From: a virus
Virus record (IMG/VR): IMGVR_UViG_3300045988_153285
Location: 1-64,000 of that record
Reading direction: 5' to 3' (one strand)
Length of the DNA stretch: 64,000 bases
Shown here: positions 1-64,000 of the stretch, piece by piece
Numbering within the stretch: the stretch's first letter is position 1
How the letters are laid out: each line of letters opens with the position of its first letter
Translations under genes and position numbers: made by a program
Notes under the pieces: model-generated
Databases searched by the model: none
Seen by the model: the letters and a program-made list of their open reading frames with translations, nothing else
What the model was told of the DNA's origin: nothing

Positions 1-250
1 CAGTTTCGACTATGTACCTATCTCATAGTCTACTCTACTCGGTTACTCAATATAAACTAGCTTTAATTTATATTTACCCTTTCGATGTCCTCTAAATCTT
101 GTTTTTGACAAGACACGGTATTACCATATCCATATAGGACTTAGGCTCTCTTACCACCTTAGCCTTTTGGCTTAGTTGACCGTTAGCATTACTATTAAAG
201 TAACACACCCCTTGGTAGGGTTTATGGGTTTTACAACGGCAATCCTATTT
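1..250 (-). ncRNA. candidate group I intron, 5' portion (runs off window start), interrupting the tape measure gene
   Basis: All three minus frames are closed in 1-171. The segment is visibly richer in G/C than its flanks, with hairpins at 161-172, 97-113 and 8-30. Exon end ACGGU (255-251) can pair with GCCGU (240-236), leaving a terminal U-G wobble as in a P1 helix. Confidence 0.3.
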
Positions 251-1683
251 ACCGTATTCGAGTCTCTCATTACTTCTGTCCCTGCTATAATTAACGAACT
301 GGCCTGTTCTAAATCATTGTTTGCTGTTGCTAATGACGCACCGCCAACTCTAAGTCCTTCGGTTAAATCAGCTGTGGTTAACGCAAATCTATTACCACTT
401 TCATTTAAAATATCTACTACTTTAGTTGTTTCTTCAGCCTCTAATCTAAAGCCTTTTAAAATAGATACCAATGATGATGCCGCGTCAGATGCACTCATAT
501 CACCAACATTGCTTAATATCAACGCCATTTGACTCATATACTCACTTGCCTGTTCAAAAGTATAGCCAAGTTGACTGAATGTCGTGGTTGCTTCAATAGC
601 ACCGCTTGTAGTTGTTCCTAATGTTATTGCCGTCTCATTTGCCGTTTTCATAAAGTTAGAATAAGTTGCCTCAGTTTCTTCTGTAACCCTTCTCAAATCA
701 CGCATCGCTGTATCTAACTCTAATGCGGTATTAAAAGCGTCCCTCATACTATTCATAACGGCATATACAGCCGAACCACCTATTGCATAACTAAATATAC
801 TTCTCATAGTAGTTGATAATCCACTGGCAGTAGTATTTACATTTCTAAATTCACCTTCTAGTGTTCTAACTGAGCTAGTTGCCTGATTTATAGAAGAAGT
901 AATCTTCTTACCATCTATAATATCTCCACCTTGCAACTGTGATAACATATTTTTCAAGTTATTTACTTCATTCTCAGCTTGTTTTATTTCATTTATCTCA
1001 TTTACATCTATAACATCTATTTTATTTTTTTTAATATTAGCTATTCTTTCTTGTAGTCTAGTAATGCTACTTTGAAGTCTCACAATACCAGAATCAGAAC
1101 TACTTAAATTATTGATAGCATTTCTAAGTTCATTAAACTCTTTCTCGGGTGTATTCGTATCAATTGAGTTTAGCTTTGTTTGAAGATTTGTTAAAACAGA
1201 ATCATCAATAAAACTGTTCCCTTTAGCTACATTTAATTTATTTTGCAATTGCGCTTTTAAATTTTCAAATTGAGATATATTTTCAGTAACTACCTGCTTT
1301 GTTACCTGCCCGTTTCTAATAACTTCGCTAGTGGTTTGTGCTATTCCATCCTTGTATTTATTAATTTCACTTAAACCGTTCTTGTCTGCTATTATGCTAG
1401 TGCTAGATAAATTCTTACTAGACATTCTTGTAAGCTCCGAATTTAAATCTTTGACAGCATCTTTTGCTTTATTTACTCCACTAGCAGTATTATCAAATGT
1501 ACTTCCGTTTACATTATTTAATGTAGATTTTAATTTATTTAACTCTTTACTTATGCCATTAACTACACTTTTAAAATTTCCACCATTTATATTTAAATCA
1601 TGACCTTTTTTTAATAATTGATTTAATTCTTTTTGAAAACCACTTTTATCAAGTTTCGCTGATATTCGTATTTGCTTAGCCAC
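172..1683 (-). CDS. tail tape measure protein, N-terminal part (TP901-type core, apparently truncated or interrupted near 251)
   Basis: 503-aa ORF with a coiled-coil N-half. The C-half reads like a tape-measure core (LGTTTSGAIEATTTFSQLGY, AASSLVSILKGF, LTEGLRVGGASLA, GTEVMRDSNTV). The last ~26 codons look like non-homologous read-through. Confidence 0.75.
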   Translation of the reverse strand: MAKQIRISAKLDKSGFQKELNQLLKKGHDLNINGGNFKSVVNGISKELNKLKSTLNNVNGSTFDNTASGVNKAKDAVKDLNSELTRMSSKNLSSTSIIADKNGLSEINKYKDGIAQTTSEVIRNGQVTKQVVTENISQFENLKAQLQNKLNVAKGNSFIDDSVLTNLQTKLNSIDTNTPEKEFNELRNAINNLSSSDSGIVRLQSSITRLQERIANIKKNKIDVIDVNEINEIKQAENEVNNLKNMLSQLQGGDIIDGKKITSSINQATSSVRTLEGEFRNVNTTASGLSTTMRSIFSYAIGGSAVYAVMNSMRDAFNTALELDTAMRDLRRVTEETEATYSNFMKTANETAITLGTTTSGAIEATTTFSQLGYTFEQASEYMSQMALILSNVGDMSASDAASSLVSILKGFRLEAEETTKVVDILNESGNRFALTTADLTEGLRVGGASLATANNDLEQASSLIIAGTEVMRDSNTVNRIAVVKPINPTKGCVTLIVMLTVN

Positions 1684-1732
1684 TTAAACACATCCTTTCT
1701 TTAAATATAAAAAGAGTGCTTAAAATAGCACT

Positions 1733-2254
1733 CTACTTAACTTCCTTTAATTTATTTTCTAATTCTTCTCTCTTATTTGCATTGTTTATAAGATCTTCCC
1801 AAGATATATTCATCTTGTATTTCTTATTAAACTTATCCCATTTATTTCTTAATTTATCTACATCTCCATTAGTATCTAGAGCGTTAATTATATCAGTCAT
1901 AAATTTAATATTTCTTGTAGTTTGATATATAACATCTTCAGCTACTTCATTTAATAACAACTCAATTTCTCTCATTAGCAATTGTAATTCTCTATCGCCA
2001 TTATCTAATAAAGATTCTAATTCTTTGTCTGTAAGTTCATCTATGCTACTCCCTATATTAGTTAATTCTTTAATAGTATATCTTATAGACTTTAATCCAA
2101 GTTCCGCAACCAATTTATCATTTTCTATCTTAGAATTTTCAGTTATTATATTCATTAATTCTTCTCTTTGATAATCAGTTGGTTCGTACAACTTAAAATC
2201 TTTACTCTCATGTCTAATTTCTTTTTTTTGATGTTTTTTTAATAATTCACTCAT
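1733..2254 (-). CDS. hypothetical acidic protein (positional candidate tail assembly chaperone)
   Basis: 173-aa ORF directly upstream of the tape measure gene and co-oriented with it. Junction motif and RBS lie at 2255-2281. Confidence 0.5.
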   Translation of the reverse strand: MSELLKKHQKKEIRHESKDFKLYEPTDYQREELMNIITENSKIENDKLVAELGLKSIRYTIKELTNIGSSIDELTDKELESLLDNGDRELQLLMREIELLLNEVAEDVIYQTTRNIKFMTDIINALDTNGDVDKLRNKWDKFNKKYKMNISWEDLINNANKREELENKLKEVK

Positions 2255-2281
2255 TATATCTCTCCTTTTATTTGTTAATTT

Positions 2282-2713
2282 TTACAACCAATCTTTTAAA
2301 TCTTTATATATTGCATTTTCTACTTCACTACTAGAATCTATTTCTTCCTGAGTCCATTCATACACTGGTCTTTTTCCTGGTTTTCTACTCCAGTTATATT
2401 TTGCCTCCTCAATATATGTATCAAGTCTATCTCCTCTATTATCACCATTTGCCAATGTTTCATTAGTCATTATATATTCAAAGGAATCACCTGTTTCATC
2501 TACTCTACTTTCTAAGTTGCTCTCATCACCAAAACCTTTGTCATCATATCTTCTTTTATAATATGTAGGTGAATATGAATCATACATTTTTTCAACATTA
2601 CGTTTATATACTTTTTTAACTACTTTATCTACACTTGTAAGTATAGAAGTAGTTAATTCTTCTTCCAAATCTGAAAATAGTTCAAATTCATCATCATATA
2701 TTCTTTTTCCCAT
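2282..2713 (-). CDS. hypothetical protein
   Basis: 143-aa ORF, co-oriented in the structural block. Confidence 0.55.
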   Translation of the reverse strand: MGKRIYDDEFELFSDLEEELTTSILTSVDKVVKKVYKRNVEKMYDSYSPTYYKRRYDDKGFGDESNLESRVDETGDSFEYIMTNETLANGDNRGDRLDTYIEEAKYNWSRKPGKRPVYEWTQEEIDSSSEVENAIYKDLKDWL

Positions 2714-2760
2714 ACATACCTCCTGATTTTATGCATAATAAAAGAGTGGTGTGTTCCACT

Positions 2761-3114
2761 CTAAAATAAACTCATAGTTAAAATTCTATAGTAATTATCA
2801 TCTATTTCTATTAAAGAACTCTTTTTATCTTTAAATTTAATCATAATTTTATGTGTAATATTATTTTTAGCAGTAACCGAACCTGCAATAGCTCCTATAC
2901 TCCCAGCAAGTACACCACCAACCAAAGTTCTTTTTATCATGTTTGCTGTATTTTTATTAGTATCAGAACTTACCACTATATAGTCTTCCACAGTTCTTTT
3001 ACTAATAGGAACATTTACACGTCCGTTTTCTATTATCAACATCTTGTTCTGAACATTGCTTATTTTACACCCTAAATAATCGCCATTTACTACTTTGTTT
3101 TGCATAGATAACAT
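2761..3114 (-). CDS. hypothetical membrane protein
   Basis: 117-aa ORF with one Gly/Ala-rich hydrophobic segment (LVGGVLAGSIGAIAGSV). Confidence 0.5.
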   Translation of the reverse strand: MLSMQNKVVNGDYLGCKISNVQNKMLIIENGRVNVPISKRTVEDYIVVSSDTNKNTANMIKRTLVGGVLAGSIGAIAGSVTAKNNITHKIMIKFKDKKSSLIEIDDNYYRILTMSLF

Positions 3115-3168
3115 ATTCTCCCCTTCATATGATATTGTGTATATTATACCATATTTGAAGAGTTTATG

Positions 3169-4676
3169 TTAATTATTTTCTACATACTTAAATGTAAAAC
3201 CTTTATGGGTTCTTTGTTTGTTTTTTATTGTTGCAGATATAGAACTATGATTTAGTTGGGTTTTAAATAGTTTTAAACTCACTCTCTCCACTTCAGTTAA
3301 AGAGTTAAACACTCCTAATGAAATTCCATATTTAAAAACTTCTACCCTTCTACCTAACGATGATTTTATTTTTTCACCACTTCTTCTTCTTTCTTCTTCT
3401 TTATTATATACACATAAATTTAAATCATGTCCTTTTTTTAGGTATCGTAATATTGTACTTCGACTTAGTCCGAACAATTTTATTAAATCCTCTGTAGTCT
3501 CTGTTTCTCCTCTGTTATTCCAATAATCCCATATCTCTTTTGCTTTATTATTTTTTATAGCATATAAATCAGCCTGTATCCAATTAATATTACTTAAATC
3601 AAATATATCACTCAATTTACTATTTAATATACTATTTTTAATATATTCTAATTCACTCTTACAACAATCAATTCTAATGGTTTCTACACCATGAAGTTTA
3701 TGTTGTTCATCTTTCCATCTGTCTATTTCAATACACTCTTCTAAGGTTTTCTTTGATTTTCCATGAACAACTCCACCTTTATGTCCTAACCCACCATCAG
3801 CTTCGATAACTAAATTTAAACTAGGTATATAAAAATCACTTCTTTTTTGTGACCTTCTACCATATTCTTCTCTTTTTAGATAATTTGGAGAATATTCTAT
3901 TTGGAATTTTACATTTAACTGAGTTAATATATTGTGTATTATTTTTGACGGATAAGAGAATCCATCTCCACAGTTACATCCAATCGATTTTCTTCTTACC
4001 ACATCTACAATACTACATTTTTTATAGTCCCACAGTCTCTGCATAAAAAATTTCCTTTTCTTTGAATCCCATGAGTATTGGTTTTAGCAAACTCTTCGTC
4101 TAATCCAAAATCATCCACTAGCCATTTATGAGTATCCCATGTAGTATTTATTCCTAGGACAGCGGTTTTATTGGCGCAACACGAACAACCAACACCTCTT
4201 AAAAGATTATTTTCTGGAATCCAACCTTCAGTCCAACTACAAACATTACATGTGTATTTGTACCATTTTTCATTTTTAAAATAAATTCTTCCTTGCTTAT
4301 CTGGTTTCTGTTTCTGTTTTCTATACTCTTTATCTACAATAATTATATTACGATTTTTATCTTTTATATTTTCTCCAATTTTTATCTTGAAATCTTTTGT
4401 TACACTTCCTATTATTTTACCTATATTACCTTTTGTAAATGTATATGTTAATGTTTTAAATATTTCTCCGTTATATCTTAAAAATAAAATGTCATCATGT
4501 TCTTTTCGAATAAATTCAAACTCATTATAACCGTATTTAATATGAGTTGTTTTAAAAATAAAACCTTGCCTTATTTCATTCCAACTAATAATTACCTTAT
4601 TTTTAGATAAATTCTTCTTAGGCAATTCATCATAATTTAATATCTCAAACTTCTTATCCATATTCAATTCTCCCAT
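3169..4676 (-). pseudogene. homing-endonuclease-like gene split by a frameshift (zinc ribbons + PD-(D/E)xK-like core + HTH + NUMOD-like tail)
   Basis: ORFs 4005-4676 and 3169-4044 overlap. The first ends inside a CxxC...CxxC ribbon (FLCRDCGTIK) and the second continues it (KKCSIVDVVRRKSIGCNCG). One extra A in the A6 run (T6 at 4018-4023 on plus) would fuse them. The core reads DFYIP..VIEADGGLGH and the tail reads GFTFKY. Confidence 0.55.
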
Positions 4677-4689
4677 CTATTTATGTATG

Positions 4690-4998
4690 TTAAATCACAT
4701 CTAAAAATATTCTTTCACCATTCTTAAATTTACACATAACCCTATTCCCATACAGGTATGCTTCCTTAAACATCTCTTCTTTATCATATAATTCTTCAAC
4801 TAACTTATTAGTCTGACATCCTTCTAAATACTCAAAGTTTATTTCCTCAACATTTCCATTCTCAATATCATCTAACTTTGTATTCCTTATGACAACCAAA
4901 TCTCTTCCCTCTAGCGTGTCCACTCCTACAGCTACACAAAGAACATCTAAAAAATCAATTTTCACCTTATTATATTTTCTCATTGCTAACCACCTCAT
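4690..4998 (-). CDS. hypothetical protein
   Basis: 102-aa ORF, co-oriented. Confidence 0.5.
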   Translation of the reverse strand: MRWLAMRKYNKVKIDFLDVLCVAVGVDTLEGRDLVVIRNTKLDDIENGNVEEINFEYLEGCQTNKLVEELYDKEEMFKEAYLYGNRVMCKFKNGERIFLDVI

Positions 4999-5129
4999 AA
5001 ATTATTTTGTTTCACTTTATGTATTCATTGTACAATATAGTTTTTATATTGTCAACACTATAATTATTATTTTTTATACACTTTATTTTTTATTTTGCAT
5101 ATATTATAATTAATAAGGAGGTGATATTT

Positions 5130-5339
5130 TTGATAAATATAAAACTTTTAGATATAATTAAAAAAGAAGAAAGATCTTTAAATTGGGTAGCAACTAAAAC
5201 TGGAATATCATATAGTACGTTGCATAAATTAAGTAATAATGATACAAAAAGCATTAGTTTCGAGGTATTAGAGAAACTTTGTAAATTGTTTAATGTAGAT
5301 GTTTGTGACATGATAGAAATTAAAAAAGATGAAAAATAA
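5130..5339 (+). CDS. XRE/Cro-type HTH transcriptional regulator (moron on opposite strand)
   Basis: HTH signature reads RSLNWVATKTGISYSTLHKLSNN. RBS AAGGAGG at 5115-5121 with a TTG start at 5130. The ORF-track start at 5121 overlaps the RBS. Confidence 0.7.
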   Translation: MINIKLLDIIKKEERSLNWVATKTGISYSTLHKLSNNDTKSISFEVLEKLCKLFNVDVCDMIEIKKDEK

Positions 5340-5354
5340 ACCAGAAAATACGAT

Positions 5355-5383
5355 AACTCTGTTTAGGCAGAGTTTTTTTTTGC
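5355..5383 (+). terminator. intrinsic terminator of the XRE gene
   Basis: Stem AACTCTG/CAGAGTT followed by a T9 run. Confidence 0.7.
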
Positions 5384-5384
5384 A

Positions 5385-5459
5385 TAATAAAAAGAAAAAG
5401 AAAGGGAATATAATTTAAGAACTTTATGTCAATTCTCTATTATATTCCCTCCTTAAATT
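5385..5459 (-). terminator. long hairpin with T-rich tail on the minus strand (end of the tail-fibre transcription unit)
   Basis: 11-bp stem GGGAATATAAT (5404-5414) / ATTATATTCCC (5449-5459). The minus-strand tail is CTTTCTTTTTCTTTTT. Confidence 0.45.
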
Positions 5460-5527
5460 ATTTTAATTTTCTAATAAAAAGCAACTTTTATTTGTATATT
5501 ATTTATATTTTTACATATGATATTAAT

Positions 5528-5617
5528 GTAATATGCACACTCGTTATGATAGCTTATACACATATTACGATTAGACTCTATTCCTAGAACGAAATTTGGA
5601 ACAGAGTCTATTTTTTA
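5528..5617 (+). ncRNA. candidate small RNA (two hairpins + U-tail)
   Basis: 8-bp stem at 5528-5535/5561-5568 and 13-bp stem at 5572-5584/5598-5610, followed by T6. No ORF. Possible TTGTAT-18-TATGAT promoter at 5492-5521. Confidence 0.35.
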
Positions 5618-5641
5618 CGAACAATATTAATCAATGGCGAT

Positions 5642-7402
5642 CTACATTAATTGTATTATATATGAAAATACCCTATTTGCTCCACCTATGTTTAATGTAA
5701 TAGTTGTAGCATCAATAGAAACTCCTGTTATTGTAGCTTCGGTAGGGGTAGCCACTAAGTTTTTTCTTGAATACTCTGCTAAATATGAGTTTGCACCATC
5801 ACCTAGTGACCCAAGTAGTAAGATATATTCAATTATACTTTGACCGTAATTAAATAAAGTAATTTTAAGTGGAGTGTTTCTCCAGTGTTCAGTATTATGG
5901 TACACCCCATCTAGTTTTAAATTTTTTAATAGAGTATTTTTATTAATATCTATACTTGTTATTTGTGTGGGGGTTGTTGAATAAGTTTCGTGTGATAAAC
6001 CATAATAAAAATTTTTATTTTCATTTAAATTTTTTATATCTAACATTTGTTTGTAGTTTTCATATGACATAAACTCAATTCCATTTAGAACAACTTCGCC
6101 ACCTTGAGCCGTTATTTTAATAGTGTGCCAACCTTTACTAGCTATTTTTAATACTTGTAGATTTTTGTTTAGTATATCAACTTTAGAGTAATTTCCTTTA
6201 CCACTATATGTTGTATATACTGCATTATTTTCTGTTAACTTATTAGCAGTATATACTGCTCCATCTAAACTATTTTTAGGTTGTTGATTTCCGTAATCAA
6301 GTTCAACGTAAAATTTACCAGTTTGAGTTGTTATATAAGCGTATGGTATTATAACTAAATCATCAATTTCAGAATAAAAAGAATATATAACACATTGTTC
6401 GGGTGGTATTCTAGCCACAATACCCTTTCCGTTTATAATTTCGTTCGGTGTTCCTGCACTTGTTTCATTATCAAAATAGGAAGTTCCACAATATACTATA
6501 TTATCTATCGTTGGTCTTGTTAATACTTTTGAACCATCATTAATTCTTAAAGGTTTTTCTATGTTTTCACTAACTAATAGTGCCGATACTTTAGCCCCAA
6601 AGATAGAATATCCTATACCATTGAAATGTGTAGTATCACAGTAGATTGAAGAATCATAGTTTCGCATAAATAATTCGCTATCAATCACAGGTACACAATA
6701 CTTTTTTCCCAATAAATCTAAAGCGTTTCTAAATGTATCAACATCTAAATCACTAGCACTTGCCAATTTTGGAGCTTTTAATATAATAACTCCTTTACCC
6801 CACAAAATTTCCCTTATTATAAGTTGTTCATACCATTGAATAAATTCTTTTAAATTTCCTCGTATATCAGCAGGAACCCAAGAAGCTCTACTATCATTGG
6901 TATCATACATTAATATAGTTAAATCAGAATTATGTTTTTTATTGTATCTTTCGTAACCTGCTTTAACCCAGTCCCCACTATAACCTCTATTTATAACATT
7001 TACCTGTTGTCCAAAGGTAAATTTAAGATTGTTTCTTAGTGCTTCGGGATAAGTTTTACTTGCTATTTCTTGTGAACTAGTAGGTTCTCCGCTAACATGT
7101 GTTGTATCACTTGTAACAGGTCTTTTATTACTCGAAATCGTATCTTGACCATTTGTTAAACTATTCCCCATACAACATATTTGACATGCTTCTTTTTTTC
7201 TTAACTTTCTAAAAAATGATGCATAATTTAATGTTTGTAATGTTCTTATTTTTTCTATATCAATATACTGATTAACTTTATATGATGTTCCGTCTATATC
7301 ACTAACAAGTTTTAACGTTGCAATATTATCCAATTGTTCGTTAACTTTTATTATATCATTATCGTGCTTATTTACTTTTTTAACTAATTTTTCTGTATTC
7401 AT
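5642..7402 (-). CDS. tail fibre/receptor-interacting protein with SGNH (GDSL-like) esterase domain
   Basis: Block I reads CCMGNSLTNG, block III reads MYDTNDS, block V reads DTTHFN. Coiled-coil N-terminus and a beta-rich C-terminal domain. Confidence 0.65.
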   Translation of the reverse strand: MNTEKLVKKVNKHDNDIIKVNEQLDNIATLKLVSDIDGTSYKVNQYIDIEKIRTLQTLNYASFFRKLRKKEACQICCMGNSLTNGQDTISSNKRPVTSDTTHVSGEPTSSQEIASKTYPEALRNNLKFTFGQQVNVINRGYSGDWVKAGYERYNKKHNSDLTILMYDTNDSRASWVPADIRGNLKEFIQWYEQLIIREILWGKGVIILKAPKLASASDLDVDTFRNALDLLGKKYCVPVIDSELFMRNYDSSIYCDTTHFNGIGYSIFGAKVSALLVSENIEKPLRINDGSKVLTRPTIDNIVYCGTSYFDNETSAGTPNEIINGKGIVARIPPEQCVIYSFYSEIDDLVIIPYAYITTQTGKFYVELDYGNQQPKNSLDGAVYTANKLTENNAVYTTYSGKGNYSKVDILNKNLQVLKIASKGWHTIKITAQGGEVVLNGIEFMSYENYKQMLDIKNLNENKNFYYGLSHETYSTTPTQITSIDINKNTLLKNLKLDGVYHNTEHWRNTPLKITLFNYGQSIIEYILLLGSLGDGANSYLAEYSRKNLVATPTEATITGVSIDATTITLNIGGANRVFSYIIQLM

Positions 7403-7477
7403 TTTTTTTAAATTCCTCCTTTATTTAGTTAATTTCCTCCCATGAACATAGAAGGAGGAATCAATAAAATTATCATT

Positions 7478-8545
7478 TTACTTTAATATATTTCTTGATA
7501 AAGGTGTCATATAACATTCACCTGTTTCAATGTTGTTTATATGTATATTTGCTTTTATTAATATCTTATAATTTATATCATCAATATTTAAGCTGTCTAC
7601 TATAGCACCATCTTTTATAAATGCAATACTTGAAGTGAGCTGTTTACCTTGTATCGAGATATCAATAATAGTAGACATTCTAGCTTTTATTACTGGTTTG
7701 CTACCAACTACTTCTTGGTAGAATACTATATGCCCTGTACAACTTTGAACAATTAACTGTGATGAAGAACATCCGCTAACATGAAAGTCATAAGCCGATC
7801 TTACTAATTCACTTGCTACAACTTCAATTGGATTAGTTTCAAATCCTATAGTAGTAGAACCACTTATCTCTATTGGTTTTAATTTTGTATTCCTCACAAG
7901 CTGGTAGTTAACAGTTTCTTCAACTCCATCTATTCTGTTTTGTATAGATTTTTCAAATTCAGTAACAATATTATCTACCTCATTTGTTTTAACTATTACC
8001 TTGTTATCCAAATCTTTTATGGAATTATCAATTAAAGTTTCACCCTGTTCTAATCTATTATTTATATTTGAAATTCTAGTATTAAAATCTTCTAGTTTTA
8101 ACTCAGTTTCTTCTATTATTTTATTTAATTTTATTAATGTATCTATTTGTTCTGCAGCATTTATCATTTCATCTGATATTAAAGTTGAATTTGTTACATA
8201 TAAGAAACTTTGAGTTGTTATATTTTGATCTATATCTCTTATTATTAACTGTCCGATATTTACACCTAATGAATTTATACAACTATCTTTACACACGATA
8301 GTTACTACATTTTCAAAAATAGATATTCCACCTTCTTCAAATTTGTGAATTATAGGGGTATTATTTTCTTGATTAGCCACAACTAAATCAATTTGACAAT
8401 TAGTTAAATCTTTAAGTTGACCATCTTCTATCACTGATATTTTAAGAGTTATATCATCTCCATAATTAAATACTAAATTGCTTTTTAATAATTTGGTTGC
8501 CTTTGTATCTAAAGAAAATGAATAGTGTTTCGATATATCTTGCAT
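7478..8545 (-). CDS. baseplate upper protein (BppU-like) candidate
   Basis: The N-terminal Ig-like segment resembles BppU_N, followed by a long coiled coil. It lies in the tail module. Confidence 0.4.
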   Translation of the reverse strand: MQDISKHYSFSLDTKATKLLKSNLVFNYGDDITLKISVIEDGQLKDLTNCQIDLVVANQENNTPIIHKFEEGGISIFENVVTIVCKDSCINSLGVNIGQLIIRDIDQNITTQSFLYVTNSTLISDEMINAAEQIDTLIKLNKIIEETELKLEDFNTRISNINNRLEQGETLIDNSIKDLDNKVIVKTNEVDNIVTEFEKSIQNRIDGVEETVNYQLVRNTKLKPIEISGSTTIGFETNPIEVVASELVRSAYDFHVSGCSSSQLIVQSCTGHIVFYQEVVGSKPVIKARMSTIIDISIQGKQLTSSIAFIKDGAIVDSLNIDDINYKILIKANIHINNIETGECYMTPLSRNILK

Positions 8546-8649
8546 GTTTTTAAACTCCTTTCTAATATTTTTCTATGCCATTTATCAATTAACAATTCTT
8601 GCAAACTCATAAATAGCAGGAGGAAATTAATCCTCCTATGTATTAATTA

Positions 8650-9429
8650 TTATTTATCTTCTTCTTCAGCATCTACATAATATGTATAGAATAAAGATGA
8701 ATGATTTGGATGCTTTTCAATAGAGAAAGTATAAGTTTGTGTTTGGTTTTCTCTACTAGTTTGCCCTTCTTCTGAAGTTTCCTTTGATAAGGTAGCTTTA
8801 GGGAAATATCTATACTTGTATTTTACAATTTTAAGATTTGTATCAAATATAGGTTTCTTTTGAAGTATAGAGAATACTAGCGCACTACTTCCATCTCCAC
8901 CTACTTCATAATATACATCCTGAGTTTTTCCCATATAGTTATAGGCACTTACAAAGACACTATCTCCTTCTTTTGCTTCTGCTTGAACTATAGTTAAAGT
9001 TGTTCCGCTAATTGTATATCCTGTAGTTTTTTCTAAAGGCTTATTGTTTAAATATACAACTATCTCATCTTCATCATTTGGTGTTTGTGGTAATGTTATT
9101 GTTTTTTCACTAGCAAGAACATAATTCTTTGGATGAACAAACTTTTTAATTACACCAGTTTTTTCTATTGCCCCCCATTTTGCATTTGATAAATTGATAT
9201 CATTTTTTACAGAAACTAATTCAAGAGTAACTTCTTCTTCTCCAGGAATAGTATAAATAACTTGATTCTTTATACCTCCTCTAACTTTAGTTTCTGAAGC
9301 AGTTTGTGATAAGTTTTCACTTTCAAGTGCATCTAAGAATATTTGCACCCCGTCACTATTTGTTATAACCCAATCACTTACTGAAATTTCTAAAAGGTCT
9401 TCGCCAAAATATTTATTTGCTTGTCCCAT
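8650..9429 (-). CDS. structural protein, possible major tail protein
   Basis: 259-aa beta-rich ORF with a strong RBS. A hairpin lies downstream at 8608-8632. The function is positional only. Confidence 0.35.
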   Translation of the reverse strand: MGQANKYFGEDLLEISVSDWVITNSDGVQIFLDALESENLSQTASETKVRGGIKNQVIYTIPGEEEVTLELVSVKNDINLSNAKWGAIEKTGVIKKFVHPKNYVLASEKTITLPQTPNDEDEIVVYLNNKPLEKTTGYTISGTTLTIVQAEAKEGDSVFVSAYNYMGKTQDVYYEVGGDGSSALVFSILQKKPIFDTNLKIVKYKYRYFPKATLSKETSEEGQTSRENQTQTYTFSIEKHPNHSSLFYTYYVDAEEEDK

Positions 9430-9471
9430 TCAATTTCCTCCTTTATTATTTTAATTTTTATTTAACAATCC

Positions 9472-10338
9472 CTAATTATCTGCTTTCTTAAACACGCTAT
9501 CATAAGGATTATTATTTACGTTTAATTTTGATACAATATTAGGAATATCTAAATCTTCACCATTCTTTTTAGTCATACCACTAGCTTTAAAACAGACCAT
9601 GTCTTCCCTATTTAATTGTTTCATTAGGCTATAGAAGTCTGCCATTAATCTGTAATATGTAAAATCTGAAATGTTATCACATCTTACATTAGTAGATACA
9701 AAAGCTAAAATTGCCTCTATATCCATATCACCTTTTCCAGAATTCATTTTTGCATCAATATATTTTTGTGCTGTTTTAGTAGGTGCAACTAATGGTTCAA
9801 ATAATAGATTTTGTTCCATGACAATTTTTCTAAATTCATAAAAATTATAAGAATCAATACATGCTATCAATTCATCATTTTCATCATAAATATCAAAACA
9901 CTGAATCTTATCATTGTATATAACTTTTCTTTTTATAACCATTGTCATCATTTCTATAATTTCGTTTTCAAAATGTTGAAGGCTTAAATTTTTATATACC
10001 TTCTCATTTAAAATCATATTTTTTATATCTTCGCTGCTGCTAATTAAATCCTTTTTTTCTTTATATGTTAATTTATTTATTTCCTTTATTTTTTTTACTA
10101 TTTCACATGAAGTTCTATCAGTATCAATAAAAGATTTCAGATAATCAAATAAATTGTCAAACTCTAATAAACTAATTCCTTCTTGTCTTCTCTTATTGTT
10201 TAATTGGGGTATATCTAAGATTAAGTATTTTGTTGCTAAATCTCTGAACCTTTCATACTCCATTATTTTTATTGGATATAAATCTAAATTATTTTTCATT
10301 TGAATAGGTTTCATGAGATAATTTCTTAAATCGCTCAT
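9472..10338 (-). CDS. hypothetical structural-module protein
   Basis: 288-aa ORF whose start overlaps the stop of the upstream ORF. Confidence 0.55.
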   Translation of the reverse strand: MSDLRNYLMKPIQMKNNLDLYPIKIMEYERFRDLATKYLILDIPQLNNKRRQEGISLLEFDNLFDYLKSFIDTDRTSCEIVKKIKEINKLTYKEKKDLISSSEDIKNMILNEKVYKNLSLQHFENEIIEMMTMVIKRKVIYNDKIQCFDIYDENDELIACIDSYNFYEFRKIVMEQNLLFEPLVAPTKTAQKYIDAKMNSGKGDMDIEAILAFVSTNVRCDNISDFTYYRLMADFYSLMKQLNREDMVCFKASGMTKKNGEDLDIPNIVSKLNVNNNPYDSVFKKADN

Positions 10339-10916
10339 TACTTAACCACCCTACTTAAAGGAACTAAATTAATTGAAAACCTAAGAGAAGTGTATAACAT
10401 ATTACCGTCTTTACTAAGTCTACCTGACTCGGCATCTTCTAATGAAAATTTTAGATTTCCTAACTCTTCAATATAACTTTCATCAGTTATGTATAATTCA
10501 TCAAATATATTTGATATTCTATTAGCTATTTCATATAATCTTAGACCATTTGATATTTCAAAATACTCTGAAGCTGAAATAACATTTACATCTATATACA
10601 TAATGTTGCTACTACCAAAGATAGCTTTAGGGACATTCAAGAAAATACCATTAGACAACGTGATGTCCATATCAGGATTAAATGGTAACAATGTTATTAA
10701 ATCTTTAACATCTTCTTCGGTTAAATCAGGTTGATCTACTTTTTGATTTGAGTAAGTTAATCCCTTTTTACTCAGAGGATTGCGATTATTATAATATACC
10801 AATCTTTTAATCTCTTGGTTTTCAATTATTTTTTCATATGTATATTGTAATATCATACTTACTTTTTTTAATTTAGAACTTACAGTATTTAAATACTTAT
10901 TATTAATATCATTCAT
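10338..10916 (-). CDS. hypothetical structural-module protein
   Basis: 192-aa ORF, tightly packed with its neighbours. Confidence 0.55.
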   Translation of the reverse strand: MNDINNKYLNTVSSKLKKVSMILQYTYEKIIENQEIKRLVYYNNRNPLSKKGLTYSNQKVDQPDLTEEDVKDLITLLPFNPDMDITLSNGIFLNVPKAIFGSSNIMYIDVNVISASEYFEISNGLRLYEIANRISNIFDELYITDESYIEELGNLKFSLEDAESGRLSKDGNMLYTSLRFSINLVPLSRVVK

Positions 10917-10924
10917 TTGCTCAC

Positions 10925-11881
10925 CTACCTAACTAATGATATATCTTTTTCTACTTTAATTTCTTCGTTGACCAAGTATTTTAGCGTTATAAAATCTCCA
11001 TAAACATTACATTTAATTTGAATTTGTGAACTATCTTGACTTATAATTTCAACAGAATCAGAATAGTCTTCTATTTCCCATTCACCATCAGGATTGCTTA
11101 TTGTGTAAGTTTCAGTTTGTCCCTTTCTAATTTTGTCAGCACCGCTTATTGTATATTCTATTGGTTCATCTACAGAAGGTAAATCACCATTGTATGCAAT
11201 ACCATTTTTAATATCATCATAGCCCTCCATATAATCGCCTTTCTTACATGTAAAAGTAAGTAAATTATTATTATATGTAGAAATATCTCCAACCACATAT
11301 ATTCCCATTTTAGAATTCCCAAATATAAACCTAGTGTTAAGCAGTATGTTTTCTGTAATAGAGTTTCTTTGAACTGTTACTTTTATCTTTGTATCAACAT
11401 CGGATAATATTTCGCTAGATGATGAAAATATTTTTACACCATAACTTTCTCCTTCTGCTATACAAGGAATTTCTAAATCTTCGTTTAACTTAATTTTTTG
11501 ATTGCAATGTTGAAAATAATTCACATCATAACCACGTTTATTCATAGGTTTAGACATACATAGATAATAATCGTCTACCCCCGTAACCTCATTTGTATGC
11601 ATTAAGCAACTTCCGATCTTAACAAGATTAGGATAATTTTTAACTTCCCACATAAAATCAGAATCACTTGTATTTTTATTGTTTTTATATTCCATCAACA
11701 CTTTACTAGGAGTGTTGTCAATAAATACTTTTTTTGCTTTACTACTATTAATAAGTACATCAAATTCAGTTACAACATTTTTATTTGCTTCTTCGTATTG
11801 AATCAACATATCATCAATTATAGCTTGTCTACAACTTTTACCATATGTACCGTTAATTTTTCTAATATAGCTTAAATTCAT
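10925..11881 (-). CDS. structural protein with C-terminal Ig-like domain
   Basis: 318 aa. The C-terminal ~80 aa read like a Big_2-type fold (YTISGADKIRKGQTETYTIS). Confidence 0.45.
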   Translation of the reverse strand: MNLSYIRKINGTYGKSCRQAIIDDMLIQYEEANKNVVTEFDVLINSSKAKKVFIDNTPSKVLMEYKNNKNTSDSDFMWEVKNYPNLVKIGSCLMHTNEVTGVDDYYLCMSKPMNKRGYDVNYFQHCNQKIKLNEDLEIPCIAEGESYGVKIFSSSSEILSDVDTKIKVTVQRNSITENILLNTRFIFGNSKMGIYVVGDISTYNNNLLTFTCKKGDYMEGYDDIKNGIAYNGDLPSVDEPIEYTISGADKIRKGQTETYTISNPDGEWEIEDYSDSVEIISQDSSQIQIKCNVYGDFITLKYLVNEEIKVEKDISLVR

Positions 11882-11899
11882 TACAACCCTCCTTTCCGA

Positions 11900-12370
11900 T
11901 TAATAAGGTAATAAAAACTTACCTGTTAATCTATGTTTAGTATTGTAATTTGCTAATTTAGTTGAAAATAAATTTCTTTTGTAAGTAATCATATTTATAA
12001 AACTCGTTCTTTCTGCTGCAGGTGAAAATACTTTGATATCATCACCTAAATATTTTTGCATTGTCTTTAATTTAACTAATTCCTCATCAAAATATTTAAC
12101 TACCATCATATCACTAATTAAATCTTCTTCTATTGCTGTTAAATCAAAATTGAACTGCTCCATAAAATCATTCTTATCTAAGAAATTTATATTTTGTTGA
12201 ACTGCTATTAAAGGCTGTATTTCATTTAAAGAATCCTCTAATAACTCTAAAGTTCTTTGAGATAATATTTCTTCGAACTCTTCCTCTGCAACAGCACCGA
12301 TACAGAAATACTCTTTATCTTGTTTAATTTTTCTGATAAATCTATCAGTTACATTCTCGTAAGGAGTCAT
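11900..12370 (-). CDS. hypothetical head-tail joining candidate
   Basis: 156-aa ORF downstream of the capsid genes. Positional only. Confidence 0.4.
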   Translation of the reverse strand: MTPYENVTDRFIRKIKQDKEYFCIGAVAEEEFEEILSQRTLELLEDSLNEIQPLIAVQQNINFLDKNDFMEQFNFDLTAIEEDLISDMMVVKYFDEELVKLKTMQKYLGDDIKVFSPAAERTSFINMITYKRNLFSTKLANYNTKHRLTGKFLLPY

Positions 12371-12385
12371 AATAACCCTCCTTTA

Positions 12386-13009
12386 TTATTTCTTAGTTGT
12401 CTTTCTAGTTCTAGTATTTTTAGGTTTCTCAACCTTAATTTCTTCTTTGACTTCTTCATCAACAACACCAGTTTCTACTTCTTCTTCAACGACTGGTACA
12501 TTTTCTGTTGGTTGTCCTTCTAATTCAGACTTTCTTAGGCCTTGTTCTAATTCTTCTTTCCTTGCTCTTATATAATTCTCTACCTTATCAGCTATAAAGT
12601 ATTTATTCGTATTCTTTAAATATATTAATTGTGATAAGAACATATCTATTACTGATTTATTTGTTATAGACAAAATTGTACTTATTACATCATCATTTGG
12701 ATTAAGTATCATATACTCAATATCCTCTCTAGTGAAAGACTCAGTTTCTCTTGCAAGATTTATATTTAACATTCTAAATATTTCTTCTTCCATCTCCGGT
12801 TCAAATCTAAGCTTTCTTTTTGTAAATATATTTTTATCTAATCTATGCATATTTCTTATTTCCGCAAATGGTAAATAAACATAATAAGGTTCTCCATCTT
12901 CAGTTTTAGGTGGAAATATCAAATCATTTCCCCTAGGATCAACCGAAGGTGCAAATATTTTATTATCATAATCGTTATAAACATTAATCATATCGTCATT
13001 TTTTAACAT
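12386..13009 (-). CDS. hypothetical protein with Lys/Glu-rich tail
   Basis: 207-aa ORF directly after the capsid terminator. Confidence 0.5.
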   Translation of the reverse strand: MLKNDDMINVYNDYDNKIFAPSVDPRGNDLIFPPKTEDGEPYYVYLPFAEIRNMHRLDKNIFTKRKLRFEPEMEEEIFRMLNINLARETESFTREDIEYMILNPNDDVISTILSITNKSVIDMFLSQLIYLKNTNKYFIADKVENYIRARKEELEQGLRKSELEGQPTENVPVVEEEVETGVVDEEVKEEIKVEKPKNTRTRKTTKK

Positions 13010-13044
13010 ACTCTCATTCTCCTTTTATTATTTTAATTTACAAA

Positions 13045-13066
13045 GGGCAAGATATTTCACTTGCCC
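13045..13066 (-). terminator. hairpin after the capsid gene, loop UGAAAUAU
   Basis: Stem GGGCAAG/CTTGCCC with an 8-nt loop and a short U-tract on the minus strand. Confidence 0.55.
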
Positions 13067-13073
13067 ACTTTTA

Positions 13074-14087
13074 TTATTCAGACTTCTTTAATTTAGCTAT
13101 CTTTTCAAGTTTGTCGATGCATACACCGAATTCAACACCAGTAAACTTAATAGAAATTGTTTCTGAATTGTTATCGCTACTTACTAGAGTCCTCATAGCT
13201 CCCTTAGTATACATCTCTCCGATTTTTCCAGCAAAACCAATAACTAAATCAGCAGGCAATAATGTTTCTCCATTACCCATTTTCTTACCAGCTTTTACTT
13301 GTGCTAAGTTTGTTCCATTATAAATATCTAAAATAGTAGAAACATTTACTTTATCTTTCATTGCTTCAGAATACCAATTTTCCATTCCTGTAACTTTACA
13401 TACAGCTCTCATAGTAGTAGATAAACCTATAGCTGATGGGATTCCCTCAAAGCAATTATCACATAAATAACCTGTAAATTCATCTACAGCAGATTTTGTA
13501 ATAGCACCACTATATTCAACAACGTTATCTCCACCTGCTAATAAAGTATCTATGTAATTCATTATTAAAGCAAATCTCTTAGCTTCGAACTCTTGTAAAG
13601 CAAATACAGCTAATGTTGCAACTCCTAAAGCTCCATCTCTTCTTAAATTAGACATAGGAATTTCAGTTTCAATTTGTAAGTGCTTTTCAACTACATTACC
13701 AACAGTAAAATCAATATATGATTTATCTGCATTACCTGTTCTAGCTGCTGTTTCATGTGCAACTAAAGTATTCTTATAAGATCCTCTAACTTCAACTTTA
13801 TCAAATTCACCATGAGAATTGAAAGTAAACATTTCATTTAATAATTCAGTTGGTGCTGCAAATATTTCAGGTTCTATAATTTTTAATACAACCTCTGCGA
13901 TTTCTTCCTTTGCTTGCGTGCTACCATACTTCCATGCTCTACTAACAACATCGTTCATAGCCGCAGAAAAAGCCTTTTCTTCTTCTGATAAAGCAACTCC
14001 TGAATACACATTTTTAGCCCATGTTAAAGCTTCTCCATTCTCGAAAATATCATTAATTCTTTCTTGTGATAGTTCTATTCTTTCCAT
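13074..14087 (-). CDS. major capsid protein (positional)
   Basis: 337-aa ORF after the scaffold-like gene and a small beta-protein, followed by a hairpin. This is the expected high-expression position. Confidence 0.55.
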   Translation of the reverse strand: MERIELSQERINDIFENGEALTWAKNVYSGVALSEEEKAFSAAMNDVVSRAWKYGSTQAKEEIAEVVLKIIEPEIFAAPTELLNEMFTFNSHGEFDKVEVRGSYKNTLVAHETAARTGNADKSYIDFTVGNVVEKHLQIETEIPMSNLRRDGALGVATLAVFALQEFEAKRFALIMNYIDTLLAGGDNVVEYSGAITKSAVDEFTGYLCDNCFEGIPSAIGLSTTMRAVCKVTGMENWYSEAMKDKVNVSTILDIYNGTNLAQVKAGKKMGNGETLLPADLVIGFAGKIGEMYTKGAMRTLVSSDNNSETISIKFTGVEFGVCIDKLEKIAKLKKSE

Positions 14088-14117
14088 AATTTATATTCCT
14101 CCTTCTATTCCCTTTAA

Positions 14118-14582
14118 TTATTTTGTAACAACGAAACCAAACATAGCGTGTCCTGCTACATTCATTTTTCCTAATGATTTAAGCCCAGTATCAGTCTCTT
14201 GAGTTGCTGTTCCTTTTAACTTACCGTTTTCGACAATTACATATTCACCTGCAGCTCCTTTGTTAGCTTCACCATCTATATCTGCAGATGCTAAACAATC
14301 AGTTGCAAATCTTTCTCCCTTATGTAAAACTCTTAATCCACAATATTCATCTTTTAATATTGTATCTTGTTCAGCATCCCAGTCTGATACAGGATATCCC
14401 ATTGCTACATCTTTAGTAACTTTTACGTCCCTAACAACTACCCCTACCATTTCATCTACAGAAGCAGCTTTCATTAATTTTCCTCCAGCAACTTTAACAA
14501 AATCTCCTCTCTTTAACTCTTCACCAGCTTGATATTGTGCGTCTACATTAACGCCTAAAATAGTTTGTAAATTTTTAATCAT
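14118..14582 (-). CDS. small head protein (decoration/DUF2190-like candidate)
   Basis: 154-aa beta-rich ORF between the scaffold and capsid genes. Confidence 0.35.
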   Translation of the reverse strand: MIKNLQTILGVNVDAQYQAGEELKRGDFVKVAGGKLMKAASVDEMVGVVVRDVKVTKDVAMGYPVSDWDAEQDTILKDEYCGLRVLHKGERFATDCLASADIDGEANKGAAGEYVIVENGKLKGTATQETDTGLKSLGKMNVAGHAMFGFVVTK

Positions 14583-14633
14583 ACTTATTTCCTCCTAAAT
14601 TATATTAATTTTTATTTTGGGTTCTTATCCCAA

Positions 14634-16103
14634 TTATCTTCTCTTACCAGGTTTTCTTATGAAATCTAAAATTGGATTACCAGATTCACCTGAATATTCA
14701 TAACTTGAAGATGAATTTAAATCTGTACTAACCTCAATTTCTTTTGTATTCTCTATTTTTTCTTCTGAAATTTCAGTTTTTGAAACATTTTTTAATACTG
14801 CTTCAGCAATAAATACTTTAACCTTACTCATATCTGCTTCTGCAATAGCTTGTTTAAGTTCTTCACTAGCCTCAATGTCTGCCTCGCTTATGTATCCACT
14901 AGATAACGCAGCTTGGCTACATTCTCTTCTCTTCTTTTCTAACTCTGCTACTGCTTTTTCTTTTTCGATTTCAGCAACAGTTTCTTTAAATACTTCTAAC
15001 TCCGCTATTGTCTTATCTTTTTCAGATAATAATGCTTCCTTTTCGGCTAAAGTTTCGCCTAATTTAACAATAGAATCAACCTTTTCTGATAATTCAGTTT
15101 TTACACCTTCTAATTCTGATACTTCAACAACACTTTCTTTAGGAACAAATGTCATTTTTACATTTTCTTTAGAAACTATTGAAACCTCATTATCTTCTCC
15201 TACTGAATAAACAACCTTTAAATAGTCATCTTCTAATTCATTAGCTCCTTCTTTTTTAAAGTAAGCTATATTTTCTAAAGGATATATAATACTATCATAT
15301 AACCAATAATCTTCTTCTTTTTCTAATTCCCATGCTAATTTACATACTTTTCTTCTAATGTCCCCTAAAGTCAAGGCAGAAACTTCTATATTTTCTTGCG
15401 AAACTTCTGTTTCTACAATTTCTTTATCCTTATCCATCTTATCTCCTCCTTCTTTAAAATTATTTATATCTTGCGCTATAGCACTTGATAACTCATCTTC
15501 AAAATTATCTTCTTTTTCTGCAACTTCTAATTCTTGCACCCCTGCACATTTAAAAGCAGGACTTACCCTACTTCCTAATAAGCAGTTTCCTATGAAATAG
15601 AAATCATCAATAACTTCGATTGTTTTTCCGTTTTCTATTTCATTATGACTTTGAGTGATAACCATTTCCCAACTACTCTTTATCGGATCACCTTTTTCAA
15701 ACCTATCAATTATAACTTTTTTTGCATTTTCAAATCTATTCCATAGAATAGCTTTTCCACAGATATATTCGACATTATCAATTTCTCGTATCTCACAATC
15801 TGTATAAACTCCTAATGCATCAGTATCTAAATAAGTTTTATTTATAACTTCACCATTAATTACTTCATACTTAGTTTTTTTATTGTGCCCCATAAAGTCG
15901 GTTTGGCCATTAACAGTCTTTAATCTTCCAACTAAAGGCATGTTTATCATAGTAGATATTTTGTCTTCTACTCCTTCTCTTTTAATTTTTTTACCATTAG
16001 CATTAGTAGAGAAGTCGCATAATATAAAATCTAATATTAAATTGCCTTTTACATCTTCTGATACTTCAATATTATTACTAGAAAATATGAAATTACTATC
16101 CAT
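14634..16103 (-). CDS. scaffolding protein, possibly with an N-terminal protease-like domain
   Basis: 489 aa. The C-half is highly charged coiled coil (EKEALLSEKDKTIAELE...). It lies between the portal and capsid genes. Confidence 0.45.
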   Translation of the reverse strand: MDSNFIFSSNNIEVSEDVKGNLILDFILCDFSTNANGKKIKREGVEDKISTMINMPLVGRLKTVNGQTDFMGHNKKTKYEVINGEVINKTYLDTDALGVYTDCEIREIDNVEYICGKAILWNRFENAKKVIIDRFEKGDPIKSSWEMVITQSHNEIENGKTIEVIDDFYFIGNCLLGSRVSPAFKCAGVQELEVAEKEDNFEDELSSAIAQDINNFKEGGDKMDKDKEIVETEVSQENIEVSALTLGDIRRKVCKLAWELEKEEDYWLYDSIIYPLENIAYFKKEGANELEDDYLKVVYSVGEDNEVSIVSKENVKMTFVPKESVVEVSELEGVKTELSEKVDSIVKLGETLAEKEALLSEKDKTIAELEVFKETVAEIEKEKAVAELEKKRRECSQAALSSGYISEADIEASEELKQAIAEADMSKVKVFIAEAVLKNVSKTEISEEKIENTKEIEVSTDLNSSSSYEYSGESGNPILDFIRKPGKRR

Positions 16104-16118
16104 TTAATTTCACCTCCT

Positions 16119-17795
16119 TTAAACTTTAACATCATTATTAGACTTGTCTTCTAAAGACTTGTCTTGGTTTTCTGATTTCTTTGAACCATTAGAGTTTTTA
16201 TCTGGATCAGTATTATCTATTAGCTGATTACTATTTGATGTATAACTATTACCATGAGGTATAAATATTTCTTCATCAAATTTATTATCATTCTCAGCCT
16301 TCCTTCTAGATACTTCTTCGTCATAATCTAAACCTAATGCTTCTATTGCAGTTTTGTAACTTAAACCTATCTTAGAATAAACAAGATCAACAAGTTTGCT
16401 GCAGCTATCCAAATCAAGTAATAATGTATTTTGAATATTTATAGTAGGTGCATATTCTGCTGGAAAACCATTTTCATCTAATATAACTTTGTATAACTTA
16501 TTTAATATTCTTTCAAGACCACGATTTATTTTATTGATCGTCTTTAATAAATCTTCATAGTTAATCTTAACTACATTAGCCCCATTTTTACTTTCATTAC
16601 TAGAGAATGTAATTCCACAAGCTCCTAAAACTCTATTACGGTTAGATGAAACTATATCATTATCTGTAGGATCAGCTTTAGGTTCTAGTATTTCTAAACT
16701 TTCAACCAATCCAGTAGAAGTATAAATAACCACATCAGAATCCATAGCTTGAAGTAATGATGCTTGTGCATAACCAACAGCGTTTATGTCTATTTGCCCA
16801 TTATCATCTATACATTCTTTTCTCATCTTTTGATAGAATACCTTCTTAGCCTTTGCTTGTAAATTCTTTCTATCTACATTATCAATAGTTTCCAATGTAA
16901 GAAGTGGTGTAAGTGCTTTAAATAATGGTGTAACTCCATATTTCTTCCCCATGTTATTGATTCTATTTACACCTATTCTTTCAGGATTCAAATATACATA
17001 ATTATCGTTATTTTTATATGCTTCATATACTTCCTCTGGATAATCTCTTTTTACTTCTTCCTGGATAATAGTTTTTATATCCACCTTTTGCTTTGTTTTC
17101 ATTTTTCCGTATTTATTGATACTTCCTTGTAATCTAGATTTTAATTCATTTACATTGAATACGACTAAAGGTTCACCATCTATAGTTCTATCTGTGATTT
17201 CAATTATATCTAAAGGATATTTTACTACCCCATAACCATTATCACTATCACCTTTTAAATACATTATAAAGTTTCCTTCAGTATATACAGACATTACATT
17301 ATCAACTATAAGTTTTTTTATATCTATATTTGAATTAAACTTATTAATGAGCGATCTTATCTCATCTTTCATTTTTGATTCTTTTTTCTTAGCTGACTTG
17401 TTGATTCCTCCCACTAAAGGATAATTAATTGTGAAATTTGTATTAATATTATTTTCTAATATTTCATATGTTTTTCCAATTAAATCAGATTTGTTTAAAT
17501 AATATTGAATTATTCCATTAATTTTTATAATCTTTTCTAAGTTTGTTTGAGTATTTTTAGCCAGGCTAGATATTTGCTCAGGAGTAGTAACGTACTCATT
17601 ATTGTCTTTTATAAGTAATCTATCGTATAAATGACTTAACTTTTCAACATCATATTCAGCTAATTGTAAATAATCATCAAACTGTCCCTGATGCACTTCA
17701 AATTCAGATGCAATGTAATTTCCATCAATATTACTTATAACTATTTTTTGACCTGATTCTAAAACTGGAATATTTGCTTCAATTGTTTTCGACAA
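16119..17795 (-). CDS. portal protein (positional)
   Basis: 558-aa ORF immediately downstream of the large terminase, with an acidic C-tail. Confidence 0.6.
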   Translation of the reverse strand: MSKTIEANIPVLESGQKIVISNIDGNYIASEFEVHQGQFDDYLQLAEYDVEKLSHLYDRLLIKDNNEYVTTPEQISSLAKNTQTNLEKIIKINGIIQYYLNKSDLIGKTYEILENNINTNFTINYPLVGGINKSAKKKESKMKDEIRSLINKFNSNIDIKKLIVDNVMSVYTEGNFIMYLKGDSDNGYGVVKYPLDIIEITDRTIDGEPLVVFNVNELKSRLQGSINKYGKMKTKQKVDIKTIIQEEVKRDYPEEVYEAYKNNDNYVYLNPERIGVNRINNMGKKYGVTPLFKALTPLLTLETIDNVDRKNLQAKAKKVFYQKMRKECIDDNGQIDINAVGYAQASLLQAMDSDVVIYTSTGLVESLEILEPKADPTDNDIVSSNRNRVLGACGITFSSNESKNGANVVKINYEDLLKTINKINRGLERILNKLYKVILDENGFPAEYAPTINIQNTLLLDLDSCSKLVDLVYSKIGLSYKTAIEALGLDYDEEVSRRKAENDNKFDEEIFIPHGNSYTSNSNQLIDNTDPDKNSNGSKKSENQDKSLEDKSNNDVKV

Positions 17796-17808
17796 AATTT
17801 CACCTCCT

Positions 17809-19614
17809 TTATAAATTTATTGAATTTACAAATATTGGTATTGAAGACCAATCATTTGTTCTACTCTTTGGTTTCAAATTCGCTTCTAATAATTTTGCTA
17901 CATAAATACCATATCCCAAACTAGAATATCTATCTTTACGTTTAGTAGATGGTTCTTTCAATTTTATTAAATTATTATCCGTATCTACTCTTTCTAAATT
18001 AACCATTTCATTTATTAGTAATGTTGTTTGCATATAAGGTATTTTGAATTGCAACTGTTCTTCTAATGACAAATCGTTGTAGCCTTTTATTTTGCTCAAG
18101 TATTCACTACACTCGTTCTCATTTATAAGCATCCTTAGTTTTCCTCTTTTTAAATCATCCCTTACATAAACGTGCATATCATTATTAAGTTGTGCATTTG
18201 CTTTTATACTGTAAATAACTTTTGGAGCATTATCCACCATACATCTTTTTGCCATGATTTCATCATTAATACAATTTAATGCTTCATAATTTCTATCTAA
18301 GTCCTTGTCATATAAATTAGTAGCCAAATTGTCAAATATAGATAGACCAAAAGATTGAGTATCTATAACAATATAGTCACAATCAAATTCCTCATATAAC
18401 CTTCTAATTTTTAAAGCTTGAATTTGTGAATGTCCACCTTCATAACTTTCCATATAACATACTTGTTTATCGTAACTTAATCCATTCCTACTAGGTATTA
18501 ACCTTATTACTGTGAATACAGATGCATCATTGTTATTTTTTGCTGAGCTCATACCTGATATATCACATGATACAAGTCTTATTTCCCCTATTTCTTTTTC
18601 TGGATATTTAAAATCTTTTGACTTTATATTAGCATAGAAAGATTTAGGATATATTGCTTTGGGTAAAACCCTATTCTTTTCTAACTCTGCAAATTTAAAG
18701 AATGCCTTCTCAGACTCTCCAAAGAACAAAGATTCCATTTCCATCATCCAGGATATTTCATTGAAATCACTTTCTGACATTTCATCTTCTACTTGTTTTC
18801 TCATCAGAAGTCCTTCTTTAATGGCTAATTGATAAGGTAGAGAACATAAAAAATAAGATTTGCCTTCCATCATTGAATCGAAATAAGCATTAACCTTATC
18901 CCATGACCAATGGTGCTTGTACCAGCAAGAACTTAAATATAACTCTTTATTTCTTTCTTGCAGATGCTTATATTCTGGTTTCTCAAGATATTTAGGTTGT
19001 CTTGGTGCTGTCATAAATTTTCTAAGTACACTATCTATGATATCTTTATCAACCATTCTAAATTCATCTACTACAATTATATTCGCTCTTTTAGATCTTG
19101 CTCCCTGATTTGCAGCTACACACCTAATCCAACTACCATTTCTGAAAGTAACTCTCGCATCATTACTACCTGTTTTAATTTCATCTATTTCTCTTGCTAA
19201 ATTAGGTGAACTATTTTTTAAATCCAAAATCTTCTCTATTATTTCAATACTTTGAGATTTATTACCTGCCGCAAGAATTATCTTACTTTGTGGGAATAAT
19301 ATTGCTCTGGTACAACAAAATATTGACGTTAAGAACGATTTCCCCTGACCTCTCGAAGCAAGATACATAAAATAGTTATAATGCATCATAAAGTATATTA
19401 ATATCTTTTGAAATGTTTTTAAATTAACTCCGAAATAATCACGCACAAATAAATGTGGAAACAATCTATACCATGAAGCCCATAATCCTATTCCATTCAT
19501 CAGCTTCTCTGATTTTGTCATGTTGTCCATGTTTTTATTAAGAACACGTCTTTGTTTGAATATATCTGTTTTGCTTTGTTGTTTATCTTTATTAAAATAA
19601 GTTTGACCAGCCAT
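17809..19614 (-). CDS. terL: terminase large subunit
   Basis: Walker A reads ASRGQGKSF and Walker B reads IIVVDEF. The C-terminal nuclease-like half contains acidic residues. 601 aa. Confidence 0.85.
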
Positions 19615-20540
19615 TATTGATCTTCCTCATCTTCATCTAACTTAACAGTATATTTATTAACTTCTTCTTCGCATTCTTCTAAGAAAGGGTTAACCTTTCC
19701 CATCATTTTGCATAAATTCCCAAAGAACCAAACAACAACATATTTCTTTATCCAATCTTCTTTCGTCCACTCTTCAAGCGGCTCTGGTATAGGTTTTTCA
19801 TTTTCAAATTTTTTAATAAGCGTACCAAATGTTACTTGCTCACTTGCCATACTAGCATTTTCTTGTGCTGGTTTTATATTTGCACTACCCAACAAATCCT
19901 GTAAAGTTTTAATTTCTTTATCTACACTTGCACCATTTGCCCTCTTCTTTTTTATATCTAATCTTTGAAAGCATATCTCCTGGAAAAGAACTTCTTGTGC
20001 GTAACTATCGCACTCATATCTAGCCAACATGTTTCCAAATTCTCTTTCGAGAAAATTATAGTCTGATTCACTATATCCACTTCCCCAAAAATCAACTAAA
20101 TCTCTACCTATTTCTTCCGCAACATCTTCATCATCCTTCTTCTTATCAAAAGGTTCACTATCAATGAAGGTTTTGTTTTTATATTGGGGTAAACTTAATG
20201 CTTTTTGAAAGTATATTTGATAAGGATTACTCTTTTGTGTTTCCGCCTGCGTTTTGGCACTTTCATATAACCCCTTCTCATAATACACATCTAACAATTT
20301 GCATAACTCATAAACTCCTCGAACTTCACTATTGAATATGTTTTTAAATTGATCTGCAAGTGTAATAACACAATTTTTGCAAACAGTCATTCTATTATCT
20401 ATATTATTTTTATATATAACACTGTAAGATTTATAAAAATTAGCTGAATTAATCTTTTTTATATTCCCGCAACAAGTACATAGCTGTTCCTTAATCACTT
20501 TTTCTTTATTTTGCTCATCCGTTTTCTTAGTTCTAGCCAT
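19614..20540 (-). CDS. terminase small subunit candidate (zinc-ribbon N-terminus)
   Basis: 308 aa, with its stop overlapping the terL start. Contains CTCC...CKNC. Confidence 0.45.
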
Positions 20541-20610
20541 CTATCTCACCTCTTTTATTGTTTTTTTGTATTACTCTATAAACACACTCTCGAATATGCT
20601 TAATCGAATA

Positions 20611-20641
20611 ATATAAAAAGCCGAGGATATTTCACCTCGAC
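20611..20641 (-). terminator. intrinsic terminator, loop UGAAAUAU
   Basis: Stem CGAGG/CCTCG (extendable) with an 8-nt loop and a minus-strand tail TTTTTATAT. Confidence 0.55.
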
Positions 20642-20678
20642 TATGTTAATTTTCTGTATAAAATTTCACTTTTAACTA

Positions 20679-20933
20679 CTATTCAACACTTAGCATTGCA
20701 TCTTCATATCCTATATCATAAGCCATTCTTAAAAATTCCTTTATTAAACAATGAATGCAAGTATCCTCATCAGCTTCAGCTAATTCTTCAAGTAAATCCA
20801 CTGCAAGATCTTCTAAAGTAGAGTCTACAATTTCTTTATTCTCTAACATCTCAATTTCAGCTTCAATATCCTCTTTTATTCTTAATAATTCTTCTAATCT
20901 ATTATTCATAACATATTCTCCTTTTATCAACAA
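20679..20933 (-). CDS. hypothetical acidic protein
   Basis: 84-aa ORF. Confidence 0.45.
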   Translation of the reverse strand: MLIKGEYVMNNRLEELLRIKEDIEAEIEMLENKEIVDSTLEDLAVDLLEELAEADEDTCIHCLIKEFLRMAYDIGYEDAMLSVE

Positions 20934-20998
20934 ACCTTAATTTATTTTTTTATGTATTTATCTTTATTTACGAGTATTTCTATTAAGAAAATAATTTA

Positions 20999-21985
20999 TT
21001 ATTTTAAAACTATACACTTAATATCATTAATATCTATTTTCTTACCTTCTTCAAATTCTAAATATGTATAACCATAGTTTTGAGGATTGTAACCTAACTT
21101 TCCGCAATCAGCATAATCATGAGGTAAACACATGCAACTATTTTCTACAACATAAATACCTTGTCTTCTATTTACATTCATCCTGCTATGTTTATGTGTA
21201 TGTCCAAATATAATAACATCATCTACCTCAGCCATATGTCTATTTAAGAAATGTTCTGATACTTTTTCACACATTCTTCCATCAACTCCACTAAAATCTT
21301 TTGGATGACATACTATTAAATTATCAAAAAGCTTAACTTTCCAGTCGTTTATGTATTCAAAGTTAGGTATTGGTTCATACTTAAACTTTTTACCTTTATC
21401 ATAGTAAGTAAAACCATCTTGTATCATCTCTAATAAGTTGGGGTTTAACATCTTCTGAAGTTCTTTCTGTTGCATTTTTATAATATCTCTCGTATATCTT
21501 TCCTCATGATTTCCTCTGATACAAATTATCTTTGTCTTCTCTGGATTAATTATAGTATTTATTTTCTTTATAAATTGATGAGCTATAACTATTTCCTGGT
21601 CTACTGTAGGTCTATCCATAACATCAAAACTACTACACGATTCACAATCAATGATATCTCCAGCCAATATTAGATAATCAATATTTTTATGTTTTCTTAT
21701 TTCATCTAAAACATCATCTCTTTGATAAGGTAAATGTATATCATTCATTACCAAAACTTTAATCTTATCATTGTTTCGCAATTTTCTTTCATTATCATAA
21801 TCTAAGAACTCTTTTAGGCCATAAGAAACCTTTCTAAGATGATCTGCTGAACAGTCTAACCCTAATAATTCAACTATTTCTTCCCATGATTTATCTATTT
21901 CCTTATTTAATTTTGCATTACATAATCTTATTTTATATTCTTGGAAATTTTCATTTTCTCTTCTTAAATAATCTCTCATTCTCAT
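20999..21985 (-). CDS. calcineurin-like metallophosphoesterase
   Basis: Motifs MNDIH, AGDIID, GNHEE and GHTHKH occur in the canonical order. Confidence 0.8.
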   Translation of the reverse strand: MRMRDYLRRENENFQEYKIRLCNAKLNKEIDKSWEEIVELLGLDCSADHLRKVSYGLKEFLDYDNERKLRNNDKIKVLVMNDIHLPYQRDDVLDEIRKHKNIDYLILAGDIIDCESCSSFDVMDRPTVDQEIVIAHQFIKKINTIINPEKTKIICIRGNHEERYTRDIIKMQQKELQKMLNPNLLEMIQDGFTYYDKGKKFKYEPIPNFEYINDWKVKLFDNLIVCHPKDFSGVDGRMCEKVSEHFLNRHMAEVDDVIIFGHTHKHSRMNVNRRQGIYVVENSCMCLPHDYADCGKLGYNPQNYGYTYLEFEEGKKIDINDIKCIVLK

Positions 21986-21997
21986 CTCTCCACTTTG

Positions 21998-22150
21998 TTA
22001 ATTTACTATTATTTCAATTCCACAAATAGGGCAATATATAAATTTTATATCTCCTACTTTCTCAAAATTCCCTAATTCAATTTCTTCATCTACATTTATT
22101 TCTCCACATCTATTAGGACATTTTACCTTTTGAACTCTTTTCTTACCCAT
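21998..22150 (-). CDS. small zinc-ribbon protein (50 aa, below ORF-track cutoff)
   Basis: Hand translation gives MGKKRVQKVKCPNRCGE...YCPICGIEIIVN. Its stop lies inside a junction motif. Confidence 0.45.
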   Translation of the reverse strand: MGKKRVQKVKCPNRCGEINVDEEIELGNFEKVGDIKFIYCPICGIEIIVN

Positions 22151-22230
22151 ACTTTTATCTCTCCACAATCATTTATTTTTGTATTCATTATAAAGCTACC
22201 AATATTATCCCAACATGAGTAACTTTAGAT

Positions 22231-22264
22231 TAAATACAAAATACCCTATCAAATAGATAAGGTA
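22231..22264 (-). terminator. intrinsic terminator closing the large ORF-free segment
   Basis: 9-bp stem at 22242-22250/22256-22264 (one G-U pair) with a minus-strand tail UUUUGUAUUU. Confidence 0.55.
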
Positions 22265-23119
22265 TTAATATATTTATTACACACTCAACCCCGCTAAAAG
22301 TTAGTGTCATTTTTTTCGCCCAACCCGATCAAAAGTAAGCGTTTATTCATGTAAAAATCTTGCAAGACCTGATTAACCCACCAATCAGGAAGTATCCATG
22401 GTATTCCCCACGCCACTGCGAAATATTATCTTGCTTTTTTATTGTCACCACTCCACCTGATAACTAGGGTTGAGTTATTTAGGAACTAGAGTGTTCTCAA
22501 GACCATATCAGATTACTCAACACAACTAATATGACCTATATGTTTTTGTGCCTTAAAGACATAGCTACTAACAGGCTTAACATACAAACCTTTTTGCACC
22601 TATATATTCCCCCTAGTAGCAAGAGAAATATAATTATTGGCAAACCCCTATATGACCTTTATAGGAATTATTGTAGTCGTAGATTTTCAAAAACAGCTCT
22701 ACTTACGCTGAGTTGCACCTTGTGTCCGAGGTGTCTAACTTATGGACTACTCATAAAGAATAACTAGGTGGTTTTTATGTCAGTCGTTCAACAACTCGCT
22801 TTTATTAACGTCTCATAACCATAAAAGAGACAACTATATAAAATAGGTTTTTCTGTTGCCTACCAACGACGTGCAATTAAATCACGTAAATCTCAGTCCC
22901 TACACTCCACTATTTCGACCACGAATAGTTTCAAAGTGTTTTGAAATATTATCTTGCTGAGTGCTAGTAGCATAGACTTACCTTCAGATACAAGATAATA
23001 TCAATTCTGCATTCACTCCATTAGCAACTGCTACTCATCAACTAACTTCGAAGTGAACTATGGCTAATCGCCGTATTTATGTTTAGTCGAGTCATATGTA
23101 CCCGCTATTATATTAATTT
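22235..23119 (-). ncRNA. candidate large structured ncRNA (~0.9 kb), class unknown
   Basis: No credible ORF in six frames. Clearly G/C-richer than its flanks. Many local helices (22368-22389, 22646-22664, 22924-22941 and others). Internal 16-nt repeat GAAATATTATCTTGCT at 22421-22436 and 22943-22958. A terminator lies at the 3' end. Confidence 0.45.
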
Positions 23120-23311
23120 TTATTCTTCGCTTGGTAATTCTTCTGTTTTAGAAATTTGTAATGAAATTCCTTCAACACCTATAAATTCTTCCAGTTTTTC
23201 AGTTAAATTATAAACTTTAACTTCGTCTTTAGAAGTTTCTTCTATGGTAAAAACACCATCTTCACATGTTATACACGCATTCGTAAATTTATAATTAGTT
23301 GCTTTCTTCAT
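23120..23311 (-). CDS. small protein in the YonK position of SPbeta-like phages
   Basis: 63 aa, immediately downstream of the HU gene and the YonO-like gene. The assignment rests on synteny only. Confidence 0.4.
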   Translation of the reverse strand: MKKATNYKFTNACITCEDGVFTIEETSKDEVKVYNLTEKLEEFIGVEGISLQISKTEELPSEE

Positions 23312-23319
23312 AATATCAC

Positions 23320-23595
23320 CTACTCATTAACTATTTCTTTGATCTTACTTGATTGCTTATATGCAACTTTTTTACCTGCTTTTATAATAAGTTTCTCACC
23401 AGTAGCAGGATTATGTCCTTCTCTTTCTTTTGTTTCTTTTACTGATAATGTTCCGATTGTACCAAAAACTACTTTCCCATCTTCTAATAATCCTTCAACT
23501 ACAACTTCTTCTAAAGTTGCAATTAATTCCTTTGCTCTTTCTTGTGATACTCCTACCTTTGTTGCAAACTCTTTTCTCATTTCTGTTAAATTCAT
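23320..23595 (-). CDS. HU/IHF-family DNA-binding protein
   Basis: 91 aa. Contains GTLSVKETKEREGHNPATGEKLIIKAGKKVAYK, the typical HU arm. Confidence 0.9.
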   Translation of the reverse strand: MNLTEMRKEFATKVGVSQERAKELIATLEEVVVEGLLEDGKVVFGTIGTLSVKETKEREGHNPATGEKLIIKAGKKVAYKQSSKIKEIVNE

Positions 23596-23946
23596 TATTC
23601 TCTACTCCTTTGACTCTCTTTTATTTTATTAATTTTTGTTTATCTCACTTCCCTATAAGAAAGGACTGCTCAACCGTACGAACAGTCCAAAATATAAAAG
23701 GGAGATGAGAATTTATGAGATATGCCCCGAAGGGCTTGGTATATTAAAGTATTTCTACTATAAATATCTTGTAACAGGGGACTTAGATATTAGTGTCGAC
23801 TCGTCCCCTAAAAAATACTTGACTTTACAAAGTCTATTTGATAAGATATTATTGATATATTATACTCTTATCATTATATAGAATAAGAGCAATCTCGCAA
23901 TCCATTGATATTACTAGGTTTGCGAGGTGTTAAAAAACAAAAAACA
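23596..23946 (-). promoter_or_regulatory. long structured leader / intergenic RNA upstream of the HU gene
   Basis: Minus-strand helices include GCCC-UUCG-GGGC (23724-23735), AGGGGAC/GTCCCCT, GGACTG/CAGTCC and CTCGCAA/TTGCGAG. Possible TTGCGA-16-TATAAT promoter. A junction motif lies at 23624-23635. Confidence 0.4.
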
Positions 23947-26874
23947 CTATTTTACATGATTTATATCACATCTCTTAACCATAATATATTTATCTCCAAA
24001 TATGTTTATATCACCAAAATTATCTTTTGTTAATATAATTTCATTCTTATTATTTGAATTTTTAAACACTGATAATAATTTAACCTTATGAATACTATTG
24101 TATAATAATATCATAAGAAACATTCCAATCTTTGACCAATCCGATTCTCTTTTTGTTTCACCAAATGCTTTTTGAAGCATAGAATATATTGTTTTCGCAT
24201 TTATTTTAATATTGGAAATATCATTAATAGAAGATTCTCTTTTTCTTCTTAATATTGTTTCCTTGCTCTTAGATTTCATGTTTTTATTACTTCTAAGTCC
24301 ATTTATCGTGCTTGAGTATGATTTGCATATTTTATAGACAACTTCTTGGGGTTCTATCTTACTTCTATCTCCATCTAAGCTCTTAGCTTTTACCATTATG
24401 CCCCCAATAGATTTAGTTCCCCTAGGGTTTCTTGTCCTACATTCATCTAATATTTCTTCTAAATAATCCATAGGAGTATTAAATTTAATTGTATTTCTAT
24501 ATGTATTATCTTGAGCAACATATTCAAAGAATTTAGGAACTATCATTTTTTTAATTTTCTTTTGCTCTCCTTTCACATTTAATTTCGGAACTTTTATGAT
24601 TTCGCCAGTTTCAGAATCAACTTTCTCCTCAAACAAATATTCAATATCAAAATCTATAATTGTTTTACCTTTATATTTCATGTCATTTATATTTTTTAAT
24701 TCCTTTGTCATAGATATATTATCAAAAGATTTTTTAGCCTTATCTAGTTCTATTTGAGATAAACTAGATAACATTGATGATATATCATATAGCTTCTGAA
24801 TCAATTCCTCGTCCATTCCTTTTGATTTACAGTTCCACATATAACTATTTATTATTTGAGACTTATTTATTATCTTTCCTATAAAATTATTGCTTAAAAC
24901 ATCATCTAATTCGGCCAATTCATCAAGTGTATTATGTCTTATTTTACTATCGCCTTTAACCAAGTTTAATGGAGTTTTATACATTTGGCATTTCTCTGCA
25001 ACATCTACAAATGTCTTGTGGGGAATATGTAACAACGTATCAGAATCATAATCAAACCCCTGCCCTCTATCGGGAAAATCGTTGTCGCTAACATTTACAA
25101 TAGTTATGTTGTTACTAAAATTAAACCATTTATATTCATCATGCCATTTGTTTGTTGCCACCATTACATTACCTGAATTTATATGTGGATTTCTAAATGT
25201 GGCCAATTTTTGATTATCTTCATAGAATTTACAATATATTTCTGTCCCTTTAGCTAAACATATGTTATCATATTCCCCTATACTATGTAATAACATTTCA
25301 TAAGGATTTGCTACTATGGTTGAGTATATAGTGTTTTCTAATCTAATTTTCCCTTTTCTAAGTTCATTTATATAGCACTGTATTTGATTTAACCTAAACT
25401 TCTTAAATATTTTTGTATATTGGAAATCACTATTTATAGCTAAAATGTTATTTATCATTTCGCCAGTAGAATAATTATCATTATCTGATTTAAAAACTTC
25501 TTCATTACCCCAATCAATTTCTTCTATATCCTTCTCCAACTGTTCTGCTACTGCTTCTTTTATTGCTATATGATTTTTAAAATAAGCCAAATCAGTCTTT
25601 AATAATCTAACATATTCTAATTCGTGCCACATCAATTCTTTTATCTGTTCTTTTGTAAATGGCATACTGTTAATTATCTGATATGTTGTCCTATTCCAAG
25701 TTCCATAATTACCTTCTTTGTCACTTTTTACAATTCCGAATACATTATCTATATTGTTGAACCATTCTTCATAACACTCTTTATCGTCTTTGAATTTATA
25801 CTTAAATTTCAAAAATTTAATACTAGATGGCGTAGTTACCAATAATATATCTTTATAATCTATCCAACCTCTATACTTATCTTTTATCTTCCCGTCTTTT
25901 ATTTTTCCTTGACTATCCATATATGCAAAGAATTTTTGTAGTTTTGTATTAAATGCACAACATTTAAACATATCGCTTCTTAATAACATCATACCTTTTT
26001 TAGATCTATTTGCAATTTTGAATACAGACTCGTCCAACAACCCCTGTCCATCTGTCATATTATTAACTCTAGTTACCTTTTCATTCTTAGTCTGTAGTTT
26101 TCCATTTACTTCTCTTGTGACGCTTGATTCAACTTCAAACGGTAAACTATCTATGTCATCAATGAGCAATATTGACTTGGGTTCTATATGTATAATATCC
26201 TCGATTCCACTTAATACAAGAGATTGATAAGCATTTAATGATGTTATATCACACTGTTCTCCTTCATCTATAAATAAACCTTTCTTATTTTTGATTTCCT
26301 CTTTAGTCTTATTATGGAGTAACCTGCTTCTATTCATCATTTTTTTATACATTCCCTCTTTTATAAATAAACAAGATCCTGTCCTAGCTTTTGATGCACC
26401 TCTTTTATAGAATATGTATTTTTGACCATCAATAGTAAATCCATTAGTATAAAGGTATTTTCTCATACCCTTTCTGCTCTTTACTAAATATCTTTCTCTT
26501 ATGGGCTTACCTTCTTCATTTAATTTTATTTCTCCTGTTTCAGAATCTACTTTATCTCTCCACTGATTATAATTTTCATCAAAAGTAACATTAACTATTG
26601 CTTTTGTATATTGTTTTTTATTTTTTACGTAAATTTCTTTTGGATAATATTCATCCAGCCTTATCATTTCTAAGCTATACGGTATTGTTGCTGTAAACAG
26701 CCTATCATAAGAAATGTCTTTTGTTGAATAACATCCTTTTTTATTAATTATTAAGCCATCTTTATTTGCTATATCTTCTGTCATAGCTCTATATAAATAG
26801 CAAGCATCTATATTGTATATGTATGTATTCTCTTGTTTTTTAATAATATCCATCTCTTTATTTTCTAATTTCAT
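23947..26874 (-). CDS. YonO-like single-subunit two-barrel RNA polymerase (RdRP/QDE-1-related) candidate
   Basis: 975 aa. FRNPHINSGNV resembles the RNPxxHPGD element of RDR-type polymerases. GFDYDSD resembles the DxDGD metal site. Synteny with HU and a 63-aa gene matches SPbeta yonO-yonN-yonK. Confidence 0.55.
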   Translation of the reverse strand: MKLENKEMDIIKKQENTYIYNIDACYLYRAMTEDIANKDGLIINKKGCYSTKDISYDRLFTATIPYSLEMIRLDEYYPKEIYVKNKKQYTKAIVNVTFDENYNQWRDKVDSETGEIKLNEEGKPIRERYLVKSRKGMRKYLYTNGFTIDGQKYIFYKRGASKARTGSCLFIKEGMYKKMMNRSRLLHNKTKEEIKNKKGLFIDEGEQCDITSLNAYQSLVLSGIEDIIHIEPKSILLIDDIDSLPFEVESSVTREVNGKLQTKNEKVTRVNNMTDGQGLLDESVFKIANRSKKGMMLLRSDMFKCCAFNTKLQKFFAYMDSQGKIKDGKIKDKYRGWIDYKDILLVTTPSSIKFLKFKYKFKDDKECYEEWFNNIDNVFGIVKSDKEGNYGTWNRTTYQIINSMPFTKEQIKELMWHELEYVRLLKTDLAYFKNHIAIKEAVAEQLEKDIEEIDWGNEEVFKSDNDNYSTGEMINNILAINSDFQYTKIFKKFRLNQIQCYINELRKGKIRLENTIYSTIVANPYEMLLHSIGEYDNICLAKGTEIYCKFYEDNQKLATFRNPHINSGNVMVATNKWHDEYKWFNFSNNITIVNVSDNDFPDRGQGFDYDSDTLLHIPHKTFVDVAEKCQMYKTPLNLVKGDSKIRHNTLDELAELDDVLSNNFIGKIINKSQIINSYMWNCKSKGMDEELIQKLYDISSMLSSLSQIELDKAKKSFDNISMTKELKNINDMKYKGKTIIDFDIEYLFEEKVDSETGEIIKVPKLNVKGEQKKIKKMIVPKFFEYVAQDNTYRNTIKFNTPMDYLEEILDECRTRNPRGTKSIGGIMVKAKSLDGDRSKIEPQEVVYKICKSYSSTINGLRSNKNMKSKSKETILRRKRESSINDISNIKINAKTIYSMLQKAFGETKRESDWSKIGMFLMILLYNSIHKVKLLSVFKNSNNKNEIILTKDNFGDINIFGDKYIMVKRCDINHVK

Positions 26875-26916
26875 TAATTTCCCTCACCTTCGATATAATT
26901 ATTTGAATCAATCAGT

Positions 26917-27087
26917 TTATTTATTAGTTATCTCAGTTAAATCTCTTAACAATGTATCATCTAATTTAAACACGAATACGCTCAACCATTTATTATTCCT
27001 ATTTGGTTCTGTCCATAATAGTTCATGTCCTTTTATAACTAACTCTAAAAATACTCTTTTGCTATAAATTTTTTTATACTTGACCAT
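26917..27087 (-). CDS. small DUF5659-like protein
   Basis: RBS AGGAGG lies 7 nt before the ATG at 27087. Similar in pattern to the 39880-40050 product. Confidence 0.4.
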   Translation of the reverse strand: MVKYKKIYSKRVFLELVIKGHELLWTEPNRNNKWLSVFVFKLDDTLLRDLTEITNK

Positions 27088-28456
27088 ATCTAATCCTCCT
27101 GATTTCATCACTTATTATAGTCGTTAATGTATCCTCCATTGTGGACTTACTTATGTTATATTTATTACCTTTAAACTCTATATAATTAGAATAAATTTTT
27201 ATATTATCAAATAAATTGCCCCCTTCTAATAATTCTATTGACTTTGATGGTATACATAATTCAGATTTAATATATACCTTTTTATCTTTTATCTTTTTTA
27301 TTTTGCAATTATATCTTGTAATTATTTTTAGGATATCTTTATAATACTCTTTAATATTGATTATATCTTCTATAACTTGCTTGTTTTTATCATACAATTT
27401 ATTTGCATTATATATAAAATCATCTATAGTTGATAAAATATCCTTCAGATTATTATCCTTAAAAGAAATATCAATATCTTTATTAAATCCATAATATTTT
27501 GAGTATTCACATCTTATTTTTTCTATTGTTCCCCGCCACATGTAATACGTTATGTCAAACCCTCTATACTTTTTTGAGAGTATCTTTATATCGTTATTTC
27601 TATATTTTAATACATACTTTAACTTGTTTGCATCTGTATTTAGTGGTGAATTTGTTTTTAAAAGAATATCTTTTAATTGAACTTCTTTTATTTCTATCAT
27701 TTTCAGTACCATCTTACTTGTTTGTGTCATTATCTTATTTCTATCACTTATTGTAGCTACATCTGTCGCCTTATACAAATATCCTGCTTTTGGATTATAG
27801 TATATCAATGGAGACTCAGAGTAATTTATTTCATCTTCTATAGATTTAACTCTTTTTCTTTCAAATGTTACCTTTTTATTGTTTTTCATATTTATGTATT
27901 TATCTATTTTCTCCTGAATCATATATGTCAAAACTCTATCTTTTTTAGATTCCAAGAGTCTCTTTTCTTTGTTTATTAAAGCATCTATTTCTTCTATATG
28001 GAAATTATCAAAACCTAATATCCATATATCGTTTATCCCCTCTAATTGATATAATTCATGTCTTTTATTATATTGCGTTGATATTGGACTGCATTGATAT
28101 TCTATACAATATCTCTCACCTTCATATTCAAAGTATATATCTGGTCTTTGTTTTGTATTTTTTATGTATTTTTCAACTTCTAAATTTCCAACACCTTTTA
28201 TCTCCTTCAACCTATTGTAAAGCATCTTAATTCCATTTATATGTTCCTCTGTCATAGGCTCATAATACTTATTTCCACTACATTCAGAGCCAATCTCATG
28301 TTTGAAATATGGTATCTTGTAATCACCCTTGCAATATATAACCCTTTCGTTACATTCTGGACATTTTAATATTTCTTTATTAGACCATTCTCTTAATTTA
28401 GCTTCATCATAATCAAAAGAATTAATTGATTTACTTCCTATTATACAACTTAGCAT
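27074..28456 (-). CDS. CoiA-like nuclease-family protein
   Basis: N-terminus reads CPECNERVIYCKG..PYFKHE followed by RPDIYFEYEGERYCIEYQCS (PD-(D/E)xK-like). Confidence 0.5.
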   Translation of the reverse strand: MLSCIIGSKSINSFDYDEAKLREWSNKEILKCPECNERVIYCKGDYKIPYFKHEIGSECSGNKYYEPMTEEHINGIKMLYNRLKEIKGVGNLEVEKYIKNTKQRPDIYFEYEGERYCIEYQCSPISTQYNKRHELYQLEGINDIWILGFDNFHIEEIDALINKEKRLLESKKDRVLTYMIQEKIDKYINMKNNKKVTFERKRVKSIEDEINYSESPLIYYNPKAGYLYKATDVATISDRNKIMTQTSKMVLKMIEIKEVQLKDILLKTNSPLNTDANKLKYVLKYRNNDIKILSKKYRGFDITYYMWRGTIEKIRCEYSKYYGFNKDIDISFKDNNLKDILSTIDDFIYNANKLYDKNKQVIEDIINIKEYYKDILKIITRYNCKIKKIKDKKVYIKSELCIPSKSIELLEGGNLFDNIKIYSNYIEFKGNKYNISKSTMEDTLTTIISDEIRRIRYGQV

Positions 28457-28484
28457 ACTTTTCCTCCTTTTATTTTGTTAATTT

Positions 28485-28748
28485 CTATAATATTATTAAA
28501 AATCTTAAATCATATTCACCTGTTTGTCCTATTATTTCATAATCAATATCAAAAATTTGATCTCCCCAGGACTCTCTAATACTTTCACAAATTCTTATTG
28601 CTAATTCTTCCATCTTCGTATATGTATCATTATCTTTAACATAGCCATCAAATTCATTTATTTTTATGTATTGCCCTTCTATTTCTGCCATTAAATCAAA
28701 CTTAACTCCTAATTCCTCAACGATTCCTCTAATAATATCTTCACCCAT
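28485..28748 (-). CDS. hypothetical protein
   Basis: 87-aa ORF. Confidence 0.45.
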   Translation of the reverse strand: MGEDIIRGIVEELGVKFDLMAEIEGQYIKINEFDGYVKDNDTYTKMEELAIRICESIRESWGDQIFDIDYEIIGQTGEYDLRFLIIL

Positions 28749-28915
28749 TTTAATTCTCTCCTTAATTTTTAATTTTTATAAACTCTCGAATTAAAAATCA
28801 AAAATAACAGTATTTTTCGTGTTTAATTATGTATTCAATAACTTATTCATTTTAATATGTAAAACTTAAAATATCCCAATATTTTCAACCTTTTCTTCGA
28901 GAAAACATATCTATA

Positions 28916-29374
28916 TTATTTATTATTAATATTTTTATTAAATCTTTCTCTTAAAATTACTTTTTCTTCTTCAGACATTTCAACGTATAGTCCTAAATCA
29001 ATATATTTCTGTTTGTCTTTCTTAAACCATTGCTGCTTTCTTAAATTTTTAATACTCCAAGGTTTTATATTTACACCATTTGTCGAAGCTCCTACTTCTT
29101 TTGCAACTATATCTAAACTTTCTTCTGAAAATTGTATTAAAACATCGCCATCTGTACTTAGATTTCTTACCTTATTTACACCTAACTCTATCAGCTTCTT
29201 GCTAAATTGTTCAGAATTACCACGTCTTGGTTTATAATAAGCTAACAAATCATCACCAACTCTATATATCTGTCCGTCCTTTGCACATTGTATATATGTA
29301 TCTTCCTTTATTGGTTCTAAACTGCTCCTATCCCATTCACAACATATTCTATAAGTTTTATAATATTTATCCAT
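28916..29374 (-). CDS. hypothetical protein
   Basis: 152-aa ORF with a junction motif and RBS at 29375-29402. Confidence 0.5.
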   Translation of the reverse strand: MDKYYKTYRICCEWDRSSLEPIKEDTYIQCAKDGQIYRVGDDLLAYYKPRRGNSEQFSKKLIELGVNKVRNLSTDGDVLIQFSEESLDIVAKEVGASTNGVNIKPWSIKNLRKQQWFKKDKQKYIDLGLYVEMSEEEKVILRERFNKNINNK

Positions 29375-29438
29375 TTTTCCACCTCTTTATTTTTGTTAAT
29401 TTATATTTATGCATTTAAATCGCATTATAATAATTTCT

Positions 29439-29545
29439 AAGCGTTTTTATTTTTAGACGATAAATTATACCTATAACTACTAAACTCTATTCTTACAGCC
29501 TGTAATTCACTTTTTCTTCGAGTATATCAATGTATCTCTTATCGT
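29439..29545 (+). repeat. copy a of a dispersed ~30-100 bp intergenic element
   Basis: Exact 25-mer TTTTATTTTTAGACGATAAATTATA at 29445-29469 equals 37550-37574. Similarity continues for about 70 nt. Confidence 0.7.
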
Positions 29546-29581
29546 TTATTTAATTATCAACTTAACCTCCTTTCTATATCC

Positions 29582-29610
29582 ATTATATAACATATAAATC
29601 TCCTTGTCAA
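29582..29610 (-). promoter_or_regulatory. sigma-A-type promoter TTGACA-17-TATAAT
   Basis: Consensus hexamers on the minus strand. Junction motif at 29615-29626 just upstream. Confidence 0.6.
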
Positions 29611-29635
29611 TCTATTTTGTTAATTTATATTAAAA

Positions 29636-29662
29636 TATTTTCAAGGGGCTTATTTGCCCCAT
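29636..29662 (-). terminator. hairpin after the TubY-like gene
   Basis: GGGGC-AAAUAA-GCCCC on the minus strand, with a weak U-tract. Confidence 0.45.
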
Positions 29663-30325
29663 TTATCTATTTCCAAACAGTAATTTATGCAACTTTCTTC
29701 CAAATCCTTCTTTATAAGAAGCTTTTTCTATTTCTTCTTTTGTCACACAACTCATTTGTTTTATTTCTTCCAAAACTTTATTTTGTTGTTCTATTTTATT
29801 TTCAATAATTTTATTGTTTTCTGAAACTTTATCTAAATAAGAATCAAGTTTTTCATCTATCATCTCATCTAAAGTTGTGCATAATTCTTGTTTTAAATCA
29901 TCATTAACTTTATATTGAGCTTCCAACATTAACTTTAACTCATTTCTTATATCAACCTGGATTTGAGATCTGAACATCTCTAATTGATTTTGCATTTCTA
30001 ATTTGATTGCTTCTGAAAATACTTCTACAGCTAAAGGTTTATCATTTGGAATTAAACCTTCTTCAGTAAATATATCTTCTCTCTCGCAATATTTTTGTAT
30101 CTGCTGGATAGTCAAACCATCTTCTCTTAACTTTAATATAAACTCAAACTTCTTTAGCGAAGGCTTTGTAAATTTTCTCATTTTATTACTATATTCTAAA
30201 TCTAATATTTCACTAAAAGCAGTCATATAATGTCTCACTGTAGAAACTGGCAAATCAAACATTTCAGCTACCTGGGTAGCAGAATATCTAATATTATCCT
30301 CACCTTTTATTATATTATCACTCAT
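29663..30325 (-). CDS. MerR-type HTH + coiled-coil protein, TubY-like partition modulator candidate
   Basis: N-terminal HTH (YSATQVAEMFDLPVSTVRHY) and a long coiled-coil C-half. Divergent from tubR across the centromere-like repeats. Confidence 0.5.
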   Translation of the reverse strand: MSDNIIKGEDNIRYSATQVAEMFDLPVSTVRHYMTAFSEILDLEYSNKMRKFTKPSLKKFEFILKLREDGLTIQQIQKYCEREDIFTEEGLIPNDKPLAVEVFSEAIKLEMQNQLEMFRSQIQVDIRNELKLMLEAQYKVNDDLKQELCTTLDEMIDEKLDSYLDKVSENNKIIENKIEQQNKVLEEIKQMSCVTKEEIEKASYKEGFGRKLHKLLFGNR

Positions 30326-30339
30326 CAACATCACCTCAT

Positions 30340-30700
30340 AAAACTAAAGTAAACTATATCTAAAGTTTACCATAATAGATATAAAAGTAAATACTCTTCT
30401 TTAATTTAAATACATTCAACTTTACTTTTACTTCACTTAATATATAAACAACTTCATATTAACCTTACTTTACATATATAAAACTTTATATTTACTTAAC
30501 TTTATTATAATATATATCTACCTTTACTTTAGTCTTACAAAATATTTTTTAGTTCTTTTAAGTTTGTTTTGCTTTTTTAAATTTTTTTATAGTTTGTTTA
30601 AGTTTTTTATAAAGTGTTTTAGTTATTTTTACTTTTTATTAGTAATATTATAGTTTTTTACGATCATATTATAGTGTGTTTTAATAATTTAAACTTGTAT
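30340..30700. repeat. centromere-like iteron field (tubC-like)
   Basis: AAAGTAAA-type repeats at 30346, 30362 and 30384 are followed by inverted TTTACTT repeats at 30419-30433, 30463, 30491 and 30521. A second array of TAGTTTGTTT-like units spans 30550-30690. Confidence 0.6.
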
Positions 30701-30723
30701 TTACCTTTTTATTATGGTAATAT
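30695..30723 (+). promoter_or_regulatory. tubRZ promoter TTGTAT-17-TAATAT (TG-extended)
   Basis: Hexamers read directly from the sequence. Confidence 0.5.
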
Positions 30724-30732
30724 TTAGTTGAG

Positions 30733-31029
30733 GTGGTTGAGTTGGGTGGAAATTTCACAGAAAATGATTATAAAATAATGAAAGCTATCTTAGATAAAAA
30801 CGATAAGCAAAAAGGATTACGTAGAAATAAAGCTACTACAATAGAGGAGATACAGGGAAAAACAAATTTATCATCTACAAAAATAAGAAACACTTTAAAT
30901 TCATTTATCCAACATGGTTTTGTGTGTGAAGGAATTAAGCAAGGGAGAACAAAAACATATATGATGACTGAAGAAGGTTTAATAGAATTAAATAGTTTAA
31001 GAATGAATATATTCGGAAAGGTGGAGTAA
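30733..31029 (+). CDS. tubR: TubR-like winged-helix centromere-binding protein
   Basis: 98 aa, immediately upstream of tubZ. HTH-like segment reads TTIEEIQGKTNLSSTKIRNTLNSF. Confidence 0.6.
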   Translation: MVELGGNFTENDYKIMKAILDKNDKQKGLRRNKATTIEEIQGKTNLSSTKIRNTLNSFIQHGFVCEGIKQGRTKTYMMTEEGLIELNSLRMNIFGKVE

Positions 31030-31032
31030 TAA

Positions 31033-32094
31033 ATGAAAAAATCAAGCGTACTAGCTATAGGTTGTGGAGGAGCAGGTAATAGACTTCTTAATGAATTTTT
31101 AGAGTTAGATAGAAGATATACGGGTATTTTTATGAATACTAATATGGCGGAAATGGAAGATTTGAAACATTTTGATAGAGAAAGAAGATGTTTTTATATA
31201 CCAAATGCAGATGGTACAGGTAAGGATAGAAAATTAGCAGAACAATATATAAAAGATGAAGCTGCTAAGTTTGTTGAGATGATTAAAAAATTTACTAATC
31301 AAAATCATATAATATTCTTAACAAGTGCAAATGGGGGTACTGGATCAAAAGCTTCTGTTATGCTTCCAAGATTGATAAAAGCAGCTTGTCCTGATAAAAC
31401 AATATCTTTAATAGCAACTTATCCAAATATAGATGAATCTGATATAGATTTTGAAAATAGTTTAGATTTCTGGGAAGAAGTTAAAACTTGTAGAAAAAGA
31501 AAATTCATAGACAACGTTAGATTTATAGATAATAATAAACCATATAGTGAAGATGAAATAAATAAGCTTGCTATGAAAGAGTTAGATGATAGTTTTAACA
31601 TAATGGAAGGAAAATTAGATAGTTCTGATGTTACTAGATATCATGTAAGCAATGGTTATAATGTAGTTCTTAGATTAGATTCTGATGTATCTTCAATTAA
31701 AAGAGTTATTGATATGGCATTATCTAAAAGTGTGTACTATATTCCTGAAAATTTAGAATGTGATGTTTTAATAGGGAATATAAATAGTAAATCACATTCT
31801 TTGGCTGACATTAGAGAGAAAATTGAATGCTATGACTTCTCTAAATTCAACACAAAAACAGAAGGAGATTCTTTATTACTTATAGGTGGATGTATAATGC
31901 CTACTGAAGCAATAGAGTTAGTTCAAGAGAGCTTAGAAGATTTAAAAAATAGAAGAAATAGAAGACAACGTGAAGAAGACATTGTAATCAAAAGAAATAA
32001 AAAGGAAACTGTGAAAAAAGAGAAAGAAACTTCATCAAGAGTAACTTCTGAAGACCTAGATGCTATGTACGAAGATGATTCTTTCTGGGATTAA
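31033..32094 (+). CDS. tubZ: TubZ tubulin/FtsZ-like GTPase (plasmid/phage partition motor)
   Basis: T1 loop reads AIGCGGAGNR and the tubulin signature reads SANGGTGSKAS. The C-terminal tail is charged. Confidence 0.8.
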   Translation: MKKSSVLAIGCGGAGNRLLNEFLELDRRYTGIFMNTNMAEMEDLKHFDRERRCFYIPNADGTGKDRKLAEQYIKDEAAKFVEMIKKFTNQNHIIFLTSANGGTGSKASVMLPRLIKAACPDKTISLIATYPNIDESDIDFENSLDFWEEVKTCRKRKFIDNVRFIDNNKPYSEDEINKLAMKELDDSFNIMEGKLDSSDVTRYHVSNGYNVVLRLDSDVSSIKRVIDMALSKSVYYIPENLECDVLIGNINSKSHSLADIREKIECYDFSKFNTKTEGDSLLLIGGCIMPTEAIELVQESLEDLKNRRNRRQREEDIVIKRNKKETVKKEKETSSRVTSEDLDAMYEDDSFWD

Positions 32095-32101
32095 TTTAAT
32101 T

Positions 32102-32130
32102 AGACGGGTATATCCCGTCTTTTATATTTT
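32102..32130 (+). terminator. intrinsic terminator after tubZ
   Basis: AGACGGG-TATAT-CCCGTCT followed by TTTTATATTTT. Confidence 0.7.
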
Positions 32131-32245
32131 CATAAACATTTTTTGTAAATAATAGTAAACATTTCTGATTATTCTTCATATACTATCATATAAGCATTGA
32201 TAAACAATGTGCATCATTGATTAAGTTGTAAAAAGGAGAAAGTAT

Positions 32246-32413
32246 ATGCCAAAAAGATTAATAATCCCAATTGAATTTAGTGCTAATAAGGAGGATGAAA
32301 TATCTATGTATCTAAAATTAAAATCATTTACCAATCCAGCTTCAATAATAAAAGACATATTGAAGGGTAATTTAAGCCCATCTATACTATCTGAAGACAA
32401 AAAACAACCATAA
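32246..32413 (+). CDS. small hypothetical protein (55 aa, below ORF-track cutoff)
   Basis: RBS AAAGGAG sits 7 nt before the ATG. Hand translation gives MPKRLIIPIEFSANKEDEISMYLKLKSF... Confidence 0.45.
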   Translation: MPKRLIIPIEFSANKEDEISMYLKLKSFTNPASIIKDILKGNLSPSILSEDKKQP

Positions 32414-32642
32414 TCTAAAAATACGTAGACTATGGCTAAATAACTACTTTCAAAACTTGTTTTTACAAGTAGTTTATGCAAAACAACTTTAAAAGATGAC
32501 TATTTATCTAAATTTCTATAAAATTACTACAGCACAAGCTACAGCAAAACAAGCTAAATATCCTAATGCAAACCCAGTTATCATAAAAGCACCTCCGATA
32601 AATTTATACTTTATAGTATTAACAAATTTTTAAATATTATAC

Positions 32643-33068
32643 ATGGAGGATCAAATGGAAATTGGAATCACTTTAAATAATAAATTAATTTATAATAAAA
32701 ATTTTTCAAAAAAAGATGAATTAAAAGCCAAAGAAGAACTTGCTAGATATATTTTAAAGGACAAAAGGTTAACTAAATGTGCCGTATTTTTAATAGCTGG
32801 TTTAAATTATACTACCGATGCAATGGCTGATATTAATCAAACTATGTCTAAAGTAGATGCTGCAGGCTTTATGTTTTTAGGAATTATACAACGGATAGGC
32901 TTTTGGATTTGTCTTTTAGGATGTTTATTAGAAATCCTATTAGCAGTATTCAAAGAAGGTCGTGGTAAAAATGCTATATTGCCAATAGTATTGAAATGGT
33001 TGGGAATATTTGCTACATTCTATTTTTTACCAGCATGTTTTGAATTAATAAGAGATTTATTTGCATAG
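32643..33068 (+). CDS. polytopic membrane protein (VirB2/TrbC-pilin-like topology)
   Basis: 141 aa with hydrophobic helices in the C-half. Alternative start at 32655. Confidence 0.4.
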   Translation: MEDQMEIGITLNNKLIYNKNFSKKDELKAKEELARYILKDKRLTKCAVFLIAGLNYTTDAMADINQTMSKVDAAGFMFLGIIQRIGFWICLLGCLLEILLAVFKEGRGKNAILPIVLKWLGIFATFYFLPACFELIRDLFA

Positions 33069-33080
33069 GAGGGAATTTCT

Positions 33081-33311
33081 ATGATTGAAGATGTTACAGA
33101 TAGCATTGGACTAGGATTTAAACATATGATAACTGATTTTTTTAAATGGATATTTGGTGGAGTATTAGCTAATTCTTTTTGGATATGCTTGATTATTTCA
33201 ATGATCTGCTTAATATTGTATATCTCTGGATTGAAAAAGGCGGGTAAGTATTGCACAGTTTCATTTGTGATTTATATAGTTATAGAAGCTTTAGGAAGTG
33301 CTTTTTTATGA
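33081..33311 (+). CDS. small two-TM protein (VirB3/PrgI/ConC-like position)
   Basis: 76 aa. Its stop overlaps the ATG of the following ATPase (ATGA). Confidence 0.4.
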   Translation: MIEDVTDSIGLGFKHMITDFFKWIFGGVLANSFWICLIISMICLILYISGLKKAGKYCTVSFVIYIVIEALGSAFL

Positions 33312-35626
33312 AGAGTATTAAACTAAGTAAGTATTTTGAATTGGTAAAGCCAGAATATGAATATATTCAAGTTATTCCTCACAAAAGCATAAGAAACTAT
33401 AATAGTGGGAATATAGCTAAAGCTATAGCTCATACATTCAAAAGGGCTGATAAGTTAATTAAAATAGAACAGAAAAAACTATTTTTTAGGACAAACTTTA
33501 AAATATCCTATGTAATAGATGTAAACAAGGATAATGCTAACTTTTATTTTATAGTACCTAAACCTTTTACAAATTTAATAGTTGAAAAAATATATGAAAT
33601 ATGGAGTAAAGCTACTGTAAAGATACTAGATAGCGGAATACAAGGATTTTCACCTAATGCTGAATACTTTGAACTGAGCTATAAAAAAGAAGATGCTCTA
33701 AGTCTAAATACTGATTTTAGAAGTAATGAACCTTTAAATTCTCTGCTAAATGTTATGGATATTATGAAAGATGATGACAGAGTAACTATTATATATAACT
33801 TTGTATCTAATCCTCAATTCAATTGGATAGATAGATACAACAACACTATGGATAAAATAAAAGCAAAGAAATCTATAGATAAAAATATATTTAACTTTAA
33901 CGCAATTATGAGAAATGGGCTTATTTACATGCTAGATACAATAAATGCAATCATAGGAGTTATAAATGATTTTACTGGTGGGAATCATGAAAGCTCTAAC
34001 GAAAGTATATATAATGCAGTTTTGGGCATTTTAGAAAAGCAAGATAAATTAAGTATTGCCACAAAAAAGAAAAAGGATTCTACTGTAATAAATACTCAAA
34101 TAGGGGTTATAAGTGATAGTGTAGATTATACTAGGAAGAGTAACAACATCAATGTTATCACTCAATCATTTAGAGCAATTGATGGTGATAATGAATTAAT
34201 TGCTGATAAGGTTAAGAAACCTTTTTATTTAGAACAAACTAATTTTAACACTAAACTTAGTACAATTTCTACCGATGAAGGAGCTAACTTTATACAAATA
34301 CCAGCAAGAACGTTACTAACACAACACAAAATAAATCACATATCAATAGAGGAAACGAGAGTCCCCGAAAGATTAAAAGAGGGTTATATATGTTTAGGTA
34401 AAAATAAAAATAAGGGCACAATATGTTCAGTTTATTTGGAAGATGATTATGATATAGGATCTTTACCTTTGATGTTATTAGGTCGGCAAGGTGGAGGAAA
34501 GTCTACTTATTTAGCTAACTACTGTAAATATGCAATGAGCAGAAATGAAAGCATATTTGTATTAGACTATATTAAAAATTGCGAAATGAGTAAAGATATA
34601 GAAAAAGTAGTACCAAAAGATAAATTAGTAATCTTAGATTTCTCAAAAGCTGATAATTTACAAAGTTTTGCCTATAATGAATTAAAATTCAAAGAAGATA
34701 CTTTTGAAAGTAGATATGAAATAGCTAATAAGAAAAGTCAATTAACTTTAGAACTTGTCAATTCCATTAATTTAAATGGTGATCCTTTTAGTCCGAAGAT
34801 GGAGAGATTTCTAATGAGTGCATGTGATATAGTTTTCACTATTAAAGAAAATGCCACATTTAAAGATATTATAAGATGTTTAACAGACTTTAAATATAGA
34901 GAACATATCATTGAGTCAATTCAAGATGATTATAGAAAATATTTTGAAGAAGATATTTCAACATTAGAGGAGTTAGATGAATGGTCAAAACCAACAAAAG
35001 ATAGTCCATCAGAAAAGATAGGGACTAGAGAGAGTAAAATTGAAGGTATTTTAGACAGAATGACCTTATTAAAAAGAGATTTTTACCTAAAAATGATGTT
35101 TAATAAATCTCCTGATAAGAATGTTGACTTTGTTGATCTAATGGAGCAAGGGAAAGTAGTATTGATAAGATTACCACAAAGCAAGTTTAAAAAGTATGTT
35201 AAGAATGTTATTTGCACTTTTTTAATAACTAAATTATGGACAAGTGCAGAAATAAGAGGAGAGATGTATAAGAAGCCAACCCGAAGCCACATTATTATTG
35301 ATGAGCTTAGTCAAATTCATACTGCTGAAATGTATTTAGATAGCTTGATAACAGAAACTAGAAAATATGGTTTCAAATTAGTTTTAACAGGACAAAGATT
35401 ATTCCAATTAAGTAAGGAATTTGTTGAAGATTTAAAAAGTGCTGGTTCTAGTTTTATGTTATTAAAAGGAAGCTTAAAAGAAGATTTCAATTATTTTAAA
35501 GAAGAAATTGGAGAGAATTTCACTTATGAAGATTTAGATAGCATGGAGCAATATAGTAGTTTAAATTTAATTCAATATAGTGAAGGCTTTTCTAGTTTTA
35601 TTACTAAATTACCAAAGCCTGTATAA
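33308..35626 (+). CDS. VirB4/TraG-like P-loop ATPase (AAA_10/DUF87-like)
   Basis: Walker A reads LGRQGGGKST and Walker B reads HIIIDELSQ. TRKYGFKLVLTGQRLFQL resembles the VirB4 motif. 772 aa from the ATG at 33308. Confidence 0.55.
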   Translation: MKSIKLSKYFELVKPEYEYIQVIPHKSIRNYNSGNIAKAIAHTFKRADKLIKIEQKKLFFRTNFKISYVIDVNKDNANFYFIVPKPFTNLIVEKIYEIWSKATVKILDSGIQGFSPNAEYFELSYKKEDALSLNTDFRSNEPLNSLLNVMDIMKDDDRVTIIYNFVSNPQFNWIDRYNNTMDKIKAKKSIDKNIFNFNAIMRNGLIYMLDTINAIIGVINDFTGGNHESSNESIYNAVLGILEKQDKLSIATKKKKDSTVINTQIGVISDSVDYTRKSNNINVITQSFRAIDGDNELIADKVKKPFYLEQTNFNTKLSTISTDEGANFIQIPARTLLTQHKINHISIEETRVPERLKEGYICLGKNKNKGTICSVYLEDDYDIGSLPLMLLGRQGGGKSTYLANYCKYAMSRNESIFVLDYIKNCEMSKDIEKVVPKDKLVILDFSKADNLQSFAYNELKFKEDTFESRYEIANKKSQLTLELVNSINLNGDPFSPKMERFLMSACDIVFTIKENATFKDIIRCLTDFKYREHIIESIQDDYRKYFEEDISTLEELDEWSKPTKDSPSEKIGTRESKIEGILDRMTLLKRDFYLKMMFNKSPDKNVDFVDLMEQGKVVLIRLPQSKFKKYVKNVICTFLITKLWTSAEIRGEMYKKPTRSHIIIDELSQIHTAEMYLDSLITETRKYGFKLVLTGQRLFQLSKEFVEDLKSAGSSFMLLKGSLKEDFNYFKEEIGENFTYEDLDSMEQYSSLNLIQYSEGFSSFITKLPKPV

Positions 35627-35643
35627 TATATTATTTTAAAATA

Positions 35644-35676
35644 AAATCCCCACTACCATAGTGAGGATTTTTTTCT
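35644..35676. terminator. bidirectional hairpin between convergent genes
   Basis: Stem AAATCCCCAC/GTGAGGATTT (one mismatch), flanked by A-run and T-run. Confidence 0.6.
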
Positions 35677-35705
35677 ATTTTATTGACTAATGGAATATTA
35701 TTTAA

Positions 35706-36932
35706 TTATAACTCAATCATATACTTATTCACATCATATTTTCCATAAGGCAATCCCTTTTGGGTATATTTTTTTATGTCATCTACAAATCCCATCTTTA
35801 TTCTGTCATCAATGTATCTAAGTAGAGCTGCTATGTAGTCCATACTTTCTAATCTACAATATTTTATTATGTCATCATAATCTATTCCAAGTTCTCTTAA
35901 TCTACTAACTATTTCTTCATCAGTAGTATATTTATCTAGCCCTCTAGCTTTTTCTCTGCTAGTGGTATTGAATACTAAATTCACACCTTCATTTATAAAG
36001 CTATATTCTTGAATAAATTTAATTGATTTTAATTCTTCTAGAGCTATTTTTAATTGCTTATTAGAATAATATATCTCATCTTTTGTGATACAATCTAGAC
36101 CTATATAGTCACATAAGGTTTGAAATTTAATATATTTTTCATATCCCCTAGACCATTGAGTGAGTATTAGCTGCAGTTTCTTTGCAACACTACTTTTTAA
36201 ACTTTTATAAATATCGTAATCATATATCTTTAAAAAATTATTGCATAGATTTTTATAGAAAAAGTCATCAATTTCAACACTTTGATGTTCTTCTATCTTA
36301 GCAGGATCTAATAATTTCTTATTTGCCATTTTACGTTTTGAAACACTATAAGACTTATAATTCTTTAATATTCTTGAACTTTCACACCCATCAAAATCTA
36401 TTACATATTCTCCTACCTCCTGATCTCTTATTGCTAGAGTAGAGTATATGGTGCATTCATTTAAGCATAATATAGATTTTTCTAACCTTTCTTTTGTGGC
36501 CTTCCCAAATCCGCTCAACCCCATTTCTTTCGCTAATCCTCTATATGTGAAGTTTATTTTCTGTGGCATATTAGTTATGGAATGCTTAGAAGTCAATACC
36601 TCACCATTTTCATCTACGGTTTTAGAAGTCAATACCTCAATCTTATCATCCATATTTTTAGAATGAATTTTAAATAATGCCATCAATACATCTAGTTCAT
36701 ATATTGTTGGACATAGATATTTAGCTCCACCTACAACCTTCAATGCAACTTCTTGACCATCCCTAATCCAAAATCTTTTTATTTCAGGAACTCTCTTTCT
36801 TTTTAAAGATATAAATGGCAACGTCATTAAATTTGATTCATTAAAGCTTTGACTTTTCTTCATATTAATAACTTTTCCACATGATAAATCCTCATTTTTA
36901 CTTGTTTCTACAATGTTTTCCACATTATTCAC
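35706..36932 (-). CDS. plasmid replication initiator (Replication-initiator-protein-A-like)
   Basis: The N-terminus LMTLPFISLKRKR... is typical of RepA/RPA-type initiators. An internal 18-bp direct repeat lies at 36586-36603 and 36622-36639. Iterons lie directly upstream. Confidence 0.6.
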   Translation of the reverse strand: MNNVENIVETSKNEDLSCGKVINMKKSQSFNESNLMTLPFISLKRKRVPEIKRFWIRDGQEVALKVVGGAKYLCPTIYELDVLMALFKIHSKNMDDKIEVLTSKTVDENGEVLTSKHSITNMPQKINFTYRGLAKEMGLSGFGKATKERLEKSILCLNECTIYSTLAIRDQEVGEYVIDFDGCESSRILKNYKSYSVSKRKMANKKLLDPAKIEEHQSVEIDDFFYKNLCNNFLKIYDYDIYKSLKSSVAKKLQLILTQWSRGYEKYIKFQTLCDYIGLDCITKDEIYYSNKQLKIALEELKSIKFIQEYSFINEGVNLVFNTTSREKARGLDKYTTDEEIVSRLRELGIDYDDIIKYCRLESMDYIAALLRYIDDRIKMGFVDDIKKYTQKGLPYGKYDVNKYMIEL

Positions 36933-36957
36933 ACCCCTTTATCAACAGTTAACAATT

Positions 36958-37092
36958 ACTTGTGGTACTCAGTTCAAATGCTAGTGGTATTGACTTCTAA
37001 TCCTTGTGGTATTGAAATCAAAAGACTGTGGTATTCAATGATAATGCTAGTGGTATTGAAATTATCCACAGTGGTATTCACTTCTAAAGAAT
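36958..37092. repeat. six 22-bp iterons (GTGGTATT core), candidate oriV
   Basis: Cores at 36962, 36984, 37006, 37028, 37050 and 37071, spaced 22, 22, 22, 22 and 21 bp. Confidence 0.75.
37062..37070 (+). promoter_or_regulatory. consensus DnaA box TTATCCACA
   Basis: Exact 9-mer between iterons 5 and 6. Confidence 0.55.
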
Positions 37093-37547
37093 CTTCTGTA
37101 TCAATTTATATAACTAATTTCCAGCATCCTTGTTACACGTTTATAGTTACTTAGTATTTTATTACATTTGTATTTAGAGTTTAGTATTAGGTTTAAAGTA
37201 ATAGTAACACAAATACCTCTAGCACTCAATACCTCACCCAATTCATTTCTATAATTTTCAAAAGATCTAATTCTTATTGTATATTTAAGTTGCATACTTA
37301 ATTGCATATATACAGTATACAACTATATTAAATAAAACATGTAAATATAAAGCACTATTTTCTCAATAAGAAATCAGTAGGGAATAGTAGAGAAGTAGTA
37401 ATGATATATAAATTTCTTATATTTCTTATATTAGGACTTGTACAATTGGACATGCTGCAATAATGAAAATCATACCCCTAGCGCAAATCTTTCAGATACG
37501 CCCTACTAAGGGACTTTGCTTATAAGCCTTTATTTGCCTTTCTAAAG

Positions 37548-37650
37548 GATTTTATTTTTAGACGATAAATTATATCTATAATAAATTTAAATTGATTCTA
37601 GGACGTATTATGGCTTTTCTTTTCGAATATCAAAACAACGACTAACGTGT
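37548..37650 (+). repeat. copy b of the dispersed intergenic element
   Basis: See 29439-29545. Confidence 0.7.
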
Positions 37651-38172
37651 ATCGGTAAAATGTTATTAAATTTGTCAAAACTAGCTATTTATCTATATTT
37701 TAATGAGATTTATTAAAGATCATAATTGACGATATTTGATTGCAGGAAGTGTTACTCGATAGAAACCTAGTGTTTATAAGGGTTTTGAGGATATAAATAG
37801 TGCATATTTTAAGATTATTGATGGGTTTTAAGTTTGTGAAATAGGGGATAAGTGGCTTAAAATAAGGGTTTTTACGATAGCATTTACGATAACATTTTGG
37901 ATTTTTAGTCGAAGTTGATATTTAAAAAGTGGTGTAAAAATTGAATAGTTAGCTCACATTCCCCACAACCGATCAATCCAAAAAATGAAAATGTACCCCT
38001 CCAAACCCTTTATTTTAGCGGTAAGTCATTATAATTATATATTATAGGTAGTTAAGACAATGGTAAAATATCATATAATGTAGTAATTAAAACCATATAA
38101 AGAACTAAAATATTATGTTGAATAGCTGTGATTTCTTGGCTTTGGTTCGTTTTAAAGCTTTGAGAAGTAAGC

Positions 38173-38406
38173 AAACACTTATACGTACAACTCAAGTACA
38201 ACTAATCAATACAAACTCAATCTAATCAAATAACAATCCAATCACAACCAATCCAATCTATACATCATACACCACTTAATCATTACTTATCTTATTATCT
38301 ATCAATATCCAATCACACTATATCAATCACACCATACCAACCAATAAAAATACCAATAGAAAAATAAATAATAAGATCATCAACCAACTAACACATATTT
38401 TATAAA
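38173..38406 (+). other. G-depleted C/A-rich tract with CAATCACAC-type repeats
   Basis: I count only 4 G in ~235 nt and none in 38197-38358. TCCAATCACA occurs twice and ATCAATCACAC once, plus CCAATCCAATC. Confidence 0.6.
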
Positions 38407-38469
38407 GGCAGTTGCCGACTGAAACTAAGAAAATAATATAAAAAATATTATAAAAATTAACAAAAAAGT

Positions 38470-38498
38470 TTGACAAATAACTACTTATAATATATAAT
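38470..38498 (+). promoter_or_regulatory. consensus promoter TTGACA-17-TATAAT
   Basis: Read directly from the sequence. Junction motif at 38454-38465. Confidence 0.65.
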
Positions 38499-38538
38499 AA
38501 TAGTATAGTAATTAATAAATCAATTGGAGGAGTTAACA

Positions 38539-38751
38539 ATGACAAATAATCAAATTGAATTAAAAGTGCAAGAATTAACGAACACATATTACAGCTATTC
38601 ACAATTAGAGGACTACTTAATAAATTCTGCTGATGATATAGGGTACAACGATAAAAATATTTATTTATCAAATGGTTGGGAAGAAATAGAAATAAATTTT
38701 AAATACACATTAACCGAAGATTATGACGTTATAATCCATTCTATAAATTAA
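38539..38751 (+). CDS. hypothetical protein
   Basis: RBS GGAGG before the ATG at 38539. The stop lies inside a junction motif. Confidence 0.5.
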   Translation: MTNNQIELKVQELTNTYYSYSQLEDYLINSADDIGYNDKNIYLSNGWEEIEINFKYTLTEDYDVIIHSIN

Positions 38752-38773
38752 CAAAGTAAAAGAGGATAGAACA

Positions 38774-39049
38774 ATGAATAAATTATTATTAACAATAAGA
38801 TCTAAAAGAGATTATCACAATATCAACAAGCTACTAACTAAATACATCAAGACGCAAGACAATAGTATTATAGATAAGATAATGGCTACTGTAATAGCGA
38901 CAACAGCCCAATATAAAGCTTATAGCTTAGAAGGTATAAATTATTTATATAATACGTTAACAGTAGTTACAAATGCACTAAGTAATAAATATAAGGCATT
39001 AGCTACACAATTACAAATACAATTCATGAACTTCATAATAAACTATTAA
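38774..39049 (+). CDS. hypothetical protein
   Basis: 91-aa ORF with an RBS. Confidence 0.5.
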   Translation: MNKLLLTIRSKRDYHNINKLLTKYIKTQDNSIIDKIMATVIATTAQYKAYSLEGINYLYNTLTVVTNALSNKYKALATQLQIQFMNFIINY

Positions 39050-39072
39050 AATAATAAAGCGAGGTAATTAAA

Positions 39073-39444
39073 ATGGAAAGATTAATTAAAATCTTATTAA
39101 CAATATCAATTATATTAGGAGCTTTAATAACTACAGCAGCAATATCAACAATTAACTCAATAGATAGAACTGAAACAGGAATATCAATAAACTTTAATGA
39201 TGGATCTGGGTACTACATAGAAACAGCTAACAAAGAAGAAATACAAACAACTTTTGAAGTGACTAATGTATTATATGAATCAACTAATGATTTCTATTTA
39301 GAACCGAATGAAATTGCATTAATACTAAGCAATAATGATTATACAATAATCAATACAGAAACAAATAGAGGATATTATAATAATAAAAATGATATAGATA
39401 TTTCTACACTAAGTATAAACAATTATGGCATAAATATAGAATAA
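39073..39444 (+). CDS. hypothetical exported/membrane-anchored protein
   Basis: N-terminal hydrophobic helix reads LIKILLTISIILGALITTAAI. Confidence 0.5.
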   Translation: MERLIKILLTISIILGALITTAAISTINSIDRTETGISINFNDGSGYYIETANKEEIQTTFEVTNVLYESTNDFYLEPNEIALILSNNDYTIINTETNRGYYNNKNDIDISTLSINNYGINIE

Positions 39445-39459
39445 ATAACCAATAAATTA

Positions 39460-39487
39460 TTGACTTATTCTGTAAAAGTAGTATAAT
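39460..39487 (+). promoter_or_regulatory. promoter TTGACT-16-TATAAT
   Basis: Here the junction motif (39498-39509) lies downstream of the -10 element, in the leader. Confidence 0.55.
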
Positions 39488-39526
39488 AGAATTATAAAAA
39501 TTAACAAAATAAAGGAGTAAATAATT

Positions 39527-39766
39527 ATGAAAGATTTACAATTATATGAATTATTAAAAGATGCTTACGAATCAACAACTAAAAACTATAATAGATTTAA
39601 AAAGGTAATAGAGTCTACTAAATGGGATAATACATTTACAGCAGACGGCGAACACTATTTCATTAAAGATAATCTCACATTAACAATAGAAAATACAGAT
39701 CCATTTAAGGAAGCCTGGAAACCTACTGTATGGATTGGATCAGATTATTATAGTTTAAGCAATTAG
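39527..39766 (+). CDS. hypothetical protein
   Basis: 79-aa ORF. A terminator-like hairpin lies at 39764-39785. Confidence 0.5.
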   Translation: MKDLQLYELLKDAYESTTKNYNRFKKVIESTKWDNTFTADGEHYFIKDNLTLTIENTDPFKEAWKPTVWIGSDYYSLSN

Positions 39767-39879
39767 GCCTAAAAGGTCTTTTTGTTGTTTATATAGATAT
39801 TCTAATAAAAAGGAGATGATTAAGTTGAATGTGTTATAAAAATTAACAAAATAAATATATAGATAGGAGAAATAAGAGA

Positions 39880-40050
39880 ATGAATAAATTATATGTAATT
39901 AAAACAATAACAATGTACAAGCATCTATGTAACAAGGGTATATATCCAATTGAGATAGAACCGAACATTTACATACCTAAATTTGTTGTATGGAAATACG
40001 AGAATACTCCAGAGCTTCATGCAGCAATGAGGGAATTTAAAAATAATTAA
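39880..40050 (+). CDS. small DUF5659-like protein (56 aa, below cutoff)
   Basis: Hand translation gives MNKLYVIKTITMYKHLCNKGIYPIEIEPN...VVWKYENTPEL. Pattern resembles the 26917-27087 product. Confidence 0.4.
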   Translation: MNKLYVIKTITMYKHLCNKGIYPIEIEPNIYIPKFVVWKYENTPELHAAMREFKNN

Positions 40051-40104
40051 TTAATCAATTAAGCTAAAAGTCAAAACTAAAAACTAAAAGGAGAATTAAA
40101 AAGC

Positions 40105-40995
40105 ATGAAATTAGAAGATATAACGGAAAACTTTACAATGATACCAAATGAGGTTATTAAATTAGAAAATGAATTAACTACTAAAGAATTATTAATATTA
40201 ACTATTATATTAACTACTAGAGCAGGAAATAAAAATATATGTATATTTAATTTACAATCTATTTATAGTACGTTAGGAATAAAAAGTAATAATACAAAAA
40301 CTAAAAAAGAAGTAAAGGATATATTGCAGTTATTTAAGGATGAAAATATACTACAGTATTTCACCGATATATTTTGCACTGAAGAAATAGATAACATATT
40401 AAACTATGATAAAAACAATTTAATTTATGCACATATCATTGACTTAGATTCTGAAGGATTTACTTACATATTAGATCAAGAAATTAAATACATATTAGAC
40501 CATTCTAAAGAAAACAAACTAGATACAAGTATAATGTTAAAAATATGTTTATATATTCTTAGCTTTATAAATGAAAATGAACAAGATGAATATTATAAAC
40601 TAGCTTTTCCTAAAATGACCACAATAGCTGAAAATGTAGACGTAACAGAAAAAACAGTATTAAAACATGTCAACGCCTTAAAAGAGTTGAAAATATTAAA
40701 TTTTGACTATGCAGGATTTAAGGAAATGAGAGACGGAAAAATAAAAAATGGAAATATGTTTTATTGTAGATATGAAGATAGTAAAATATTACTTGAGCAG
40801 TTAGAAAGAGAAAGAAGTACAAAAGGATTTATAAAACAAAATAAATTACAAAAAGATAAAAGTAATCTAAAGAGAAGAATAACACAAGAAATAAATTACA
40901 TAAATAAAAAGATAGAAAATAATACAGCTGATGAGATAGAAAGAGAAAAGATAAAACTACTAAAAGAAGAGTATAGCAAACTTGAAAATCGCTAG
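40105..40995 (+). CDS. wHTH DNA-binding protein (RepA_N/DnaD-like candidate)
   Basis: The N-terminus FTMIPNEVIK...LTTKELLILT is typical of such initiator/organiser proteins. A second HTH reads TIAENVDVTEKTVLKHVNAL. Confidence 0.3.
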   Translation: MKLEDITENFTMIPNEVIKLENELTTKELLILTIILTTRAGNKNICIFNLQSIYSTLGIKSNNTKTKKEVKDILQLFKDENILQYFTDIFCTEEIDNILNYDKNNLIYAHIIDLDSEGFTYILDQEIKYILDHSKENKLDTSIMLKICLYILSFINENEQDEYYKLAFPKMTTIAENVDVTEKTVLKHVNALKELKILNFDYAGFKEMRDGKIKNGNMFYCRYEDSKILLEQLERERSTKGFIKQNKLQKDKSNLKRRITQEINYINKKIENNTADEIEREKIKLLKEEYSKLENR

Positions 40996-41086
40996 GTTTT
41001 CAATGATTCATATTTATAAATTAGTGATGTTGTTATTTATTTATGTTGATAATTAGTAATATTGTTACACTATACTGTGTTATTAA

Positions 41087-41309
41087 TTTCTTCTACAATT
41101 TGAATTTTGAAGTATTAAAAATTTCTACAATTTGAGTTGATGAGTATAAGAAATTAATAAAATGAAGTTTTAGTCTGTAAACCTAGTAAAATAGCCACTT
41201 TTGAGGGAATTATAAAAATAAATATATTATTAAAACCTAGTAAACAAGCCATTTATAACAGATAATAGACTAAAACTTCAAAATATAAGAAATTAATAAA
41301 ATAAAGTTT
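41087..41309. repeat. nested direct and inverted repeats in an intergenic region
   Basis: TTCTACAATTTGA x2, AAACCTAGTAAA..AGCCA x2 and TATAAGAAATTAATAAAAT.AAGTTTT x2. Inverted pair GAAGTTTTAGTCT (41164-41176) / AGACTAAAACTTC (41267-41279). Confidence 0.65.
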
Positions 41310-41355
41310 TCAAGCAAAATAATAAAATCTAAAAGTAAAGAAAGGAATAAAAGAC

Positions 41356-42330
41356 ATGAGAGAATTTAAAGTGAATAATTGGTTAGGGCTAACAAAAGAA
41401 GGAGAATATGTTACAATAGATCAAGTGACAGATATACATACAGATTACTATTGTCCATCATGCGGTGAAATTTTACATGGCAGAGCTTTAGAGTCTGAAT
41501 TAGTCGAAAGACATTTTTACCATTTACAAAATAATAACTTAGAAAGTTGCAACTGTGAACAAGCCTATAAAAGATATTGGAAAGATAAATTTATTTCAGT
41601 TGGTGAAATTATGACATTACCATTTTTAAACGAGATAACTTGTATTGCTAAAGAAATTGATCATAAGGTTAATAGTGATTTAACAGCAGATATTTACATA
41701 AAGTCATCTAATGATGATAATATAGTGATATTGTTTGAAGATAGTAAACAAGTTGAAAATAGTAATTTAAATTATACAATTTTTTATTTAAATTTTATGG
41801 AGCTAAAAAGAGATTTAACAAATATAAACGAGTGTTTAGTATTACTACATAGTGAACAAATTAACAAAATAAATATTGAATTTAAAAATAAAATCAATGA
41901 TATTGCAAGCATTTTTACAAGATTTTTAAAAATTGATTTTTCAGAATGTGCGGTTAATATAAATAAATGTGTAGGTATAAAAAAGGAATTTGAATTATTG
42001 GGTTATAAAGACGAGTGTATTATTATGGATTGTTTAATAGATTCTTTGAAAAAGAGAACAATAACTATTTGTAAATATAAAAATATAAACATAACAAAAG
42101 ATGAAGTAAAAGCGGTCGAATTTTTAATTAATAAATTAAGATCAATTACAAAGTACAATATATCTTTAGATGTAAAAATGTTAAAGTCTATGAAATACAA
42201 AATATATAATAAAGGTTATTATAATAATAGTTGGACTAAATCAGTTTATTTTGACTTAATAAAGCCAATAGGAGCAGAATTTAACTCATACATAAATAAA
42301 ATTGAAAATATTCTAAATAACAATGAATAA
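41356..42330 (+). CDS. CoiA-like N-terminal domain protein
   Basis: YYCPSCGEILHGR...RHFYH resembles the N-terminus of the 27074-28456 product. Confidence 0.35.
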   Translation: MREFKVNNWLGLTKEGEYVTIDQVTDIHTDYYCPSCGEILHGRALESELVERHFYHLQNNNLESCNCEQAYKRYWKDKFISVGEIMTLPFLNEITCIAKEIDHKVNSDLTADIYIKSSNDDNIVILFEDSKQVENSNLNYTIFYLNFMELKRDLTNINECLVLLHSEQINKINIEFKNKINDIASIFTRFLKIDFSECAVNINKCVGIKKEFELLGYKDECIIMDCLIDSLKKRTITICKYKNINITKDEVKAVEFLINKLRSITKYNISLDVKMLKSMKYKIYNKGYYNNSWTKSVYFDLIKPIGAEFNSYINKIENILNNNE

Positions 42331-42470
42331 ATTAACAAAATTAAGTATGCAATATAAATATAAGTCTATAATATTCATAAAAGGAAGCACTAACAAGAAA
42401 CGAAATAAAGTTAGTGCTTTCCTTATTCTAATAAAAATTAACACAATCTAATATAAATTAACAAAACAAA

Positions 42471-42499
42471 TTGACAAAAGAATAAGTAAATGTTTTAAT
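42471..42499 (+). promoter_or_regulatory. promoter TTGACA-17-TTTAAT (TG-extended) driving the ORF-free unit
   Basis: Read directly from the sequence. Confidence 0.45.
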
Positions 42500-42505
42500 A
42501 TAATT

Positions 42506-42999
42506 AAAATTTAAAAATATTATTTTATATAAATTAATAAAAATATAGGAAGTCCTATAAGGCAACTGGAACACAGAAAAACAGTATAAATAAACTGTGG
42601 TTGGCCACCGACTAAAAAGAAGGCTCGGATATAAGTATTACTTACTATATGCTTATAACCGTCAAACGGGTACATATGACCGTTAAATAAATTATATGGG
42701 TTTGGTTAGCTTAGGTTAGAAATAACGGACTTATAATAAGCTTTAAAGCGTATTCTATGGGCTAAGAGTAGAATGTTAAAGTTATAAGATAACAAAGTAA
42801 GTAATATTACTAAGATACAATAGCGATATACAGTAGTATTTTTGTTTGCCTCGAAAAACAGGGGTAAACTATACCCAAAAATGTGTCCAAGCTCAACCAG
42901 TAGTATATAGCTTCGCTACCTAATTGCAAGTAAAAACTATATTTTATTTATATAAATTAATAAAACAAAGAAGAAGTTTAACGACTTCTTTTTATTTTG
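42506..42999 (+). ncRNA. candidate structured ncRNA (~0.45 kb) with its own promoter and terminator
   Basis: No ORF and G/C-richer than its flanks. Bracketed by junction motifs at 42531 and 42954. Terminator stem at 42971-42977/42984-42990 followed by a T-run. Shares CGGGTACATATGAC with the minus strand of 22235-23119. Confidence 0.45.
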
Positions 43000-43038
43000 T
43001 CTAATATTTGATATAATATCCATTAGGAGGTGTTTTGA

Positions 43039-43302
43039 ATGGTTATAAATAAAAACAATGGAAAAATAGTAATAGAAGAATATAGAGAGTTTAACGGGTT
43101 TATAACGGGCATTAAAACAATTAAGGCTTATAACATTACTGTGTTGGATCTTGAAGGTATAGAAAAGTTAAAAGGTAAATTAAGAGTGCAGCAATTAGAG
43201 AATAGAAAGAATTATAAATTTTCTCACAATAGTACCAACAAGGATTTGGTTGAATATGTATTGAATGAATTGAAGAAATACAAGTATATTACTATAAAAT
43301 AA
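43039..43302 (+). CDS. hypothetical protein
   Basis: 87-aa ORF with RBS AGGAGG. Confidence 0.5.
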   Translation: MVINKNNGKIVIEEYREFNGFITGIKTIKAYNITVLDLEGIEKLKGKLRVQQLENRKNYKFSHNSTNKDLVEYVLNELKKYKYITIK

Positions 43303-43332
43303 GGATTTTAAGCTGTTTTAAGCCTGAATTTA

Positions 43333-43362
43333 AAGCGTTTAGCATTTAGAGGATAAATTATA
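43333..43362 (+). repeat. copy c (partial) of the dispersed intergenic element
   Basis: Reads AAGCGTTTAGCATTTAGAGGATAAATTATA, compared with 29439-29469. Confidence 0.5.
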
Positions 43363-43447
43363 TTATTAAAAACAAAAACTAAAATTATACTGTTTTAATG
43401 AGATTTACAAGCTATAAAAAATTTAAAATATAAATTAATAAAATAGG

Positions 43448-43476
43448 TTGACAAATATTAAATAAGTCATTATAAT
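43448..43476 (+). promoter_or_regulatory. consensus promoter TTGACA-17-TATAAT
   Basis: Junction motif at 43432-43443 lies 4 nt upstream of the -35 element. Confidence 0.65.
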
Positions 43477-43515
43477 ATAATTAAAGATTGAAATTGATTT
43501 AAGGAGTTGTTGAGA

Positions 43516-45339
43516 ATGTGTAAAATATTATTAAATGAAAAATTAAATGGTGTAGAATTATATTTTGAGGAGAAACCAGCAGGAACAGTATTAACAGATT
43601 TAAAAGCTAATGGTTTTAGATGGAATGGTAAAAAGGTTTGTTGGTATGCTAAACAATCAGAAGAAACTTTAAAGGTTGCTAATACATACAGTGAAGGATC
43701 AAAAGAAGTTGCAACAGCTTCATTAAAGAAAATTAACAAAATAGATTTATTTGAATTAACTACTTATACAGAAGTAGAAAGAGAAAAGAATTATAATACA
43801 AAGGAAATAGCAAAGAAAATAAGAACACACTTAAAAGCTAGATTTAAATTTGTTAAATTTTCAGTTACTTCTAAAGATAGAATAAGAGTAGAAATAAAAT
43901 CAGCACCATTTGAAAAAGATACTATTTATTTAAAGGCTATTCAAGAATACGTTGATAAATTAGTAGAATCATACAATTTTTGTACTTGTTATGATCCATA
44001 TGGTGACTATGGTTCAAGTTATAATTTTTATTTCTTTGGTTGTAGAGTTGATTATGATTATATTCAAGTTGAAGCAACACAAGAAATAATTGAAGCTATG
44101 AAACAGTTTGATATTAAAGTAGCCGAAGCCGAAGAATTAAAAAGAGTTGAAGAAGAAAGACAATATCAAGAATATTTAAAAGAACAAGAACAAGCGAATA
44201 AAGAAGCAGAAAAAAGACAAAAACAAATAAAAGCCGATAAAGAATATATTAATAATAATATTGAAGTTGTTGATCTAGAAGAAGGAAATCAATATTTTGT
44301 TAAAAATGCTTATTTTGCAAATTTAAATAAAAATAACACATTAGAAAGATATCAAGAAGAAGTTTCTAAAGGTGACTACTATTTAAATACTTTAAAAGTA
44401 ACTAGAGAAGTTCACTTCAAAGATTTAAAATCATATAATCTATACATAAATATGTTATTACATGATTTTGATTTTATTGACGGTACTGGTGGAAGTTATA
44501 CAGATGATTTAAGAATTAATTCAATGACAGACTATTATAATATGACTAGCGAAGAACAAAAAACTATTGAATGGCTTTTAAAGGGCGTAGCAGTATATAT
44601 TGATAATGAGTTAATGTTTGTTATAGATGCTCAGGGTTATTGTTATGCTAGATATGTTGGATTAATTGGAGAAAATACAGTTACTACAAAGGAATATACT
44701 TGTAAACAAGTTGTAGCAGTTGAAGAGGTAGAAGAAAGAAAAATTGAAGCTGAAGAAATTCAAGAGGTTTATAATAATGTAATTAATAATACTTTTGATA
44801 ATTGGTATGATACTAGAAAAGCAATAGCAGCAGCTATAAGAAAAAATCCGTTATTGACTTTTGATAATACAGTGGTACAACAAATCAAAGATGAAAAAAT
44901 TAAAATTGATTTATATAAAGTGCTAAAGGAAGTCGATACGATTCAAGATCAGTTTAATGAATCAGGATTAAGCAAGGGCGATAAATTAACCATTGTAAGG
45001 GGTTCAATGATTGGCGGGGCTTCTATATCACATATTATATTAGAAGGTTTTACAATGGAAGAATATGCACAATATAAAGACAATGTAAAAATAACTATGA
45101 ATGTTAAGGGTAAAAAAGGTTTATATTTAACTAATGTGCATGATAAAGATATTGTAATATATAAAGGTTGGATTGATATACCTACTAGCGTATTATATGA
45201 AGATACAAGCAATGGAAACTTTAACGGAATGGCTACAAAATACGGAAGTTATGACGAAAGAGCAATAAGTGATATTATGAGTTATTTACAAGAAAAAAAT
45301 ATATTGCCAATAATAAATACATTCAAGCCAATATTTTAA
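43516..45339 (+). CDS. large hypothetical protein (polyvalent-protein-like N-terminal modules)
   Basis: 607 aa from the ATG at 43516. The N-terminus NGVELYFEEKP...GFRWNGKKVCWYAK and a KFSV...-type module recall plasmid/phage polyvalent proteins. This rests on weak recollection only. Confidence 0.5.
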   Translation: MCKILLNEKLNGVELYFEEKPAGTVLTDLKANGFRWNGKKVCWYAKQSEETLKVANTYSEGSKEVATASLKKINKIDLFELTTYTEVEREKNYNTKEIAKKIRTHLKARFKFVKFSVTSKDRIRVEIKSAPFEKDTIYLKAIQEYVDKLVESYNFCTCYDPYGDYGSSYNFYFFGCRVDYDYIQVEATQEIIEAMKQFDIKVAEAEELKRVEEERQYQEYLKEQEQANKEAEKRQKQIKADKEYINNNIEVVDLEEGNQYFVKNAYFANLNKNNTLERYQEEVSKGDYYLNTLKVTREVHFKDLKSYNLYINMLLHDFDFIDGTGGSYTDDLRINSMTDYYNMTSEEQKTIEWLLKGVAVYIDNELMFVIDAQGYCYARYVGLIGENTVTTKEYTCKQVVAVEEVEERKIEAEEIQEVYNNVINNTFDNWYDTRKAIAAAIRKNPLLTFDNTVVQQIKDEKIKIDLYKVLKEVDTIQDQFNESGLSKGDKLTIVRGSMIGGASISHIILEGFTMEEYAQYKDNVKITMNVKGKKGLYLTNVHDKDIVIYKGWIDIPTSVLYEDTSNGNFNGMATKYGSYDERAISDIMSYLQEKNILPIINTFKPIF

Positions 45340-45341
45340 TT

Positions 45342-45372
45342 AAGGGCTGAAATATGCCCTTGAAAAATATTT
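45342..45372 (+). terminator. intrinsic terminator, loop UGAAAUAU
   Basis: AAGGGC-TGAAATAT-GCCCTT. Confidence 0.55.
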
Positions 45373-45394
45373 TAATATAAATTAACAAAATATA

Positions 45395-45423
45395 TTGACA
45401 AACGATTTATAAAGTAATATAAT
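45395..45423 (+). promoter_or_regulatory. consensus promoter TTGACA-17-TATAAT
   Basis: Junction motif at 45379-45390. Confidence 0.65.
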
Positions 45424-45466
45424 AATAATTGTAGATGAGAAATAAATAATTTATGAGGTGATTAAA

Positions 45467-45940
45467 ATGTGTAAACAAATGGTTTTAGTATGTAAATTAA
45501 ATAAGGTAGATTTTTCAATAGCTGATAAGGAGCTAGATAAATACATAAGTGGATTAAAAGAGATCAGTTACAAAGAAAAGCATAATGGAACAACAGAAAT
45601 TGCAACTTATGCAAATGAGGAAAGAACGAAGGTGTTTGAAGTAAATACTCATTGGTACAAAGATATAAATAAATATGATCTTTCAGTTTATGAATTAGTT
45701 GAAAGTAGAGAAATAAAAGTGACTAAAGTTAATGGAGATTATTTCTATACTAAGATAAATGGAAGCGAAGAAGATGTAATAAATCATTATAATGATAGTA
45801 ATTTTCTAAGCAGTGATTTATCAGAACAAGTAAAGGAAATAGAATTTAATACAAATGATAATTTACTACCAGGAGAGAAGGAAAGAAAAGTTATTTATAA
45901 CTTTGTATATGATAACAAAGCAGAATGTTATTTATATTAA
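45467..45940 (+). CDS. hypothetical protein
   Basis: 157 aa from the ATG at 45467. Confidence 0.5.
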   Translation: MCKQMVLVCKLNKVDFSIADKELDKYISGLKEISYKEKHNGTTEIATYANEERTKVFEVNTHWYKDINKYDLSVYELVESREIKVTKVNGDYFYTKINGSEEDVINHYNDSNFLSSDLSEQVKEIEFNTNDNLLPGEKERKVIYNFVYDNKAECYLY

Positions 45941-46005
45941 TAAAAGAGTTTGTTAGTATCTCATCAAAAACTAATTATATAAATTAACAAAATAGAGGTG
46001 GAAAA

Positions 46006-46218
46006 ATGGATAATTTAATTTTAACTTTAAAGGTATTAGCGAAAATGGCGTTTATATGGGGAACATGTGGAATAGTTTTATTTTTGATATTAGCAACTAT
46101 AACAGCTATTACAGGATCTAAAACATGGTTAAGGGAATTATTGTTCGGAAGACCAATACATAAAAAGAAAAAGAAAAGACTTGAAATGATTAATATAGAG
46201 CTAGATGAAGTAGCTTAG
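46006..46218 (+). CDS. small membrane protein
   Basis: 70 aa with two hydrophobic helices and a KKKKKR tail. Confidence 0.5.
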   Translation: MDNLILTLKVLAKMAFIWGTCGIVLFLILATITAITGSKTWLRELLFGRPIHKKKKKRLEMINIELDEVA

Positions 46219-46264
46219 AAAATAAATAGAATATTAGTTTTATTAAAAATTGGAGGATTGAAAA

Positions 46265-46486
46265 ATGAAAAATTTAGAAATGATAACTAGTTATAAAGGG
46301 TTTAATTTATGTAAAGAAGATAACTTTTATTTCATAACAGGAATAAGCGAAAATTACTTAGATATTTCAGGAGAGAAAGAAGAATTAATAGCAGAGCTTA
46401 AACGTTGGAGAAATGAAATAGATTTTGATAATGCACATATGTTGGATATAGAAACATTTTTTATAAATATATTAGAAAACAGATAA
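46265..46486 (+). CDS. hypothetical protein
   Basis: 73-aa ORF with RBS GGAGG. Confidence 0.5.
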   Translation: MKNLEMITSYKGFNLCKEDNFYFITGISENYLDISGEKEELIAELKRWRNEIDFDNAHMLDIETFFINILENR

Positions 46487-46535
46487 AAGAATAAGTATAA
46501 AATAATACTTTTATATGTGAATGGAGAGTTTGAAA

Positions 46536-46742
46536 ATGATTATAGAACAAAAAATAATATTAAATTGTAGTAATACAAAACAAGGAAAAGATAAAGGCTG
46601 TATGATAAGGTTATTAAGAGTTAATCCAAATGGAGAATATGGACGTTCAGAATATCAAGGAGTAATTACAGAAGAACAAAGGCGCTCAATAGAAAAAATT
46701 TTAGGTATATCAGAATATAACGATTATAGAAGAATTATATAA
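46536..46742 (+). CDS. hypothetical protein
   Basis: RBS GGAGAG sits 7 nt before the ATG at 46536. Confidence 0.45.
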   Translation: MIIEQKIILNCSNTKQGKDKGCMIRLLRVNPNGEYGRSEYQGVITEEQRRSIEKILGISEYNDYRRII

Positions 46743-46793
46743 ATGAATTGTTTTATTTATATATAAAAATTAATAAAAATATGAGGTAGAATT

Positions 46794-46991
46794 ATGGAAT
46801 TAAATAAATCAATGTTAGAATTAAATTTAACTGATTTTAATAAAGCAATAATTAAAAATTTAGGCAAAGAAGTTTGGAGAAAAATCAACAGTGATTTAGA
46901 TACAAGTTGCGTATTACTTGCAGGTGGATCAGAGAAGTATAAAAATTTAGTTTATAACTATTTAGGTAATAAAGGTTATATAAATAATTAA
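46794..46991 (+). CDS. hypothetical protein
   Basis: 65-aa ORF. A terminator-like hairpin lies at 47001-47017. Confidence 0.45.
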   Translation: MELNKSMLELNLTDFNKAIIKNLGKEVWRKINSDLDTSCVLLAGGSEKYKNLVYNYLGNKGYINN

Positions 46992-47075
46992 AATAAGTTT
47001 GCCGAGTTTATCGGCTTCTTATATGAGTATATAAAAATTATATATTGATATGAGAATATATTAAGAGGTGAAAAT

Positions 47076-47312
47076 ATGAAACGAATAGGTAAATTAACAA
47101 AATATAGAGTAATATGCAATACGCTTGATGTATTAGTTAGAAATAATATAGATAATAGATTTAATATTATACAAGAAAAATTCAATAGGAGAGAATCTGA
47201 AACTATTCAGGAGCTTTTGAGTGTTATAGATGAGTTGTTATGTTCTACAGAAGATTATGATGTTAAACAGTGTTTAATAGCATATAGAGACAGATTGAAG
47301 GTAATAATATAA
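47076..47312 (+). CDS. hypothetical protein
   Basis: 78-aa ORF with an RBS. Confidence 0.45.
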   Translation: MKRIGKLTKYRVICNTLDVLVRNNIDNRFNIIQEKFNRRESETIQELLSVIDELLCSTEDYDVKQCLIAYRDRLKVII

Positions 47313-47328
47313 TATAGGAAGTGGTTGT

Positions 47329-47574
47329 ATGAAAAGATATATAGTAAATAACACAAAAGTATATGAAGCAGATCCAGCAAAAGAAATGAGATTTATAAAA
47401 AGATTGGCTAAACTCGACTATATAATTGTATACGATAAACAAATAATAGAGCAAGAGAATAAAATATTGCTTATACCTAACCGATTAACATTGTTAGAAA
47501 CTTATGATATTATTAAGAGAGTGTATCCTATTAGTTATGTTGTAAAAAATTTCAAAGAAATAGGTTTAATATAA
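47329..47574 (+). CDS. hypothetical protein
   Basis: 81-aa ORF. Confidence 0.45.
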   Translation: MKRYIVNNTKVYEADPAKEMRFIKRLAKLDYIIVYDKQIIEQENKILLIPNRLTLLETYDIIKRVYPISYVVKNFKEIGLI

Positions 47575-47605
47575 AAAATAATTTAATAAAAATTAACGAA
47601 ATGTG

Positions 47606-47635
47606 TTGACAACGATAAGAAGAATATGGTAATAT
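47606..47635 (+). promoter_or_regulatory. promoter TTGACA-18-TAATAT (TGG-extended)
   Basis: Junction-motif variant at 47590-47601. Confidence 0.55.
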
Positions 47636-47677
47636 ATAGGTATAGTAAGTAATAAAAAATTTAAGGAGATTTGAGAA

Positions 47678-48268
47678 ATGAATAATGAATTTATTATAAA
47701 AAGAGGAATGATATTTTATGCAGATCTAGGAATTAGCGAAGATAGTGTTCAAGCTGGGCTTAGGCCGGTAATTATCGTGGGAAATGGCTTACAATGCAAA
47801 TTCGGGCCGATTATAACAGTAATTCCAATAACTTCAAAGATAGCGAAGAAACGTTTAATGACACAAACATTATTAATTAATGAAATTGGTTTAAATAGAG
47901 AAAGTATGCCAATGGCAGAACAAATTACAACAATATCAAAGGACAAATTAGTTAGTTACATAGGTAGATTAAGAAAAAGTACAATGGAGGAAATTGATAA
48001 AACAATAGATGCAGCGTTAGCATTAACAGATATAAGAGAAAAAGAAATAGAAAAACAAGTTGAAGAAGTTAAGAGATGGGAAAACAATATAAATGATCTA
48101 AAAGATATAGTTCCAAAGACTGCTTTAGAACAAATAAAACTAAGATATAAAATAGAGTTAAATAAATTAGATAATATATGTAATTCAAATAGGAAGAGTA
48201 TAAATAATTATTATATAGCAAATATAAATACATTTTCAAATGAGATGAGTATGGTAGCAACAAGATAA
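47678..48268 (+). CDS. MazF/PemK-family toxin domain with ~80-aa coiled-coil C-terminal extension
   Basis: IKRGMIFYADLG...GLRPVIIVGN...VIPITSK...AEQITTISKDKL matches the PemK pattern. 196 aa, against the usual ~115. Confidence 0.7.
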   Translation: MNNEFIIKRGMIFYADLGISEDSVQAGLRPVIIVGNGLQCKFGPIITVIPITSKIAKKRLMTQTLLINEIGLNRESMPMAEQITTISKDKLVSYIGRLRKSTMEEIDKTIDAALALTDIREKEIEKQVEEVKRWENNINDLKDIVPKTALEQIKLRYKIELNKLDNICNSNRKSINNYYIANINTFSNEMSMVATR

Positions 48269-48294
48269 AAAGAATTTATGGGGGCGGATGTAAA

Positions 48295-48903
48295 ATGGAT
48301 ATACAAAAAATTGTAAAAGAAGAAATATTCCCTATGTTAGGCGAAGGGAAAATAGATGAAGCAGAAAAGAAACTAAGAAGATTAATGTTAACTTTGACGG
48401 ATAAGAATTGCACAGAAGACCATAGAATAGTTTTATGTTCTCTTAGCAGAATAAAGTATATTACTGGTGATATTGATAATGCAAAATATTATATAAATAG
48501 ATTCATAGATATTCTGCAGCATGATAATGAATATGCAGAAACATATAAGGATGGTTATTGTAATTATATAAATTTATATGCTGAGATATTTAAAGATAGT
48601 ATTGATATAGATGAAAAAAATAAGATAAACAATATAAATTTAGATAATGCTATAAATAATAACGATACAGCAAGGATATATACAGCTAAAGCAAATATAG
48701 CATTTCTAAGAGATGATATAGAAGAAATAGAAAATGTCCTTATGGACATACATAATTATGAAAAATCTAAACTAATAGATGAAAATAAGCTAATTAGCGC
48801 AGAGGTTTTAAATGATCTTTGCAATTTAAAAATAGAAATATACAAAGAGTTAAAGGAAAAATATCCTAATTATGTACAAGAAGATTATAACTATGCTTAC
48901 TAG
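48295..48903 (+). CDS. TPR-like helical repeat protein
   Basis: 202 aa with TPR-like units (LSRIKYITGDIDNAKYYINRFIDIL, ARIYTAKANIAFLRDDIEE). No HTH seen. Confidence 0.45.
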   Translation: MDIQKIVKEEIFPMLGEGKIDEAEKKLRRLMLTLTDKNCTEDHRIVLCSLSRIKYITGDIDNAKYYINRFIDILQHDNEYAETYKDGYCNYINLYAEIFKDSIDIDEKNKINNINLDNAINNNDTARIYTAKANIAFLRDDIEEIENVLMDIHNYEKSKLIDENKLISAEVLNDLCNLKIEIYKELKEKYPNYVQEDYNYAY

Positions 48904-48959
48904 ACAATTTCCTCTTTAGAGGGGTTGAATATATATATATAATTTTTGGAGGTACATTT

Positions 48960-49124
48960 ATGAAAAAAACAATTGGAAAAGGAATTATTCTAGGAGCAGC
49001 TATAACAATAGCAATAGGTGTAATAGGAGGTGCAACAATGATGAAACCTAGAATATTAAATCCATGGGGAGGTACAAATGATAAAGACGGGATTGAATTA
49101 GCAATATTGAATCCTTGGGGATAA
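48960..49124 (+). CDS. secreted pro-peptide candidate with duplicated ILNPWG, the second copy at the extreme C-terminus
   Basis: 54 aa by hand translation: MKKTIGKGIILGAATITIAIGVIGGATMMKPRILNPWGGTNDKDGIELAILNPWG. RBS GGAGG sits 7 nt upstream. Confidence 0.5.
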   Translation: MKKTIGKGIILGAAITIAIGVIGGATMMKPRILNPWGGTNDKDGIELAILNPWG

Positions 49125-49199
49125 TTGGAAGAGTGGGCATCTTAATTGGTGTCCACTTAAAATTGTATAGATTAATATAATAAAGGAGAATGAGAAAAT

Positions 49200-49976
49200 A
49201 TGAACAATAATGTAGAAAAATTTTTAAGTGAAGTATTTGGAGAAGTTAGAGTAGAAAAAGATAACTTAAAATTATGGTTTTGCGCTAGTGATATAGCAAA
49301 AGTATTAAATTATAGCTCAACACAAAAGATTACCGATAAAGTTGATGATGAAGATAAAGATTACCGAACTTGGGTAACCCTTGGAGGAAAACAAAATATG
49401 ATTTGCATAAACGAATCAGGCTTATATCAAGCGGTATTAAGTATTACTAAAAAGGATAAGGAGAGATACGAAAAATCAAGAGAGTTTAAAAGATGGATCA
49501 CAGGAATAGTTATACCTGCTATAAGAAAAGATGGAGCTTATATTCAGGATGAGGAAAAAGTTTCTCATGGAGAATTAAGCGAGGAAGAATTTATTTTAAA
49601 AGCTATGACAATAATGCAGAATAAAATTGATAGGCTATCAAGAGAAAATGCAGAGATGAAACCAAAAGTAGAATATGTTGATAAAATACTATCAAGTACG
49701 GATGCAGTTACAACAACTCAAATAGCAAAAGATTATGGATTATCTGCAAGACAATTGAACGATATATTAAAAGAAGAAAAAATTCAATACAAACAAAATT
49801 CTCAATGGCTACTATATTCTAAATATGCAGATAAAGGATATATGAAATCTGATACATTTAGATATGATAAACATAATGGTGAAGTTGGAACCAAGATAAA
49901 CTCTAAATGGACTCAACAAGGTAGATTATTTATACACGAAGTATTGAAAGGTAGAAACATAAAACCGGTAGCATAA
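49200..49976 (+). CDS. phage antirepressor (Bro-N + KilAC/ANT domains)
   Basis: Bro-N region reads WFCASDIAKVLNY...NESGLYQAVL. KilAC region reads TTTQIAKDYGLSARQLNDILKE. Confidence 0.8.
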   Translation: MNNNVEKFLSEVFGEVRVEKDNLKLWFCASDIAKVLNYSSTQKITDKVDDEDKDYRTWVTLGGKQNMICINESGLYQAVLSITKKDKERYEKSREFKRWITGIVIPAIRKDGAYIQDEEKVSHGELSEEEFILKAMTIMQNKIDRLSRENAEMKPKVEYVDKILSSTDAVTTTQIAKDYGLSARQLNDILKEEKIQYKQNSQWLLYSKYADKGYMKSDTFRYDKHNGEVGTKINSKWTQQGRLFIHEVLKGRNIKPVA

Positions 49977-50042
49977 TACATATAAATAGTTTTAGGTGGC
50001 TAATCTATAAAACCACCTTCAAATATAAATTAACAAAACTCA

Positions 50043-50071
50043 TTGACTGAATTTGAAAAGTATGGTAATAT
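50043..50071 (+). promoter_or_regulatory. promoter TTGACT-17-TAATAT
   Basis: Junction motif at 50027-50038. Confidence 0.55.
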
Positions 50072-50109
50072 ATAAATATAGAAATTAAGAAAAATGAGAG
50101 GTCAAAAAA

Positions 50110-51054
50110 ATGAGTATTATAATTGATAGATTTGAAAGAGAATTAATAAGATCCGAAGCTTCTGTTGATACAATAGCAGCATATAAAAGTGATTTGAAAA
50201 AATTTCATGAATATATAAGAGAAAATGTTTTTTACAGCGATAGCAGTTTCGATGAATCTCTTTGTGCTATTACCTATGAGGTTTTAGAAGATTTTATTTA
50301 TTGGCTTGAAGATAGAGAATATTCAAGAGCAACAATTAACAGAATGGTCGCATCACTAAAAGCATTTTATAAATACTATTCTAAGCATAGCGGATTTAAT
50401 CCTGCTATTGGACTTAAAGGATATAAGAATGTGAATAGTAGACGTAGAACTGTATTATCAAAAGAACAAGTAATTAAAATAATAAACCAAACACAGATAA
50501 AAAGATATGGTGAACCTTATATGTTATTTAATGCACAAAGAAATAGATTTTTAATAGCTTTACTTGCAACAACTGGACTGAGAATAGGAGAAGCACTTAA
50601 TATTAAGTTCGGAAATATAGAACACTACGATGGATATAAAATGGTTAATATCGACATACATAAAGGAAAAACTAAACTTAACAAAAGAGTTCCTATTTGT
50701 GAAAAAATATTGCCATACTATGATTTATATATAGAAGAATATAAGAAAAAATTTAAGATAAGTGATGAAAAATATTTAATTGTTGCTGGAAGATCAGGAG
50801 GACAATTGTGTTCAAAATCTAGTAATGTGATGATAAAAAAATATTGTAAAGAATTAGAGATAGAAGATGTGACAAACCATTGTTTTAGACATTACGCTAA
50901 TACATCACTGGAAGAACTTGAAACACCAGATTCAATAAGAAAAAAAATATTAGGGTGGAGTTGCAATGGTGATATGGGGAATAGTATATATTCGCATGAT
51001 ACAGAAAAAAAAGATAAGATAATGGCGAAGTATTGCAATAAAATATTAGAGTAG
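50110..51054 (+). CDS. tyrosine recombinase (XerC/D-like; integrase or dimer resolvase)
   Basis: TGLRIGEAL (Arg), HCFRHYA (HxxR) and GNSIYSH (Tyr). Confidence 0.8.
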   Translation: MSIIIDRFERELIRSEASVDTIAAYKSDLKKFHEYIRENVFYSDSSFDESLCAITYEVLEDFIYWLEDREYSRATINRMVASLKAFYKYYSKHSGFNPAIGLKGYKNVNSRRRTVLSKEQVIKIINQTQIKRYGEPYMLFNAQRNRFLIALLATTGLRIGEALNIKFGNIEHYDGYKMVNIDIHKGKTKLNKRVPICEKILPYYDLYIEEYKKKFKISDEKYLIVAGRSGGQLCSKSSNVMIKKYCKELEIEDVTNHCFRHYANTSLEELETPDSIRKKILGWSCNGDMGNSIYSHDTEKKDKIMAKYCNKILE

Positions 51055-51061
51055 GGTTTTC

Positions 51062-51367
51062 CTACTCTTCTAATAAAAACATGTGAGAACAACCTTTATT
51101 AATATGATTTTTACGGCAAGTCTTTCGTAACTCCTTCGTGGGCATAATAACACAATTATTACAATTGTATTGAATTATTTCACTAGGACAGGTTTTTAAG
51201 TTTTTACAAACTTCAATAAATCTGTCACGTTCATTAGATCCACGATATCTGAAATTATTTGTTTCTAATCTACTTATGTAAGTTTGAGATACTTTTGATT
51301 TAATAGCTAGTTCATCTTGTGTAAGTTTATTTTTCGTCCTATGTTCTTTTAAATTTAATTTTATCAT
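51062..51367 (-). CDS. XRE-family HTH regulator with Cys-rich C-terminus
   Basis: HTH reads LTQDELAIKSKVSQTYISRLE. The likely start is the ATG at 51367. The ORF-track N-extension is hydrophobic junk. Confidence 0.65.
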   Translation of the reverse strand: MIKLNLKEHRTKNKLTQDELAIKSKVSQTYISRLETNNFRYRGSNERDRFIEVCKNLKTCPSEIIQYNCNNCVIMPTKELRKTCRKNHINKGCSHMFLLEE

Positions 51368-51608
51368 TCTTATTCCTTTCTTAATATTTTTATTATATTT
51401 AATAATATTAAAAAATGAAAGAAAAACAAAGCAATACAAATACAAAAAATGAAGAAATATGGAAGAAATAAACGACAAATATTACTATACGGAATAAAAA
51501 TGTGAGAAAAATGTTATATAATGTTATTGTAGACAAATGGTTGCCTCATTTGATATAATAGCAATAAGAAAAGAGAGAACATGTGTTCTTTAGAAAGGGG
51601 AAATTAGG

Positions 51609-51821
51609 ATGGGAGAATTAAGTTTATTAGACTTAAAGGTATTATTAATAGAAAAGGAGGTATTCGATATTGAGAGAAATGGAGAAAAAATGTTTGATGT
51701 TGGCTCAGATGAATTATGGGAAGAAATACATAAAGAAAAAATTATAAAAGCCGAGTTTTTCGGAGATGAAAGTATAGTATACATAAAGTTACAAAGCAAT
51801 GAATTAATATTATTGTTGTAG
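51609..51821 (+). CDS. hypothetical protein
   Basis: 70-aa ORF. Confidence 0.4.
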   Translation: MGELSLLDLKVLLIEKEVFDIERNGEKMFDVGSDELWEEIHKEKIIKAEFFGDESIVYIKLQSNELILLL

Positions 51822-51978
51822 AATAAGCACAGTTAAGTGCTAACATGTAAGTAAAATTAACGAAATATAAACATAAATCACTCCTTTTAGGGTATAATAC
51901 ATATATAAAATAATAAAAAAGATTGATTAAACTGTTGTTTTTATATATAATTATATTTATAGAAGGAGTGTTTTTATC

Positions 51979-53319
51979 ATGGAAAGTTTAGAAAAATTAA
52001 AAGAGAGAATATTAGAATCTGTAGAAGATAATATTAACAATAAAAAATTATTAAAAGAGTTGAGAGAGGAATTTATAAAGAAAAAATTACCTTCAGCCAT
52101 ACCAAACCAATTGTTTAGTGAGTCTATAGATGAAGATCACTTAGATAAAAATGTATTGATTGCTATAACAAAAGTATTTAAGAATGAATTAGACTCTGAA
52201 AAATTTAAACTATCTAATTACTTTAGTGAAGGTGAAATATTTAGCTACAACAATGAGATAGAAGTTAAAGAAAAAATAGATTATGTATTGTTTAAAGGAA
52301 TCAGACAGATAGATGGCAAGAACTTTTTAGGTGTTATTGATGGTAAGCAAGCAGTTGAAATGAGAAAAAATTCACTATATTCCTATAATAAGTTATTTCA
52401 ACGTGCGCCTAAGGTGGTCAGAACATCTTCTGGAAGAACTATAAAGAAAATTGATGCGAATAAAGAAAATATATTAGATATGGAAAAAGAGTTTTCAGAA
52501 GAAAAAATGACACCAACATCTATTCATTTTGCTATATTAGTTAATAATACGGCAGGAATAAGCGAAAACTTTAAATTTAAAAAAATGTATGAAAATATAG
52601 GTGATATGTGGATTAAGCCGAACTTTGATTTTGAATCTGAAACTTATTTACCATTAATGTGTGTTGATGGGTGGCATAGATTAACAGCTATGTGCAATGC
52701 AGTTGAAAAAGCTGAAGCAGAAGGAAAAACAATAAAGGCTGAATTAGGATGTTTTGTTCATATTTTTGATAATGAAGCAGCTATTAGACACTTTATAGTT
52801 AGTACATTTAAACGCTGTACGACTAATCTAGATTATTTAAATGCAATTACTCCTAATGATGACAATATATTTATAGATGAATTTATAAAAGAATGCAAAT
52901 GGTTAAATGGACATACAGCATTAACTAAGCAAGAAATGAAATTAGAAAATAATTATACTGAAAAAAGAATATTAATAGATTCATTTAAGAAAACTAATAT
53001 AGAGATGAATGATGATCTAAAGAACACAATAAGTCGAGAAAAAGTGGCAAAAGTAATCGATGAAACATTAGATTATGTATTAAAAGAATTATATGATAAC
53101 AATTTAGAAAAAATGATTAATACTATTTATTTGAATAGAAATATATTTAAAATGTATATAAAGTTTGCAGCAGAAGTTAGAGATAAAAAATATGGAATGG
53201 ATATTTATAACCTGATTCAGTATATAGAAAATAATTGCGAAAAAATTACAAACACATTTAATGAAAAGTATATAGCAGATAGTAGTATAGATTTAATTCT
53301 GAGCGAGGTGATTAAATAA
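51979..53319 (+). CDS. DGQHR/DndB-like (ParB/Srx-fold) domain protein
   Basis: CVDGWHRLTAM with upstream FQRAPKV resembles the DndB-type QR...DGQHR arrangement. Confidence 0.45.
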   Translation: MESLEKLKERILESVEDNINNKKLLKELREEFIKKKLPSAIPNQLFSESIDEDHLDKNVLIAITKVFKNELDSEKFKLSNYFSEGEIFSYNNEIEVKEKIDYVLFKGIRQIDGKNFLGVIDGKQAVEMRKNSLYSYNKLFQRAPKVVRTSSGRTIKKIDANKENILDMEKEFSEEKMTPTSIHFAILVNNTAGISENFKFKKMYENIGDMWIKPNFDFESETYLPLMCVDGWHRLTAMCNAVEKAEAEGKTIKAELGCFVHIFDNEAAIRHFIVSTFKRCTTNLDYLNAITPNDDNIFIDEFIKECKWLNGHTALTKQEMKLENNYTEKRILIDSFKKTNIEMNDDLKNTISREKVAKVIDETLDYVLKELYDNNLEKMINTIYLNRNIFKMYIKFAAEVRDKKYGMDIYNLIQYIENNCEKITNTFNEKYIADSSIDLILSEVIK

Positions 53320-54461
53320 TGAAGACTTTTGAGGAATTAATAAAGAGCGAAAGAAATAAATTGGAAAATAAAAATTTAAAATTTGATGAGTACGAGAACA
53401 ATAAGATAAACTGGTTAAACGATGATGAGAATAACGGATATATAGCAGAAAAAACAAAGATAACTTATTATAGATTGTTAGATGTGCATGTGCATAGTTC
53501 GGAAATAGCTAATAACAAAGATTTAAGAAAATTTACAAGTGTAGAAATAGAAAACCTAGTTAAAGGAGCAATAACTAATAGTAGTACAACTAAACGTGCT
53601 ATATTTGCAGCTATAAATAATTATATGATATATAACGTTGAAAGAGGATTTATAAGCTACAATCCATGTGACTCAATACCAACAACTGATTTATTTGAAG
53701 TAAATAATAAAGCATTAAAAGAACAATACATGCCGTTAGATGAGTTCTATGCATATGTAGATGAATTATCTGCTGATAATGTTGAAAAAATGGTATATGT
53801 ACTAATTAGATACGGTGTACCAGTAAGTGATGTACCTAATGTCAAATGGGAAGATTTGAATGAAGAAGAAATGGTATTAACAACTATTGTTAAGAAAAAA
53901 GCAGTGTCATTACCTATAGATGAAGATTTTATAAGAAAAGCAAGGTTGTGTAGGGCATGTTCAGAGTATGAAGATGGTGGCTATATGATAAAAACAGTAG
54001 ATGGAAGACTTTCTTCTGTAAGTAGAATATATGGAATAATTGATAGGGTTAGTAAAGCTAGCGAAGTTGCAAGACCAGATATGGGAATGTTATTTAAAAA
54101 TAGAAGATATGATCTCGCATTAGAAATTTATGAAGATGAAGGACAAATAGAATCAAACGATCTAAAAGAAATATTAGATATATTAGGTTTATCAAGTGGA
54201 AATTCTAGTTTAACTACATTTAGAAAAGAATTAGAAAATATCTTTGGTTTAGAAGTTAAAACAAAAAACAAAAGAGCTATTGATGTTATAGATATTAATA
54301 CAGGTGAAATAATAAAGACTTATGAATCTATTAGAAATGTGGTAAAAGATAGCAAAGAAACTTTCGGATTCTATATAGATAAGAGTGTTGTTGGGAAAAC
54401 ATGCAAAGGTGAAAGAGAAGGCATGAGAGGATTAACATTTAGATATTCAGAGCAGGGGTAA
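53319..54461 (+). CDS. catalytically degenerate tyrosine-recombinase-like protein with NUMOD-like C-terminal DNA-binding tail
   Basis: SAM-like core-binding region (TKRAIFAAINNYMIYNVERGFISYNPC). The box I Arg is replaced (IRYGVPVSDV). I could not recognise HxxR or the Tyr. The tail reads GLTFRY. The start overlaps the upstream stop (TAATG). Confidence 0.4.
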   Translation: MKTFEELIKSERNKLENKNLKFDEYENNKINWLNDDENNGYIAEKTKITYYRLLDVHVHSSEIANNKDLRKFTSVEIENLVKGAITNSSTTKRAIFAAINNYMIYNVERGFISYNPCDSIPTTDLFEVNNKALKEQYMPLDEFYAYVDELSADNVEKMVYVLIRYGVPVSDVPNVKWEDLNEEEMVLTTIVKKKAVSLPIDEDFIRKARLCRACSEYEDGGYMIKTVDGRLSSVSRIYGIIDRVSKASEVARPDMGMLFKNRRYDLALEIYEDEGQIESNDLKEILDILGLSSGNSSLTTFRKELENIFGLEVKTKNKRAIDVIDINTGEIIKTYESIRNVVKDSKETFGFYIDKSVVGKTCKGEREGMRGLTFRYSEQG

Positions 54462-54606
54462 AACCTGTTCTTTTATTATATAAATATAAATTAATAAAAT
54501 TTGAGAGAAAAGTGTTTACTTTTATTTCAAACTATGATATTATAATGACATAAGCTAAATATAAATAAATTTGAATTCTATTAGAAAATAAAGGAGAATT
54601 GTAGCA

Positions 54607-54759
54607 ATGTTAAAGAGATTTCAATGTGAAGAATGTGATAGTTATGATTATTTAGATCGTGAAGGTAGTGGAGAAGATGAGTATGGAGAATACGAAGCTT
54701 TTAGTTGTGAATGTGGCCATATAACACACATATATTATGAAGAAGATGATTCAATATAA
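54607..54759 (+). CDS. small zinc-ribbon protein (50 aa)
   Basis: Contains CEEC...CECGH. Translated by hand. Confidence 0.4.
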   Translation: MLKRFQCEECDSYDYLDREGSGEDEYGEYEAFSCECGHITHIYYEEDDSI

Positions 54760-54791
54760 AAAGTTAAATTTATTTAAAAGAGGTGGATACT

Positions 54792-55085
54792 ATGGGGGAT
54801 AAACTAACAATGCAAGAAAGAAGTAAAATAAAAAGATTTTTAATTTACTTATATCAAAATAATAAATATGATGACCAAAAGTATTGTACGAATAAGAAAA
54901 GATTATTGGAATGTATAGATTTAGTCGAAAATGAGTCTATTTTTAAAAAGGAAGATGCTTTAGATTTGAGGTTGTTTTTAGATAGTGCTGTTATAGACTT
55001 TAAGAAAACAAGAATTGGATCATTAATAGATGATGATGTATTTAAAAATGCATATAATAAAATATTCAATATGTATTTGGCATAA
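54792..55085 (+). CDS. hypothetical protein
   Basis: RBS followed by the ATG at 54792. Confidence 0.45.
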   Translation: MGDKLTMQERSKIKRFLIYLYQNNKYDDQKYCTNKKRLLECIDLVENESIFKKEDALDLRLFLDSAVIDFKKTRIGSLIDDDVFKNAYNKIFNMYLA

Positions 55086-55115
55086 AATATGTATTTTAGG
55101 AGGAATAAAAGTTAT

Positions 55116-55475
55116 ATGGATAAAATAGAATTAATAAAATATTTGGCGGACAATATTTTAACTACAGATTTATTAGAAGGATGGGCTAAAGATGAAATTA
55201 AAGAATTGAAAAAATTAAGAGATGGAAATTTTAATATAATGAATAAACATATTTATGAAATATCGAACTATTGGTATGATGAAGAAATTATGGATAATCA
55301 TTATGGATTTTTATATCTTCAAAGTGATAGAGAGTATAGTCAAGATGAGTTTTGGAGATTATGTGAGGAAATAGGTAAAGAACACGGAAATGATAATGTA
55401 TATGATATTCTTATAAGTAAATATGGATTCGAGCGTATGGAGATTACATCGAAGTATGAATATGAAGAAGAATAA
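55116..55475 (+). CDS. hypothetical protein
   Basis: RBS AGGAGG followed by the ATG at 55116. Confidence 0.45.
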   Translation: MDKIELIKYLADNILTTDLLEGWAKDEIKELKKLRDGNFNIMNKHIYEISNYWYDEEIMDNHYGFLYLQSDREYSQDEFWRLCEEIGKEHGNDNVYDILISKYGFERMEITSKYEYEEE

Positions 55476-55553
55476 GATAAAAAGATTATTTTAAGACTAT
55501 TTATATAAAAATAGTATATAATAATATAATAACAAAAGATGAGGAGTTTTATT

Positions 55554-55886
55554 ATGAAATATGATTTTAAGGTTAACTTAACAGAAGATTTATATAAAAT
55601 ATTTTTAGAAAGCGAATCAGATTTTAATTTAAATAAATTTAATAGTATCAAAGAAGAGTTTGAGGAATTTAGAATATTATATAATGATTCACCAGAAGAT
55701 GATGCGATGATATACACAGCAGCATTTAATGAACATAGCGATCATTATCAAATCTTATTAGTCGGTATGAAAGAAGAAAAAGGGACTATATTGTGCTACT
55801 ACTATGTAGGTGACGATAAAAATGATGTGTGGTACAGACAGGGTAGAAATGACTTTAAAAAGATTTTGAGATTTAAAATAAAGTAA
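55554..55886 (+). CDS. hypothetical protein
   Basis: RBS GAGGAG followed by the ATG at 55554. Confidence 0.45.
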   Translation: MKYDFKVNLTEDLYKIFLESESDFNLNKFNSIKEEFEEFRILYNDSPEDDAMIYTAAFNEHSDHYQILLVGMKEEKGTILCYYYVGDDKNDVWYRQGRNDFKKILRFKIK

Positions 55887-55914
55887 AATTATGATTTTTA
55901 AGGAGGCAATAATT

Positions 55915-56238
55915 ATGAAATTTAAAAACTCAGATGAATTACTGAAAATGATATTAAATAATAAGTTAAAGGTGGAAATGAAATTAAAGGAGGGTATTAC
56001 ACAAAAATTCCCTTACTTTAATTTAGGAGTAACTTTTTATGAAGGAAAGGAGAAATGGGTTGAATGTAAATTCGAAGACTATGCAAGTTTCTCACCAATT
56101 TCAGCGAAGTATAAATTAAATGTAGTTCCAATTGATAAGAATTTCAATAAGAGAGATTATTATTTTAGTGATCTATATGACACATTGAACCTGGAAGATC
56201 CAGAAAGAACAAAAATAAGAGTGAAATTAATAAATTAA
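55915..56238 (+). CDS. hypothetical protein
   Basis: RBS AGGAGG followed by the ATG at 55915. Confidence 0.45.
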   Translation: MKFKNSDELLKMILNNKLKVEMKLKEGITQKFPYFNLGVTFYEGKEKWVECKFEDYASFSPISAKYKLNVVPIDKNFNKRDYYFSDLYDTLNLEDPERTKIRVKLIN

Positions 56239-56268
56239 CTATTTTATAATATAAATTAACAAAAATGA

Positions 56269-56298
56269 TTGACAACAATTAGAAAGTTATGGTAATAT
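56269..56298 (+). promoter_or_regulatory. promoter TTGACA-18-TAATAT
   Basis: Junction motif at 56253-56264. Confidence 0.55.
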
Positions 56299-56332
56299 AA
56301 ATTTGCAAGATAGATCAAAAGGAGTTGAGAAT

Positions 56333-56920
56333 ATGAAAAATAAATTATTTGTTTTGTTAAGTGAGTCATCTGGTGGCAAAGATACATTATTAAATATGAT
56401 AGTAAAAAATGAATTTTTAAAACCTGTTATTTCTACAACAACAAGAAGAATGAGAAGTAATGAAGAACAAGAGCGTGAATATCATTTTATAACTAAAGAA
56501 GAATTTATGTTGATGGAAGCAAAAGATGAATTCCTAGAGACTACGAGTTATCTAATTCCTTCAGAGGGAATAGTCAAATACGGATTAGCAAAGAAAGATG
56601 TTGTTTTGAGTAAAAGCAGCTACGGAGTAATATTGAATCCAATAGGTCTCCAACAAGTAGAAGAACAATTAGGAAAAGAGAATGTTGTTAGTATTTATAT
56701 ACATAGAAATGATAAAGATAGATTTATAAGTTATCTAAATAGAGAAGAAAAAAGGTTTGATTTAATATTGGATGATGCGTACGAAAGATATAAGAGAGAT
56801 TTAAAGGACTTCGCAGGAATAGAAACAAAAGTGGATTATGTAATTAATAATGATGGTTATTCAGAAGATATGTTATTACAATTCTTAGAGATATTAAATG
56901 CAGAAAGTTATAAAAATTAA
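56333..56920 (+). CDS. guanylate-kinase-like nucleotide kinase
   Basis: SESSGGKDT (P-loop-like) and ISTTTRRMRSNEEQEREYHFITKEEF match the GMP-kinase pattern. Confidence 0.65.
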   Translation: MKNKLFVLLSESSGGKDTLLNMIVKNEFLKPVISTTTRRMRSNEEQEREYHFITKEEFMLMEAKDEFLETTSYLIPSEGIVKYGLAKKDVVLSKSSYGVILNPIGLQQVEEQLGKENVVSIYIHRNDKDRFISYLNREEKRFDLILDDAYERYKRDLKDFAGIETKVDYVINNDGYSEDMLLQFLEILNAESYKN

Positions 56921-56941
56921 AATAATAAAGGAGAAAATGAT

Positions 56942-57124
56942 ATGATTGAATTGTTAAAATTATATGGAATGAGGGAAAGAGCTTTGAAGAGAGCTAGAGA
57001 TTTGGAGGTGTTGCTTAATATAAGGAAAGAACAAGATGTTGAATTAGAATTTAATATATTAGTTAGAAAAATACATAAGTTAGATGATGAAATATTTGAA
57101 GCTGAAAGAAAATTACAACAATAG
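56942..57124 (+). CDS. hypothetical coiled-coil protein
   Basis: 60-aa ORF. Confidence 0.4.
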   Translation: MIELLKLYGMRERALKRARDLEVLLNIRKEQDVELEFNILVRKIHKLDDEIFEAERKLQQ

Positions 57125-57139
57125 AGTGATGGTGGAGAT

Positions 57140-57376
57140 ATGTATATAAGTTTTGGTCAAGCTATGGCAAAGCCTAATAGGGTTGTGATTTTAGAGGGCA
57201 TAAATGCAGAAAGAGTTGCAGCTAAAGATAAGAAAAATAAATTTAGAATTGATAAGATCAGAAGAAAAATTCCAATGAATTTTACAAAAATCAATACTGT
57301 GTTACATAGAGAGTTAAATAGCATTGAATACATAGAATTTTGGAAAGGCATCAGGATAAAAGAAGTTATAGATTAA
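57140..57376 (+). CDS. hypothetical protein
   Basis: 78-aa ORF. Confidence 0.4.
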   Translation: MYISFGQAMAKPNRVVILEGINAERVAAKDKKNKFRIDKIRRKIPMNFTKINTVLHRELNSIEYIEFWKGIRIKEVID

Positions 57377-57426
57377 TAAAATCATGTTTTTAATGGAAAT
57401 GAAATAAATTTATAAGGGAGATTATT

Positions 57427-57891
57427 ATGGGAAAATGTATAATATGTAATTGCGAAACAGAAGATTTTAGATGTTGTGTAAGAGAGGAAAATGGAGAATA
57501 TTTTGATGATTTTCAGTGTGGAGAATGTACTGATAAAATAGTTGAAAAAGAAAGAATAAAATGGGAAAGTGATTTTAATAATAAAGCGTTACCATATTTC
57601 ATAGAGAATAATTTTAAGGTAATAGTTGAAGGTAATGATAAAATAGAAGAATTTCCTATAAAAGATTCAGATGTGATGTACTGTGTAAATATAATCAGAA
57701 AAAGAATGGAAGAAAGAGGATATTATGAAAATTGGATAGATGTGCATTGGGAAGAGTGTAATGGAGTAGATTTTGAGGTTGTAGATTATTTATGTTATGC
57801 ATTACCCGAAGATGACGAAGGTGGCGAGTGGATTAGTTATCACTTGAAAATTGTTGGTAATAACAATATGAGATTAAAGAAGATATGTTAA
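57427..57891 (+). CDS. hypothetical Cys-rich protein
   Basis: CIICNC...CC...CGEC at the N-terminus. Confidence 0.45.
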   Translation: MGKCIICNCETEDFRCCVREENGEYFDDFQCGECTDKIVEKERIKWESDFNNKALPYFIENNFKVIVEGNDKIEEFPIKDSDVMYCVNIIRKRMEERGYYENWIDVHWEECNGVDFEVVDYLCYALPEDDEGGEWISYHLKIVGNNNMRLKKIC

Positions 57892-57984
57892 TAAATTGAA
57901 TTACATAAAAGACGAATTTTATTAGAAAAATATCTGTGAAAAACGGAGTAAATAGAAGTATGAGTGAGAATGGAGGAGATTAAA

Positions 57985-58347
57985 ATGAAAATTCTTTACA
58001 CTGTAAATCTAAATAATTACTATTCAAAACATTTTAATACATTTTATTGGAGAGAGTTAATTATTGATAAAGATGGTTTAGTAGAAAAAACCGTAGATGA
58101 GTTTAGAGGTTATTTAGATTATAAATTGTTTGATAAAGAAGATGAGGCAAAAGCTCATAAAGAGGCTAGAGAATTGTTTCAAGGAGACTTAGATAAAATA
58201 ATTTATGATATAGAGATTGTTAATAATATTGCAGAAGCTATAAAAATAATAGAAAACAGTAAATGTATTCAAACTATAAGGTTAAAAGATACAACATATA
58301 AAGTTAAAGAACACGATTTTACATTATCAGTAAATATAAGTAATTAA
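57985..58347 (+). CDS. hypothetical protein
   Basis: RBS GGAGGAG followed by the ATG at 57985. Confidence 0.45.
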   Translation: MKILYTVNLNNYYSKHFNTFYWRELIIDKDGLVEKTVDEFRGYLDYKLFDKEDEAKAHKEARELFQGDLDKIIYDIEIVNNIAEAIKIIENSKCIQTIRLKDTTYKVKEHDFTLSVNISN

Positions 58348-58392
58348 AAGAAATATTTTAAAAGAATCTAAAATTAACAAAGGAGAGATAGT

Positions 58393-59161
58393 ATGCAAAT
58401 AAATTTGATTAAAGGTGATTGTTTAGAAAAGATGAAAGATATATCTGATAAGAGTATAGATATGATTTTATGCGATTTACCATATGGGACAACTAAAAAT
58501 AAATGGGACTCAATCATTCCTTTAGATAAGCTGTGGGAACAATATAATAGAGTTGTTAAAGATAATGGAGCGATAATATTGTTTGCACAAACTCCATTTG
58601 ATAAAGTTTTAGGATATAGCAATTTAAAAATGTTAAAATATGAATGGATATGGGAAAAGACTTCGGCCACTGGTTATTTAAACGCCAAAAAGATGCCGAT
58701 GAAAGCCCATGAGAACATATTGGTATTTTATAAAAAATTACCTACATATAATCCACAAAAGACTACTGGACACAAAAGAAAAGTGAGTAAAGCAGAACAT
58801 AAAATTAATTGTGTTAAAACAACTAATTATGGAGTTCATGATTTGACTACATATGATAGCACAGAAAGATATCCAAGAAGTGTACAAGTTTTTAAAACTG
58901 ATAAACAAAAAGAGGCTTTACACCCCACTCAAAAAACCAGTAGAGTTATTAGAGTATCTAATTAAGACTTATACCAACAAAAATGAAACTGTACTGGATA
59001 ACACAATGGGTTCAGGATCTACAGGCGTAGCTTGTGTAAATACAAAAAGAAACTTTATAGGCATTGAATTAGAGGACGATTATTTTGATATAGCAAAAAA
59101 CAGAATTGATACATATATAGAAGATAATAAAATAGAAAATATTGAATTAAATATAAATTAA
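58393..59161 (+). pseudogene. beta-class N6A/N4C DNA methyltransferase split at an A6 run
   Basis: Motif IV (CDLPYG) is in ORF 58393-58965 and motif I (DNTMGSGSTG) is in ORF 58853-59161. HPTQK|PVELLEYL is restored if the A-run at 58931-58936 were A5. Confidence 0.75.
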
Positions 59162-59220
59162 TAAAATAATAAAATAAGTGATTTATTAAAAATAAATTAA
59201 AATAAAAAGGAGATAGACGG

Positions 59221-60165
59221 ATGAAATATTTTGAATTATTTGCAGGGACAGGTATAGGAGGACTAGCATTAGATAGAAATGGATTTAAAAATGTAGGATA
59301 TTCCGAATATGATACGTATGCCATTAAGAATTATGAAGCTAATTTTCCAGGAAGAGTTAACTATGGAGATATAACAAAAATTAATGAAAAAGAATTACCT
59401 AATTTTGATCTATTAATAGGTGGCTCACCATGTCAAGATATAAGTATAATGCGAAAAACTTGGACGGAAGGTAATACAGAAGGGTTGCAGGGGAATGAAA
59501 GTAAATTATTCTTTGATTATGCGAGAATATTAAACTATAAATTACCAAAATGGTTTATATTTGAGAATGTTCAGAATTTAACTACATGTAATAACGGGGA
59601 AGACTGGGATATAGTCAAAACCGCTTTAGAGAGAAATTATTTTATAAAGTATAAAATATTAGATACTAAAAATTATAATATACCTCAAACTAGAAGAAGA
59701 ATATACATACTTGGACAAAGAAAAGATTTGGGAGAATTTAATTATGAATTTCCTAAACCATTGAAATTAAACAAAACAGTATTTGATCTATTAGAAAGAA
59801 ATGTTGATGATAAATATTATTTAAGTGATAAAATGTATGACTATGTTATGAAAGAAGGTACTGGGAACTTTAAGCAAAAGCCTGAGACTGATCTTGAAAT
59901 TGCTAGACCTCTTACAGCTACTATGCATAAAATGCACAGAGCTGGAACGGATAATTATTATCATACTAACTATAAGCCAAATAATAAAACAAATTTAAGA
60001 AAATTAACACCTAGGGAATGTGCTAGACTACAAGGTTTGGATGATACATATAAAATAGTAGTTAGTGACACAAGGGCTTATAAATTAATGGGAAATGCTA
60101 TGAGTCTAAATGTTATTGAAGCAATAGTTAAAGAATTATTGGAATACATAAATAAATTAAAATAA
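59221..60165 (+). CDS. DNA cytosine-5 methyltransferase
   Basis: Motifs FAGTGIGG, SPCQDIS, ENV, QTRRR and GNAM. Confidence 0.9.
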   Translation: MKYFELFAGTGIGGLALDRNGFKNVGYSEYDTYAIKNYEANFPGRVNYGDITKINEKELPNFDLLIGGSPCQDISIMRKTWTEGNTEGLQGNESKLFFDYARILNYKLPKWFIFENVQNLTTCNNGEDWDIVKTALERNYFIKYKILDTKNYNIPQTRRRIYILGQRKDLGEFNYEFPKPLKLNKTVFDLLERNVDDKYYLSDKMYDYVMKEGTGNFKQKPETDLEIARPLTATMHKMHRAGTDNYYHTNYKPNNKTNLRKLTPRECARLQGLDDTYKIVVSDTRAYKLMGNAMSLNVIEAIVKELLEYINKLK

Positions 60166-60247
60166 AAAATATTAGAGAGAGCTAACAAAATAAATTGATA
60201 AAATTAATCTTTTATAGAAAATAATAAACTAAAAGGAGGAAATAAGA

Positions 60248-60970
60248 ATGGTTTATATGGGAAGTAAGAATAGATTAGCAAAATGTTTAGTGCCAATAAT
60301 ACAAAATTATATAACAGAAGATACAAGAGGATATTTAGAACCATTTGTAGGTGGTGCAAATATGATTGATAAGATACAATGCAACAATAAAATAGGTTGC
60401 GATATACATAAACCATTAATAGCATTATTGAACAAAGCAAAAGATGATAGTGAATCTTTGCCAACGAATATAACAAAAGAAGAATATGAGGACGTTAAAA
60501 ATAATAAGGAGAGTTACGAAGATTGGTATGTAGGATTAGTCGGTTTCTGTTCTAGTTTTGGCGCTAAGTATTTTGGTGGATATGCAAAAGCTAATGATAA
60601 GAGAAACAGACAATTAGAGATGATAAATAATTTAAAGAAACAATCACCTAATTTAAAAAATATAGAGTTTAAATGTTGTGATTTTCTTGATTTGCCAAAA
60701 GAAGATATAAAAGGATATGTTATTTATTGCGATCCACCATATAAAGGGACAACCAAGTATAAGACAGAAGAATTTCCATATGAAGAATTTTATGAATGGT
60801 GCAAAGAAATGTCAATACATAATACAGTTTTAATTAGTGAATATAATATGCCCGATGATTTTGAATGCATATGGGAGAAAGATCTTAAAACTTCTTTGGG
60901 TAGTGGTGTTAATAAAGAGAGTGATAGAAATAGAACTGAAAGATTATATACATATAAAATAACTAAATAA
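60248..60970 (+). CDS. Dam-family (alpha-class) N6-adenine DNA methyltransferase
   Basis: GSKNRL, EPFVGGANM and CDPPY. Confidence 0.8.
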   Translation: MVYMGSKNRLAKCLVPIIQNYITEDTRGYLEPFVGGANMIDKIQCNNKIGCDIHKPLIALLNKAKDDSESLPTNITKEEYEDVKNNKESYEDWYVGLVGFCSSFGAKYFGGYAKANDKRNRQLEMINNLKKQSPNLKNIEFKCCDFLDLPKEDIKGYVIYCDPPYKGTTKYKTEEFPYEEFYEWCKEMSIHNTVLISEYNMPDDFECIWEKDLKTSLGSGVNKESDRNRTERLYTYKITK

Positions 60971-61015
60971 AATCAACCTTTTATAAAAAATAAATTAAAA
61001 ATGGAGGAATTATAA

Positions 61016-61588
61016 TGAGTGCAACTAACCGAGGAGCAGAAAGAAAGGCGTATGATTTTTATGCTACACCAATAGATGTTGTTTTAAACTTTTTGGAAAA
61101 ACAAAATATATCAAAATTAAATCAAGGTGGGGGGGGTAATTCTTGAACCATCTGCAGGGAATGGAAATATAATAAAAGCATTGAATACATATTATAAAGA
61201 TAGAAAAATAGAGGCTTGCGAAATTAGGCAGGAAGAAGAATTGGGATTAAAAGAGATTTCAGATGAAGTAATTATAGGGAATTTCTTAGAATTAGACATT
61301 GATAAGAAATATGATGTTATAATAGGTAATCCACCTTATAGTTTGGCAAGGGAGTTTGTAGAAAAATCTTTAAACAGCTTAAAAGATGATGGCGTATTGA
61401 TATTTCTTTTAAGAACAGCTTTCTTGGAAAGTAAATCTAGGTATGAATTTTGGCAAAAGAATCCTTTGAGTGGATTGTATACATTAAGTAAGAGACCAAG
61501 TTTCACAGGGAAAGGTACTGATGCAACATCTTATAGTTGGTTTGTTTGGGATAAAGGTTCAGATAAACAAACAATTAAAGTTATATAA
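61016..61588 (+). pseudogene. gamma-class N6-adenine DNA methyltransferase interrupted at a G8 tract (out of frame as sequenced)
   Basis: The ATG at 61016 gives MSATNRGAERKAYDFYATPIDVV...NQGGGGNS-stop. The frame with LEPSAGNGN and GNPPYS resumes at the G-run 61128-61135. G7 would give one ORF. Confidence 0.65.
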
Positions 61589-61600
61589 GGAGAATTTTAA

Positions 61601-61774
61601 ATGTATAAATGTAATAATTGTGGAAATGAGAAATATTTCGAAGAAACTAATATTATTAAAATTTTTGTATTACAAGATGAAGATGGTAATATAAACACTT
61701 CAAGTGATAAATTTTTATATAACCAAAATGTGATTTGTTCAAAATGTAAAAGAGTAATAGAGAATAAATCTTAA
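61601..61774 (+). CDS. small zinc-ribbon protein (57 aa)
   Basis: Contains CNNC...CSKC. RBS AAGGAG. Confidence 0.45.
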   Translation: MYKCNNCGNEKYFEETNIIKIFVLQDEDGNINTSSDKFLYNQNVICSKCKRVIENKS

Positions 61775-61803
61775 AATAATTATATATAAATTAATAAAAT
61801 AAA

Positions 61804-61832
61804 TTGACAACTCATTTCCGAAATGTTATCAT
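61804..61832 (+). promoter_or_regulatory. promoter TTGACA-17-TATCAT (TG-extended)
   Basis: Junction motif at 61788-61799. Confidence 0.55.
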
Positions 61833-61893
61833 GAATAGTAGTAATTAACAGATAAGGAGTGAGTTGTAAAAAAAATTAAAGAGGTAGAACAGT

Positions 61894-62535
61894 ATGGAAT
61901 TAGGGAGATATAAACATAAAATAACTGAGAAAGAATTTAAAAGTGCAACTAATGTGTGCAAAAGGTTGGCTAGAGAATATTATGAAAAGAATGATAGATA
62001 TACATACGAAGAATATTTAAGTACGGCATATTATGGGTTATCAAGGGCTATTAAATATTATGATAGCAGGAAAGCATCGTTTATTAGATTAATTTATATA
62101 TGCTGTGAACAAGATTTAGCAATGATGATTAATACAATAGATAAAAAATATAATCAAAATAAAAGAGAATTTGAACCTAAAATAGTTGCAGATTATAGTT
62201 TGAATGAGGTTATTAAAACAGAAAAGAGCTTAAACAACACCGACAATACATTAGAAGATCTCATTGGAGATAAAAGAGTAGATTATACATATATAGAGGT
62301 AAAAGATTATATACATACAATATTCAATAGTTTTTATGAAAATATAAATCCTAAAATGAAAAGATTTAAAGTTAATAAAGATAGAGATATAAGATTAATA
62401 GAGTTGATTGTAAAAGGCTACACAGTAATGGAGGCTAGTAATATTATAGGTATTTCTAATCAGTTGGCAAATAGTATAATAAAGAAATTTAGAAATTATG
62501 CCATAGAAAATAACTTGAAATATAATATAAATTAA
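61894..62535 (+). CDS. sigma-70-family (ECF/phage-type) sigma factor
   Basis: Region 2-like segment reads YLSTAYYGLSRAIKYYDSRKASFIRLIYICCEQDL. Region 4 HTH reads GYTVMEASNIIGISNQLANSIIKKF. Confidence 0.6.
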   Translation: MELGRYKHKITEKEFKSATNVCKRLAREYYEKNDRYTYEEYLSTAYYGLSRAIKYYDSRKASFIRLIYICCEQDLAMMINTIDKKYNQNKREFEPKIVADYSLNEVIKTEKSLNNTDNTLEDLIGDKRVDYTYIEVKDYIHTIFNSFYENINPKMKRFKVNKDRDIRLIELIVKGYTVMEASNIIGISNQLANSIIKKFRNYAIENNLKYNIN

Positions 62536-62577
62536 CAAAATAAAAGATAGGTTTTATTGAAAGCAAGGAGGTATAAA

Positions 62578-62793
62578 ATGAAGCAGCAGGAATATTATGT
62601 GACGTTAAAGTTAAAAATTGAATCTGATCCAATCCAGGAAGAAGACTTATTAACTAAAGAAATAATCGATGATAGATTTAAACAAAGAATGAGTTGTATA
62701 TTTGATGAGGAGACTATTGAAGTTAAGGAATTTAAAAGCAAGTTAAAAGTTAAGGAGGTGGAAAATAAAAATGAGCGAGAAACAGATTTATAG
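62578..62793 (+). CDS. hypothetical protein
   Basis: RBS AAGGAGG followed by the ATG at 62578. Confidence 0.45.
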   Translation: MKQQEYYVTLKLKIESDPIQEEDLLTKEIIDDRFKQRMSCIFDEETIEVKEFKSKLKVKEVENKNERETDL

Positions 62794-62860
62794 ACATTAC
62801 CAACAAGGGTTTATTTCAAATGAAGAATTAAAGAGTTGGATTAAAAAAATAAATACATAA
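62771..62860 (+). CDS. possible 29-aa overlapping mini-ORF
   Basis: RBS GGAGGTGG sits 9 nt before the ATG. Very short. Confidence 0.25.
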   Translation: MSEKQIYRHYQQGFISNEELKSWIKKINT

Positions 62861-62901
62861 TAGTTGAATTATAAAAATTAACAAAATAAAGGAGAAGGTA
62901 A

Positions 62902-63057
62902 ATGACAAAATGTTATTTTTGCGGAGAAGAAATGATGTGGAATATTGATTACACAAAAGAAGATTATGGCATGGAAGGAACAGGGCTTATTGTTAGTTTA
63001 AGTTGTTCGAATTGCGGTGCTAGTTGTGATTTTTATGAAGGGGAGGAAGAAGAATAA
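62902..63057 (+). CDS. small zinc-ribbon protein (51 aa)
   Basis: Contains CYFC...CSNC. The stop abuts the next ATG. Confidence 0.45.
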   Translation: MTKCYFCGEEMMWNIDYTKEDYGMEGTGLIVSLSCSNCGASCDFYEGEEEE

Positions 63058-63948
63058 ATGAGAGTTTTAAGTTTATGTGATGGAGTTTCGGGAGGACAAC
63101 AAGCATTTGATATGCTTGGAATAAAATTTAATGGAGTAGAAAATACGTACTATGCGAGTGAAATAGCCGAATATAGTATAAAAGTTACACAGAAAAATTA
63201 TCCTACAACCATACAACTTGGAGATATGACAGCATTGACAAATGATTTTTTTGACAGTTTGGGTGAAATTGATATTTTACTTTCAGGCACACCATGTAAA
63301 TCGTTAAGCCGTACTCACATAGGTAATTATAATGAAGGCTTAGATGGATCTTCTAAATTATTTTGGGATTTTGTAAGAATAAAAGATTATATAAAACCTA
63401 AATATTTCTTATTTGAAAATGTAGAAAGTATGAAAGACAGTGATAGAGATATAATTACAGAGGCACTAGGTGTTGAACCAATTATGATTAATAGCAGTTT
63501 ATTTACTGCGCAGGATAGAAAAAGATATTATTGGACTAATATACCTATATTACCATTACCAGAAGAAAGCTCATCGGTATTAAAAGATATAATGATACAT
63601 AATCCAGAAGAGAAATTGTTTTATAAGCAAGATTTTGAATTTCATGGCTGGGATAAAAAACAGATAGCAACTTTAAATTTAAAATGCCATGACATAGGTA
63701 AAAGAGTTTATAATCCAAATATGAAATGTGCTACTTTAACTGCTGTAACAGGTGGATATCAAGAAAAGAAGGTTTATGATAATGGAAGGTGTAGAAAATT
63801 AACTCCATTAGAATATGAAAGGTTGCAGGGTATGAAAGATAATTATACTGAGGGTATAGCTAATTCAAAAAGATATTGTGCTTGTGGTGATGGATGGACT
63901 ATACCTGTAATAGCACATATATTAAAGGGTTTAAAAGAATACATATAA
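63058..63948 (+). CDS. DNA cytosine-5 methyltransferase (second, divergent)
   Basis: Motifs LCDGVSGG, GTPCKSLS, ENV, QDRKR, TPLEYERLQG and GDGW. Confidence 0.8.
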   Translation: MRVLSLCDGVSGGQQAFDMLGIKFNGVENTYYASEIAEYSIKVTQKNYPTTIQLGDMTALTNDFFDSLGEIDILLSGTPCKSLSRTHIGNYNEGLDGSSKLFWDFVRIKDYIKPKYFLFENVESMKDSDRDIITEALGVEPIMINSSLFTAQDRKRYYWTNIPILPLPEESSSVLKDIMIHNPEEKLFYKQDFEFHGWDKKQIATLNLKCHDIGKRVYNPNMKCATLTAVTGGYQEKKVYDNGRCRKLTPLEYERLQGMKDNYTEGIANSKRYCACGDGWTIPVIAHILKGLKEYI

Positions 63949-64000
63949 TAAAAAATAACAAAATTAAAATATTAATAAAACTAACATTTTATCAGGAAAA

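Follow-up and report, generated by a model that had tools for sequence, protein, structure and literature searches.

What is the short A-rich sequence that recurs at gene junctions throughout this 64,000-nt stretch of viral DNA (the window), and which factor is likely to read it? The element is a distant SPbeta-like phage-plasmid of Clostridium (the nearest isolate record to the window is C. cuniculi) that carries both a YonO-family polymerase gene and a yopP-yopQ-yopR-like module. An earlier note had listed copies of the motif and suggested a phage-specific promoter as the leading idea. All of the coordinates in that list are real: 18 plus-strand and 4 minus-strand starts match AAATTAAYAAAA exactly, and the one-mismatch starts at 38745, 42435, 47590, 51854, 58371, 2269/2270 and 21993/21994 are confirmed; further exact copies, absent from that list, start at 41151, 41290, 41858, 43730 and 47091. 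The suspected enrichment also stands: dinucleotide shuffles gave a mean of 1.04 exact copies and a maximum of 4, where the window has 27, and 73 are present against 20.8 when up to one mismatch is allowed. A harsher null considered only intergenic DNA in the sense orientation, with a third-order Markov model fitted to those sequences; here the exact core was found 23 times against 0.37 expected, and a 23-nt position weight matrix (PWM) gave 36 sense and 0 antisense matches against 0.7 expected. The conserved flanks extend the motif, first described as 12–16 nt long, to about 22 nt (TTATATAAATTAAYAAAATARA), and it is asymmetric and rich in A-tracts.

The motif follows a strict strand rule. All 47 PWM sites of at least 12 bits in the window are co-oriented with the local genes, with none antisense, and at a threshold of 10 bits co-orientation with the local gene block holds for 51 of 51 matches, about 85% of sites being intergenic. 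A one-directional 22-nt motif with about 50 copies among early genes is real. The early block carries about 1.4 sites per kb and the polymerase operon region 0.6, and no sites occur between 30.4 and 38.3 kb, the tubRZ/replication region. Copies are sparsest and weakest in the late block, with 0.27 per kb, all of them weak variants. The variants noted before structural genes (7413, 9441, 13021 and 14595) do exist, though they are weaker; they include AAATTAAAATAAT at 9441..9463 (minus strand, 20.0 bits), which abuts the Shine–Dalgarno sequence (SD) of a gene annotated as virion structural, and an SD-abutting junction site at 14595..14617 (minus, 18.1 bits, SD at +3). Also in this block, a junction copy at 2265..2287 (minus, 19.2 bits) overlaps the upstream stop codon and has its SD 3 nt past the core, while weak matches inside coding sequences at 8124..8146 (minus, 15.4 bits, within 7478-8545) and 10058..10080 (minus, 14.6 bits) are doubtful.

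The three contexts originally described for the motif, beside a -35 element, beside an SD and over a stop codon, are sharper than claimed. At 10 sites against 0.9 expected, a TTGAC(A/T) -35 element begins exactly 4 nt past the 12-mer core, a spacing fixed in 10/10 promoter-class sites where 4–8 nt had been proposed. All four perfect (12/12) sigma-A consensus promoters in the 44 kb scanned directly adjoin a motif copy: on the plus strand at 38448..38470 (20.4 bits, promoter 38470-38498), at 43426..43448 before a 610-aa gene (22.3 bits, promoter 43448-43476) and at 45373..45395 (22.9 bits, between terminator 45340-45363 and promoter 45395-45423), and on the minus strand at 29610..29632 (25.4 bits), where a terminator precedes the TTGACA-17-TATAAT promoter of the polymerase operon (29610-29582). 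Other plus-strand copies adjoin TTGACA at the promoter of a ~400-nt non-coding stretch (42449..42471, 23.5 bits), TG-extended TTGACA-18-TAATAT before a MazF-like gene (47584..47606, one mismatch, 16.1 bits) and before a guanylate-kinase-like gene (56247..56269, 22.5 bits), TTGACT-17-TAATAT of the YopP-like integrase gene (50021..50043, 18.4 bits) and TG-extended TTGACA-17-TATCAT of the sigma-like gene (61782..61804, 23.5 bits). Perfect promoters need repression rather than activation, so those abutted by the motif count in favor of a repressor, and the rigid spacing to host-type -35 elements points to a bound factor that interacts with host RNA polymerase, not to an independent tandem promoter. 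Several promoter-class copies sit between a terminator and a promoter (for example 45373, 29610 and 54482, the last at 54482..54504, plus, 18.1 bits, directly after terminator 54449-54471 of the MrpR-like gene); such copies are unlikely to be transcribed, which favors a function at the DNA level.

Two promoters are sandwiched between motif copies. That of the YopP-like gene lies between the copy at 50021 and a second at 50076..50098 (plus, 18.8 bits), which is 4 nt past the -10 and adjoins the SD, and the promoter at 42449..42471, itself preceded 20 nt upstream by the one-mismatch copy at 42435, has another copy just 3′ (42525..42547, plus, 17.7 bits). The copy at 39492..39514 (plus, 26.4 bits) likewise adjoins an SD and follows the promoter TTGACT-16-TATAAT, 4 nt past its -10.

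At 17 sites, in short gene junctions, the SD begins 1–5 nt past the core. These SD-abutting sites include, on the minus strand, 21988..22010 (one mismatch, 14.8 bits) and 28468..28490 (24.4 bits, before a CoiA-like gene), both overlapping the upstream stop codon, and 29386..29408 (22.1 bits), and on the plus strand 38739..38761 (one mismatch, 18.8 bits), the top-scoring copy at 45975..45997 (27.2 bits, SD at +2), 46761..46783 (18.6 bits), 62869..62891 (26.4 bits), and variants at 49163..49185 (17.6 bits, before an ANT/Bro antirepressor-family gene), 56908..56930 (20.4 bits, overlapping the upstream stop codon) and 60212..60234 (15.6 bits, before a Dam-like methylase gene). A three-copy cluster before a C5 methylase gene (59149..59210, plus; copies at 59149, 59157 and 59188 with 20.2, 14.4 and 16.6 bits) ends in a copy that adjoins the SD. 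At about 10 sites the motif runs across the stop codon of the preceding gene, among them copies over those of gene 41356-42330 (42323..42345, plus, 22.0 bits) and the sigma-like gene (62523..62545, plus, 25.2 bits), and variants over those of the C5 methylase gene (60148..60170, plus, 16.2 bits), of a second C5 methylase gene (63946..63968, plus, 19.7 bits) and at the 5′ edge of a 969-nt non-coding gap (23103..23125, minus, 16.7 bits). Many sites lie inside operons with no recognizable promoter, and genome compaction is the sole obvious DNA-level meaning of SD abutment; both points weigh against the operator reading given below. The remaining copies follow a terminator before a small gene (23619..23641, minus, 19.9 bits, hairpin 23688-23663, gene 23320-23595; 39834..39856, plus, 24.8 bits, gene 39880-40050), lie within the non-coding stretch 40996-41355 (41145..41167, plus, 17.7 bits) or 49 nt upstream of a 324-aa gene (41284..41306, plus, 19.6 bits), or sit ahead of gene 43039 with a terminator-like hairpin behind them (42948..42970, plus, 23.5 bits). 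Exact cores also occur within coding sequences at 41852..41874 (plus, 16.9 bits), at 43724..43746 (plus, 20.6 bits) and just within the 5′ end of a small one at 47085..47107 (plus, 19.5 bits).

A candidate reader is encoded in the yopP-Q-R-like repression module, which the earlier note had overlooked. Its third gene (53319..54461, plus) encodes a 380-aa recombinase-fold protein resembling MrpR/SroF (YopR), which passes the threshold for the MrpR N-terminal domain (Pfam MrpR_N_CB; 27.7 bits, cut-off 27) and belongs to phrog_5830, the family of SPbeta YopR. Its AF2 model (pLDDT 89.9) finds YopR/MrpR (E 1e-10) and DNA-bound phi3T SroF as best Foldseek PDB matches, with true recombinases ranking below them, and no conserved Tyr nucleophile or His/Trp was found in the catalytic helices of its family. 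The preceding genes encode a 314-aa YopP(SroD)-like protein of the tyrosine-integrase family (50110..51054, plus; Pfam Phage_integrase; phrog_1 and phrog_216, common to YopP) and a 446-aa YopQ(SroE)-like protein (51979..53319, plus; BLASTP against YopQ E 9e-8; phrog_5732, common to YopQ), such that gene order and PHROGs match those of SPbeta. Upstream of the YopQ-like/MrpR-like operon, a variant lacking the AAATTAA core, AAAATAATAAAA, adjoins the TTGATT-17-TATAAT promoter (51901..51923, plus, 18.9 bits); it is identical in the relative L009 and is a possible autoregulation site, although its missing core counts against the repressor reading. Beside the module, the only LexA-type SOS box in the window (GAACATGTGTTC, 51577..51588, plus), kept in position in relatives, lies downstream of a TG-extended promoter (51530-51559) and before a conserved acidic 70-aa ORF (51609..51821, plus; 17 D+E against 8 K+R). 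This conserved arrangement parallels the SroF-Sar switch, and by analogy with the properties of Sar (bioRxiv 10.1101/2025.11.27.690993) the ORF is a candidate SOS-controlled antirepressor.

In SPbeta, ChAP-seq, EMSA and reporter assays established which sequence serves as the MrpR operator, SPBRE (PMC10516654). We found that it precedes the -35 of aimR by 6 nt and lies between -10 and SD at yonX, yopM and yopV, always co-oriented with genes; the motif here shares these contexts and this strand rule, and the copy at 39492..39514 takes the same position as SPBRE at yopV/yonX. The phi3T SroF box is likewise asymmetric, 26 bp long with two A-tracts, of which the SroF monomer reads 24 bp. Against the parallel, we found no sequence similarity of the motif to SPBRE or the phi3T box, which are also unlike each other. 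Also against it, in number and density the sites exceed SPbeta values 4–5 times (47 in 64 kb versus ~11 in 134 kb), and promoterless intra-operon sites are numerous here while none is reported for SPbeta.

We therefore favor, with moderate confidence, an array of SPBRE-type operators, with the junction copies in a stoperator-like role, bound by the element's own MrpR/SroF-like master repressor. That the 380-aa protein binds the motif we infer from homology and analogy; it would be a catalytically dead tyrosine-recombinase fold docking on the motif, just as its SPbeta/phi3T relatives clamp as monomers onto an extended, asymmetric box rich in A-tracts. During lysogeny, with the element in its plasmid state, the protein would occupy the ~50 co-oriented sites of the early/accessory region and polymerase operon, blocking RNA polymerase binding at the 10 sites adjoining host-type -35 elements, while at sites just past a -10 or in stop-to-SD gaps (at least 17) it would obstruct polymerase that is initiating or reading through, an elongation block that we liken to mycobacteriophage stoperators. 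The partition and replication genes, which have to remain active, are free of sites, and induction may proceed through the SOS-controlled acidic protein (LexA box 51577, ORF 51609-51821), as with Sar. The distribution of sites across modules fits a lysogeny repressor.

One competing explanation is a promoter of a phage sigma factor or the YonO polymerase. The element does encode a 975-aa YonO-family single-chain RNA polymerase homolog (23947..26874, minus), as the earlier note had stated; it matches phrog_8308, also the family of SPbeta YonO, over its full length (E 1.8e-94) and retains the DxDxD motif in alignment. The sigma factor then asserted is probable: a 213-aa protein with a C-terminal HTH (61894..62535, plus), whose 60%-identical homolog P0048 contains Sigma70_r2, is probably a small sigma-70-family factor, and TATAAATT inside the motif resembles a T4-late-type -10 element. 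However, YonO in SPbeta acts at a single late transcription start site, whereas the late block here is poorest in motif copies, and this scarcity, the yopP-Q-R-like module with its MrpR/SroF-fold protein, the SPBRE-like contexts and the fixed 4-nt gap make a repressor docking site most likely, ahead of a new kind of promoter. Binding by another protein is a further alternative to the MrpR/SroF-like repressor, and an Xre/HTH_3-type regulator whose gene is transcribed divergently to the SOS-controlled ORF (51062..51478, minus; PHROG transcriptional repressor families, conserved synteny) could be such a DNA binder. A composite of UP element and leader is another rival; a simple UP element is insufficient, as had been argued before, because 17 sites adjoin an SD and have no promoter downstream. 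The proposed boundary for cassette shuffling has anecdotal support in three junctions within motif copies (at 29386..29408, where gene 28916-29374 is an indel in relatives L006 and L007, and cassette junctions at the 3′ flank of 62523..62545 in L003 and inside 62869..62891 in L004), but taken together the breakpoints show no enrichment at motif copies over an intergenic null.

Across relatives, motif density and sequence drift with divergence of the repressor homolog, which speaks for the repressor reading, although the trend is confounded with overall divergence. Density is 7.3–9.5 matches per 10 kb where identity of the MrpR-like protein is at least 73%, 5.4–5.7 at 50–65% and 0.9–2.6 at 39–40%, a gradient non-specific to the repressor because any element-specific factor would produce it. 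The Y position is C in 36/86 sites of the close group versus 0/29 of the distant group (p = 3.7e-6), and at orthologous sites the core is 98–100% conserved versus 92–94% for the flanks.

The A/T-rich motif that the earlier note had picked out at gene junctions is strongly over-represented in the window. Every coordinate given there for its core, AAATTAA(C/T)AAAA, is an exact or one-mismatch match, and five further exact copies lie at 41151, 41290, 41858, 43730 and 47091. The 64-kb window has 27 copies of the 12-mer AAATTAAYAAAA, where 1.04 are expected from dinucleotide-preserving shuffles (maximum 4), so that the excess over shuffled sequence which the earlier note had proposed as a check is present, and with up to one mismatch there are 73 copies against 20.8 expected from shuffles. 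Since the flanks of the exact copies are also conserved when aligned (WWATAW on the 5′ side and TARA on the 3′ side), the repeated unit is about 22 nt long, with the consensus TTATATAAATTAAYAAAATARA, and a 23-column PWM built on it finds 47 sites of at least 12 bits in the window against about 1.6 expected. The unit is non-palindromic, carries the A-tracts AAATT, AAAA and AAA, and comes in several forms: TTATATAAATTAACAAAATAGATTGACA, its T variant, AAATTAATRAA and AAATTAAAATAAT. Because the window has a G+C content of 27% and an A-rich intergenic sense strand, enrichment was retested on intergenic DNA alone, using gene-oriented intergenic sequence and Markov models of first to third order, for which this intergenic DNA was also the training set. 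Under this stricter null the PWM finds 36 sites on the sense strand and 0 on the antisense strand where at most 0.9 are expected, the exact core is found 23 times against 0.37 expected, and a seed search blind to the motif returned it as the top intergenic 14-mer.

All 51 PWM matches of at least 10 bits follow the orientation of the local gene block (minus from 1 to 30.3 kb, plus from 38.4 to 64 kb), and about 85% of sites are intergenic or overlap a gene end, in a window of which about 16.5% is non-coding under an ORF-based gene model. Sites of at least 12 bits are densest from 38.3 to 64 kb (about 1.4 per kb), among early and accessory genes that include methylases, MazF-like and ANT/Bro genes and the putative repression module. 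Their density is about 0.6 per kb in the polymerase operon region at 22.2–30.4 kb and about 0.27 per kb in the late structural block at 1–22 kb (tape measure, tail fibre, virion proteins, TerL), where the sites are weak variants or intragenic matches only, and it is 0 per kb from 30.4 to 38.3 kb, which holds TubR/TubZ and the putative replication region.

What follows the core divides the sites into two classes. In the promoter class, TTGAC(A/T) or TTGATT begins exactly 4 nt past the 12-mer core at 10 sites, adjoining the 22-nt unit, where a matched background of 1.8% gives about 0.9 sites by chance, and the motif itself covers about −57 to −36. A scan of 44 kb found four perfect (12/12) TTGACA-17-TATAAT promoters, each of them motif-abutted (38470, 43448 and 45395, and 29610 on the minus strand), and several copies of this class sit between an intrinsic terminator and the −35 element (terminator at 45340–45363, then the copy at 45373; terminator at 54449–54471, then the copy at 54482). 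In the junction class, a Shine–Dalgarno sequence (SD) begins 1–5 nt past the core at 17 sites, in gaps of 27–50 nt from the stop codon to the next gene, and the stop codon often lies within the 5′ flank of the motif; a clear promoter directly precedes only two of these sites, those at 39492 and 50076. Promoter-associated boxes are always co-oriented with the gene, 10 of them at a −35 element and some 3′ of a −10 element, and copies flank a promoter on both sides at two places, namely at the integrase-like gene and near 42.47 kb, where the promoter belongs to a non-coding transcription unit. The latter unit (42471–42970) comprises about 400 nt without an ORF and of higher G+C, driven by a motif-abutted TTGACA promoter, with a second copy just past the promoter and, where the stretch ends, a third copy together with a terminator-like hairpin; a non-coding RNA controlled in the same way as the other motif-linked units may be encoded here.

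We consider it moderately probable that these sites form the operator array of an MrpR/SroF-like repressor encoded by the element itself. This reading is built on the statistics, geometry and distribution of the motif, on the family and fold of the protein, and on the match in context to a proven operator. The protein is the 380-aa product of 53319–54461 (plus strand), which Pfam, PHROG and Foldseek alike place in the MrpR/SroF family. It scores 27.7 bits for Pfam PF22822 (MrpR_N_CB; cut-off 27), a domain present in 43 of 43 homologs, the group at about 40% identity carrying PF22823 (MrpR_C_cat) as well, and it has phrog_5830 in common with SPbeta YopR. Since the family profile missed MrpR when run against PDB sequences, a comparison of folds was needed: the six best PDB matches by Foldseek of an AlphaFold model (pLDDT 89.9) are YopR/MrpR (8bj6, 8a0a, 8bpz) and phi3T SroF, all above XerA and lambda Int, with the best TM-score among the PDB matches going to DNA-bound SroF (9rd5). 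Comparison of the MrpR-like family with the element's own integrase by hhalign gave a probability of 0.7%.

Catalytic positions in this family were set by alignment and secondary structure and judged by column conservation. In an alignment of 13 sequences R164, K192, K260 and R262 are kept, and the C-terminal catalytic helices (residues 266–320) show neither a conserved Tyr nor a conserved His or Trp, for which reason the 380-aa protein, as judged from the alignment, cannot be an active recombinase and appears to have lost recombinase catalysis. It differs in this from MrpR, which retains the tyrosine, and it further differs from both MrpR and SroF in a C-terminal extension of about 60 aa (residues ∼320–380, encoded by 54276–54461) with a beta-beta-alpha-alpha-beta arrangement. 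This extra domain bears a weak likeness to the tail with which the homing endonuclease I-HmuI binds DNA (profile E 0.45; Foldseek E 0.013) and might lengthen the DNA footprint.

The genomic setting is likewise that of the SPbeta repressor. An integrase-like gene (50110–51054), a YopQ-like gene (51979–53319) and the MrpR-like gene (53319–54461) stand in the order of the yopP-yopQ-yopR (sroD-E-F) operon, belong to the same PHROGs as SPbeta YopP, YopQ and YopR, and are syntenic in seven relatives. MrpR, which is the same protein as YopR and SroF, is the master repressor of SPbeta; its ten ChAP-seq peaks all lie at the SPBRE, and EMSA and lacZ fusions confirm binding and roughly 5-fold repression (PMC10516654). 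The phi3T SroF monomer nearly encircles DNA at a 26-bp asymmetric box; 24 bp of this box are read, and groove shape contributes to the recognition of two consecutive A-tracts (bioRxiv 10.1101/2025.11.27.690993). In the SPbeta genome we find about 11 copies of the SPBRE, ATAGACAAATACAAAWAATATGTATAWA, in 134 kb, all co-oriented with the downstream gene, and located either 6 nt upstream of the aimR −35 element or between the −10 element and the SD at yonX, yopM and yopV, where they are 1–5 nt from the SD. The three contexts in which the motif had been described, namely just upstream of a −35 element, just upstream of a ribosome-binding site and across the stop codon of the preceding gene, are real, and the SPBRE likewise lies just upstream of a −35 element or, between a −10 element and the SD, close to a ribosome-binding site, so the phage-specific promoter that had been proposed to account for them is not favoured.

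The likeness to SPBRE/SroF thus extends from the repressor's family, fold and operon order to a long, asymmetric, A-tract-rich site in many dispersed, co-oriented copies, placed 5′ of a −35 element or between a −10 element and the SD, and to a YonO-family polymerase in the same element; an SOS box with a small acidic ORF adjoining the module may be a further parallel. There are also clear differences. The sites have no sequence similarity to the SPBRE; they number 47 in 64 kb compared with about 11 in 134 kb, a 4–5-fold larger number of sites, at more than 1 per kb; and many stand at operon-internal junctions without a recognisable promoter (17 junction sites). Moreover, the host is a Clostridium, and the element is maintained as a TubZ/TubR phage-plasmid, whereas SPbeta is a Bacillus prophage integrated into the chromosome. 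Among the proteins scanned, none was recognised as the product of an arbitrium gene.

By analogy with SroF, the 380-aa protein would bind the motif as a monomer. At −35-abutting sites a footprint of about 24–26 bp, also taken from the analogy, would exclude sigma region 4 or alpha-CTD from very strong promoters, and at sites downstream of a −10 element and at junction sites the bound protein would block initiating or read-through polymerase. Maintenance genes would escape repression because they have no motif sites.

A possible means of lifting the repression lies directly upstream of the YopQ-like and MrpR-like genes, where, within 51530–51821, a conserved 70-aa acidic ORF (51609–51821; 17 D+E vs 8 K+R) is separated from a TG-extended promoter by the only LexA-type box in the window, of the form GAAC-N4-GTTC (GAACATGTGTTC at 51577). 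A LexA-type box is found at the same position in five related elements (L009, L010, L012, L013 and L014), and in each of these loci it is the only such box. In phi3T and SPbeta, Sar is a LexA-controlled small protein whose acidic residues mimic DNA and inactivate SroF (bioRxiv 10.1101/2025.11.27.690993). The acidic ORF is by this parallel a candidate SOS-controlled antirepressor like Sar, SOS induction of which would release the repressor, and the parallel would fit the presence of the whole switch in the element. Its placement is different from that in phi3T: here the SOS-controlled ORF is upstream of the repressor operon, whereas sar is downstream of sroF.

The relatives of the element show how the motif varies with the protein. 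Homologs of the 380-aa protein range in a graded manner from 94% to 38% identity with conserved synteny. Elements at 73–100% identity have 7.3–9.5 PWM hits per 10 kb, with AAATTAAYAAAA dominant; those at 50–65% have 5.4–5.7 hits per 10 kb, with TATAAATTAATRAA at 65% and TAAATTAAAATAAT at 50%; and those at 39–40% have 0.9–2.6 hits per 10 kb, with the looser AAAATAAAWTAAA. All hits in the relatives are on the sense strand, and each form of the motif occurs in the same two contexts, down to the looser form in the most distant elements (L010 and L014), and the 65% relative keeps the window's offset to TTGACA. Across 54 alignments of orthologous sites the core is 98–100% identical, compared with 92–94% for the flanks. 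When the base following the anchor WAWAAATTAA was scored in intergenic sense DNA, it was C at 36 of the 86 sites from the close group and at none of the 29 sites from the distant group (Fisher p = 3.7e-6), and this C/T shift is concerted across sites. Two clostridial phage-plasmids of the same G+C that encode a YonO-like polymerase and have no detectable MrpR-like gene show 1.4 and 2.1 hits per 10 kb, a weak comparison since those polymerases are only ∼32% identical. The gradients are consistent with a repressor evolving together with its sites, although they are confounded with overall divergence and so do not prove which protein reads the motif. One element with a YonO-like but no MrpR-like gene, on C. 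botulinum plasmid pNPD1_1 (NZ_CP013295, 153032–195185), has an over-represented 14-mer of its own, ATTTAAAATAATTT, with 29 matches of up to two mismatches in 12 kb of intergenic DNA; this may be that element's own repeated signal, or low-complexity sequence.

The sites at operon-internal junctions invite comparison with a second known system. In Cluster A mycobacteriophages a monomeric repressor binds over 20 asymmetric sites, some of them at promoters and others in short gaps between genes, and a flipped site loses its function (PMC9283540). The array described here resembles these L5 gp71-type stoperators in combining a repressor expected to act as a monomer with more than 20 asymmetric sites per genome, which are found both at promoters and in short operon-internal gaps and whose orientation follows transcription. 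The L5 stoperator is a 13-mer that contains G/C, as against the 22-nt A/T-rich motif here. Because the repressors are structurally unrelated (a recombinase fold here, an N-terminal HTH plus Stoperator domain in Cluster A), the resemblance is one of mechanism and not of family membership, and the blocking of elongation that was demonstrated for L5 would apply here by analogy. It is conceivable, and we suggest it only tentatively, that a recombinase-fold clamp repressor has independently evolved stoperator-style silencing, with some 50 or more one-orientation monomers at nearly every early junction, which would stop polymerase both from initiating at perfect-consensus promoters and from reading through, and with the repeats doubling as crossover points for the exchange of cassettes between related elements. 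Should elongation indeed be blocked at the junction sites, the stoperator strategy would have been invented a second time, with a structurally unrelated repressor.

That the motif is instead an element-specific promoter, as the earlier note had suggested, we regard as unlikely. Such a promoter could be read by the YonO-family polymerase as a continuous, T7-like sequence of about 22 nt, or by host core enzyme with the element's 213-aa sigma-like factor, in which case it would be a −10-only promoter resembling the T4 late TATAAATA, with starts near the 3′ end of the motif and very short leaders. The motif is indeed continuous, asymmetric, always co-oriented with the downstream gene and often placed after terminators, and TATAAATT, which resembles the T4 late −10 element, is present in 16 of the 27 exact copies; the promoter that YonO recognises is, moreover, not yet known (PMC5467207). 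Both transcription proteins claimed for the element also find support: the 975-aa protein (23947–26874, minus strand) matches phrog_8308, the family of SPbeta YonO, from end to end with an aligned DxDxD motif, and the 213-aa protein (61894–62535, plus strand) has a C-terminal HTH and is probably a small sigma factor, as its 60%-identical homolog P0048 carries Pfam Sigma70_r2. The distribution of the sites nevertheless argues against such a use, since copies are fewest and weakest in the late structural block (0.27 vs 1.4 per kb in the early block). In addition, no −35-like element is conserved 17 nt away, and a bipartite promoter of the sigma-70 type would need a longer conserved span; independent tandem promoters would leave the invariant 4-nt spacing to the host −35 unexplained; the SPBRE, which occurs in the same contexts, is a proven repressor site; and hits are few in those clostridial phage-plasmids that have a YonO-like polymerase and lack an MrpR-like gene, although this test is a weak one. 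SPbeta YonO itself uses a single late transcription start site (PMC5467207).

A likewise improbable reading assigns the motif to another factor of the element, be it the ParB/DndB-like YopQ homolog, the Xre-type protein encoded at 51062–51478 or the HTH protein encoded at 40105–40995, and allows it to be an activator site instead of a repressor site. Several DNA-binding proteins are indeed encoded, YopQ/SroE shares one operon with the repressor in SPbeta-like phages, and the promoter-class sites are centred near −47, a classic position for an activator. However, Xre and HTH dimers normally bind palindromes, whereas the motif is asymmetric and has no antisense copies; perfect consensus promoters need no activator, and an activator would leave the SD-abutting junction sites unexplained. 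Of the families encoded in this gene neighbourhood, only MrpR/SroF is documented to have a long, asymmetric box in multiple copies.

We give still less weight to generic host signals made uniform by cassette duplication, the motif being a composite of an A-tract UP element contacted by alpha-CTD where a −35 element follows and an A/U-rich translational enhancer or leader where an SD follows. The promoter-class motif does lie at the position of a UP element and ends in A-tracts, A-rich sequence upstream of an SD is common, the looser AAAATAAAWTAAA stands in the same contexts in L010 and L014, and weak variants precede genes for abundant virion proteins. A UP element, a general feature of strong host-type promoters, acts only at about −40 to −60, upstream of the −35 element, and thus resembles the motif in its A/T-rich placement (−57 to −36) at 10 sites, but the motif is far more sequence-specific. 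The earlier note's view that a simple UP element cannot account for all contexts is borne out by the 17 sites that abut an SD without a downstream promoter, and good promoters without the motif occur at 4984–5089 and in the tubR and rep regions, within the 30.4–38.3 kb stretch where the motif is absent. As for translation, the start-associated sequences (SAS/ESAS) of Cluster K mycobacteriophages are short, conserved, asymmetric sequences found just upstream of many start codons, co-oriented with the genes and including the ribosome-binding site, with a proposed role in translation initiation. The motif shares their asymmetry, co-orientation and proximity to starts, yet a third of its classified copies lie upstream of promoters, and those between a terminator and a −35 element are unlikely to be present in mRNA. 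Each half of this reading explains only one context. At least 12 invariant positions, including TT and the C/T position, in 27 copies with unrelated flanks go far beyond what UP elements or S1-type enhancers need, plasmids of the same genus and G+C have few copies, and a clade-specific C variant is not expected of a host-factor signal. A MazF (ACA) cleavage site was also considered and set aside, as the T variant has no ACA and promoter-class copies lie outside transcripts.

Least likely of all, and very improbable as the primary function, is a recombination boundary that promotes cassette exchange, another idea of the earlier note. The copies are direct repeats at cassette borders, and three independent junctions between the window and close relatives do fall inside motif copies, with 21–34 nt of overlapping homology (window 28759–29405, 58370–58391, 62527–62560 and 62874–62895; L003:14644–14677, L004:7765–7786 and L006:7986–8006). 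One of the three is a clean one-gene indel (28916–29374) flanked by two copies. Among 85 internal homology breakpoints, though, 20% lie within 30 nt of a motif against 19.8% under an intergenic null, the recombinase-fold protein lacks a nucleophilic tyrosine, and the precise abutment to −35 elements and SDs together with conservation of the core points to a function at the level of expression. The repeats seem to serve occasionally as crossover points, and recombination at them is best seen as a by-product.

An operator array read by the MrpR-like protein is, in kind, a known arrangement, that of the MrpR/SroF repressor with its SPBRE/SroF box; new here are the host and lifestyle, the unrelated site sequence, the density, the promoter-less junctions and the extra C-terminal domain. 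MrpR/SroF and Sar are recent discoveries, described so far only from arbitrium prophages of the Bacillus SPbeta family, and in the literature covered, which was incomplete, we found nothing linking MrpR, YopR or SroF to Clostridium or to phage-plasmids. The present data indicate that Clostridium, too, has this repression module and a YonO-type polymerase, at work in extrachromosomal, TubZ-partitioned phage-plasmids that apparently do without arbitrium genes. The proposed operator array is packed several times more densely here than in SPbeta and reaches junctions inside operons. With a single protein, a single 22-nt site, natural variants of that site and graded homologs, the system offers a clean and inexpensive way to test how monomeric recombinase-fold repressors evolve new DNA specificities, and in annotation the motif can serve well to mark the early transcription units and immunity groups of these phage-plasmids.

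The presence of TubR/TubZ, a tailed-phage late module and relatives that include a Clostridium cuniculi contig indicate that the element is a clostridial phage-plasmid, and to judge from its genes it is a distant relative of Bacillus phage SPbeta. Its close relatives are viral or metagenomic contigs of 96–142 kb and the 118-kb C. cuniculi contig. A near-identity DNA search of GenBank phages with window positions 38–58 kb and a tblastn search of phages and plasmids with the MrpR-like protein gave no match; MrpR-like relatives were found in metagenomes, IMG/VR and the one C. cuniculi contig only. Within the element, a TubR-like winged-helix gene (30733–31029) and a TubZ gene of the tubulin/FtsZ family (31033–32094) follow a 407-nt divergent region (tubRZ and this region together spanning 30326–32094) with many short T-rich repeats and a MerR-family gene on its far side, and this region is a possible tubC centromere. 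The stretch at 36525–38326 is probably the plasmid replication origin region: iteron-like repeats of the AATACCAC type lie at about 36.9–37.1 kb, upstream of or within the 5′ part of a 408-aa ORF, and GATTGG/TGTGATTGG repeats lie near the 38.3-kb end of a 1-kb non-coding gap (37323–38326). No copy of the junction motif occurs at 36525–38326, and since it is absent from both the tubRZ and the replication regions, a tubC or iteron role for it was set aside.

Two further non-coding gaps, 22151–23119 (969 nt) and 23596–23946 (351 nt), lie between the YonO-like gene and the late genes, with G+C above that of their surroundings, and parts of them are kept at 93–95% in two relatives (L006 and L007). 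SPbeta has a non-coding RNA and the single YonO start site at the equivalent place; here Rfam gave no hit in the whole window, and the fold of the 969-nt gap was no better than that of shuffles (z = −0.78 at 22640–23100). A 73% relative carries an IS605 OrfB/TnpB-type gene among its early genes (L008:1382–2536), which has no counterpart at that position of the window. The sigma-like gene has a motif-abutted promoter of its own and a stop codon inside another copy. It lies in a region (58393–63948) that holds at least five DNA methyltransferase genes, namely N6/N4, C5 and Dam-like genes, an Eco57I-like fragment and a second C5 gene; most of these have a motif copy upstream, and the cluster looks like an anti-restriction arsenal under the same control as the other motif sites.

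What the first reader, a model, noticed from the sequence alone, without database searches (positions are those of the whole stretch)
22231..23119. ORF-free, G/C-enriched segment of about 0.9 kb in the late operon, a candidate large structured RNA
No frame stays open between the 63-aa gene and the zinc-ribbon gene. Base composition shifts visibly toward G/C. Local helices are numerous (CCTGATT/AATCAGG at 22368-22389, CCTATA/TATAGG at 22646-22664, TTTCAAA/TTTGAAA at 22924-22941, ACGTG/CACGT at 22869-22887). A 16-nt internal repeat GAAATATTATCTTGCT occurs at 22421 and 22943. The unit ends in a good minus-strand terminator (22231-22264). Large ornate RNAs such as GOLLD and ROOL are known to reside in Firmicutes prophages. 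I cannot tell from memory whether this matches either, and it may be a new class.
Basis: partly seen in the sequence, partly recalled or inferred. Interest (0 to 1): 0.7.

Follow-up and report, generated by a model that had tools for sequence, protein, structure and literature searches.

The report
Mosaic structured-RNA island in prophage late operon
The 0.97-kb gene-free stretch is real and carries several folded non-coding RNA modules that match no catalogued RNA family, in a slot of an SPbeta-like Clostridium prophage where related phages carry tRNAs or the orphan skipping-rope, drum and DUF3800-VIII RNAs.

Summary
Window 22151-23119 has no conserved ORF. Its GC is 0.35 against 0.27-0.29 in the flanks. 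It ends in a minus-strand terminator. It lies between a YonK-like gene and a zinc-ribbon gene, downstream of a YonO-like RNA polymerase gene and an HU gene, so this is an SPbeta-type late region.

No Rfam 15 family matches it, including GOLLD, ROOL and the introns, and it has no tRNA.

About 45 related loci show that the gap is a mosaic of modules: M1, M2 and M3a/b/c. These are gained, lost and shuffled while the flanking genes stay 94-100% identical.

Compensatory base changes and G:U pairs support RNA helices on the gene-sense (minus) strand. Support is strong for M3b, good for M1 and modest for M2. M3a and M3c are almost invariant, so they could not be tested.

The same slot holds tRNA-Ser or tRNA-Trp in relatives, skipping-rope RNA in a sister lineage, drum RNA in phage D-1873, and DUF3800-VIII RNA in SPbeta's 1.7-kb yonN-yonK gap.

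Best reading: an island of independently folding accessory RNAs co-transcribed with the late operon. Its function is unknown. It is not one GOLLD-like RNA.

The parts
22151..23119 (-). Whole non-coding island (969 nt). Positions are given below as p = 23120 minus the window coordinate, counted along the sense (minus) strand.
   Evidence: No conserved ORF. GC 0.349 against 0.27-0.29 in the flanks. No Rfam match and no tRNA. Mosaic homology to the gaps of related loci.
22944..23119 (-). Module M0+M1 (p1-176). Contains leader hairpin H1 (23083-23108), hairpin H2 (23062-23072), branched hairpin H3 (23011-23058) and long hairpin H4 (22946-23001).
   Evidence: Alignment A7: 49 predicted pairs, 6 with compensatory changes, and most other changes pass through G:U. 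H1 is CGGGU/ACUCG, changing to CGAGU/AUUCG and CGGAU/AUCCG. H2 is GGC/GCC, changing to GCC/GGC in L032. H1 is present in every gap architecture. Consensus fold: sense -22.5, antisense -5.5 kcal/mol.
22896..22943 (-). Linker (p177-224) with two small hairpins, including TTTCAAA/TTTGAAA at 22924-22941. In L003, L008 and L033 a further module X of about 200 nt is inserted at this point.
   Evidence: Homology breakpoints at p176 and p225. A different stem surrounds a similar loop in L007-type loci. z = -2.6.
22641..22895 (-). Module M2 (p225-479). A domain closed by AGAUUU/AAAUCU (22888-22893 with 22681-22686), holding about 7 internal hairpins (including ACGUG/CACGU at 22869-22887), followed by a separate 10-bp terminal hairpin (22643-22669).
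   Evidence: Alignment A8 with a structure I named by hand: 98.7% of cells paired against 30-41% when partners are slid. 5 pairs changed on both sides against 0-1 in the slid controls. 0 of 500 shuffles reach the observed value. Weak points: the module is mostly invariant, MFE z is only -0.3, and sense and antisense consensus energies are equal.
22541..22640 (-). Module M3a (p480-579). Predicted hairpin closed by GCUACUA/UAGUAGC.
   Evidence: Found only in window-type loci and nearly invariant, so covariation cannot be tested. Sense z = -2.3, antisense 0.06.
22399..22540 (-). Module M3b (p580-721). Helix Ha pairs 22526-22537 with 22500-22511. Hb pairs 22493-22496 with 22483-22486. Hc pairs 22458-22464 with 22444-22450 and has the conserved loop GGUGGAG. 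Hd pairs 22413-22417 with 22397-22401 (two bases into M3c) and has the conserved loop CGUGGGGAAUA. A possible pseudoknot pairs CCCUA (22465-22469) with UGGGG (22406-22410).
   Evidence: Three lineages (window-type, L014-type at 75% identity, L045). 96.8% of cells paired against 35-49% slid. 12 of 40 pairs changed on both sides. Covariation score 0.31 against at most 0.074. Consensus fold: sense -29.6, antisense -16.2 kcal/mol.
22231..22398 (-). Module M3c (p722-889). Contains hairpin CCUGAUU/AAUCAGG (22368-22389), further predicted stems, and an intrinsic-terminator-like hairpin at 22240-22266 with a U-rich tail reaching about 22231.
   Evidence: The first hairpin covaries in L045. Terminator scan. 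In the terminator stem a U:G pair becomes U:A in L033, L035 and L036. z = -3.2. The rest is nearly invariant, so untested.
22151..22230 (-). Spacer between the terminator and the zinc-ribbon gene, carrying the ribosome-binding site (GGAGAG).
   Evidence: Read directly from the sequence. The last 23-28 nt are shared with loci that carry other cassettes.
22420..22435 (-). Copy 1 of the 16-nt repeat (sense strand AGCAAGAUAAUAUUUC), lying in a variable segment of M3b.
   Evidence: By inspection it can pair with GAUAUGGUCUUG inside M3b, or with the 5' arm of H4.
22943..22958 (-). Copy 2 of the 16-nt repeat, which forms the 3' arm of hairpin H4 at the end of M1. A homology breakpoint falls here.
23120..23311 (-). 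YonK-like gene (63 aa), immediately upstream of the island.
   Evidence: Relatives carry precomputed PF09642 hits. The direct scan scores 16.1 bits, below the cutoff of 25. phrog_8651.
23320..23595 (-). HU-type DNA-binding protein gene, in the position of yonN.
   Evidence: PF00216, E = 2.7e-19.
23947..26874 (-). Putative YonO-like single-chain RNA polymerase gene (975 aa).
   Evidence: phrog_8308. Contains a GFDYDSD motif. 28% identity over 152 aa to the 906-aa proteins at the same position that carry PF05183 hits. The assignment is an inference; there is no direct Pfam hit.
21998..22150 (-). Zinc-ribbon gene (50 aa from the ATG at 22150), immediately downstream of the island.
   Evidence: It is 94-100% conserved in loci whose RNA cassettes differ.
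20999..21985 (-). YonJ-like metallophosphoesterase gene. It is followed by YonG-like, large terminase and portal genes.
   Evidence: PF00149. Relatives carry YonJ_N and YonG_N hits.

Best explanation
Window 22151-23119 is an island of non-coding RNA read from the minus strand, the same strand as the neighbouring genes. It is a string of independently folding modules: M1 (about 175 nt), M2 (about 255 nt), and M3a/b/c (about 410 nt, ending in an intrinsic-terminator hairpin).

It sits near the head of the late operon of an SPbeta-like Clostridium prophage, in the order YonO-like RNA polymerase, HU, YonK, island, zinc-ribbon gene, YonJ-like gene, terminase. The modules belong to no Rfam family.

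The slot behaves as a cassette site. In otherwise nearly identical phages it holds different combinations of these modules, tRNA-Ser, tRNA-Trp, a tRNA-like element or skipping-rope RNA. In more distant SPbeta-type phages the equivalent gap holds drum RNA or DUF3800-VIII RNA.

**Shown:** absence of coding potential, the mosaic structure, RNA-type covariation on the sense strand, and equivalence of the slot to that of known orphan RNAs.

**Inferred:**
- The island is transcribed with yonK as part of the late transcript made by the phage polymerase, as reported for SPbeta.
- The modules are released or stabilised as separate folded RNAs, with the terminator hairpin as a 3' end or protective structure.
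- They act in trans as exchangeable accessory cargo, serving host takeover or counter-defence in the way phage tRNAs do, rather than as a fixed cis-regulator.
For: **Non-coding.**
- No conserved ORF.
- Length differences between homologues are not multiples of three: 479 against 474 and 469 nt.

**Structure and strand.**
- M3b: 96.8% of cells paired, 12 pairs changed on both sides, covariation score 0.31 against at most 0.074 in slid controls.
- M1: 6 compensatory pairs, and many changes pass through G:U.
- M2: 5 pairs changed on both sides against 0-1 in controls.
- Module X hairpin: CUUCGC/GCGAAG against CCCGAC/GUUGGG.
- Sense-strand consensus folds are much better than antisense for M1 and M3b.

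**Modularity.**
- Breakpoints fall at p47/59, 176, 225, 360, 479 and 580-721.
- Gaps range from 268 to 1264 nt between flanks that are 94-100% identical.
- Sub-modules are reordered in L045.
- All supported helices are local.

**Same slot in other phages.**
- tRNA-Ser or tRNA-Trp and a tRNA-like element.
- Skipping-rope RNA 12-14 nt after the yonK stop in six sister loci, 51-56 bits against a gathering score of 36.7.
- Drum RNA in D-1873.
- DUF3800-VIII RNA in SPbeta's 1681-nt yonN-yonK gap, which is also GC-enriched.

**Transcription.**
- There is a terminator at the island's 3' end.
Against: - There are no expression data, so the transcript, its ends and any processing are all inferred.
- M3a and most of M3c are almost invariant among the available loci, so nearly half of the island has no covariation test.
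- M2 and M3b fold no better than shuffled sequence by free energy, and M2 shows no strand preference.
- The covariation rests on few independent lineages: two or three for M3b, and mostly close relatives for M1 and M2.
- The structures tested were derived from the window sequence, which favours them over the slid controls.
- The YonO assignment of the 975-aa protein is indirect.
- The YonK family hit is below Pfam's cutoff in the direct scan.
- A trans-acting accessory role is an argument from variability and neighbours, not from any target.
Confidence: 0.6

Rival explanations
1. One large ornate RNA of about 0.9 kb that folds and acts as a single unit, like GOLLD or ROOL, with variable peripheral domains.
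For: - Its length, GC enrichment, prophage setting and the tRNAs in the same slot of relatives match the habitat of GOLLD and ROOL (PMC12286853; PMC5737381).
- There is a single terminator at the 3' end and no terminator-like site on the sense strand inside the island.
- The 16-nt repeat could pair M3b with the 5' arm of H4 in M1.
- The loop AGGUGG in M3b is complementary to CCACCU in M2 (by inspection).
Against: - No Rfam match to GOLLD, ROOL or any other large RNA, even at E up to 10.
- No core is shared by all gap architectures apart from a 40-nt hairpin.
- M1, M2 and M3 occur without one another (L009, L011, L012, L014, L045).
- No conserved long-range helix was found.
- M3 is near-identical where M1 and M2 diverge, so they have separate histories.
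Confidence: 0.15
2. A cis-acting leader or intercistronic element of the late operon. Its folded RNA would control read-through at the terminator, processing, stability or translation of the zinc-ribbon, YonJ-like and terminase genes downstream.
For: - It lies inside an operon, on the same strand, with a terminator-like hairpin about 90 nt before the next start codon.
- The leader hairpin H1 and the last 23-28 nt before the zinc-ribbon gene are kept in nearly all architectures.
- In SPbeta the non-coding RNA lies at the very start of the YonO transcript.
Against: - The downstream zinc-ribbon gene is 94-100% identical in loci whose RNA content is entirely different. Those contents include tRNAs, skipping-rope RNA and a minimal 268-nt gap. 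The bulk of the island is therefore not needed in cis.
- tRNAs, skipping-rope and drum are free-standing RNA genes rather than leaders (PMC5737381).
Confidence: 0.15
3. Not a functional RNA. The segment would be DNA-level signals (packaging site, replication or recombination sites, hairpin promoters for the phage polymerase) or the decayed remains of inserted genes and mobile elements.
For: - It lies just upstream of the packaging genes.
- There is heavy recombination and reshuffling at short shared motifs.
- Some relatives have protein genes inserted in the same slot (168-, 196- and 289-aa ORFs).
- The promoter recognised by YonO is unknown.
Against: - Compensatory changes keep many distinct helices, with frequent G:U pairs that would be A:C mismatches on the other strand.
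- There is a clear sense-strand advantage.
- Loops are conserved while stems vary (GGUGGAG, CGUGGGGAAUA).
- No ORF remnants are conserved.
- Bona fide RNA genes occupy the same slot.
Confidence: 0.07

Closest known systems
Skipping-rope RNA (Rfam RF02924), an orphan structured sRNA motif from Weinberg et al. 2017
   Same: It occupies the same genomic position. In six sister-lineage loci, whose YonK is 87% identical to the window's, it starts 12-14 nt after the yonK stop on the gene strand, where M0/M1 starts in the window. In L026 the gap that begins with it also ends in a terminator-like hairpin. Both contain the heptamer UGGAGUG. Its function is unknown as well.
   Different: The covariance model finds nothing in the window, even at E up to 10. 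Skipping-rope is one hairpin of about 80 nt. The window's island is 969 nt with at least three larger modules.
SPbeta yonN-yonK non-coding region (the 'unannotated non-coding RNA' at the start of the YonO late operon), which contains a DUF3800-VIII RNA (RF03075)
   Same: The gene neighbourhood is the same: YonO, HU/YonN, YonK, YonJ, YonG, terminase. Both are kilobase-scale gaps free of annotated genes, GC-enriched (0.416 against 0.35 in SPbeta) and on the sense strand. The SPbeta region is reported to be transcribed by the phage polymerase (PMC5467207).
   Different: In SPbeta the gap lies upstream of yonK; here it lies downstream. There is no detectable sequence similarity, no DUF3800-VIII match in the window, and no copy of the M3b domain in SPbeta.
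GOLLD (RF01998) and ROOL (RF03087), large ornate phage and prophage RNAs
   Same: Large GC-enriched non-coding RNA in a Firmicute prophage, with tRNAs in the same neighbourhood in relatives. GOLLD expression is reported to rise during phage-induced lysis, and this island lies in a late operon (PMC12286853; PMC5737381).
   Different: There is no model match and no universal conserved core. The architecture is a string of local modules, not multi-junction folds with conserved pseudoknots. Modules are gained and lost independently.
Drum RNA (RF02958) in Clostridium phage D-1873
   Same: It lies in a 1.2-kb gene-free gap between an HU gene and a YonJ-like phosphoesterase gene, next to phage tRNAs, in the closest catalogued phage.
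   Different: There is no sequence or model similarity to the window's island.
Phage tRNA islands
   Same: tRNA-Ser(GCU), tRNA-Trp(CCA) and a tRNA-like element are alternative occupants of this very slot, on the same strand. Content varies between near-identical phages.
   Different: The window's copy has no tRNA or tRNA-like fold by ARAGORN or by the Rfam tRNA model.

Membership tests
GOLLD RNA (RF01998) | Match to the family covariance model, which captures the universally conserved 3' region | tested here: not met
   No match at the gathering score over the whole window, and none at E up to 10 over 22000-23400.
GOLLD RNA (RF01998) | Phage or prophage location, often next to tRNAs | tested here: met
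   The locus is a prophage late region. Relatives carry tRNA-Ser or tRNA-Trp in the same gap. The window's own copy has no tRNA. This is context only and does not define the family.
ROOL RNA (RF03087) | Match to the family covariance model (six multistem junctions, three pseudoknots) | tested here: not met
   no match.
Skipping-rope RNA (RF02924) | Match to the family covariance model | tested here: not met
   No match in the window. The model scores 51-56 bits at the equivalent position in L025-L029 and L031.
Drum RNA (RF02958) and DUF3800 RNAs (including RF03075) | Match to the family covariance model | tested here: not met
   No match in the window. The models do match D-1873 (47.7 bits) and SPbeta (47.5 bits).
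Drum RNA (RF02958) and DUF3800 RNAs (including RF03075) | A DUF3800-domain gene, or its associated genes, nearby | tested here: inconclusive
   None of about 23 window phage-region proteins and 6 proteins from related loci scanned has a DUF3800 hit. Not every ORF of the window was scanned.
tRNA or tRNA-like element | Cloverleaf, or acceptor stem plus T arm, detected by ARAGORN or by Rfam RF00005 | tested here: not met
   No tRNA in the window, and no RF00005 match at E up to 10 in the gap.
Group I or group II intron, or a self-cleaving ribozyme | Match to an Rfam intron or ribozyme model | tested here: not met
   none. No interrupted host gene is evident either.
Protein-coding gene (missed or degraded) | An open frame kept across homologues, with an excess of synonymous changes and indels in multiples of three | tested here: not met
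   All ORFs of 26-78 aa are frameshifted or broken in relatives, or show far more non-synonymous than synonymous changes. Module length differences are 5 and 10 nt.
Structured non-coding RNA (generic) | Helices kept through compensatory and G:U changes, with an advantage for one strand | tested here: met
   M3b, M1, M2 and strand comparison. Not testable for M3a and most of M3c, which are invariant.
Structured non-coding RNA (generic) | A stable transcript with defined ends | not testable with these tools
   No expression data are available. The only support is the terminator-like 3' hairpin and the SPbeta precedent.
SPbeta-type late region transcribed by a YonO-type polymerase | Gene order YonO, HU/YonN, YonK, YonJ, YonG, terminase | tested here: met
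   compared with SPBc2. The YonO identity of the 975-aa protein is indirect, and the YonK hit is below Pfam's cutoff in the direct scan.

The most novel reading that the evidence does not exclude
The yonK-adjacent slot of SPbeta-like phages is a hypervariable RNA cargo island, the RNA counterpart of the protein anti-defence islands of phages. In it tRNAs, skipping-rope, drum, DUF3800-type RNAs and the new modules M1-M3 are interchangeable answers to one selective problem. That problem could be, for example, neutralising host RNA-targeting or tRNA-targeting defences, or toxins that are normally held in check by such RNAs. The phage's own YonO-type polymerase would express them massively at the start of late transcription. 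If so, M1-M3 are new classes of counter-defence RNA. The orphan motifs described in 2017 would also gain their first functional setting, and in SPbeta, a phage that can be manipulated genetically.
Probability: 0.2. Interest if true: 0.85.

Novelty: new member of a known kind. Interest (0 to 1): 0.6.

Why it matters
**New RNA families.** Structured phage RNAs of unknown function (GOLLD, ROOL, drum, skipping-rope, the DUF3800 motifs) are a long-standing puzzle. This locus adds several folded modules that belong to no family, in a phage that is common in public metagenomes. The identical YonK protein is found on 212 contigs. The identical zinc-ribbon protein is indexed in 338 blocks of the collection.

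**A common habitat for known orphan RNAs.** Three of the orphan motifs, phage tRNAs and the new modules all turn out to occupy one conserved slot. That slot lies beside yonK, at the head of the late operon. In SPbeta that operon is transcribed by the unusual single-chain polymerase YonO.

**Testable questions.** Are these RNAs made by the phage polymerase? Are they processed into separate species? What happens to phage yield, or to escape from host defence, when cassettes are deleted or swapped? SPbeta in Bacillus subtilis is a workable model for the equivalent 1.7-kb region.

Tried and rejected
- **Rfam.** No match at gathering scores over the whole window, and only chance-level matches at E up to 10 over the gap. 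GOLLD, ROOL, introns, ribozymes, riboswitches and tRNA are rejected as identities.
- **ARAGORN.** No tRNA or tmRNA in the window.
- **DNA similarity.** blastn of the gap against catalogued phages and plasmids found nothing.
- **Protein similarity.** tblastn of YonK against phages found nothing. The YonO-like protein has only distant hits there.
- **IMG/VR viral contigs.** Three scans found no relative, using the YonJ-like protein, an M1 22-mer and a YonK alignment. This phage group seems absent from that collection.
- **D-1873 gap.** No similarity to the window's gap by blastn or nhmmer.
- **Covariance model of the M3b 3' domain.** No hidden copy in SPbeta, D-1873, L024, L026 or L032.
- **nhmmer of each module against the window.** No second copy.
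- **Hidden gene.** Rejected.
- **PDB and Pfam searches of the 975-aa protein.** Nothing direct.
- **DUF3800 protein next to the island.** None among the proteins scanned.
- **Literature.** No functional work on skipping-rope, drum or DUF3800 RNAs, and nothing on yonK-linked RNA apart from the YonO paper.
- **Supplement of Weinberg et al. 2017.** It discusses the genes linked to drum and skipping-rope, but it is not held as text.
- **Loop complementarities.** I considered AGGUGG with CCACCU, and the 16-nt repeat with H4, as tertiary contacts. I had too little sequence variation to test either.
Full report
**1. The observation**

The stretch between the 63-aa gene (23120-23311) and the zinc-ribbon gene (ATG at 22150) is 969 nt, and all neighbouring genes lie on the minus strand. 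The longest ORFs inside it are 40 aa on the sense strand and 78 aa on the antisense strand.

GC is 0.349, against 0.288 and 0.269 in the phage DNA on either side. The 16-nt repeat is exact at 22420-22435 and 22943-22958. A terminator-like hairpin with a U-rich tail lies at 22266-22240 on the minus strand.

The whole segment folds better than shuffled sequence: z = -3.2 on the sense strand and -2.2 on the antisense strand.

**2. The setting**

Upstream lie an HU-type gene (PF00216) and a 975-aa gene (phrog_8308). Downstream lie a metallophosphoesterase, a phrog_3314 protein, the large terminase and the portal.

Relatives of these proteins carry Pfam hits to YonK, YonJ_N/YonJ_CC, YonG_N/C and, for the large upstream protein, PF05183.

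The window's 975-aa protein has no direct Pfam hit. It contains a GFDYDSD motif and shares 28% identity over 152 aa with the forms that carry PF05183 hits. I therefore treat it as YonO-like by inference.

The gene order matches Bacillus phage SPbeta: yonO, yonN (HU), yonK, yonJ, yonG, yonF.

[quoted passage not shown] **3. Known families**

Rfam 15 gives no match at gathering scores anywhere in the window. Over the gap it gives only chance-level matches at E up to 10. ARAGORN finds no tRNA. The segment is therefore not GOLLD, ROOL, an intron, a ribozyme, a riboswitch or a tRNA. Catalogued phages and plasmids hold no similar DNA.

**4. Relatives show a mosaic**

Related loci came from four sources:
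- a Clostridium cuniculi genome (L003);
- look-ups of the exact YonK and zinc-ribbon proteins and of YonK homologues;
- one metagenome pattern scan;
- annotated regions of catalogued phages.

Together they gave 51 loci, about 45 of which are related YonK-type loci.

With p = 23120 minus the window coordinate, the window's gap divides into these parts:

| Part | Position (p) |
|---|---|
| M0+M1 | 1-176 |
| Linker | 177-224 |
| M2 | 225-479 |
| M3a | 480-579 |
| M3b | 580-721 |
| M3c, with the terminator | 722-889 |
| Spacer | 890-969 |

The modules occur independently of one another:
- All architectures share only the first 38-47 nt, which hold hairpin H1.
- L009 has a 268-nt gap with none of M1-M3.
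- L011 has M2 without M1.
- L012 has M1, part of M2 and tRNA-Ser.
- L014-type loci have a tRNA-like element and M3b, but neither M1 nor M2.
- L033 adds a 145-nt insert and a 200-nt module X, which brings its gap to 1264 nt.
- In L045 sub-modules are reordered: the 3' half of M3b, then the 3' half of M2, then a hairpin from the 5' half of M2.

Meanwhile the flanks stay about 94-100% identical. The zinc-ribbon protein is 94-100% identical across loci with very different RNA content.

M3 is almost invariant among window-type loci, while M1 and M2 differ at about 135 sites. The modules therefore have separate histories.

**5. Not coding**

Every ORF of 26 aa or more in the gap, on either strand, fails in relatives. 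It is frameshifted, interrupted, or carries far more non-synonymous than synonymous changes. Module lengths differ by 5 and 10 nt between homologues.

**6. RNA structure**

*M3b.* Three lineages are available: window-type, L014-type at 75% identity, and L045. For a six-helix model, 96.8% of cells form standard pairs, against 35-49% when partners are slid. Twelve of 40 pairs change on both sides. The covariation score is 0.31 against at most 0.074 (RNAalifold gives a similar picture).

One stem exists in three versions around the conserved loop GGUGGAG: GUUAUCA/UGGUGAC, ACAACUA/UAGUUGU and ACUAUCA/UGAUAGU. A second hairpin keeps the loop CGUGGGGAAUA.

*M1.* There are 49 predicted pairs, 6 of them compensatory, and most single changes pass through G:U.

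*M2.* There are 53 pairs in ten helices and 98.7% of cells are paired. Five pairs change on both sides against 0-1 in the controls.

*Module X.* This module is absent from the window. One six-pair stem shows four paired changes between L033 and L003.

*Strand.* Consensus folding favours the sense strand for M3b (-29.6 against -16.2 kcal/mol) and for M1 (-22.5 against -5.5). It does not for M2.

*Caveats.*
- Few independent lineages are available.
- The tested structures were derived from the window sequence.
- M2 and M3b are not thermodynamically unusual.
- M3a and most of M3c cannot be tested because they do not vary.

**7. What else lives in this slot**

- Relatives carry tRNA-Ser(GCU) (L003, L007, L012, L019) or tRNA-Trp(CCA) (L010) at the 3' end of the gap, on the gene strand.
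- L014 carries a tRNA-like acceptor stem plus T arm.
- In the sister lineage, whose YonK is 87% identical, six loci carry a skipping-rope RNA (RF02924). It scores 51-56 bits against a gathering score of 36.7 and starts 12-14 nt after the yonK stop.
- Clostridium phage D-1873 is the closest catalogued phage by the YonJ-like protein. It has a 1.2-kb gene-free gap with a drum RNA (RF02958) and two tRNAs nearby.
- SPbeta has a 1681-nt unannotated gap between yonN and yonK. Its GC is 0.416 against 0.35 in the flanks, and it contains a DUF3800-VIII RNA (RF03075, 47.5 bits) on the sense strand.

Drum, skipping-rope and the DUF3800 motifs were described together as orphan structured RNAs. Many of them have 3' terminators, and their function is unknown (PMC5737381). 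I found no later functional work.

**8. Interpretation**

The most economical reading is an RNA cassette island. It is a fixed slot beside yonK near the head of the late operon, filled in each phage by a different set of independently folding RNAs. The window's set (M1, M2, M3) is new at family level.

Several steps are inferred and not shown:
- transcription by the phage polymerase as part of the late transcript;
- processing into separate species;
- a trans-acting accessory role, such as host takeover or counter-defence, as proposed for phage tRNAs.

The rivals are:
- a single GOLLD-like RNA, which is disfavoured by the modular gain and loss and by the lack of a core;
- a cis-acting leader, which is disfavoured because the downstream gene is unchanged while the RNA content varies completely;
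- DNA-level signals or decayed genes, which are disfavoured by strand-specific covariation with G:U pairs.

**9. Novelty and interest**

The kind is known: phage-borne structured RNAs of unknown function that keep company with tRNAs. The modules themselves are new families.

The link between this slot, three orphan Rfam motifs and the YonO late operon appears not to have been drawn in the literature I could search. The phage is common in metagenomes: the identical YonK protein is on 212 contigs.

I rate the finding moderately high. The structure evidence is real, but function and expression are untested.

Noticed in passing
L025 3205-3286, L026 303-384, L027 1521-1603, L028 1508-1590, L029 1238-1319, L031 981-1060: Skipping-rope RNA (RF02924, 51-56 bits) sits 12-14 nt after the yonK stop in a sister phage lineage. 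This ties an orphan Rfam motif to a defined phage gene context.
   Followed up: partly
L051 (SPBc2 NC_001884) 14154-15834; Rfam hit at 14410-14475, minus strand: SPbeta has a 1681-nt unannotated, GC-enriched gap between yonN and yonK. It contains a DUF3800-VIII RNA match (47.5 bits, gathering score 40.2). It is probably the 'unannotated non-coding RNA' mentioned in the YonO paper.
   Followed up: partly
L001 (Clostridium phage D-1873) 2103-2192, 2213-2284 and 3736-3843: A drum RNA lies in a 1.2-kb gene-free gap, with two tRNAs upstream. One of the tRNAs has a 20-nt insertion in the anticodon region and is not annotated in the record.
   Followed up: no
window 23596-23746 (minus strand), within the 351-nt gap 23596-23946: The last 150 nt or so before the HU gene are conserved in every locus, whatever gene lies upstream. 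They hold a GCCC-UUCG-GGGC hairpin and a terminator-like hairpin at 23688-23663. This is a candidate late-promoter or regulatory region.
   Followed up: partly
window 22449-22455, 22903-22909, 23014-23020 (minus strand): The heptamer TGGAGTG occurs 4 times in the 64-kb window. Three of them lie in the 969-nt island on the sense strand, one in the conserved M3b loop. It also occurs once in each skipping-rope copy of L025, L026, L029 and L031. Its meaning is unknown.
   Followed up: partly
L014 3264-3328 (also L015-L023 and L048): A tRNA-like element with an acceptor stem, a T arm and a CCA end but no normal D or anticodon arms (25.8 bits, below the tRNA gathering score) lies in the same slot.
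   Followed up: no
window 23947-26874, compared with L010 and L014-L023 at 1-1640: The polymerase-like gene upstream of HU is itself swapped between phages. The 975-aa form and the 906/931-aa forms share only 28% identity over 152 aa, yet the HU and YonK genes that follow are nearly identical.
   Followed up: partly
L045 342-956: Pieces of M3b and M2 occur in a different order here than in the window: the 3' half of M3b, the 3' half of M2, then a hairpin from the 5' half of M2. Reshuffling therefore reaches below the level of whole modules.
   Followed up: partly
L025 3001-3620: The contig is a perfect inverted duplication around the skipping-rope RNA, with yonK and its neighbours present twice, head to head. 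This is probably an assembly artefact.
   Followed up: no
window 27074-28456 (minus strand): A CoiA-like nuclease-domain gene (PF06054 and PF25164) lies just upstream of the polymerase-like gene in the prophage.
   Followed up: no
L008 4052-4921, L009 3461-4330, L011 3903-4772; L024 3224-3730; L032 3375-3965: Some relatives have protein genes of unknown family (289, 168 and 196 aa, no Pfam hit) inserted in or next to the RNA slot. The slot therefore also accepts protein-coding cargo.
   Followed up: no

What the first reader, a model, noticed from the sequence alone, without database searches (positions are those of the whole stretch)
42471..42999. Self-contained ORF-free transcription unit (~0.45 kb) sharing an exact 14-mer with the 0.9-kb candidate RNA
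A TTGACA-17-TTTAAT promoter (42471-42499) and a clean terminator (42971-42999) bracket a G/C-richer stretch with no coding potential. Junction motifs sit at both ends (42531, 42954). CGGGTACATATGAC at about 42667-42680 is identical to the minus strand of 23091-23104, and CGACTAAA also recurs in both. An exact 14-mer shared between two short non-coding regions is unlikely to arise by chance. It suggests a family of related RNAs on this element.
Basis: partly seen in the sequence, partly recalled or inferred. Interest (0 to 1): 0.65.

Follow-up and report, generated by a model that had tools for sequence, protein, structure and literature searches.

The report
New structured RNA on Clostridium mobile elements
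The ORF-free stretch is a gene-sized cassette for a roughly 390-nucleotide, intricately folded RNA of a family not listed in Rfam, carried by Clostridium plasmids and plasmid-like phages; it is not related to the 0.9-kb region, with which it shares only one short hairpin.

Summary
The promoter-like site, terminator hairpin, flanking 19-mers, raised G+C and exact 14-mer are all at the stated coordinates.

The core (42545-42935, + strand) is real and conserved. About 15 distinct homologues were found. They include C. perfringens plasmid p21-D-5a, C. botulinum 202F phage-plasmid pCBI, a complete 6.1-kb C. cibarium plasmid and several viral or metagenomic contigs. Homology stops at the edges of the core.

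Nine hand-curated internal helices are 98.6% paired, with 55 G·U and no A·C cells. With the closing helix there are ten helices and 48 pair positions, 36 of which show compensatory changes. Tool-based consensus folds recover four helices. A GNRA tetraloop is kept in 14 of the 15 members on co-varying stems.

No Rfam 15 family matches any member, and four of the five literature searches were aimed at this and found no description.

The claim of "a family of related RNAs on this element" fails. The 0.9-kb region is the indel-variable leader after a yonK-like gene of an SPbeta-like late operon. It shares only the 14-mer, and a covariance model finds no second copy. The 14-mer is the tip of a hypervariable hairpin (H5).

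Function is unknown. My best guess is a trans-acting RNA that helps maintain the element.

The parts
42381..42424 (+). Strong hairpin closing the upstream 324-aa gene. It insulates the RNA unit from read-through.
   Evidence: -17.2 kcal/mol, z = -5.7.
42448..42466 (+). Degenerate copy (3 mismatches) of the junction motif, ending 4 nt before the -35 hexamer.
   Evidence: (D1).
42471..42499 (+). Sigma-A-type promoter-like site, TTGACA-17-TTTAAT. It belongs to a promoter module repeated in the window.
   Evidence: Sequence; repeat family D1/D4; not listed by the scan because the -10 lacks A2.
42524..42542 (+). Exact 19-nt junction motif, copy 1, ending 2 nt before the conserved RNA core.
42545..42935 (+). 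Conserved core of the structured RNA, about 390 nt. Homology to other elements starts at 42527-42565 and ends at 42906-42952.
   Evidence: (block limits).
42555..42570 (+). 5' strands of the closing helices (CUAU, GG, UGGA). They pair with 42886-42903.
   Evidence: (P1). UGGA/UCCA is almost invariant, so support is weak. Alternative registers are noted.
42572..42625 (+). Helices H2 (CACAG/CUGUG, 42572-42576 with 42595-42599) and H3 (GGCC/GGCU, 42603-42606 with 42622-42625). The H3 loop carries CCGACUAA.
   Evidence: compensatory changes at 4 of 5 (H2) and 3 of 4 (H3) positions.
42630..42657 (+). Helix H4 with a conserved 12-nt loop, UURCYUNCNAUA.
   Evidence: 5 of 6 positions compensatory. Recovered independently by RNAalifold (5 of 6 pairs).
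42665..42684 (+). Hairpin H5, AACGG-GUACAUAUGA-CCGUU. The 14-mer (42667-42680) is its tip.
   Evidence: The stem co-varies in all 15 members. The loop is invariant in the 5 type-A members and different in the other types.
42704..42731 (+). Helix Pa (GGUU/GACU) enclosing hairpin H6, GUUA-GAAA-UAAC (42715-42726), which has a GNRA tetraloop.
   Evidence: The tetraloop is GAAA, GCAA or GGAA in 14 of 15 members, on co-varying stems.
42732..42786 (+). Three-way junction. Closing helix P6 (UAUAA/UUAUA), a small variable hairpin, and hairpin Hg (42751-42775) with the conserved loop UGGGCnnnnAG.
   Evidence: P6 5 of 5, Hg 5 of 5 compensatory. Hg was recovered by RNAalifold (7 of 8 pairs).
42803..42869 (+). 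Helices Hh (42803-42811 with 42832-42840, loop with invariant GAUACAA) and Hi (42844-42852 with 42861-42869).
   Evidence: 95.3% paired against 89.6% in shuffles, 0 of 500 shuffles as high. Sliding the partners gives 32-44% paired.
42867..42888 (+). Near-invariant strand AACUAUACCCnAAAAnGUGUCC. Its first 20 nt (AACUAUACCCnAAAAnGUGU) were the search seed used to collect the family.
42947..42965 (+). Exact 19-nt junction motif, copy 2, directly after the core.
42968..42999 (+). Weak intrinsic-terminator-like hairpin plus a U-rich tail.
   Evidence: -9.7 kcal/mol, z = -2.4.
23084..23107 (-). Second site of the 14-mer. It is a hairpin, UAGCGGGU-ACAUAUG-ACUCG(A)CUA, 13 nt after the stop of the yonK-like ORF, at the head of the long late-operon leader.

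Best explanation
The region 42545-42935 (+) is a stand-alone gene for a roughly 390-nt, highly structured RNA. It belongs to a family that is not in Rfam 15 and travels as a portable cassette among Clostridium small mobilisable plasmids, a conjugative-type plasmid, phage-plasmids and prophage-like contigs.

Shown.
- The block is conserved, and homology stops at its edges.
- It folds on the + strand only.
- At least ten helices are kept by compensatory changes.
- A GNRA tetraloop is kept in 14 of 15 members, and long unpaired stretches are nearly invariant.

Inferred from sequence signals.
- In this element the RNA is transcribed from its own sigma-A-type early promoter (42471-42499), or from the junction motif just before the core.
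- Transcription ends at the hairpin at 42968-42999.
- The unit is insulated upstream by the terminator of the preceding gene.

Inferred mechanism, low confidence (about 0.25).
- The RNA acts in trans as a folded RNA or RNA-protein scaffold that serves establishment or maintenance of the element (replication, copy control or counter-defence). It does not regulate a particular neighbouring gene.
- Hairpin H5 is a peripheral, exchangeable specificity element.
- In this SPbeta-like phage-plasmid the same tip is displayed at the head of the late-operon leader after yonK. The RNA and the late transcript therefore probably engage the same partner: one hairpin-binding factor, or each other through the self-complementary CAUAUG in both loops.

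The 0.9-kb region itself is not a member of the family.
For: Homologues.
- 89-90% identity over 283 nt to C. perfringens p21-D-5a, in an unannotated stretch.
- C. botulinum 202F pCBI.
- Seven IMG/VR contigs, Clostridium genomes and MAGs, and metagenome contigs.
- Nineteen loci score 79-126 bits with model R1. Among all other fetched loci, which were brought in by chance pattern matches, the best scores are 32 and 31 bits at two genome-scan loci, at the very sites that contain the 20-nt seed; everything else is at or below 24 bits.
- Homology is confined to 42527-42952.

Structure.
- Ten hand-curated helices: 48 positions, 689 of 705 cells paired, 36 positions with compensatory change. Shuffled partners give 522 +/- 11, with a maximum of 553.
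- In the nine internal helices: 566 Watson-Crick, 55 G·U, 0 A·C. This equals 98.6% paired on the + strand and 89.8% on the other strand.
- RNAalifold on plain MAFFT alignments recovers Hh, Hi, Hg and H4, with 7 of 20, 7 of 8 and 5 of 6 pairs changed on both sides.
- The count of structure pairs gives 0 of 500 shuffles as high, and slid partners give 32-44% paired.
- The MFE is -90.8 kcal/mol (z = -2.4) on the + strand and -77.3 kcal/mol (z = -1.0) on the - strand.

Not coding. No ORF is shared among members.

Expression signals..

Independence from neighbours. Flanking genes differ in every context, yet the RNA always lies in their orientation.

Hairpin H5. The stem co-varies. The loop is invariant in five type-A members whose stems differ. 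The same 14-mer forms a hairpin after yonK and is kept in six relatives.
Against: - There are no expression data. In other members no clear promoter or terminator is conserved, and several have a strong hairpin plus U7 only about 35 nt before the core.
- The promoter's -10 (TTTAAT) is poor.
- No protein partner or gene neighbour is shared by all contexts, so the maintenance role rests on distribution alone.
- Sharing of the loop with a second site is not general. Type-B loops occur once per contig in IMG/VR, and pCBI has no second copy.
- Six-nucleotide palindromes occur in only 2 of 7 loop types, about P = 0.1 by chance.
- The helices were chosen by eye. Only four of them were recovered by an unsupervised fold.
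- The family was collected with one 20-nt seed, so its true breadth is unknown.
Confidence: 0.65

Rival explanations
1. The RNA is a replication primer or origin RNA, working like ColE1 RNA II. It would fold co-transcriptionally and prime DNA synthesis. The variable H5 loop would set incompatibility or copy-control specificity.
For: - L016 is a complete circular 6.1-kb plasmid: it has a 46-nt terminal overlap and 393x coverage. It carries NikA/MobC, a relaxase, YitT, an RHH protein and this RNA, but no recognisable Rep protein.
- In L056 the RNA follows an HTH_36 protein directly. In the window an HTH_36 protein lies 1.5 kb upstream.
- The variable apical loop on a conserved stem recalls specificity loops.
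Against: - No antisense partner is conserved. The minus-strand -35/-10-like site at 42779-42752 falls in sequence that is not conserved in C-type members (read).
- Large phage-plasmids that carry the RNA have their own maintenance genes: TubZ, iterons and ParA.
- Near-invariant unpaired stretches and a GNRA loop suggest a tertiary fold rather than a primer.
- GC skew of L016 is uninformative.
- One 196-aa ORF of L016 has no family match and could be a Rep protein.
Confidence: 0.12
2. The element acts as folded single-stranded DNA rather than as RNA. It would be a single-strand origin (sso-like) or a single-strand promoter used after conjugative entry or rolling-circle replication.
For: - It occurs on mobilisable plasmids with Mob_Pre or MobA-type relaxases and on a C. 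perfringens plasmid typed as mobilisable.
- It is strand-specific and always co-directional with neighbours.
- No promoter or terminator is conserved across members.
- Some neighbours are anti-restriction-type genes: LPD29, and a 1985-aa ORF that I read as methylase-like, untested.
Against: - 8.7% of helix cells are G·U. These would be G·T mismatches in DNA. There are no A·C cells.
- GNRA tetraloops are kept on co-varying stems, and UUCG loops occur in several members.
- It is present in tailed phage-plasmids (pCBI and this SPbeta-like element) that have no relaxase nearby.
- The window copy is bracketed by a promoter and a terminator.
- blastn against 72,556 plasmids finds only two Clostridium plasmids and none of the classical sso-bearing plasmids.
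- TAGCGA, which resembles CS-6, is present only in type-A members.
Confidence: 0.1
3. The 14-mer shared with the late-operon leader has no joint function. H5 would be a neutral peripheral hairpin, and the match would be chance or a relic of recombination.
For: - Loops of other types are not duplicated on their elements.
- The rest of the two regions is unrelated.
- Counting all non-coding DNA in the window, some exact shared 14-mer is not very improbable. My estimate is about 0.1 for roughly 6 kb of spacer.
Against: - This particular 14-mer is expected 0.07 times even with 2 mismatches allowed.
- It is the longest and most G+C-rich word that the RNA shares with the rest of the window.
- In both places it forms the tip of a hairpin.
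- The loop is invariant in five type-A members while the flanking stem changes.
Confidence: 0.3
4. The region is a cis-acting leader, riboswitch or attenuator that controls the downstream genes (43039 onward).
For: - A terminator-like hairpin follows the core, with genes in the same direction after it.
- In p21-D-5a the core ends about 60 nt before a pilin operon, with no terminator in between.
Against: - Downstream genes differ in every member.
- The next gene in the window has its own extended -10 element, TGATATAAT (read).
- No Rfam riboswitch or leader matches.
- At 390 nt with ten helices it is far larger than known leaders.
Confidence: 0.04

Closest known systems
ROOL and GOLLD RNAs (large ornate RNAs of phages and prophages of Bacillota; function unknown; shown by cryo-EM to form homo-oligomers, PMC12286853)
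   Same: It is a stand-alone, large, multi-helix non-coding RNA carried by mobile elements of Bacillota. It has conserved unpaired stretches, no obvious protein partner and no known function.
   Different: There is no match to either Rfam model at any threshold tried. It is smaller, about 390 nt. The window has no tRNA genes. It is found on small plasmids as well as on phages. Oligomerisation is untested.
ColE1-type primer RNA II with its antisense RNA I
   Same: It is a long structured plasmid RNA with a stem-loop whose loop varies between plasmids. One complete small mobilisable plasmid that carries it has no recognisable Rep protein.
   Different: No antisense gene is conserved and there is no evidence for an origin. 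It also occurs on large phage-plasmids that have their own maintenance genes. It has invariant single-stranded segments and a GNRA loop.
Single-strand origins (ssoA, ssoU, ssoT) and single-strand promoters of the leading regions of conjugative plasmids
   Same: It is a strand-specific, orientation-fixed, structured non-coding element on mobilisable plasmids.
   Different: G·U is frequent, A·C is absent, and RNA-type tetraloops are kept. It is present in tailed phage-plasmids. It shows no sequence similarity to plasmids known to carry sso elements.
Paired recognition hairpins in two transcripts of one phage (lambda boxB in nutL and nutR); loop-specific RNA immunity factors (P1/P7 c4, P4 CI)
   Same: The same short hairpin is displayed near the start of two separate transcription units of one phage. 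The loop differs between related elements.
   Different: The two loops are identical rather than complementary. No N-like protein was identified. The duplication is seen only in this element. One copy sits inside a large conserved RNA fold.
raiA and OLE RNAs (large structured RNAs of Clostridia and other Bacillota)
   Same: It is a complex fold in the same host group, with unknown biochemistry.
   Different: Those RNAs are chromosomal, whereas this one is confined to mobile elements. There is no Rfam match.

Membership tests
Any Rfam 15 family (includes ROOL, GOLLD, OLE, raiA, HEARO, group I and II introns, RNase P, tmRNA, 6S, riboswitches) | Score at or above the family's gathering threshold with its covariance model. 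| tested here: not met
   One search gave 0 matches in the whole window. One search gave only noise below 21 bits at E up to 10. One search gave 0 matches at E <= 0.1 in nine loci carrying other members.
ROOL / GOLLD | Located next to tRNA genes in phages or prophages. | tested here: not met
   One search found no tRNA or tmRNA gene in the 64-kb window.
ROOL / GOLLD | Forms a symmetric homo-oligomer through inter-molecular loop contacts. | not testable with these tools
   The only hint is a self-complementary CAUAUG in the H5 loop. Such palindromes occur in 2 of 7 loop types, which is not significant.
The new family defined here (Clostridium mobile-element RNA of about 390 nt) | 3' domain: helices Hh and Hi, GAUACAA, UUUGUUU, and AACUAUACCCnAAAAnGUGU. 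| tested here: met
   window 42778-42892 scores 113.4 bits, E = 1.8e-20, over the full model. The window copy was part of the model's seed alignment, so it matches by construction. The independent evidence is its homology to the other members.
The new family defined here | Middle domain: co-varying H4, H5, the GNRA hairpin, and a three-way junction with the UGGGC loop. | tested here: met
The new family defined here, tested on the 0.9-kb region (21986-23119, minus strand) | Match to the family model or to any member. | tested here: not met
   best score in that region is 9.4 bits, E = 7.5; only the 14-mer aligns; no similarity to any member locus.
ColE1-type primer RNA | An antisense RNA gene overlaps the 5' part and is conserved among members. 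| tested here: not met
   A minus-strand promoter-like site exists at 42779-42752 in the window. The corresponding sequence in C-type members has no such hexamers (read).
ColE1-type primer RNA | The replicon lacks a plasmid-encoded initiator. | tested here: inconclusive
   The complete plasmid L016 has no Pfam-recognisable Rep protein, but it has one 196-aa ORF with no family match. Other carriers have HTH_36 proteins or ParA/TubZ systems.
ColE1-type primer RNA | The 3' end forms a hybrid at the origin and is processed to a primer. | not testable with these tools
   This needs mapping of replication starts and RNA 3' ends.
ssoA/ssoU/ssoT single-strand origins | Sequence similarity to known sso elements, with conserved CS-6 (TAGCGT) and RSB. 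| tested here: not met
   blastn against PLSDB hits only two Clostridium plasmids. TAGCGA is present in type-A members only. The CS-6 and RSB consensus sequences are recalled from memory.
ssoA/ssoU/ssoT single-strand origins | Acts as folded single-stranded DNA. | not testable with these tools
   Indirect evidence argues against it: 55 G·U and 0 A·C cells, and kept GNRA loops.
nut/boxB-type paired hairpins | The same hairpin sits in the promoter-proximal part of two transcription units of one phage. | tested here: met
   This is met for this element only. It is not seen for type-B members.
nut/boxB-type paired hairpins | A cognate hairpin-binding antiterminator protein exists. | not tested
   No candidate was identified among the proteins scanned.

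The most novel reading that the evidence does not exclude
This is a previously unrecognised class of large, tertiary-folded RNA. It would be a mobile cassette shared by Clostridium plasmids and phage-plasmids that performs a core maintenance task by RNA alone. One possibility is Rep-independent priming of replication on small plasmids. Another is a ribozyme or decoy that counters host defence. An exchangeable apical loop would set specificity. [quoted passage not shown]
Probability: 0.15. Interest if true: 0.85.

Novelty: new variant of a known kind. Interest (0 to 1): 0.6.

Why it matters
Bacterial RNAs with ten or more conserved helices are rare. Those whose biochemistry is known (RNase P, group I and II introns, the tmRNA and SRP RNAs) do sophisticated work. 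Those still unsolved (OLE, ROOL, GOLLD, raiA) are long-standing puzzles.

This family adds another such RNA, with three practical advantages:
- It is small enough for structure probing or cryo-EM.
- It sits on a 6.1-kb plasmid and on a 40-kb phage-plasmid of cultivated strains (C. cibarium Sa3CVN1 and C. botulinum 202F), where knock-outs are feasible.
- It is restricted to mobile elements of a genus that includes major toxin-plasmid and toxin-phage carriers.

If it serves plasmid or prophage maintenance, it would be a new handle on the stability of Clostridium plasmids. The duplicated hairpin also gives a concrete, mutable link to the poorly understood control of SPbeta-type late transcription.

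Tried and rejected
- **Known RNA family.** Rfam was run at gathering and at permissive thresholds on the window, on both regions and on nine other members. Nothing was found. No tRNA or tmRNA was found either.
- **Homology between the two window RNAs.** blastn with word size 7 gave only the 14-mer. The covariance model gave no second hit.
- **Homologues of the 0.9-kb region.** There are none in the phage or plasmid collections, and none beside relatives of the YonJ-like protein.
- **Loop duplication as a family rule.** The type-B loop pattern occurs once per contig. k-mer sharing within 13 loci shows nothing comparable.
- **Kissing-loop palindromes.** Only 2 of 7 loop types have one, which is not significant.
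- **Coding explanation.** No frame is conserved. The hydrophobic 51-aa minus-strand ORF (42520-42675) is not shared by other members.
- **A protein partner shared by all contexts.** None was found.
- **Origin of replication from GC skew of the 6.1-kb plasmid.** The skew is uninformative.
- **More members.** A second seed in IMG/VR returned 37 new loci, all chance matches at or below 24 bits.
- **Close relatives of the window.** The RNA is 100% identical in six contigs, so they carry no information on covariation.
- **YonO identity of the 975-aa ORF.** There was no PDB or NCBIfam match. The assignment rests on synteny and a DYDSD motif only.
- **Full-length covariance model.** I did not attempt one because calibration of a 390-position model would exceed the time limit. 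MAFFT misaligns H5, H6 and P6, so these helices rest on hand alignment.
- **Literature.** Four searches aimed at a prior description found none (and, within it, 71); the fifth concerned YonO.
Full report
**1. Observation**

- TTGACA (42471-42476), a 17-nt spacer and TTTAAT (42494-42499) are there. The consensus scan omits the site because the -10 lacks A at position 2.
- It is one copy of a promoter module repeated in the window: junction motif, then TTGACA, 17 nt, and a TATAAT-like hexamer. (D1, D4) shows six copies, and one search shows the motif before a TTGAC in nine places.
- The downstream hairpin (42968-42993) folds at -9.7 kcal/mol (z = -2.4) and is followed by a U-rich tail.
- The upstream gene ends in a strong hairpin at 42381-42424 (-17.2 kcal/mol, z = -5.7). 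The unit is therefore insulated on both sides.
- G+C is 0.33 inside the unit and 0.19 to 0.26 around it.
- Only short ORFs occur, and none is shared by the homologues.
- The exact 19-mer TTTATATAAATTAATAAAA flanks the core at 42524-42542 and 42947-42965.
- The 14-mer CGGGTACATATGAC is exact at 42667-42680 (+) and 23091-23104 (-). These are the only two matches with up to 2 mismatches, against 0.07 expected.
- The shared 8-mer CGACTAAA is at chance level by my arithmetic.

**2. What is there**

A megablast of 24 kb around the site against 72,556 plasmids gave a single hit, and it fell exactly on the ORF-free stretch. Window 42624-42906 is about 90% identical to an unannotated spacer of C. perfringens plasmid p21-D-5a. 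A more sensitive search added C. botulinum 202F phage-plasmid pCBI.

Pattern scans built from strings conserved among these sequences found further copies in IMG/VR, in species-representative genomes and in metagenomes. Chance matches were removed by requiring two further motifs. This left about 15 distinct sequences:
- "type A": window, L049, L039, L011, L001;
- "type C" and relatives: L016, L056, L042, L048, L032;
- "type B": pCBI, L006, L010, L020, L058.

Similarity to the window begins at 42527-42565 and ends at 42906-42952 in every case, and the flanks are unrelated. The conserved unit is therefore a cassette of about 390 nt. Its promoter and terminator in the window are supplied locally.

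**3. Structure**

*Strand.* The + strand folds better than the - strand: -90.8 kcal/mol (z = -2.4) against -77.3 kcal/mol (z = -1.0).

*Hand-aligned helices.* Comparing the three types by eye and then tabulating gives ten helices: closing helix P1, then H2, H3, H4, H5, H6, P6, Hg, Hh and Hi.
- Across 15 sequences, 689 of 705 cells form standard pairs.
- 36 of the 48 pair positions show changes on both sides.
- Dealing the 3' strands out at random among the sequences gives 522 +/- 11, with a maximum of 553.
- In the nine internal helices there are 566 Watson-Crick, 55 G·U and no A·C cells. The fold therefore exists on the + strand only: 98.6% paired, against 89.8% on the opposite strand.

*Unsupervised check.* Because these helices were chosen by hand, I also ran RNAalifold on plain MAFFT alignments of sub-regions.
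- It recovers Hh and Hi (7 of 20 pairs changed on both sides).
- It recovers Hg (7 of 8).
- It recovers H4 (5 of 6).
- For the 3' domain, the pair-counting tool gives 95.3% paired against 89.6% in shuffles (0 of 500 as high). Sliding the partners gives 32-44% paired.
- H5, H6 and P6 rest on the hand alignment, because MAFFT shifts their strands.

*Notable features.*
- H6 carries a GNRA tetraloop (GAAA, GCAA or GGAA) on stems that differ: GUUA/UAAC, GUC/GAC, GUAC/GUAC, GCUC/GGGC, UGCA/UGCA.
- A three-way junction is present, and its closing helix changes completely between types: UAUAA/UUAUA, UGUAC/GUACA, UAACC/GGUUA, CACGU/GCGUG, CAAUC/GAUUG.
- Several unpaired stretches are nearly invariant: UGGGC, GAUACAA, UUUGUUU and AACUAUACCCnAAAAnGUGUCC. 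Part of the last one is invariant by construction, because it contains the search seed.
- Three members carry a different 5' domain joined to the same middle and 3' domains.

These are the marks of a tertiary-folded RNA.

**4. The 14-mer and the 0.9-kb region**

*The 14-mer within the RNA.* It is the tip of hairpin H5, AACGG-GUACAUAUGA-CCGUU. The H5 stem co-varies in all members. The loop differs between types:
- GUACAUAUGA;
- AUUAACUAA;
- GUUAACUGA;
- UAGAUAGGCAA;
- UUUUCUUUAUU;
- GUUUCAAUGU;
- UAAGAUACAACACU.

Within type A the loop is unchanged in five sequences whose stems differ.

*The second copy.* It lies on the minus strand, 13 nt after the stop codon of a 63-aa ORF (23120-23311). There it also forms a hairpin tip, UAGCGGGU-ACAUAUG-ACUCG(A)CUA.

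*Genomic setting of the second copy.*
- Contigs carrying the identical HU-like neighbour (23320-23595) show the gene order: 975-aa ORF, HU-like, YonK, long spacer, 50-aa ORF, YonJ-like phosphoesterase, YonG. The names come from the Pfam hits.
- The window is therefore an SPbeta-like element.
- The 975-aa ORF (phrog_8308, with a GFDYDSD motif) sits where YonO does in SPbeta. That identity is inferred from synteny only.

*Nature of the 0.9-kb region.*
- It is thus the leader between yonK and the structural genes.
- In relatives only its first 370-490 nt and its last 174 nt are shared. The middle part is replaced or absent.
- Its folding z-scores are unremarkable: -0.75 on the minus strand and -1.8 on the plus strand.
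- It has no homologue in the phage or plasmid collections or in any family locus.
- It shares nothing but the 14-mer with the 0.4-kb RNA.
- It scores 9.4 bits with the family model.

It is not a relative of the RNA.

*Is the duplication a family rule?* No. Type-B loops occur once per contig in IMG/VR, and pCBI has no second copy.

**5. Context**

*The window.* It also encodes TubR and TubZ (30733-32094) and phage proteins, so I read it as a plasmid-like prophage. At least 18 near-identical contigs exist. In the six compared, the RNA is 100% identical.

*Other carriers of the family.*
- A complete circular 6.1-kb C. cibarium plasmid (46-nt terminal overlap) with NikA/MobC, a MobA-type relaxase, YitT and an RHH protein, and no recognisable Rep.
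- A contig with Mob_Pre and an HTH_36 protein just upstream of the RNA.
- Contigs with tyrosine recombinases, a 1985-aa ORF that I read as methylase-like (untested), or a restriction-modification system (functions read by eye from the translations, not scanned).
- pCBI, where the RNA lies between parA and a 765-aa protein homologous to the window's 791-aa ORF.

No neighbouring gene is constant, yet the RNA is always co-directional with its neighbours.

*An upstream hairpin.* Several members have a conserved strong hairpin plus U7 about 35 nt before the core. Its role is unexplained.

**6. How it most likely works**

*Shown.* It is a conserved, strand-specific, multi-helix fold that moves as a cassette among Clostridium mobile elements.

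*Inferred.*
- It is transcribed as a discrete RNA. The evidence is the promoter and terminator bracket in the window, the G·U usage and the RNA-type tetraloops.
- It acts in trans, since its neighbours vary.
- My best guess (about 0.25) is a role in establishment or maintenance of the element, with H5 as an exchangeable peripheral hairpin.
- In this phage the identical tip on the late-operon leader suggests a common partner, or a loop-loop contact through CAUAUG.

*Rivals.*
- A ColE1-like primer RNA (0.12).
- A single-stranded DNA origin or promoter (0.10). G·U frequency, GNRA loops and presence in tailed phage-plasmids argue against it.
- A cis-acting leader (0.04).
- For the 14-mer alone, coincidence or a recombination relic (0.3).

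**7. Comparison with what is known**

- No Rfam 15 family matches any member.
- Four literature searches aimed at a prior description found none (and within them); the fifth search was about YonO.
- The closest in kind are the orphan ornate RNAs of phages (ROOL and GOLLD). This RNA is not a member of either: there is no model match and no tRNA neighbourhood.
- It fails the tested features of ColE1 RNA II and of sso elements.
- The paired hairpin resembles nut/boxB logic only superficially.

**8. Verdict**

- The finding is real and more interesting than a generic spacer. It is a candidate new class of large structured RNA restricted to Clostridium plasmids and phage-plasmids.
- The proposed kinship with the 0.9-kb region is wrong.
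- Limits: there are no expression data, the family was collected with one 20-nt seed, about 15 distinct sequences are known, and part of the structure rests on hand alignment.

Noticed in passing
Whole window; examples at 38447, 39491, 42448, 42524, 42947, 43425, 45372, 56246, 61781, 62868 (+) and 28473, 29391, 29615 (-): A strand-specific motif, (T)ATA(A/T)AAATTAA(C/T)AAAA. Its 12-nt core occurs 32 times, against 2.3 in shuffles. It appears to lie on the sense strand of the local genes (judged against the ORF list; a few copies not checked). Nine copies sit 4-5 nt before a TTGAC -35 and eight sit 2-13 nt before a ribosome-binding site. It contains a TATAAA-like hexamer, so it could be a phage-specific promoter, an UP-like element or an RNA processing site.
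   Followed up: partly
Window 20999-26874 (-): SPbeta-like late-operon head. The order is a 975-aa ORF (phrog_8308, GFDYDSD motif, in the position of YonO), an HU-like protein, a YonK-like protein, a leader of about 950 nt, a 56-aa zinc-ribbon ORF and a YonJ-like phosphoesterase. The leader's middle part is indel-variable among close relatives: the spacer is 476, 631 or 969 nt, or holds an inserted 289-aa gene.
   Followed up: partly
Window 30733-32094 (+): A TubR-like winged-helix protein followed by a TubZ/PhuZ-like tubulin. This implies that the element is kept as a plasmid-like prophage.
   Followed up: no
Window 36959-37068: Five tandem 22-bp iterons (CTnGTGGTATTGA...) next to a 408-aa ORF on the minus strand (35706-36932, phrog_23878). 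This is a likely origin or centromere-like site (D3).
   Followed up: no
Window 29434-29476, 37539-37581, 43331-43372: Three copies of a repeat of about 42 nt, TTTCTAA(G/A)(C/G)GnTTTTATTTTTAGACGATAAATTATA. One copy lies just downstream of the 87-aa gene that follows the RNA. It may be an operator set (D8 and D17).
   Followed up: no
L016 (Clostridium cibarium Sa3CVN1, NODE_56), whole contig; RNA at about 4190-4580: A complete circular plasmid of about 6.1 kb (46-nt terminal overlap, 393x coverage). It carries NikA/MobC, a MobA-type relaxase, YitT, an RHH protein and the RNA, with no recognisable replication protein.
   Followed up: partly
L016 4137-4178; equivalent sites in L056, L048, L011 and L049: A strong hairpin plus U7 with conserved sequence, GAAUUUCAA..GCCUUUUAGU..ACUAAAAGGCUUUUUUU (-17 kcal/mol, z = -7). 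It lies about 35 nt upstream of the RNA core in several members and is absent from the window. It could be an attenuator, a separate small RNA or an insulating terminator.
   Followed up: partly
L001 about 5930-6000, L039 and L032 (5' parts of their RNA copies): Three members carry a different 5' domain (..ACUAUGAG..GCCAAUG.A.AAA..) joined to the standard middle and 3' domains. The helix before UCGG still co-varies: GGUU/AACU, GGUC/GACU, GAUG/CAUU.
   Followed up: partly
Window 42565-42576 with 42883-42901: Alternative closing pairings are possible. ACUGG could pair with CCAGU instead of UGGA with UCCA. The 5' strand of H2 (CACAG) could pair with the invariant GUGU. This may indicate a conformational switch.
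   Followed up: no
Window 39600-43200: Among six otherwise mosaic relatives, this 3.6-kb block (HTH_36 protein, 324-aa protein, RNA, 87-aa protein) is almost invariant, while both flanks diverge strongly.
   Followed up: no
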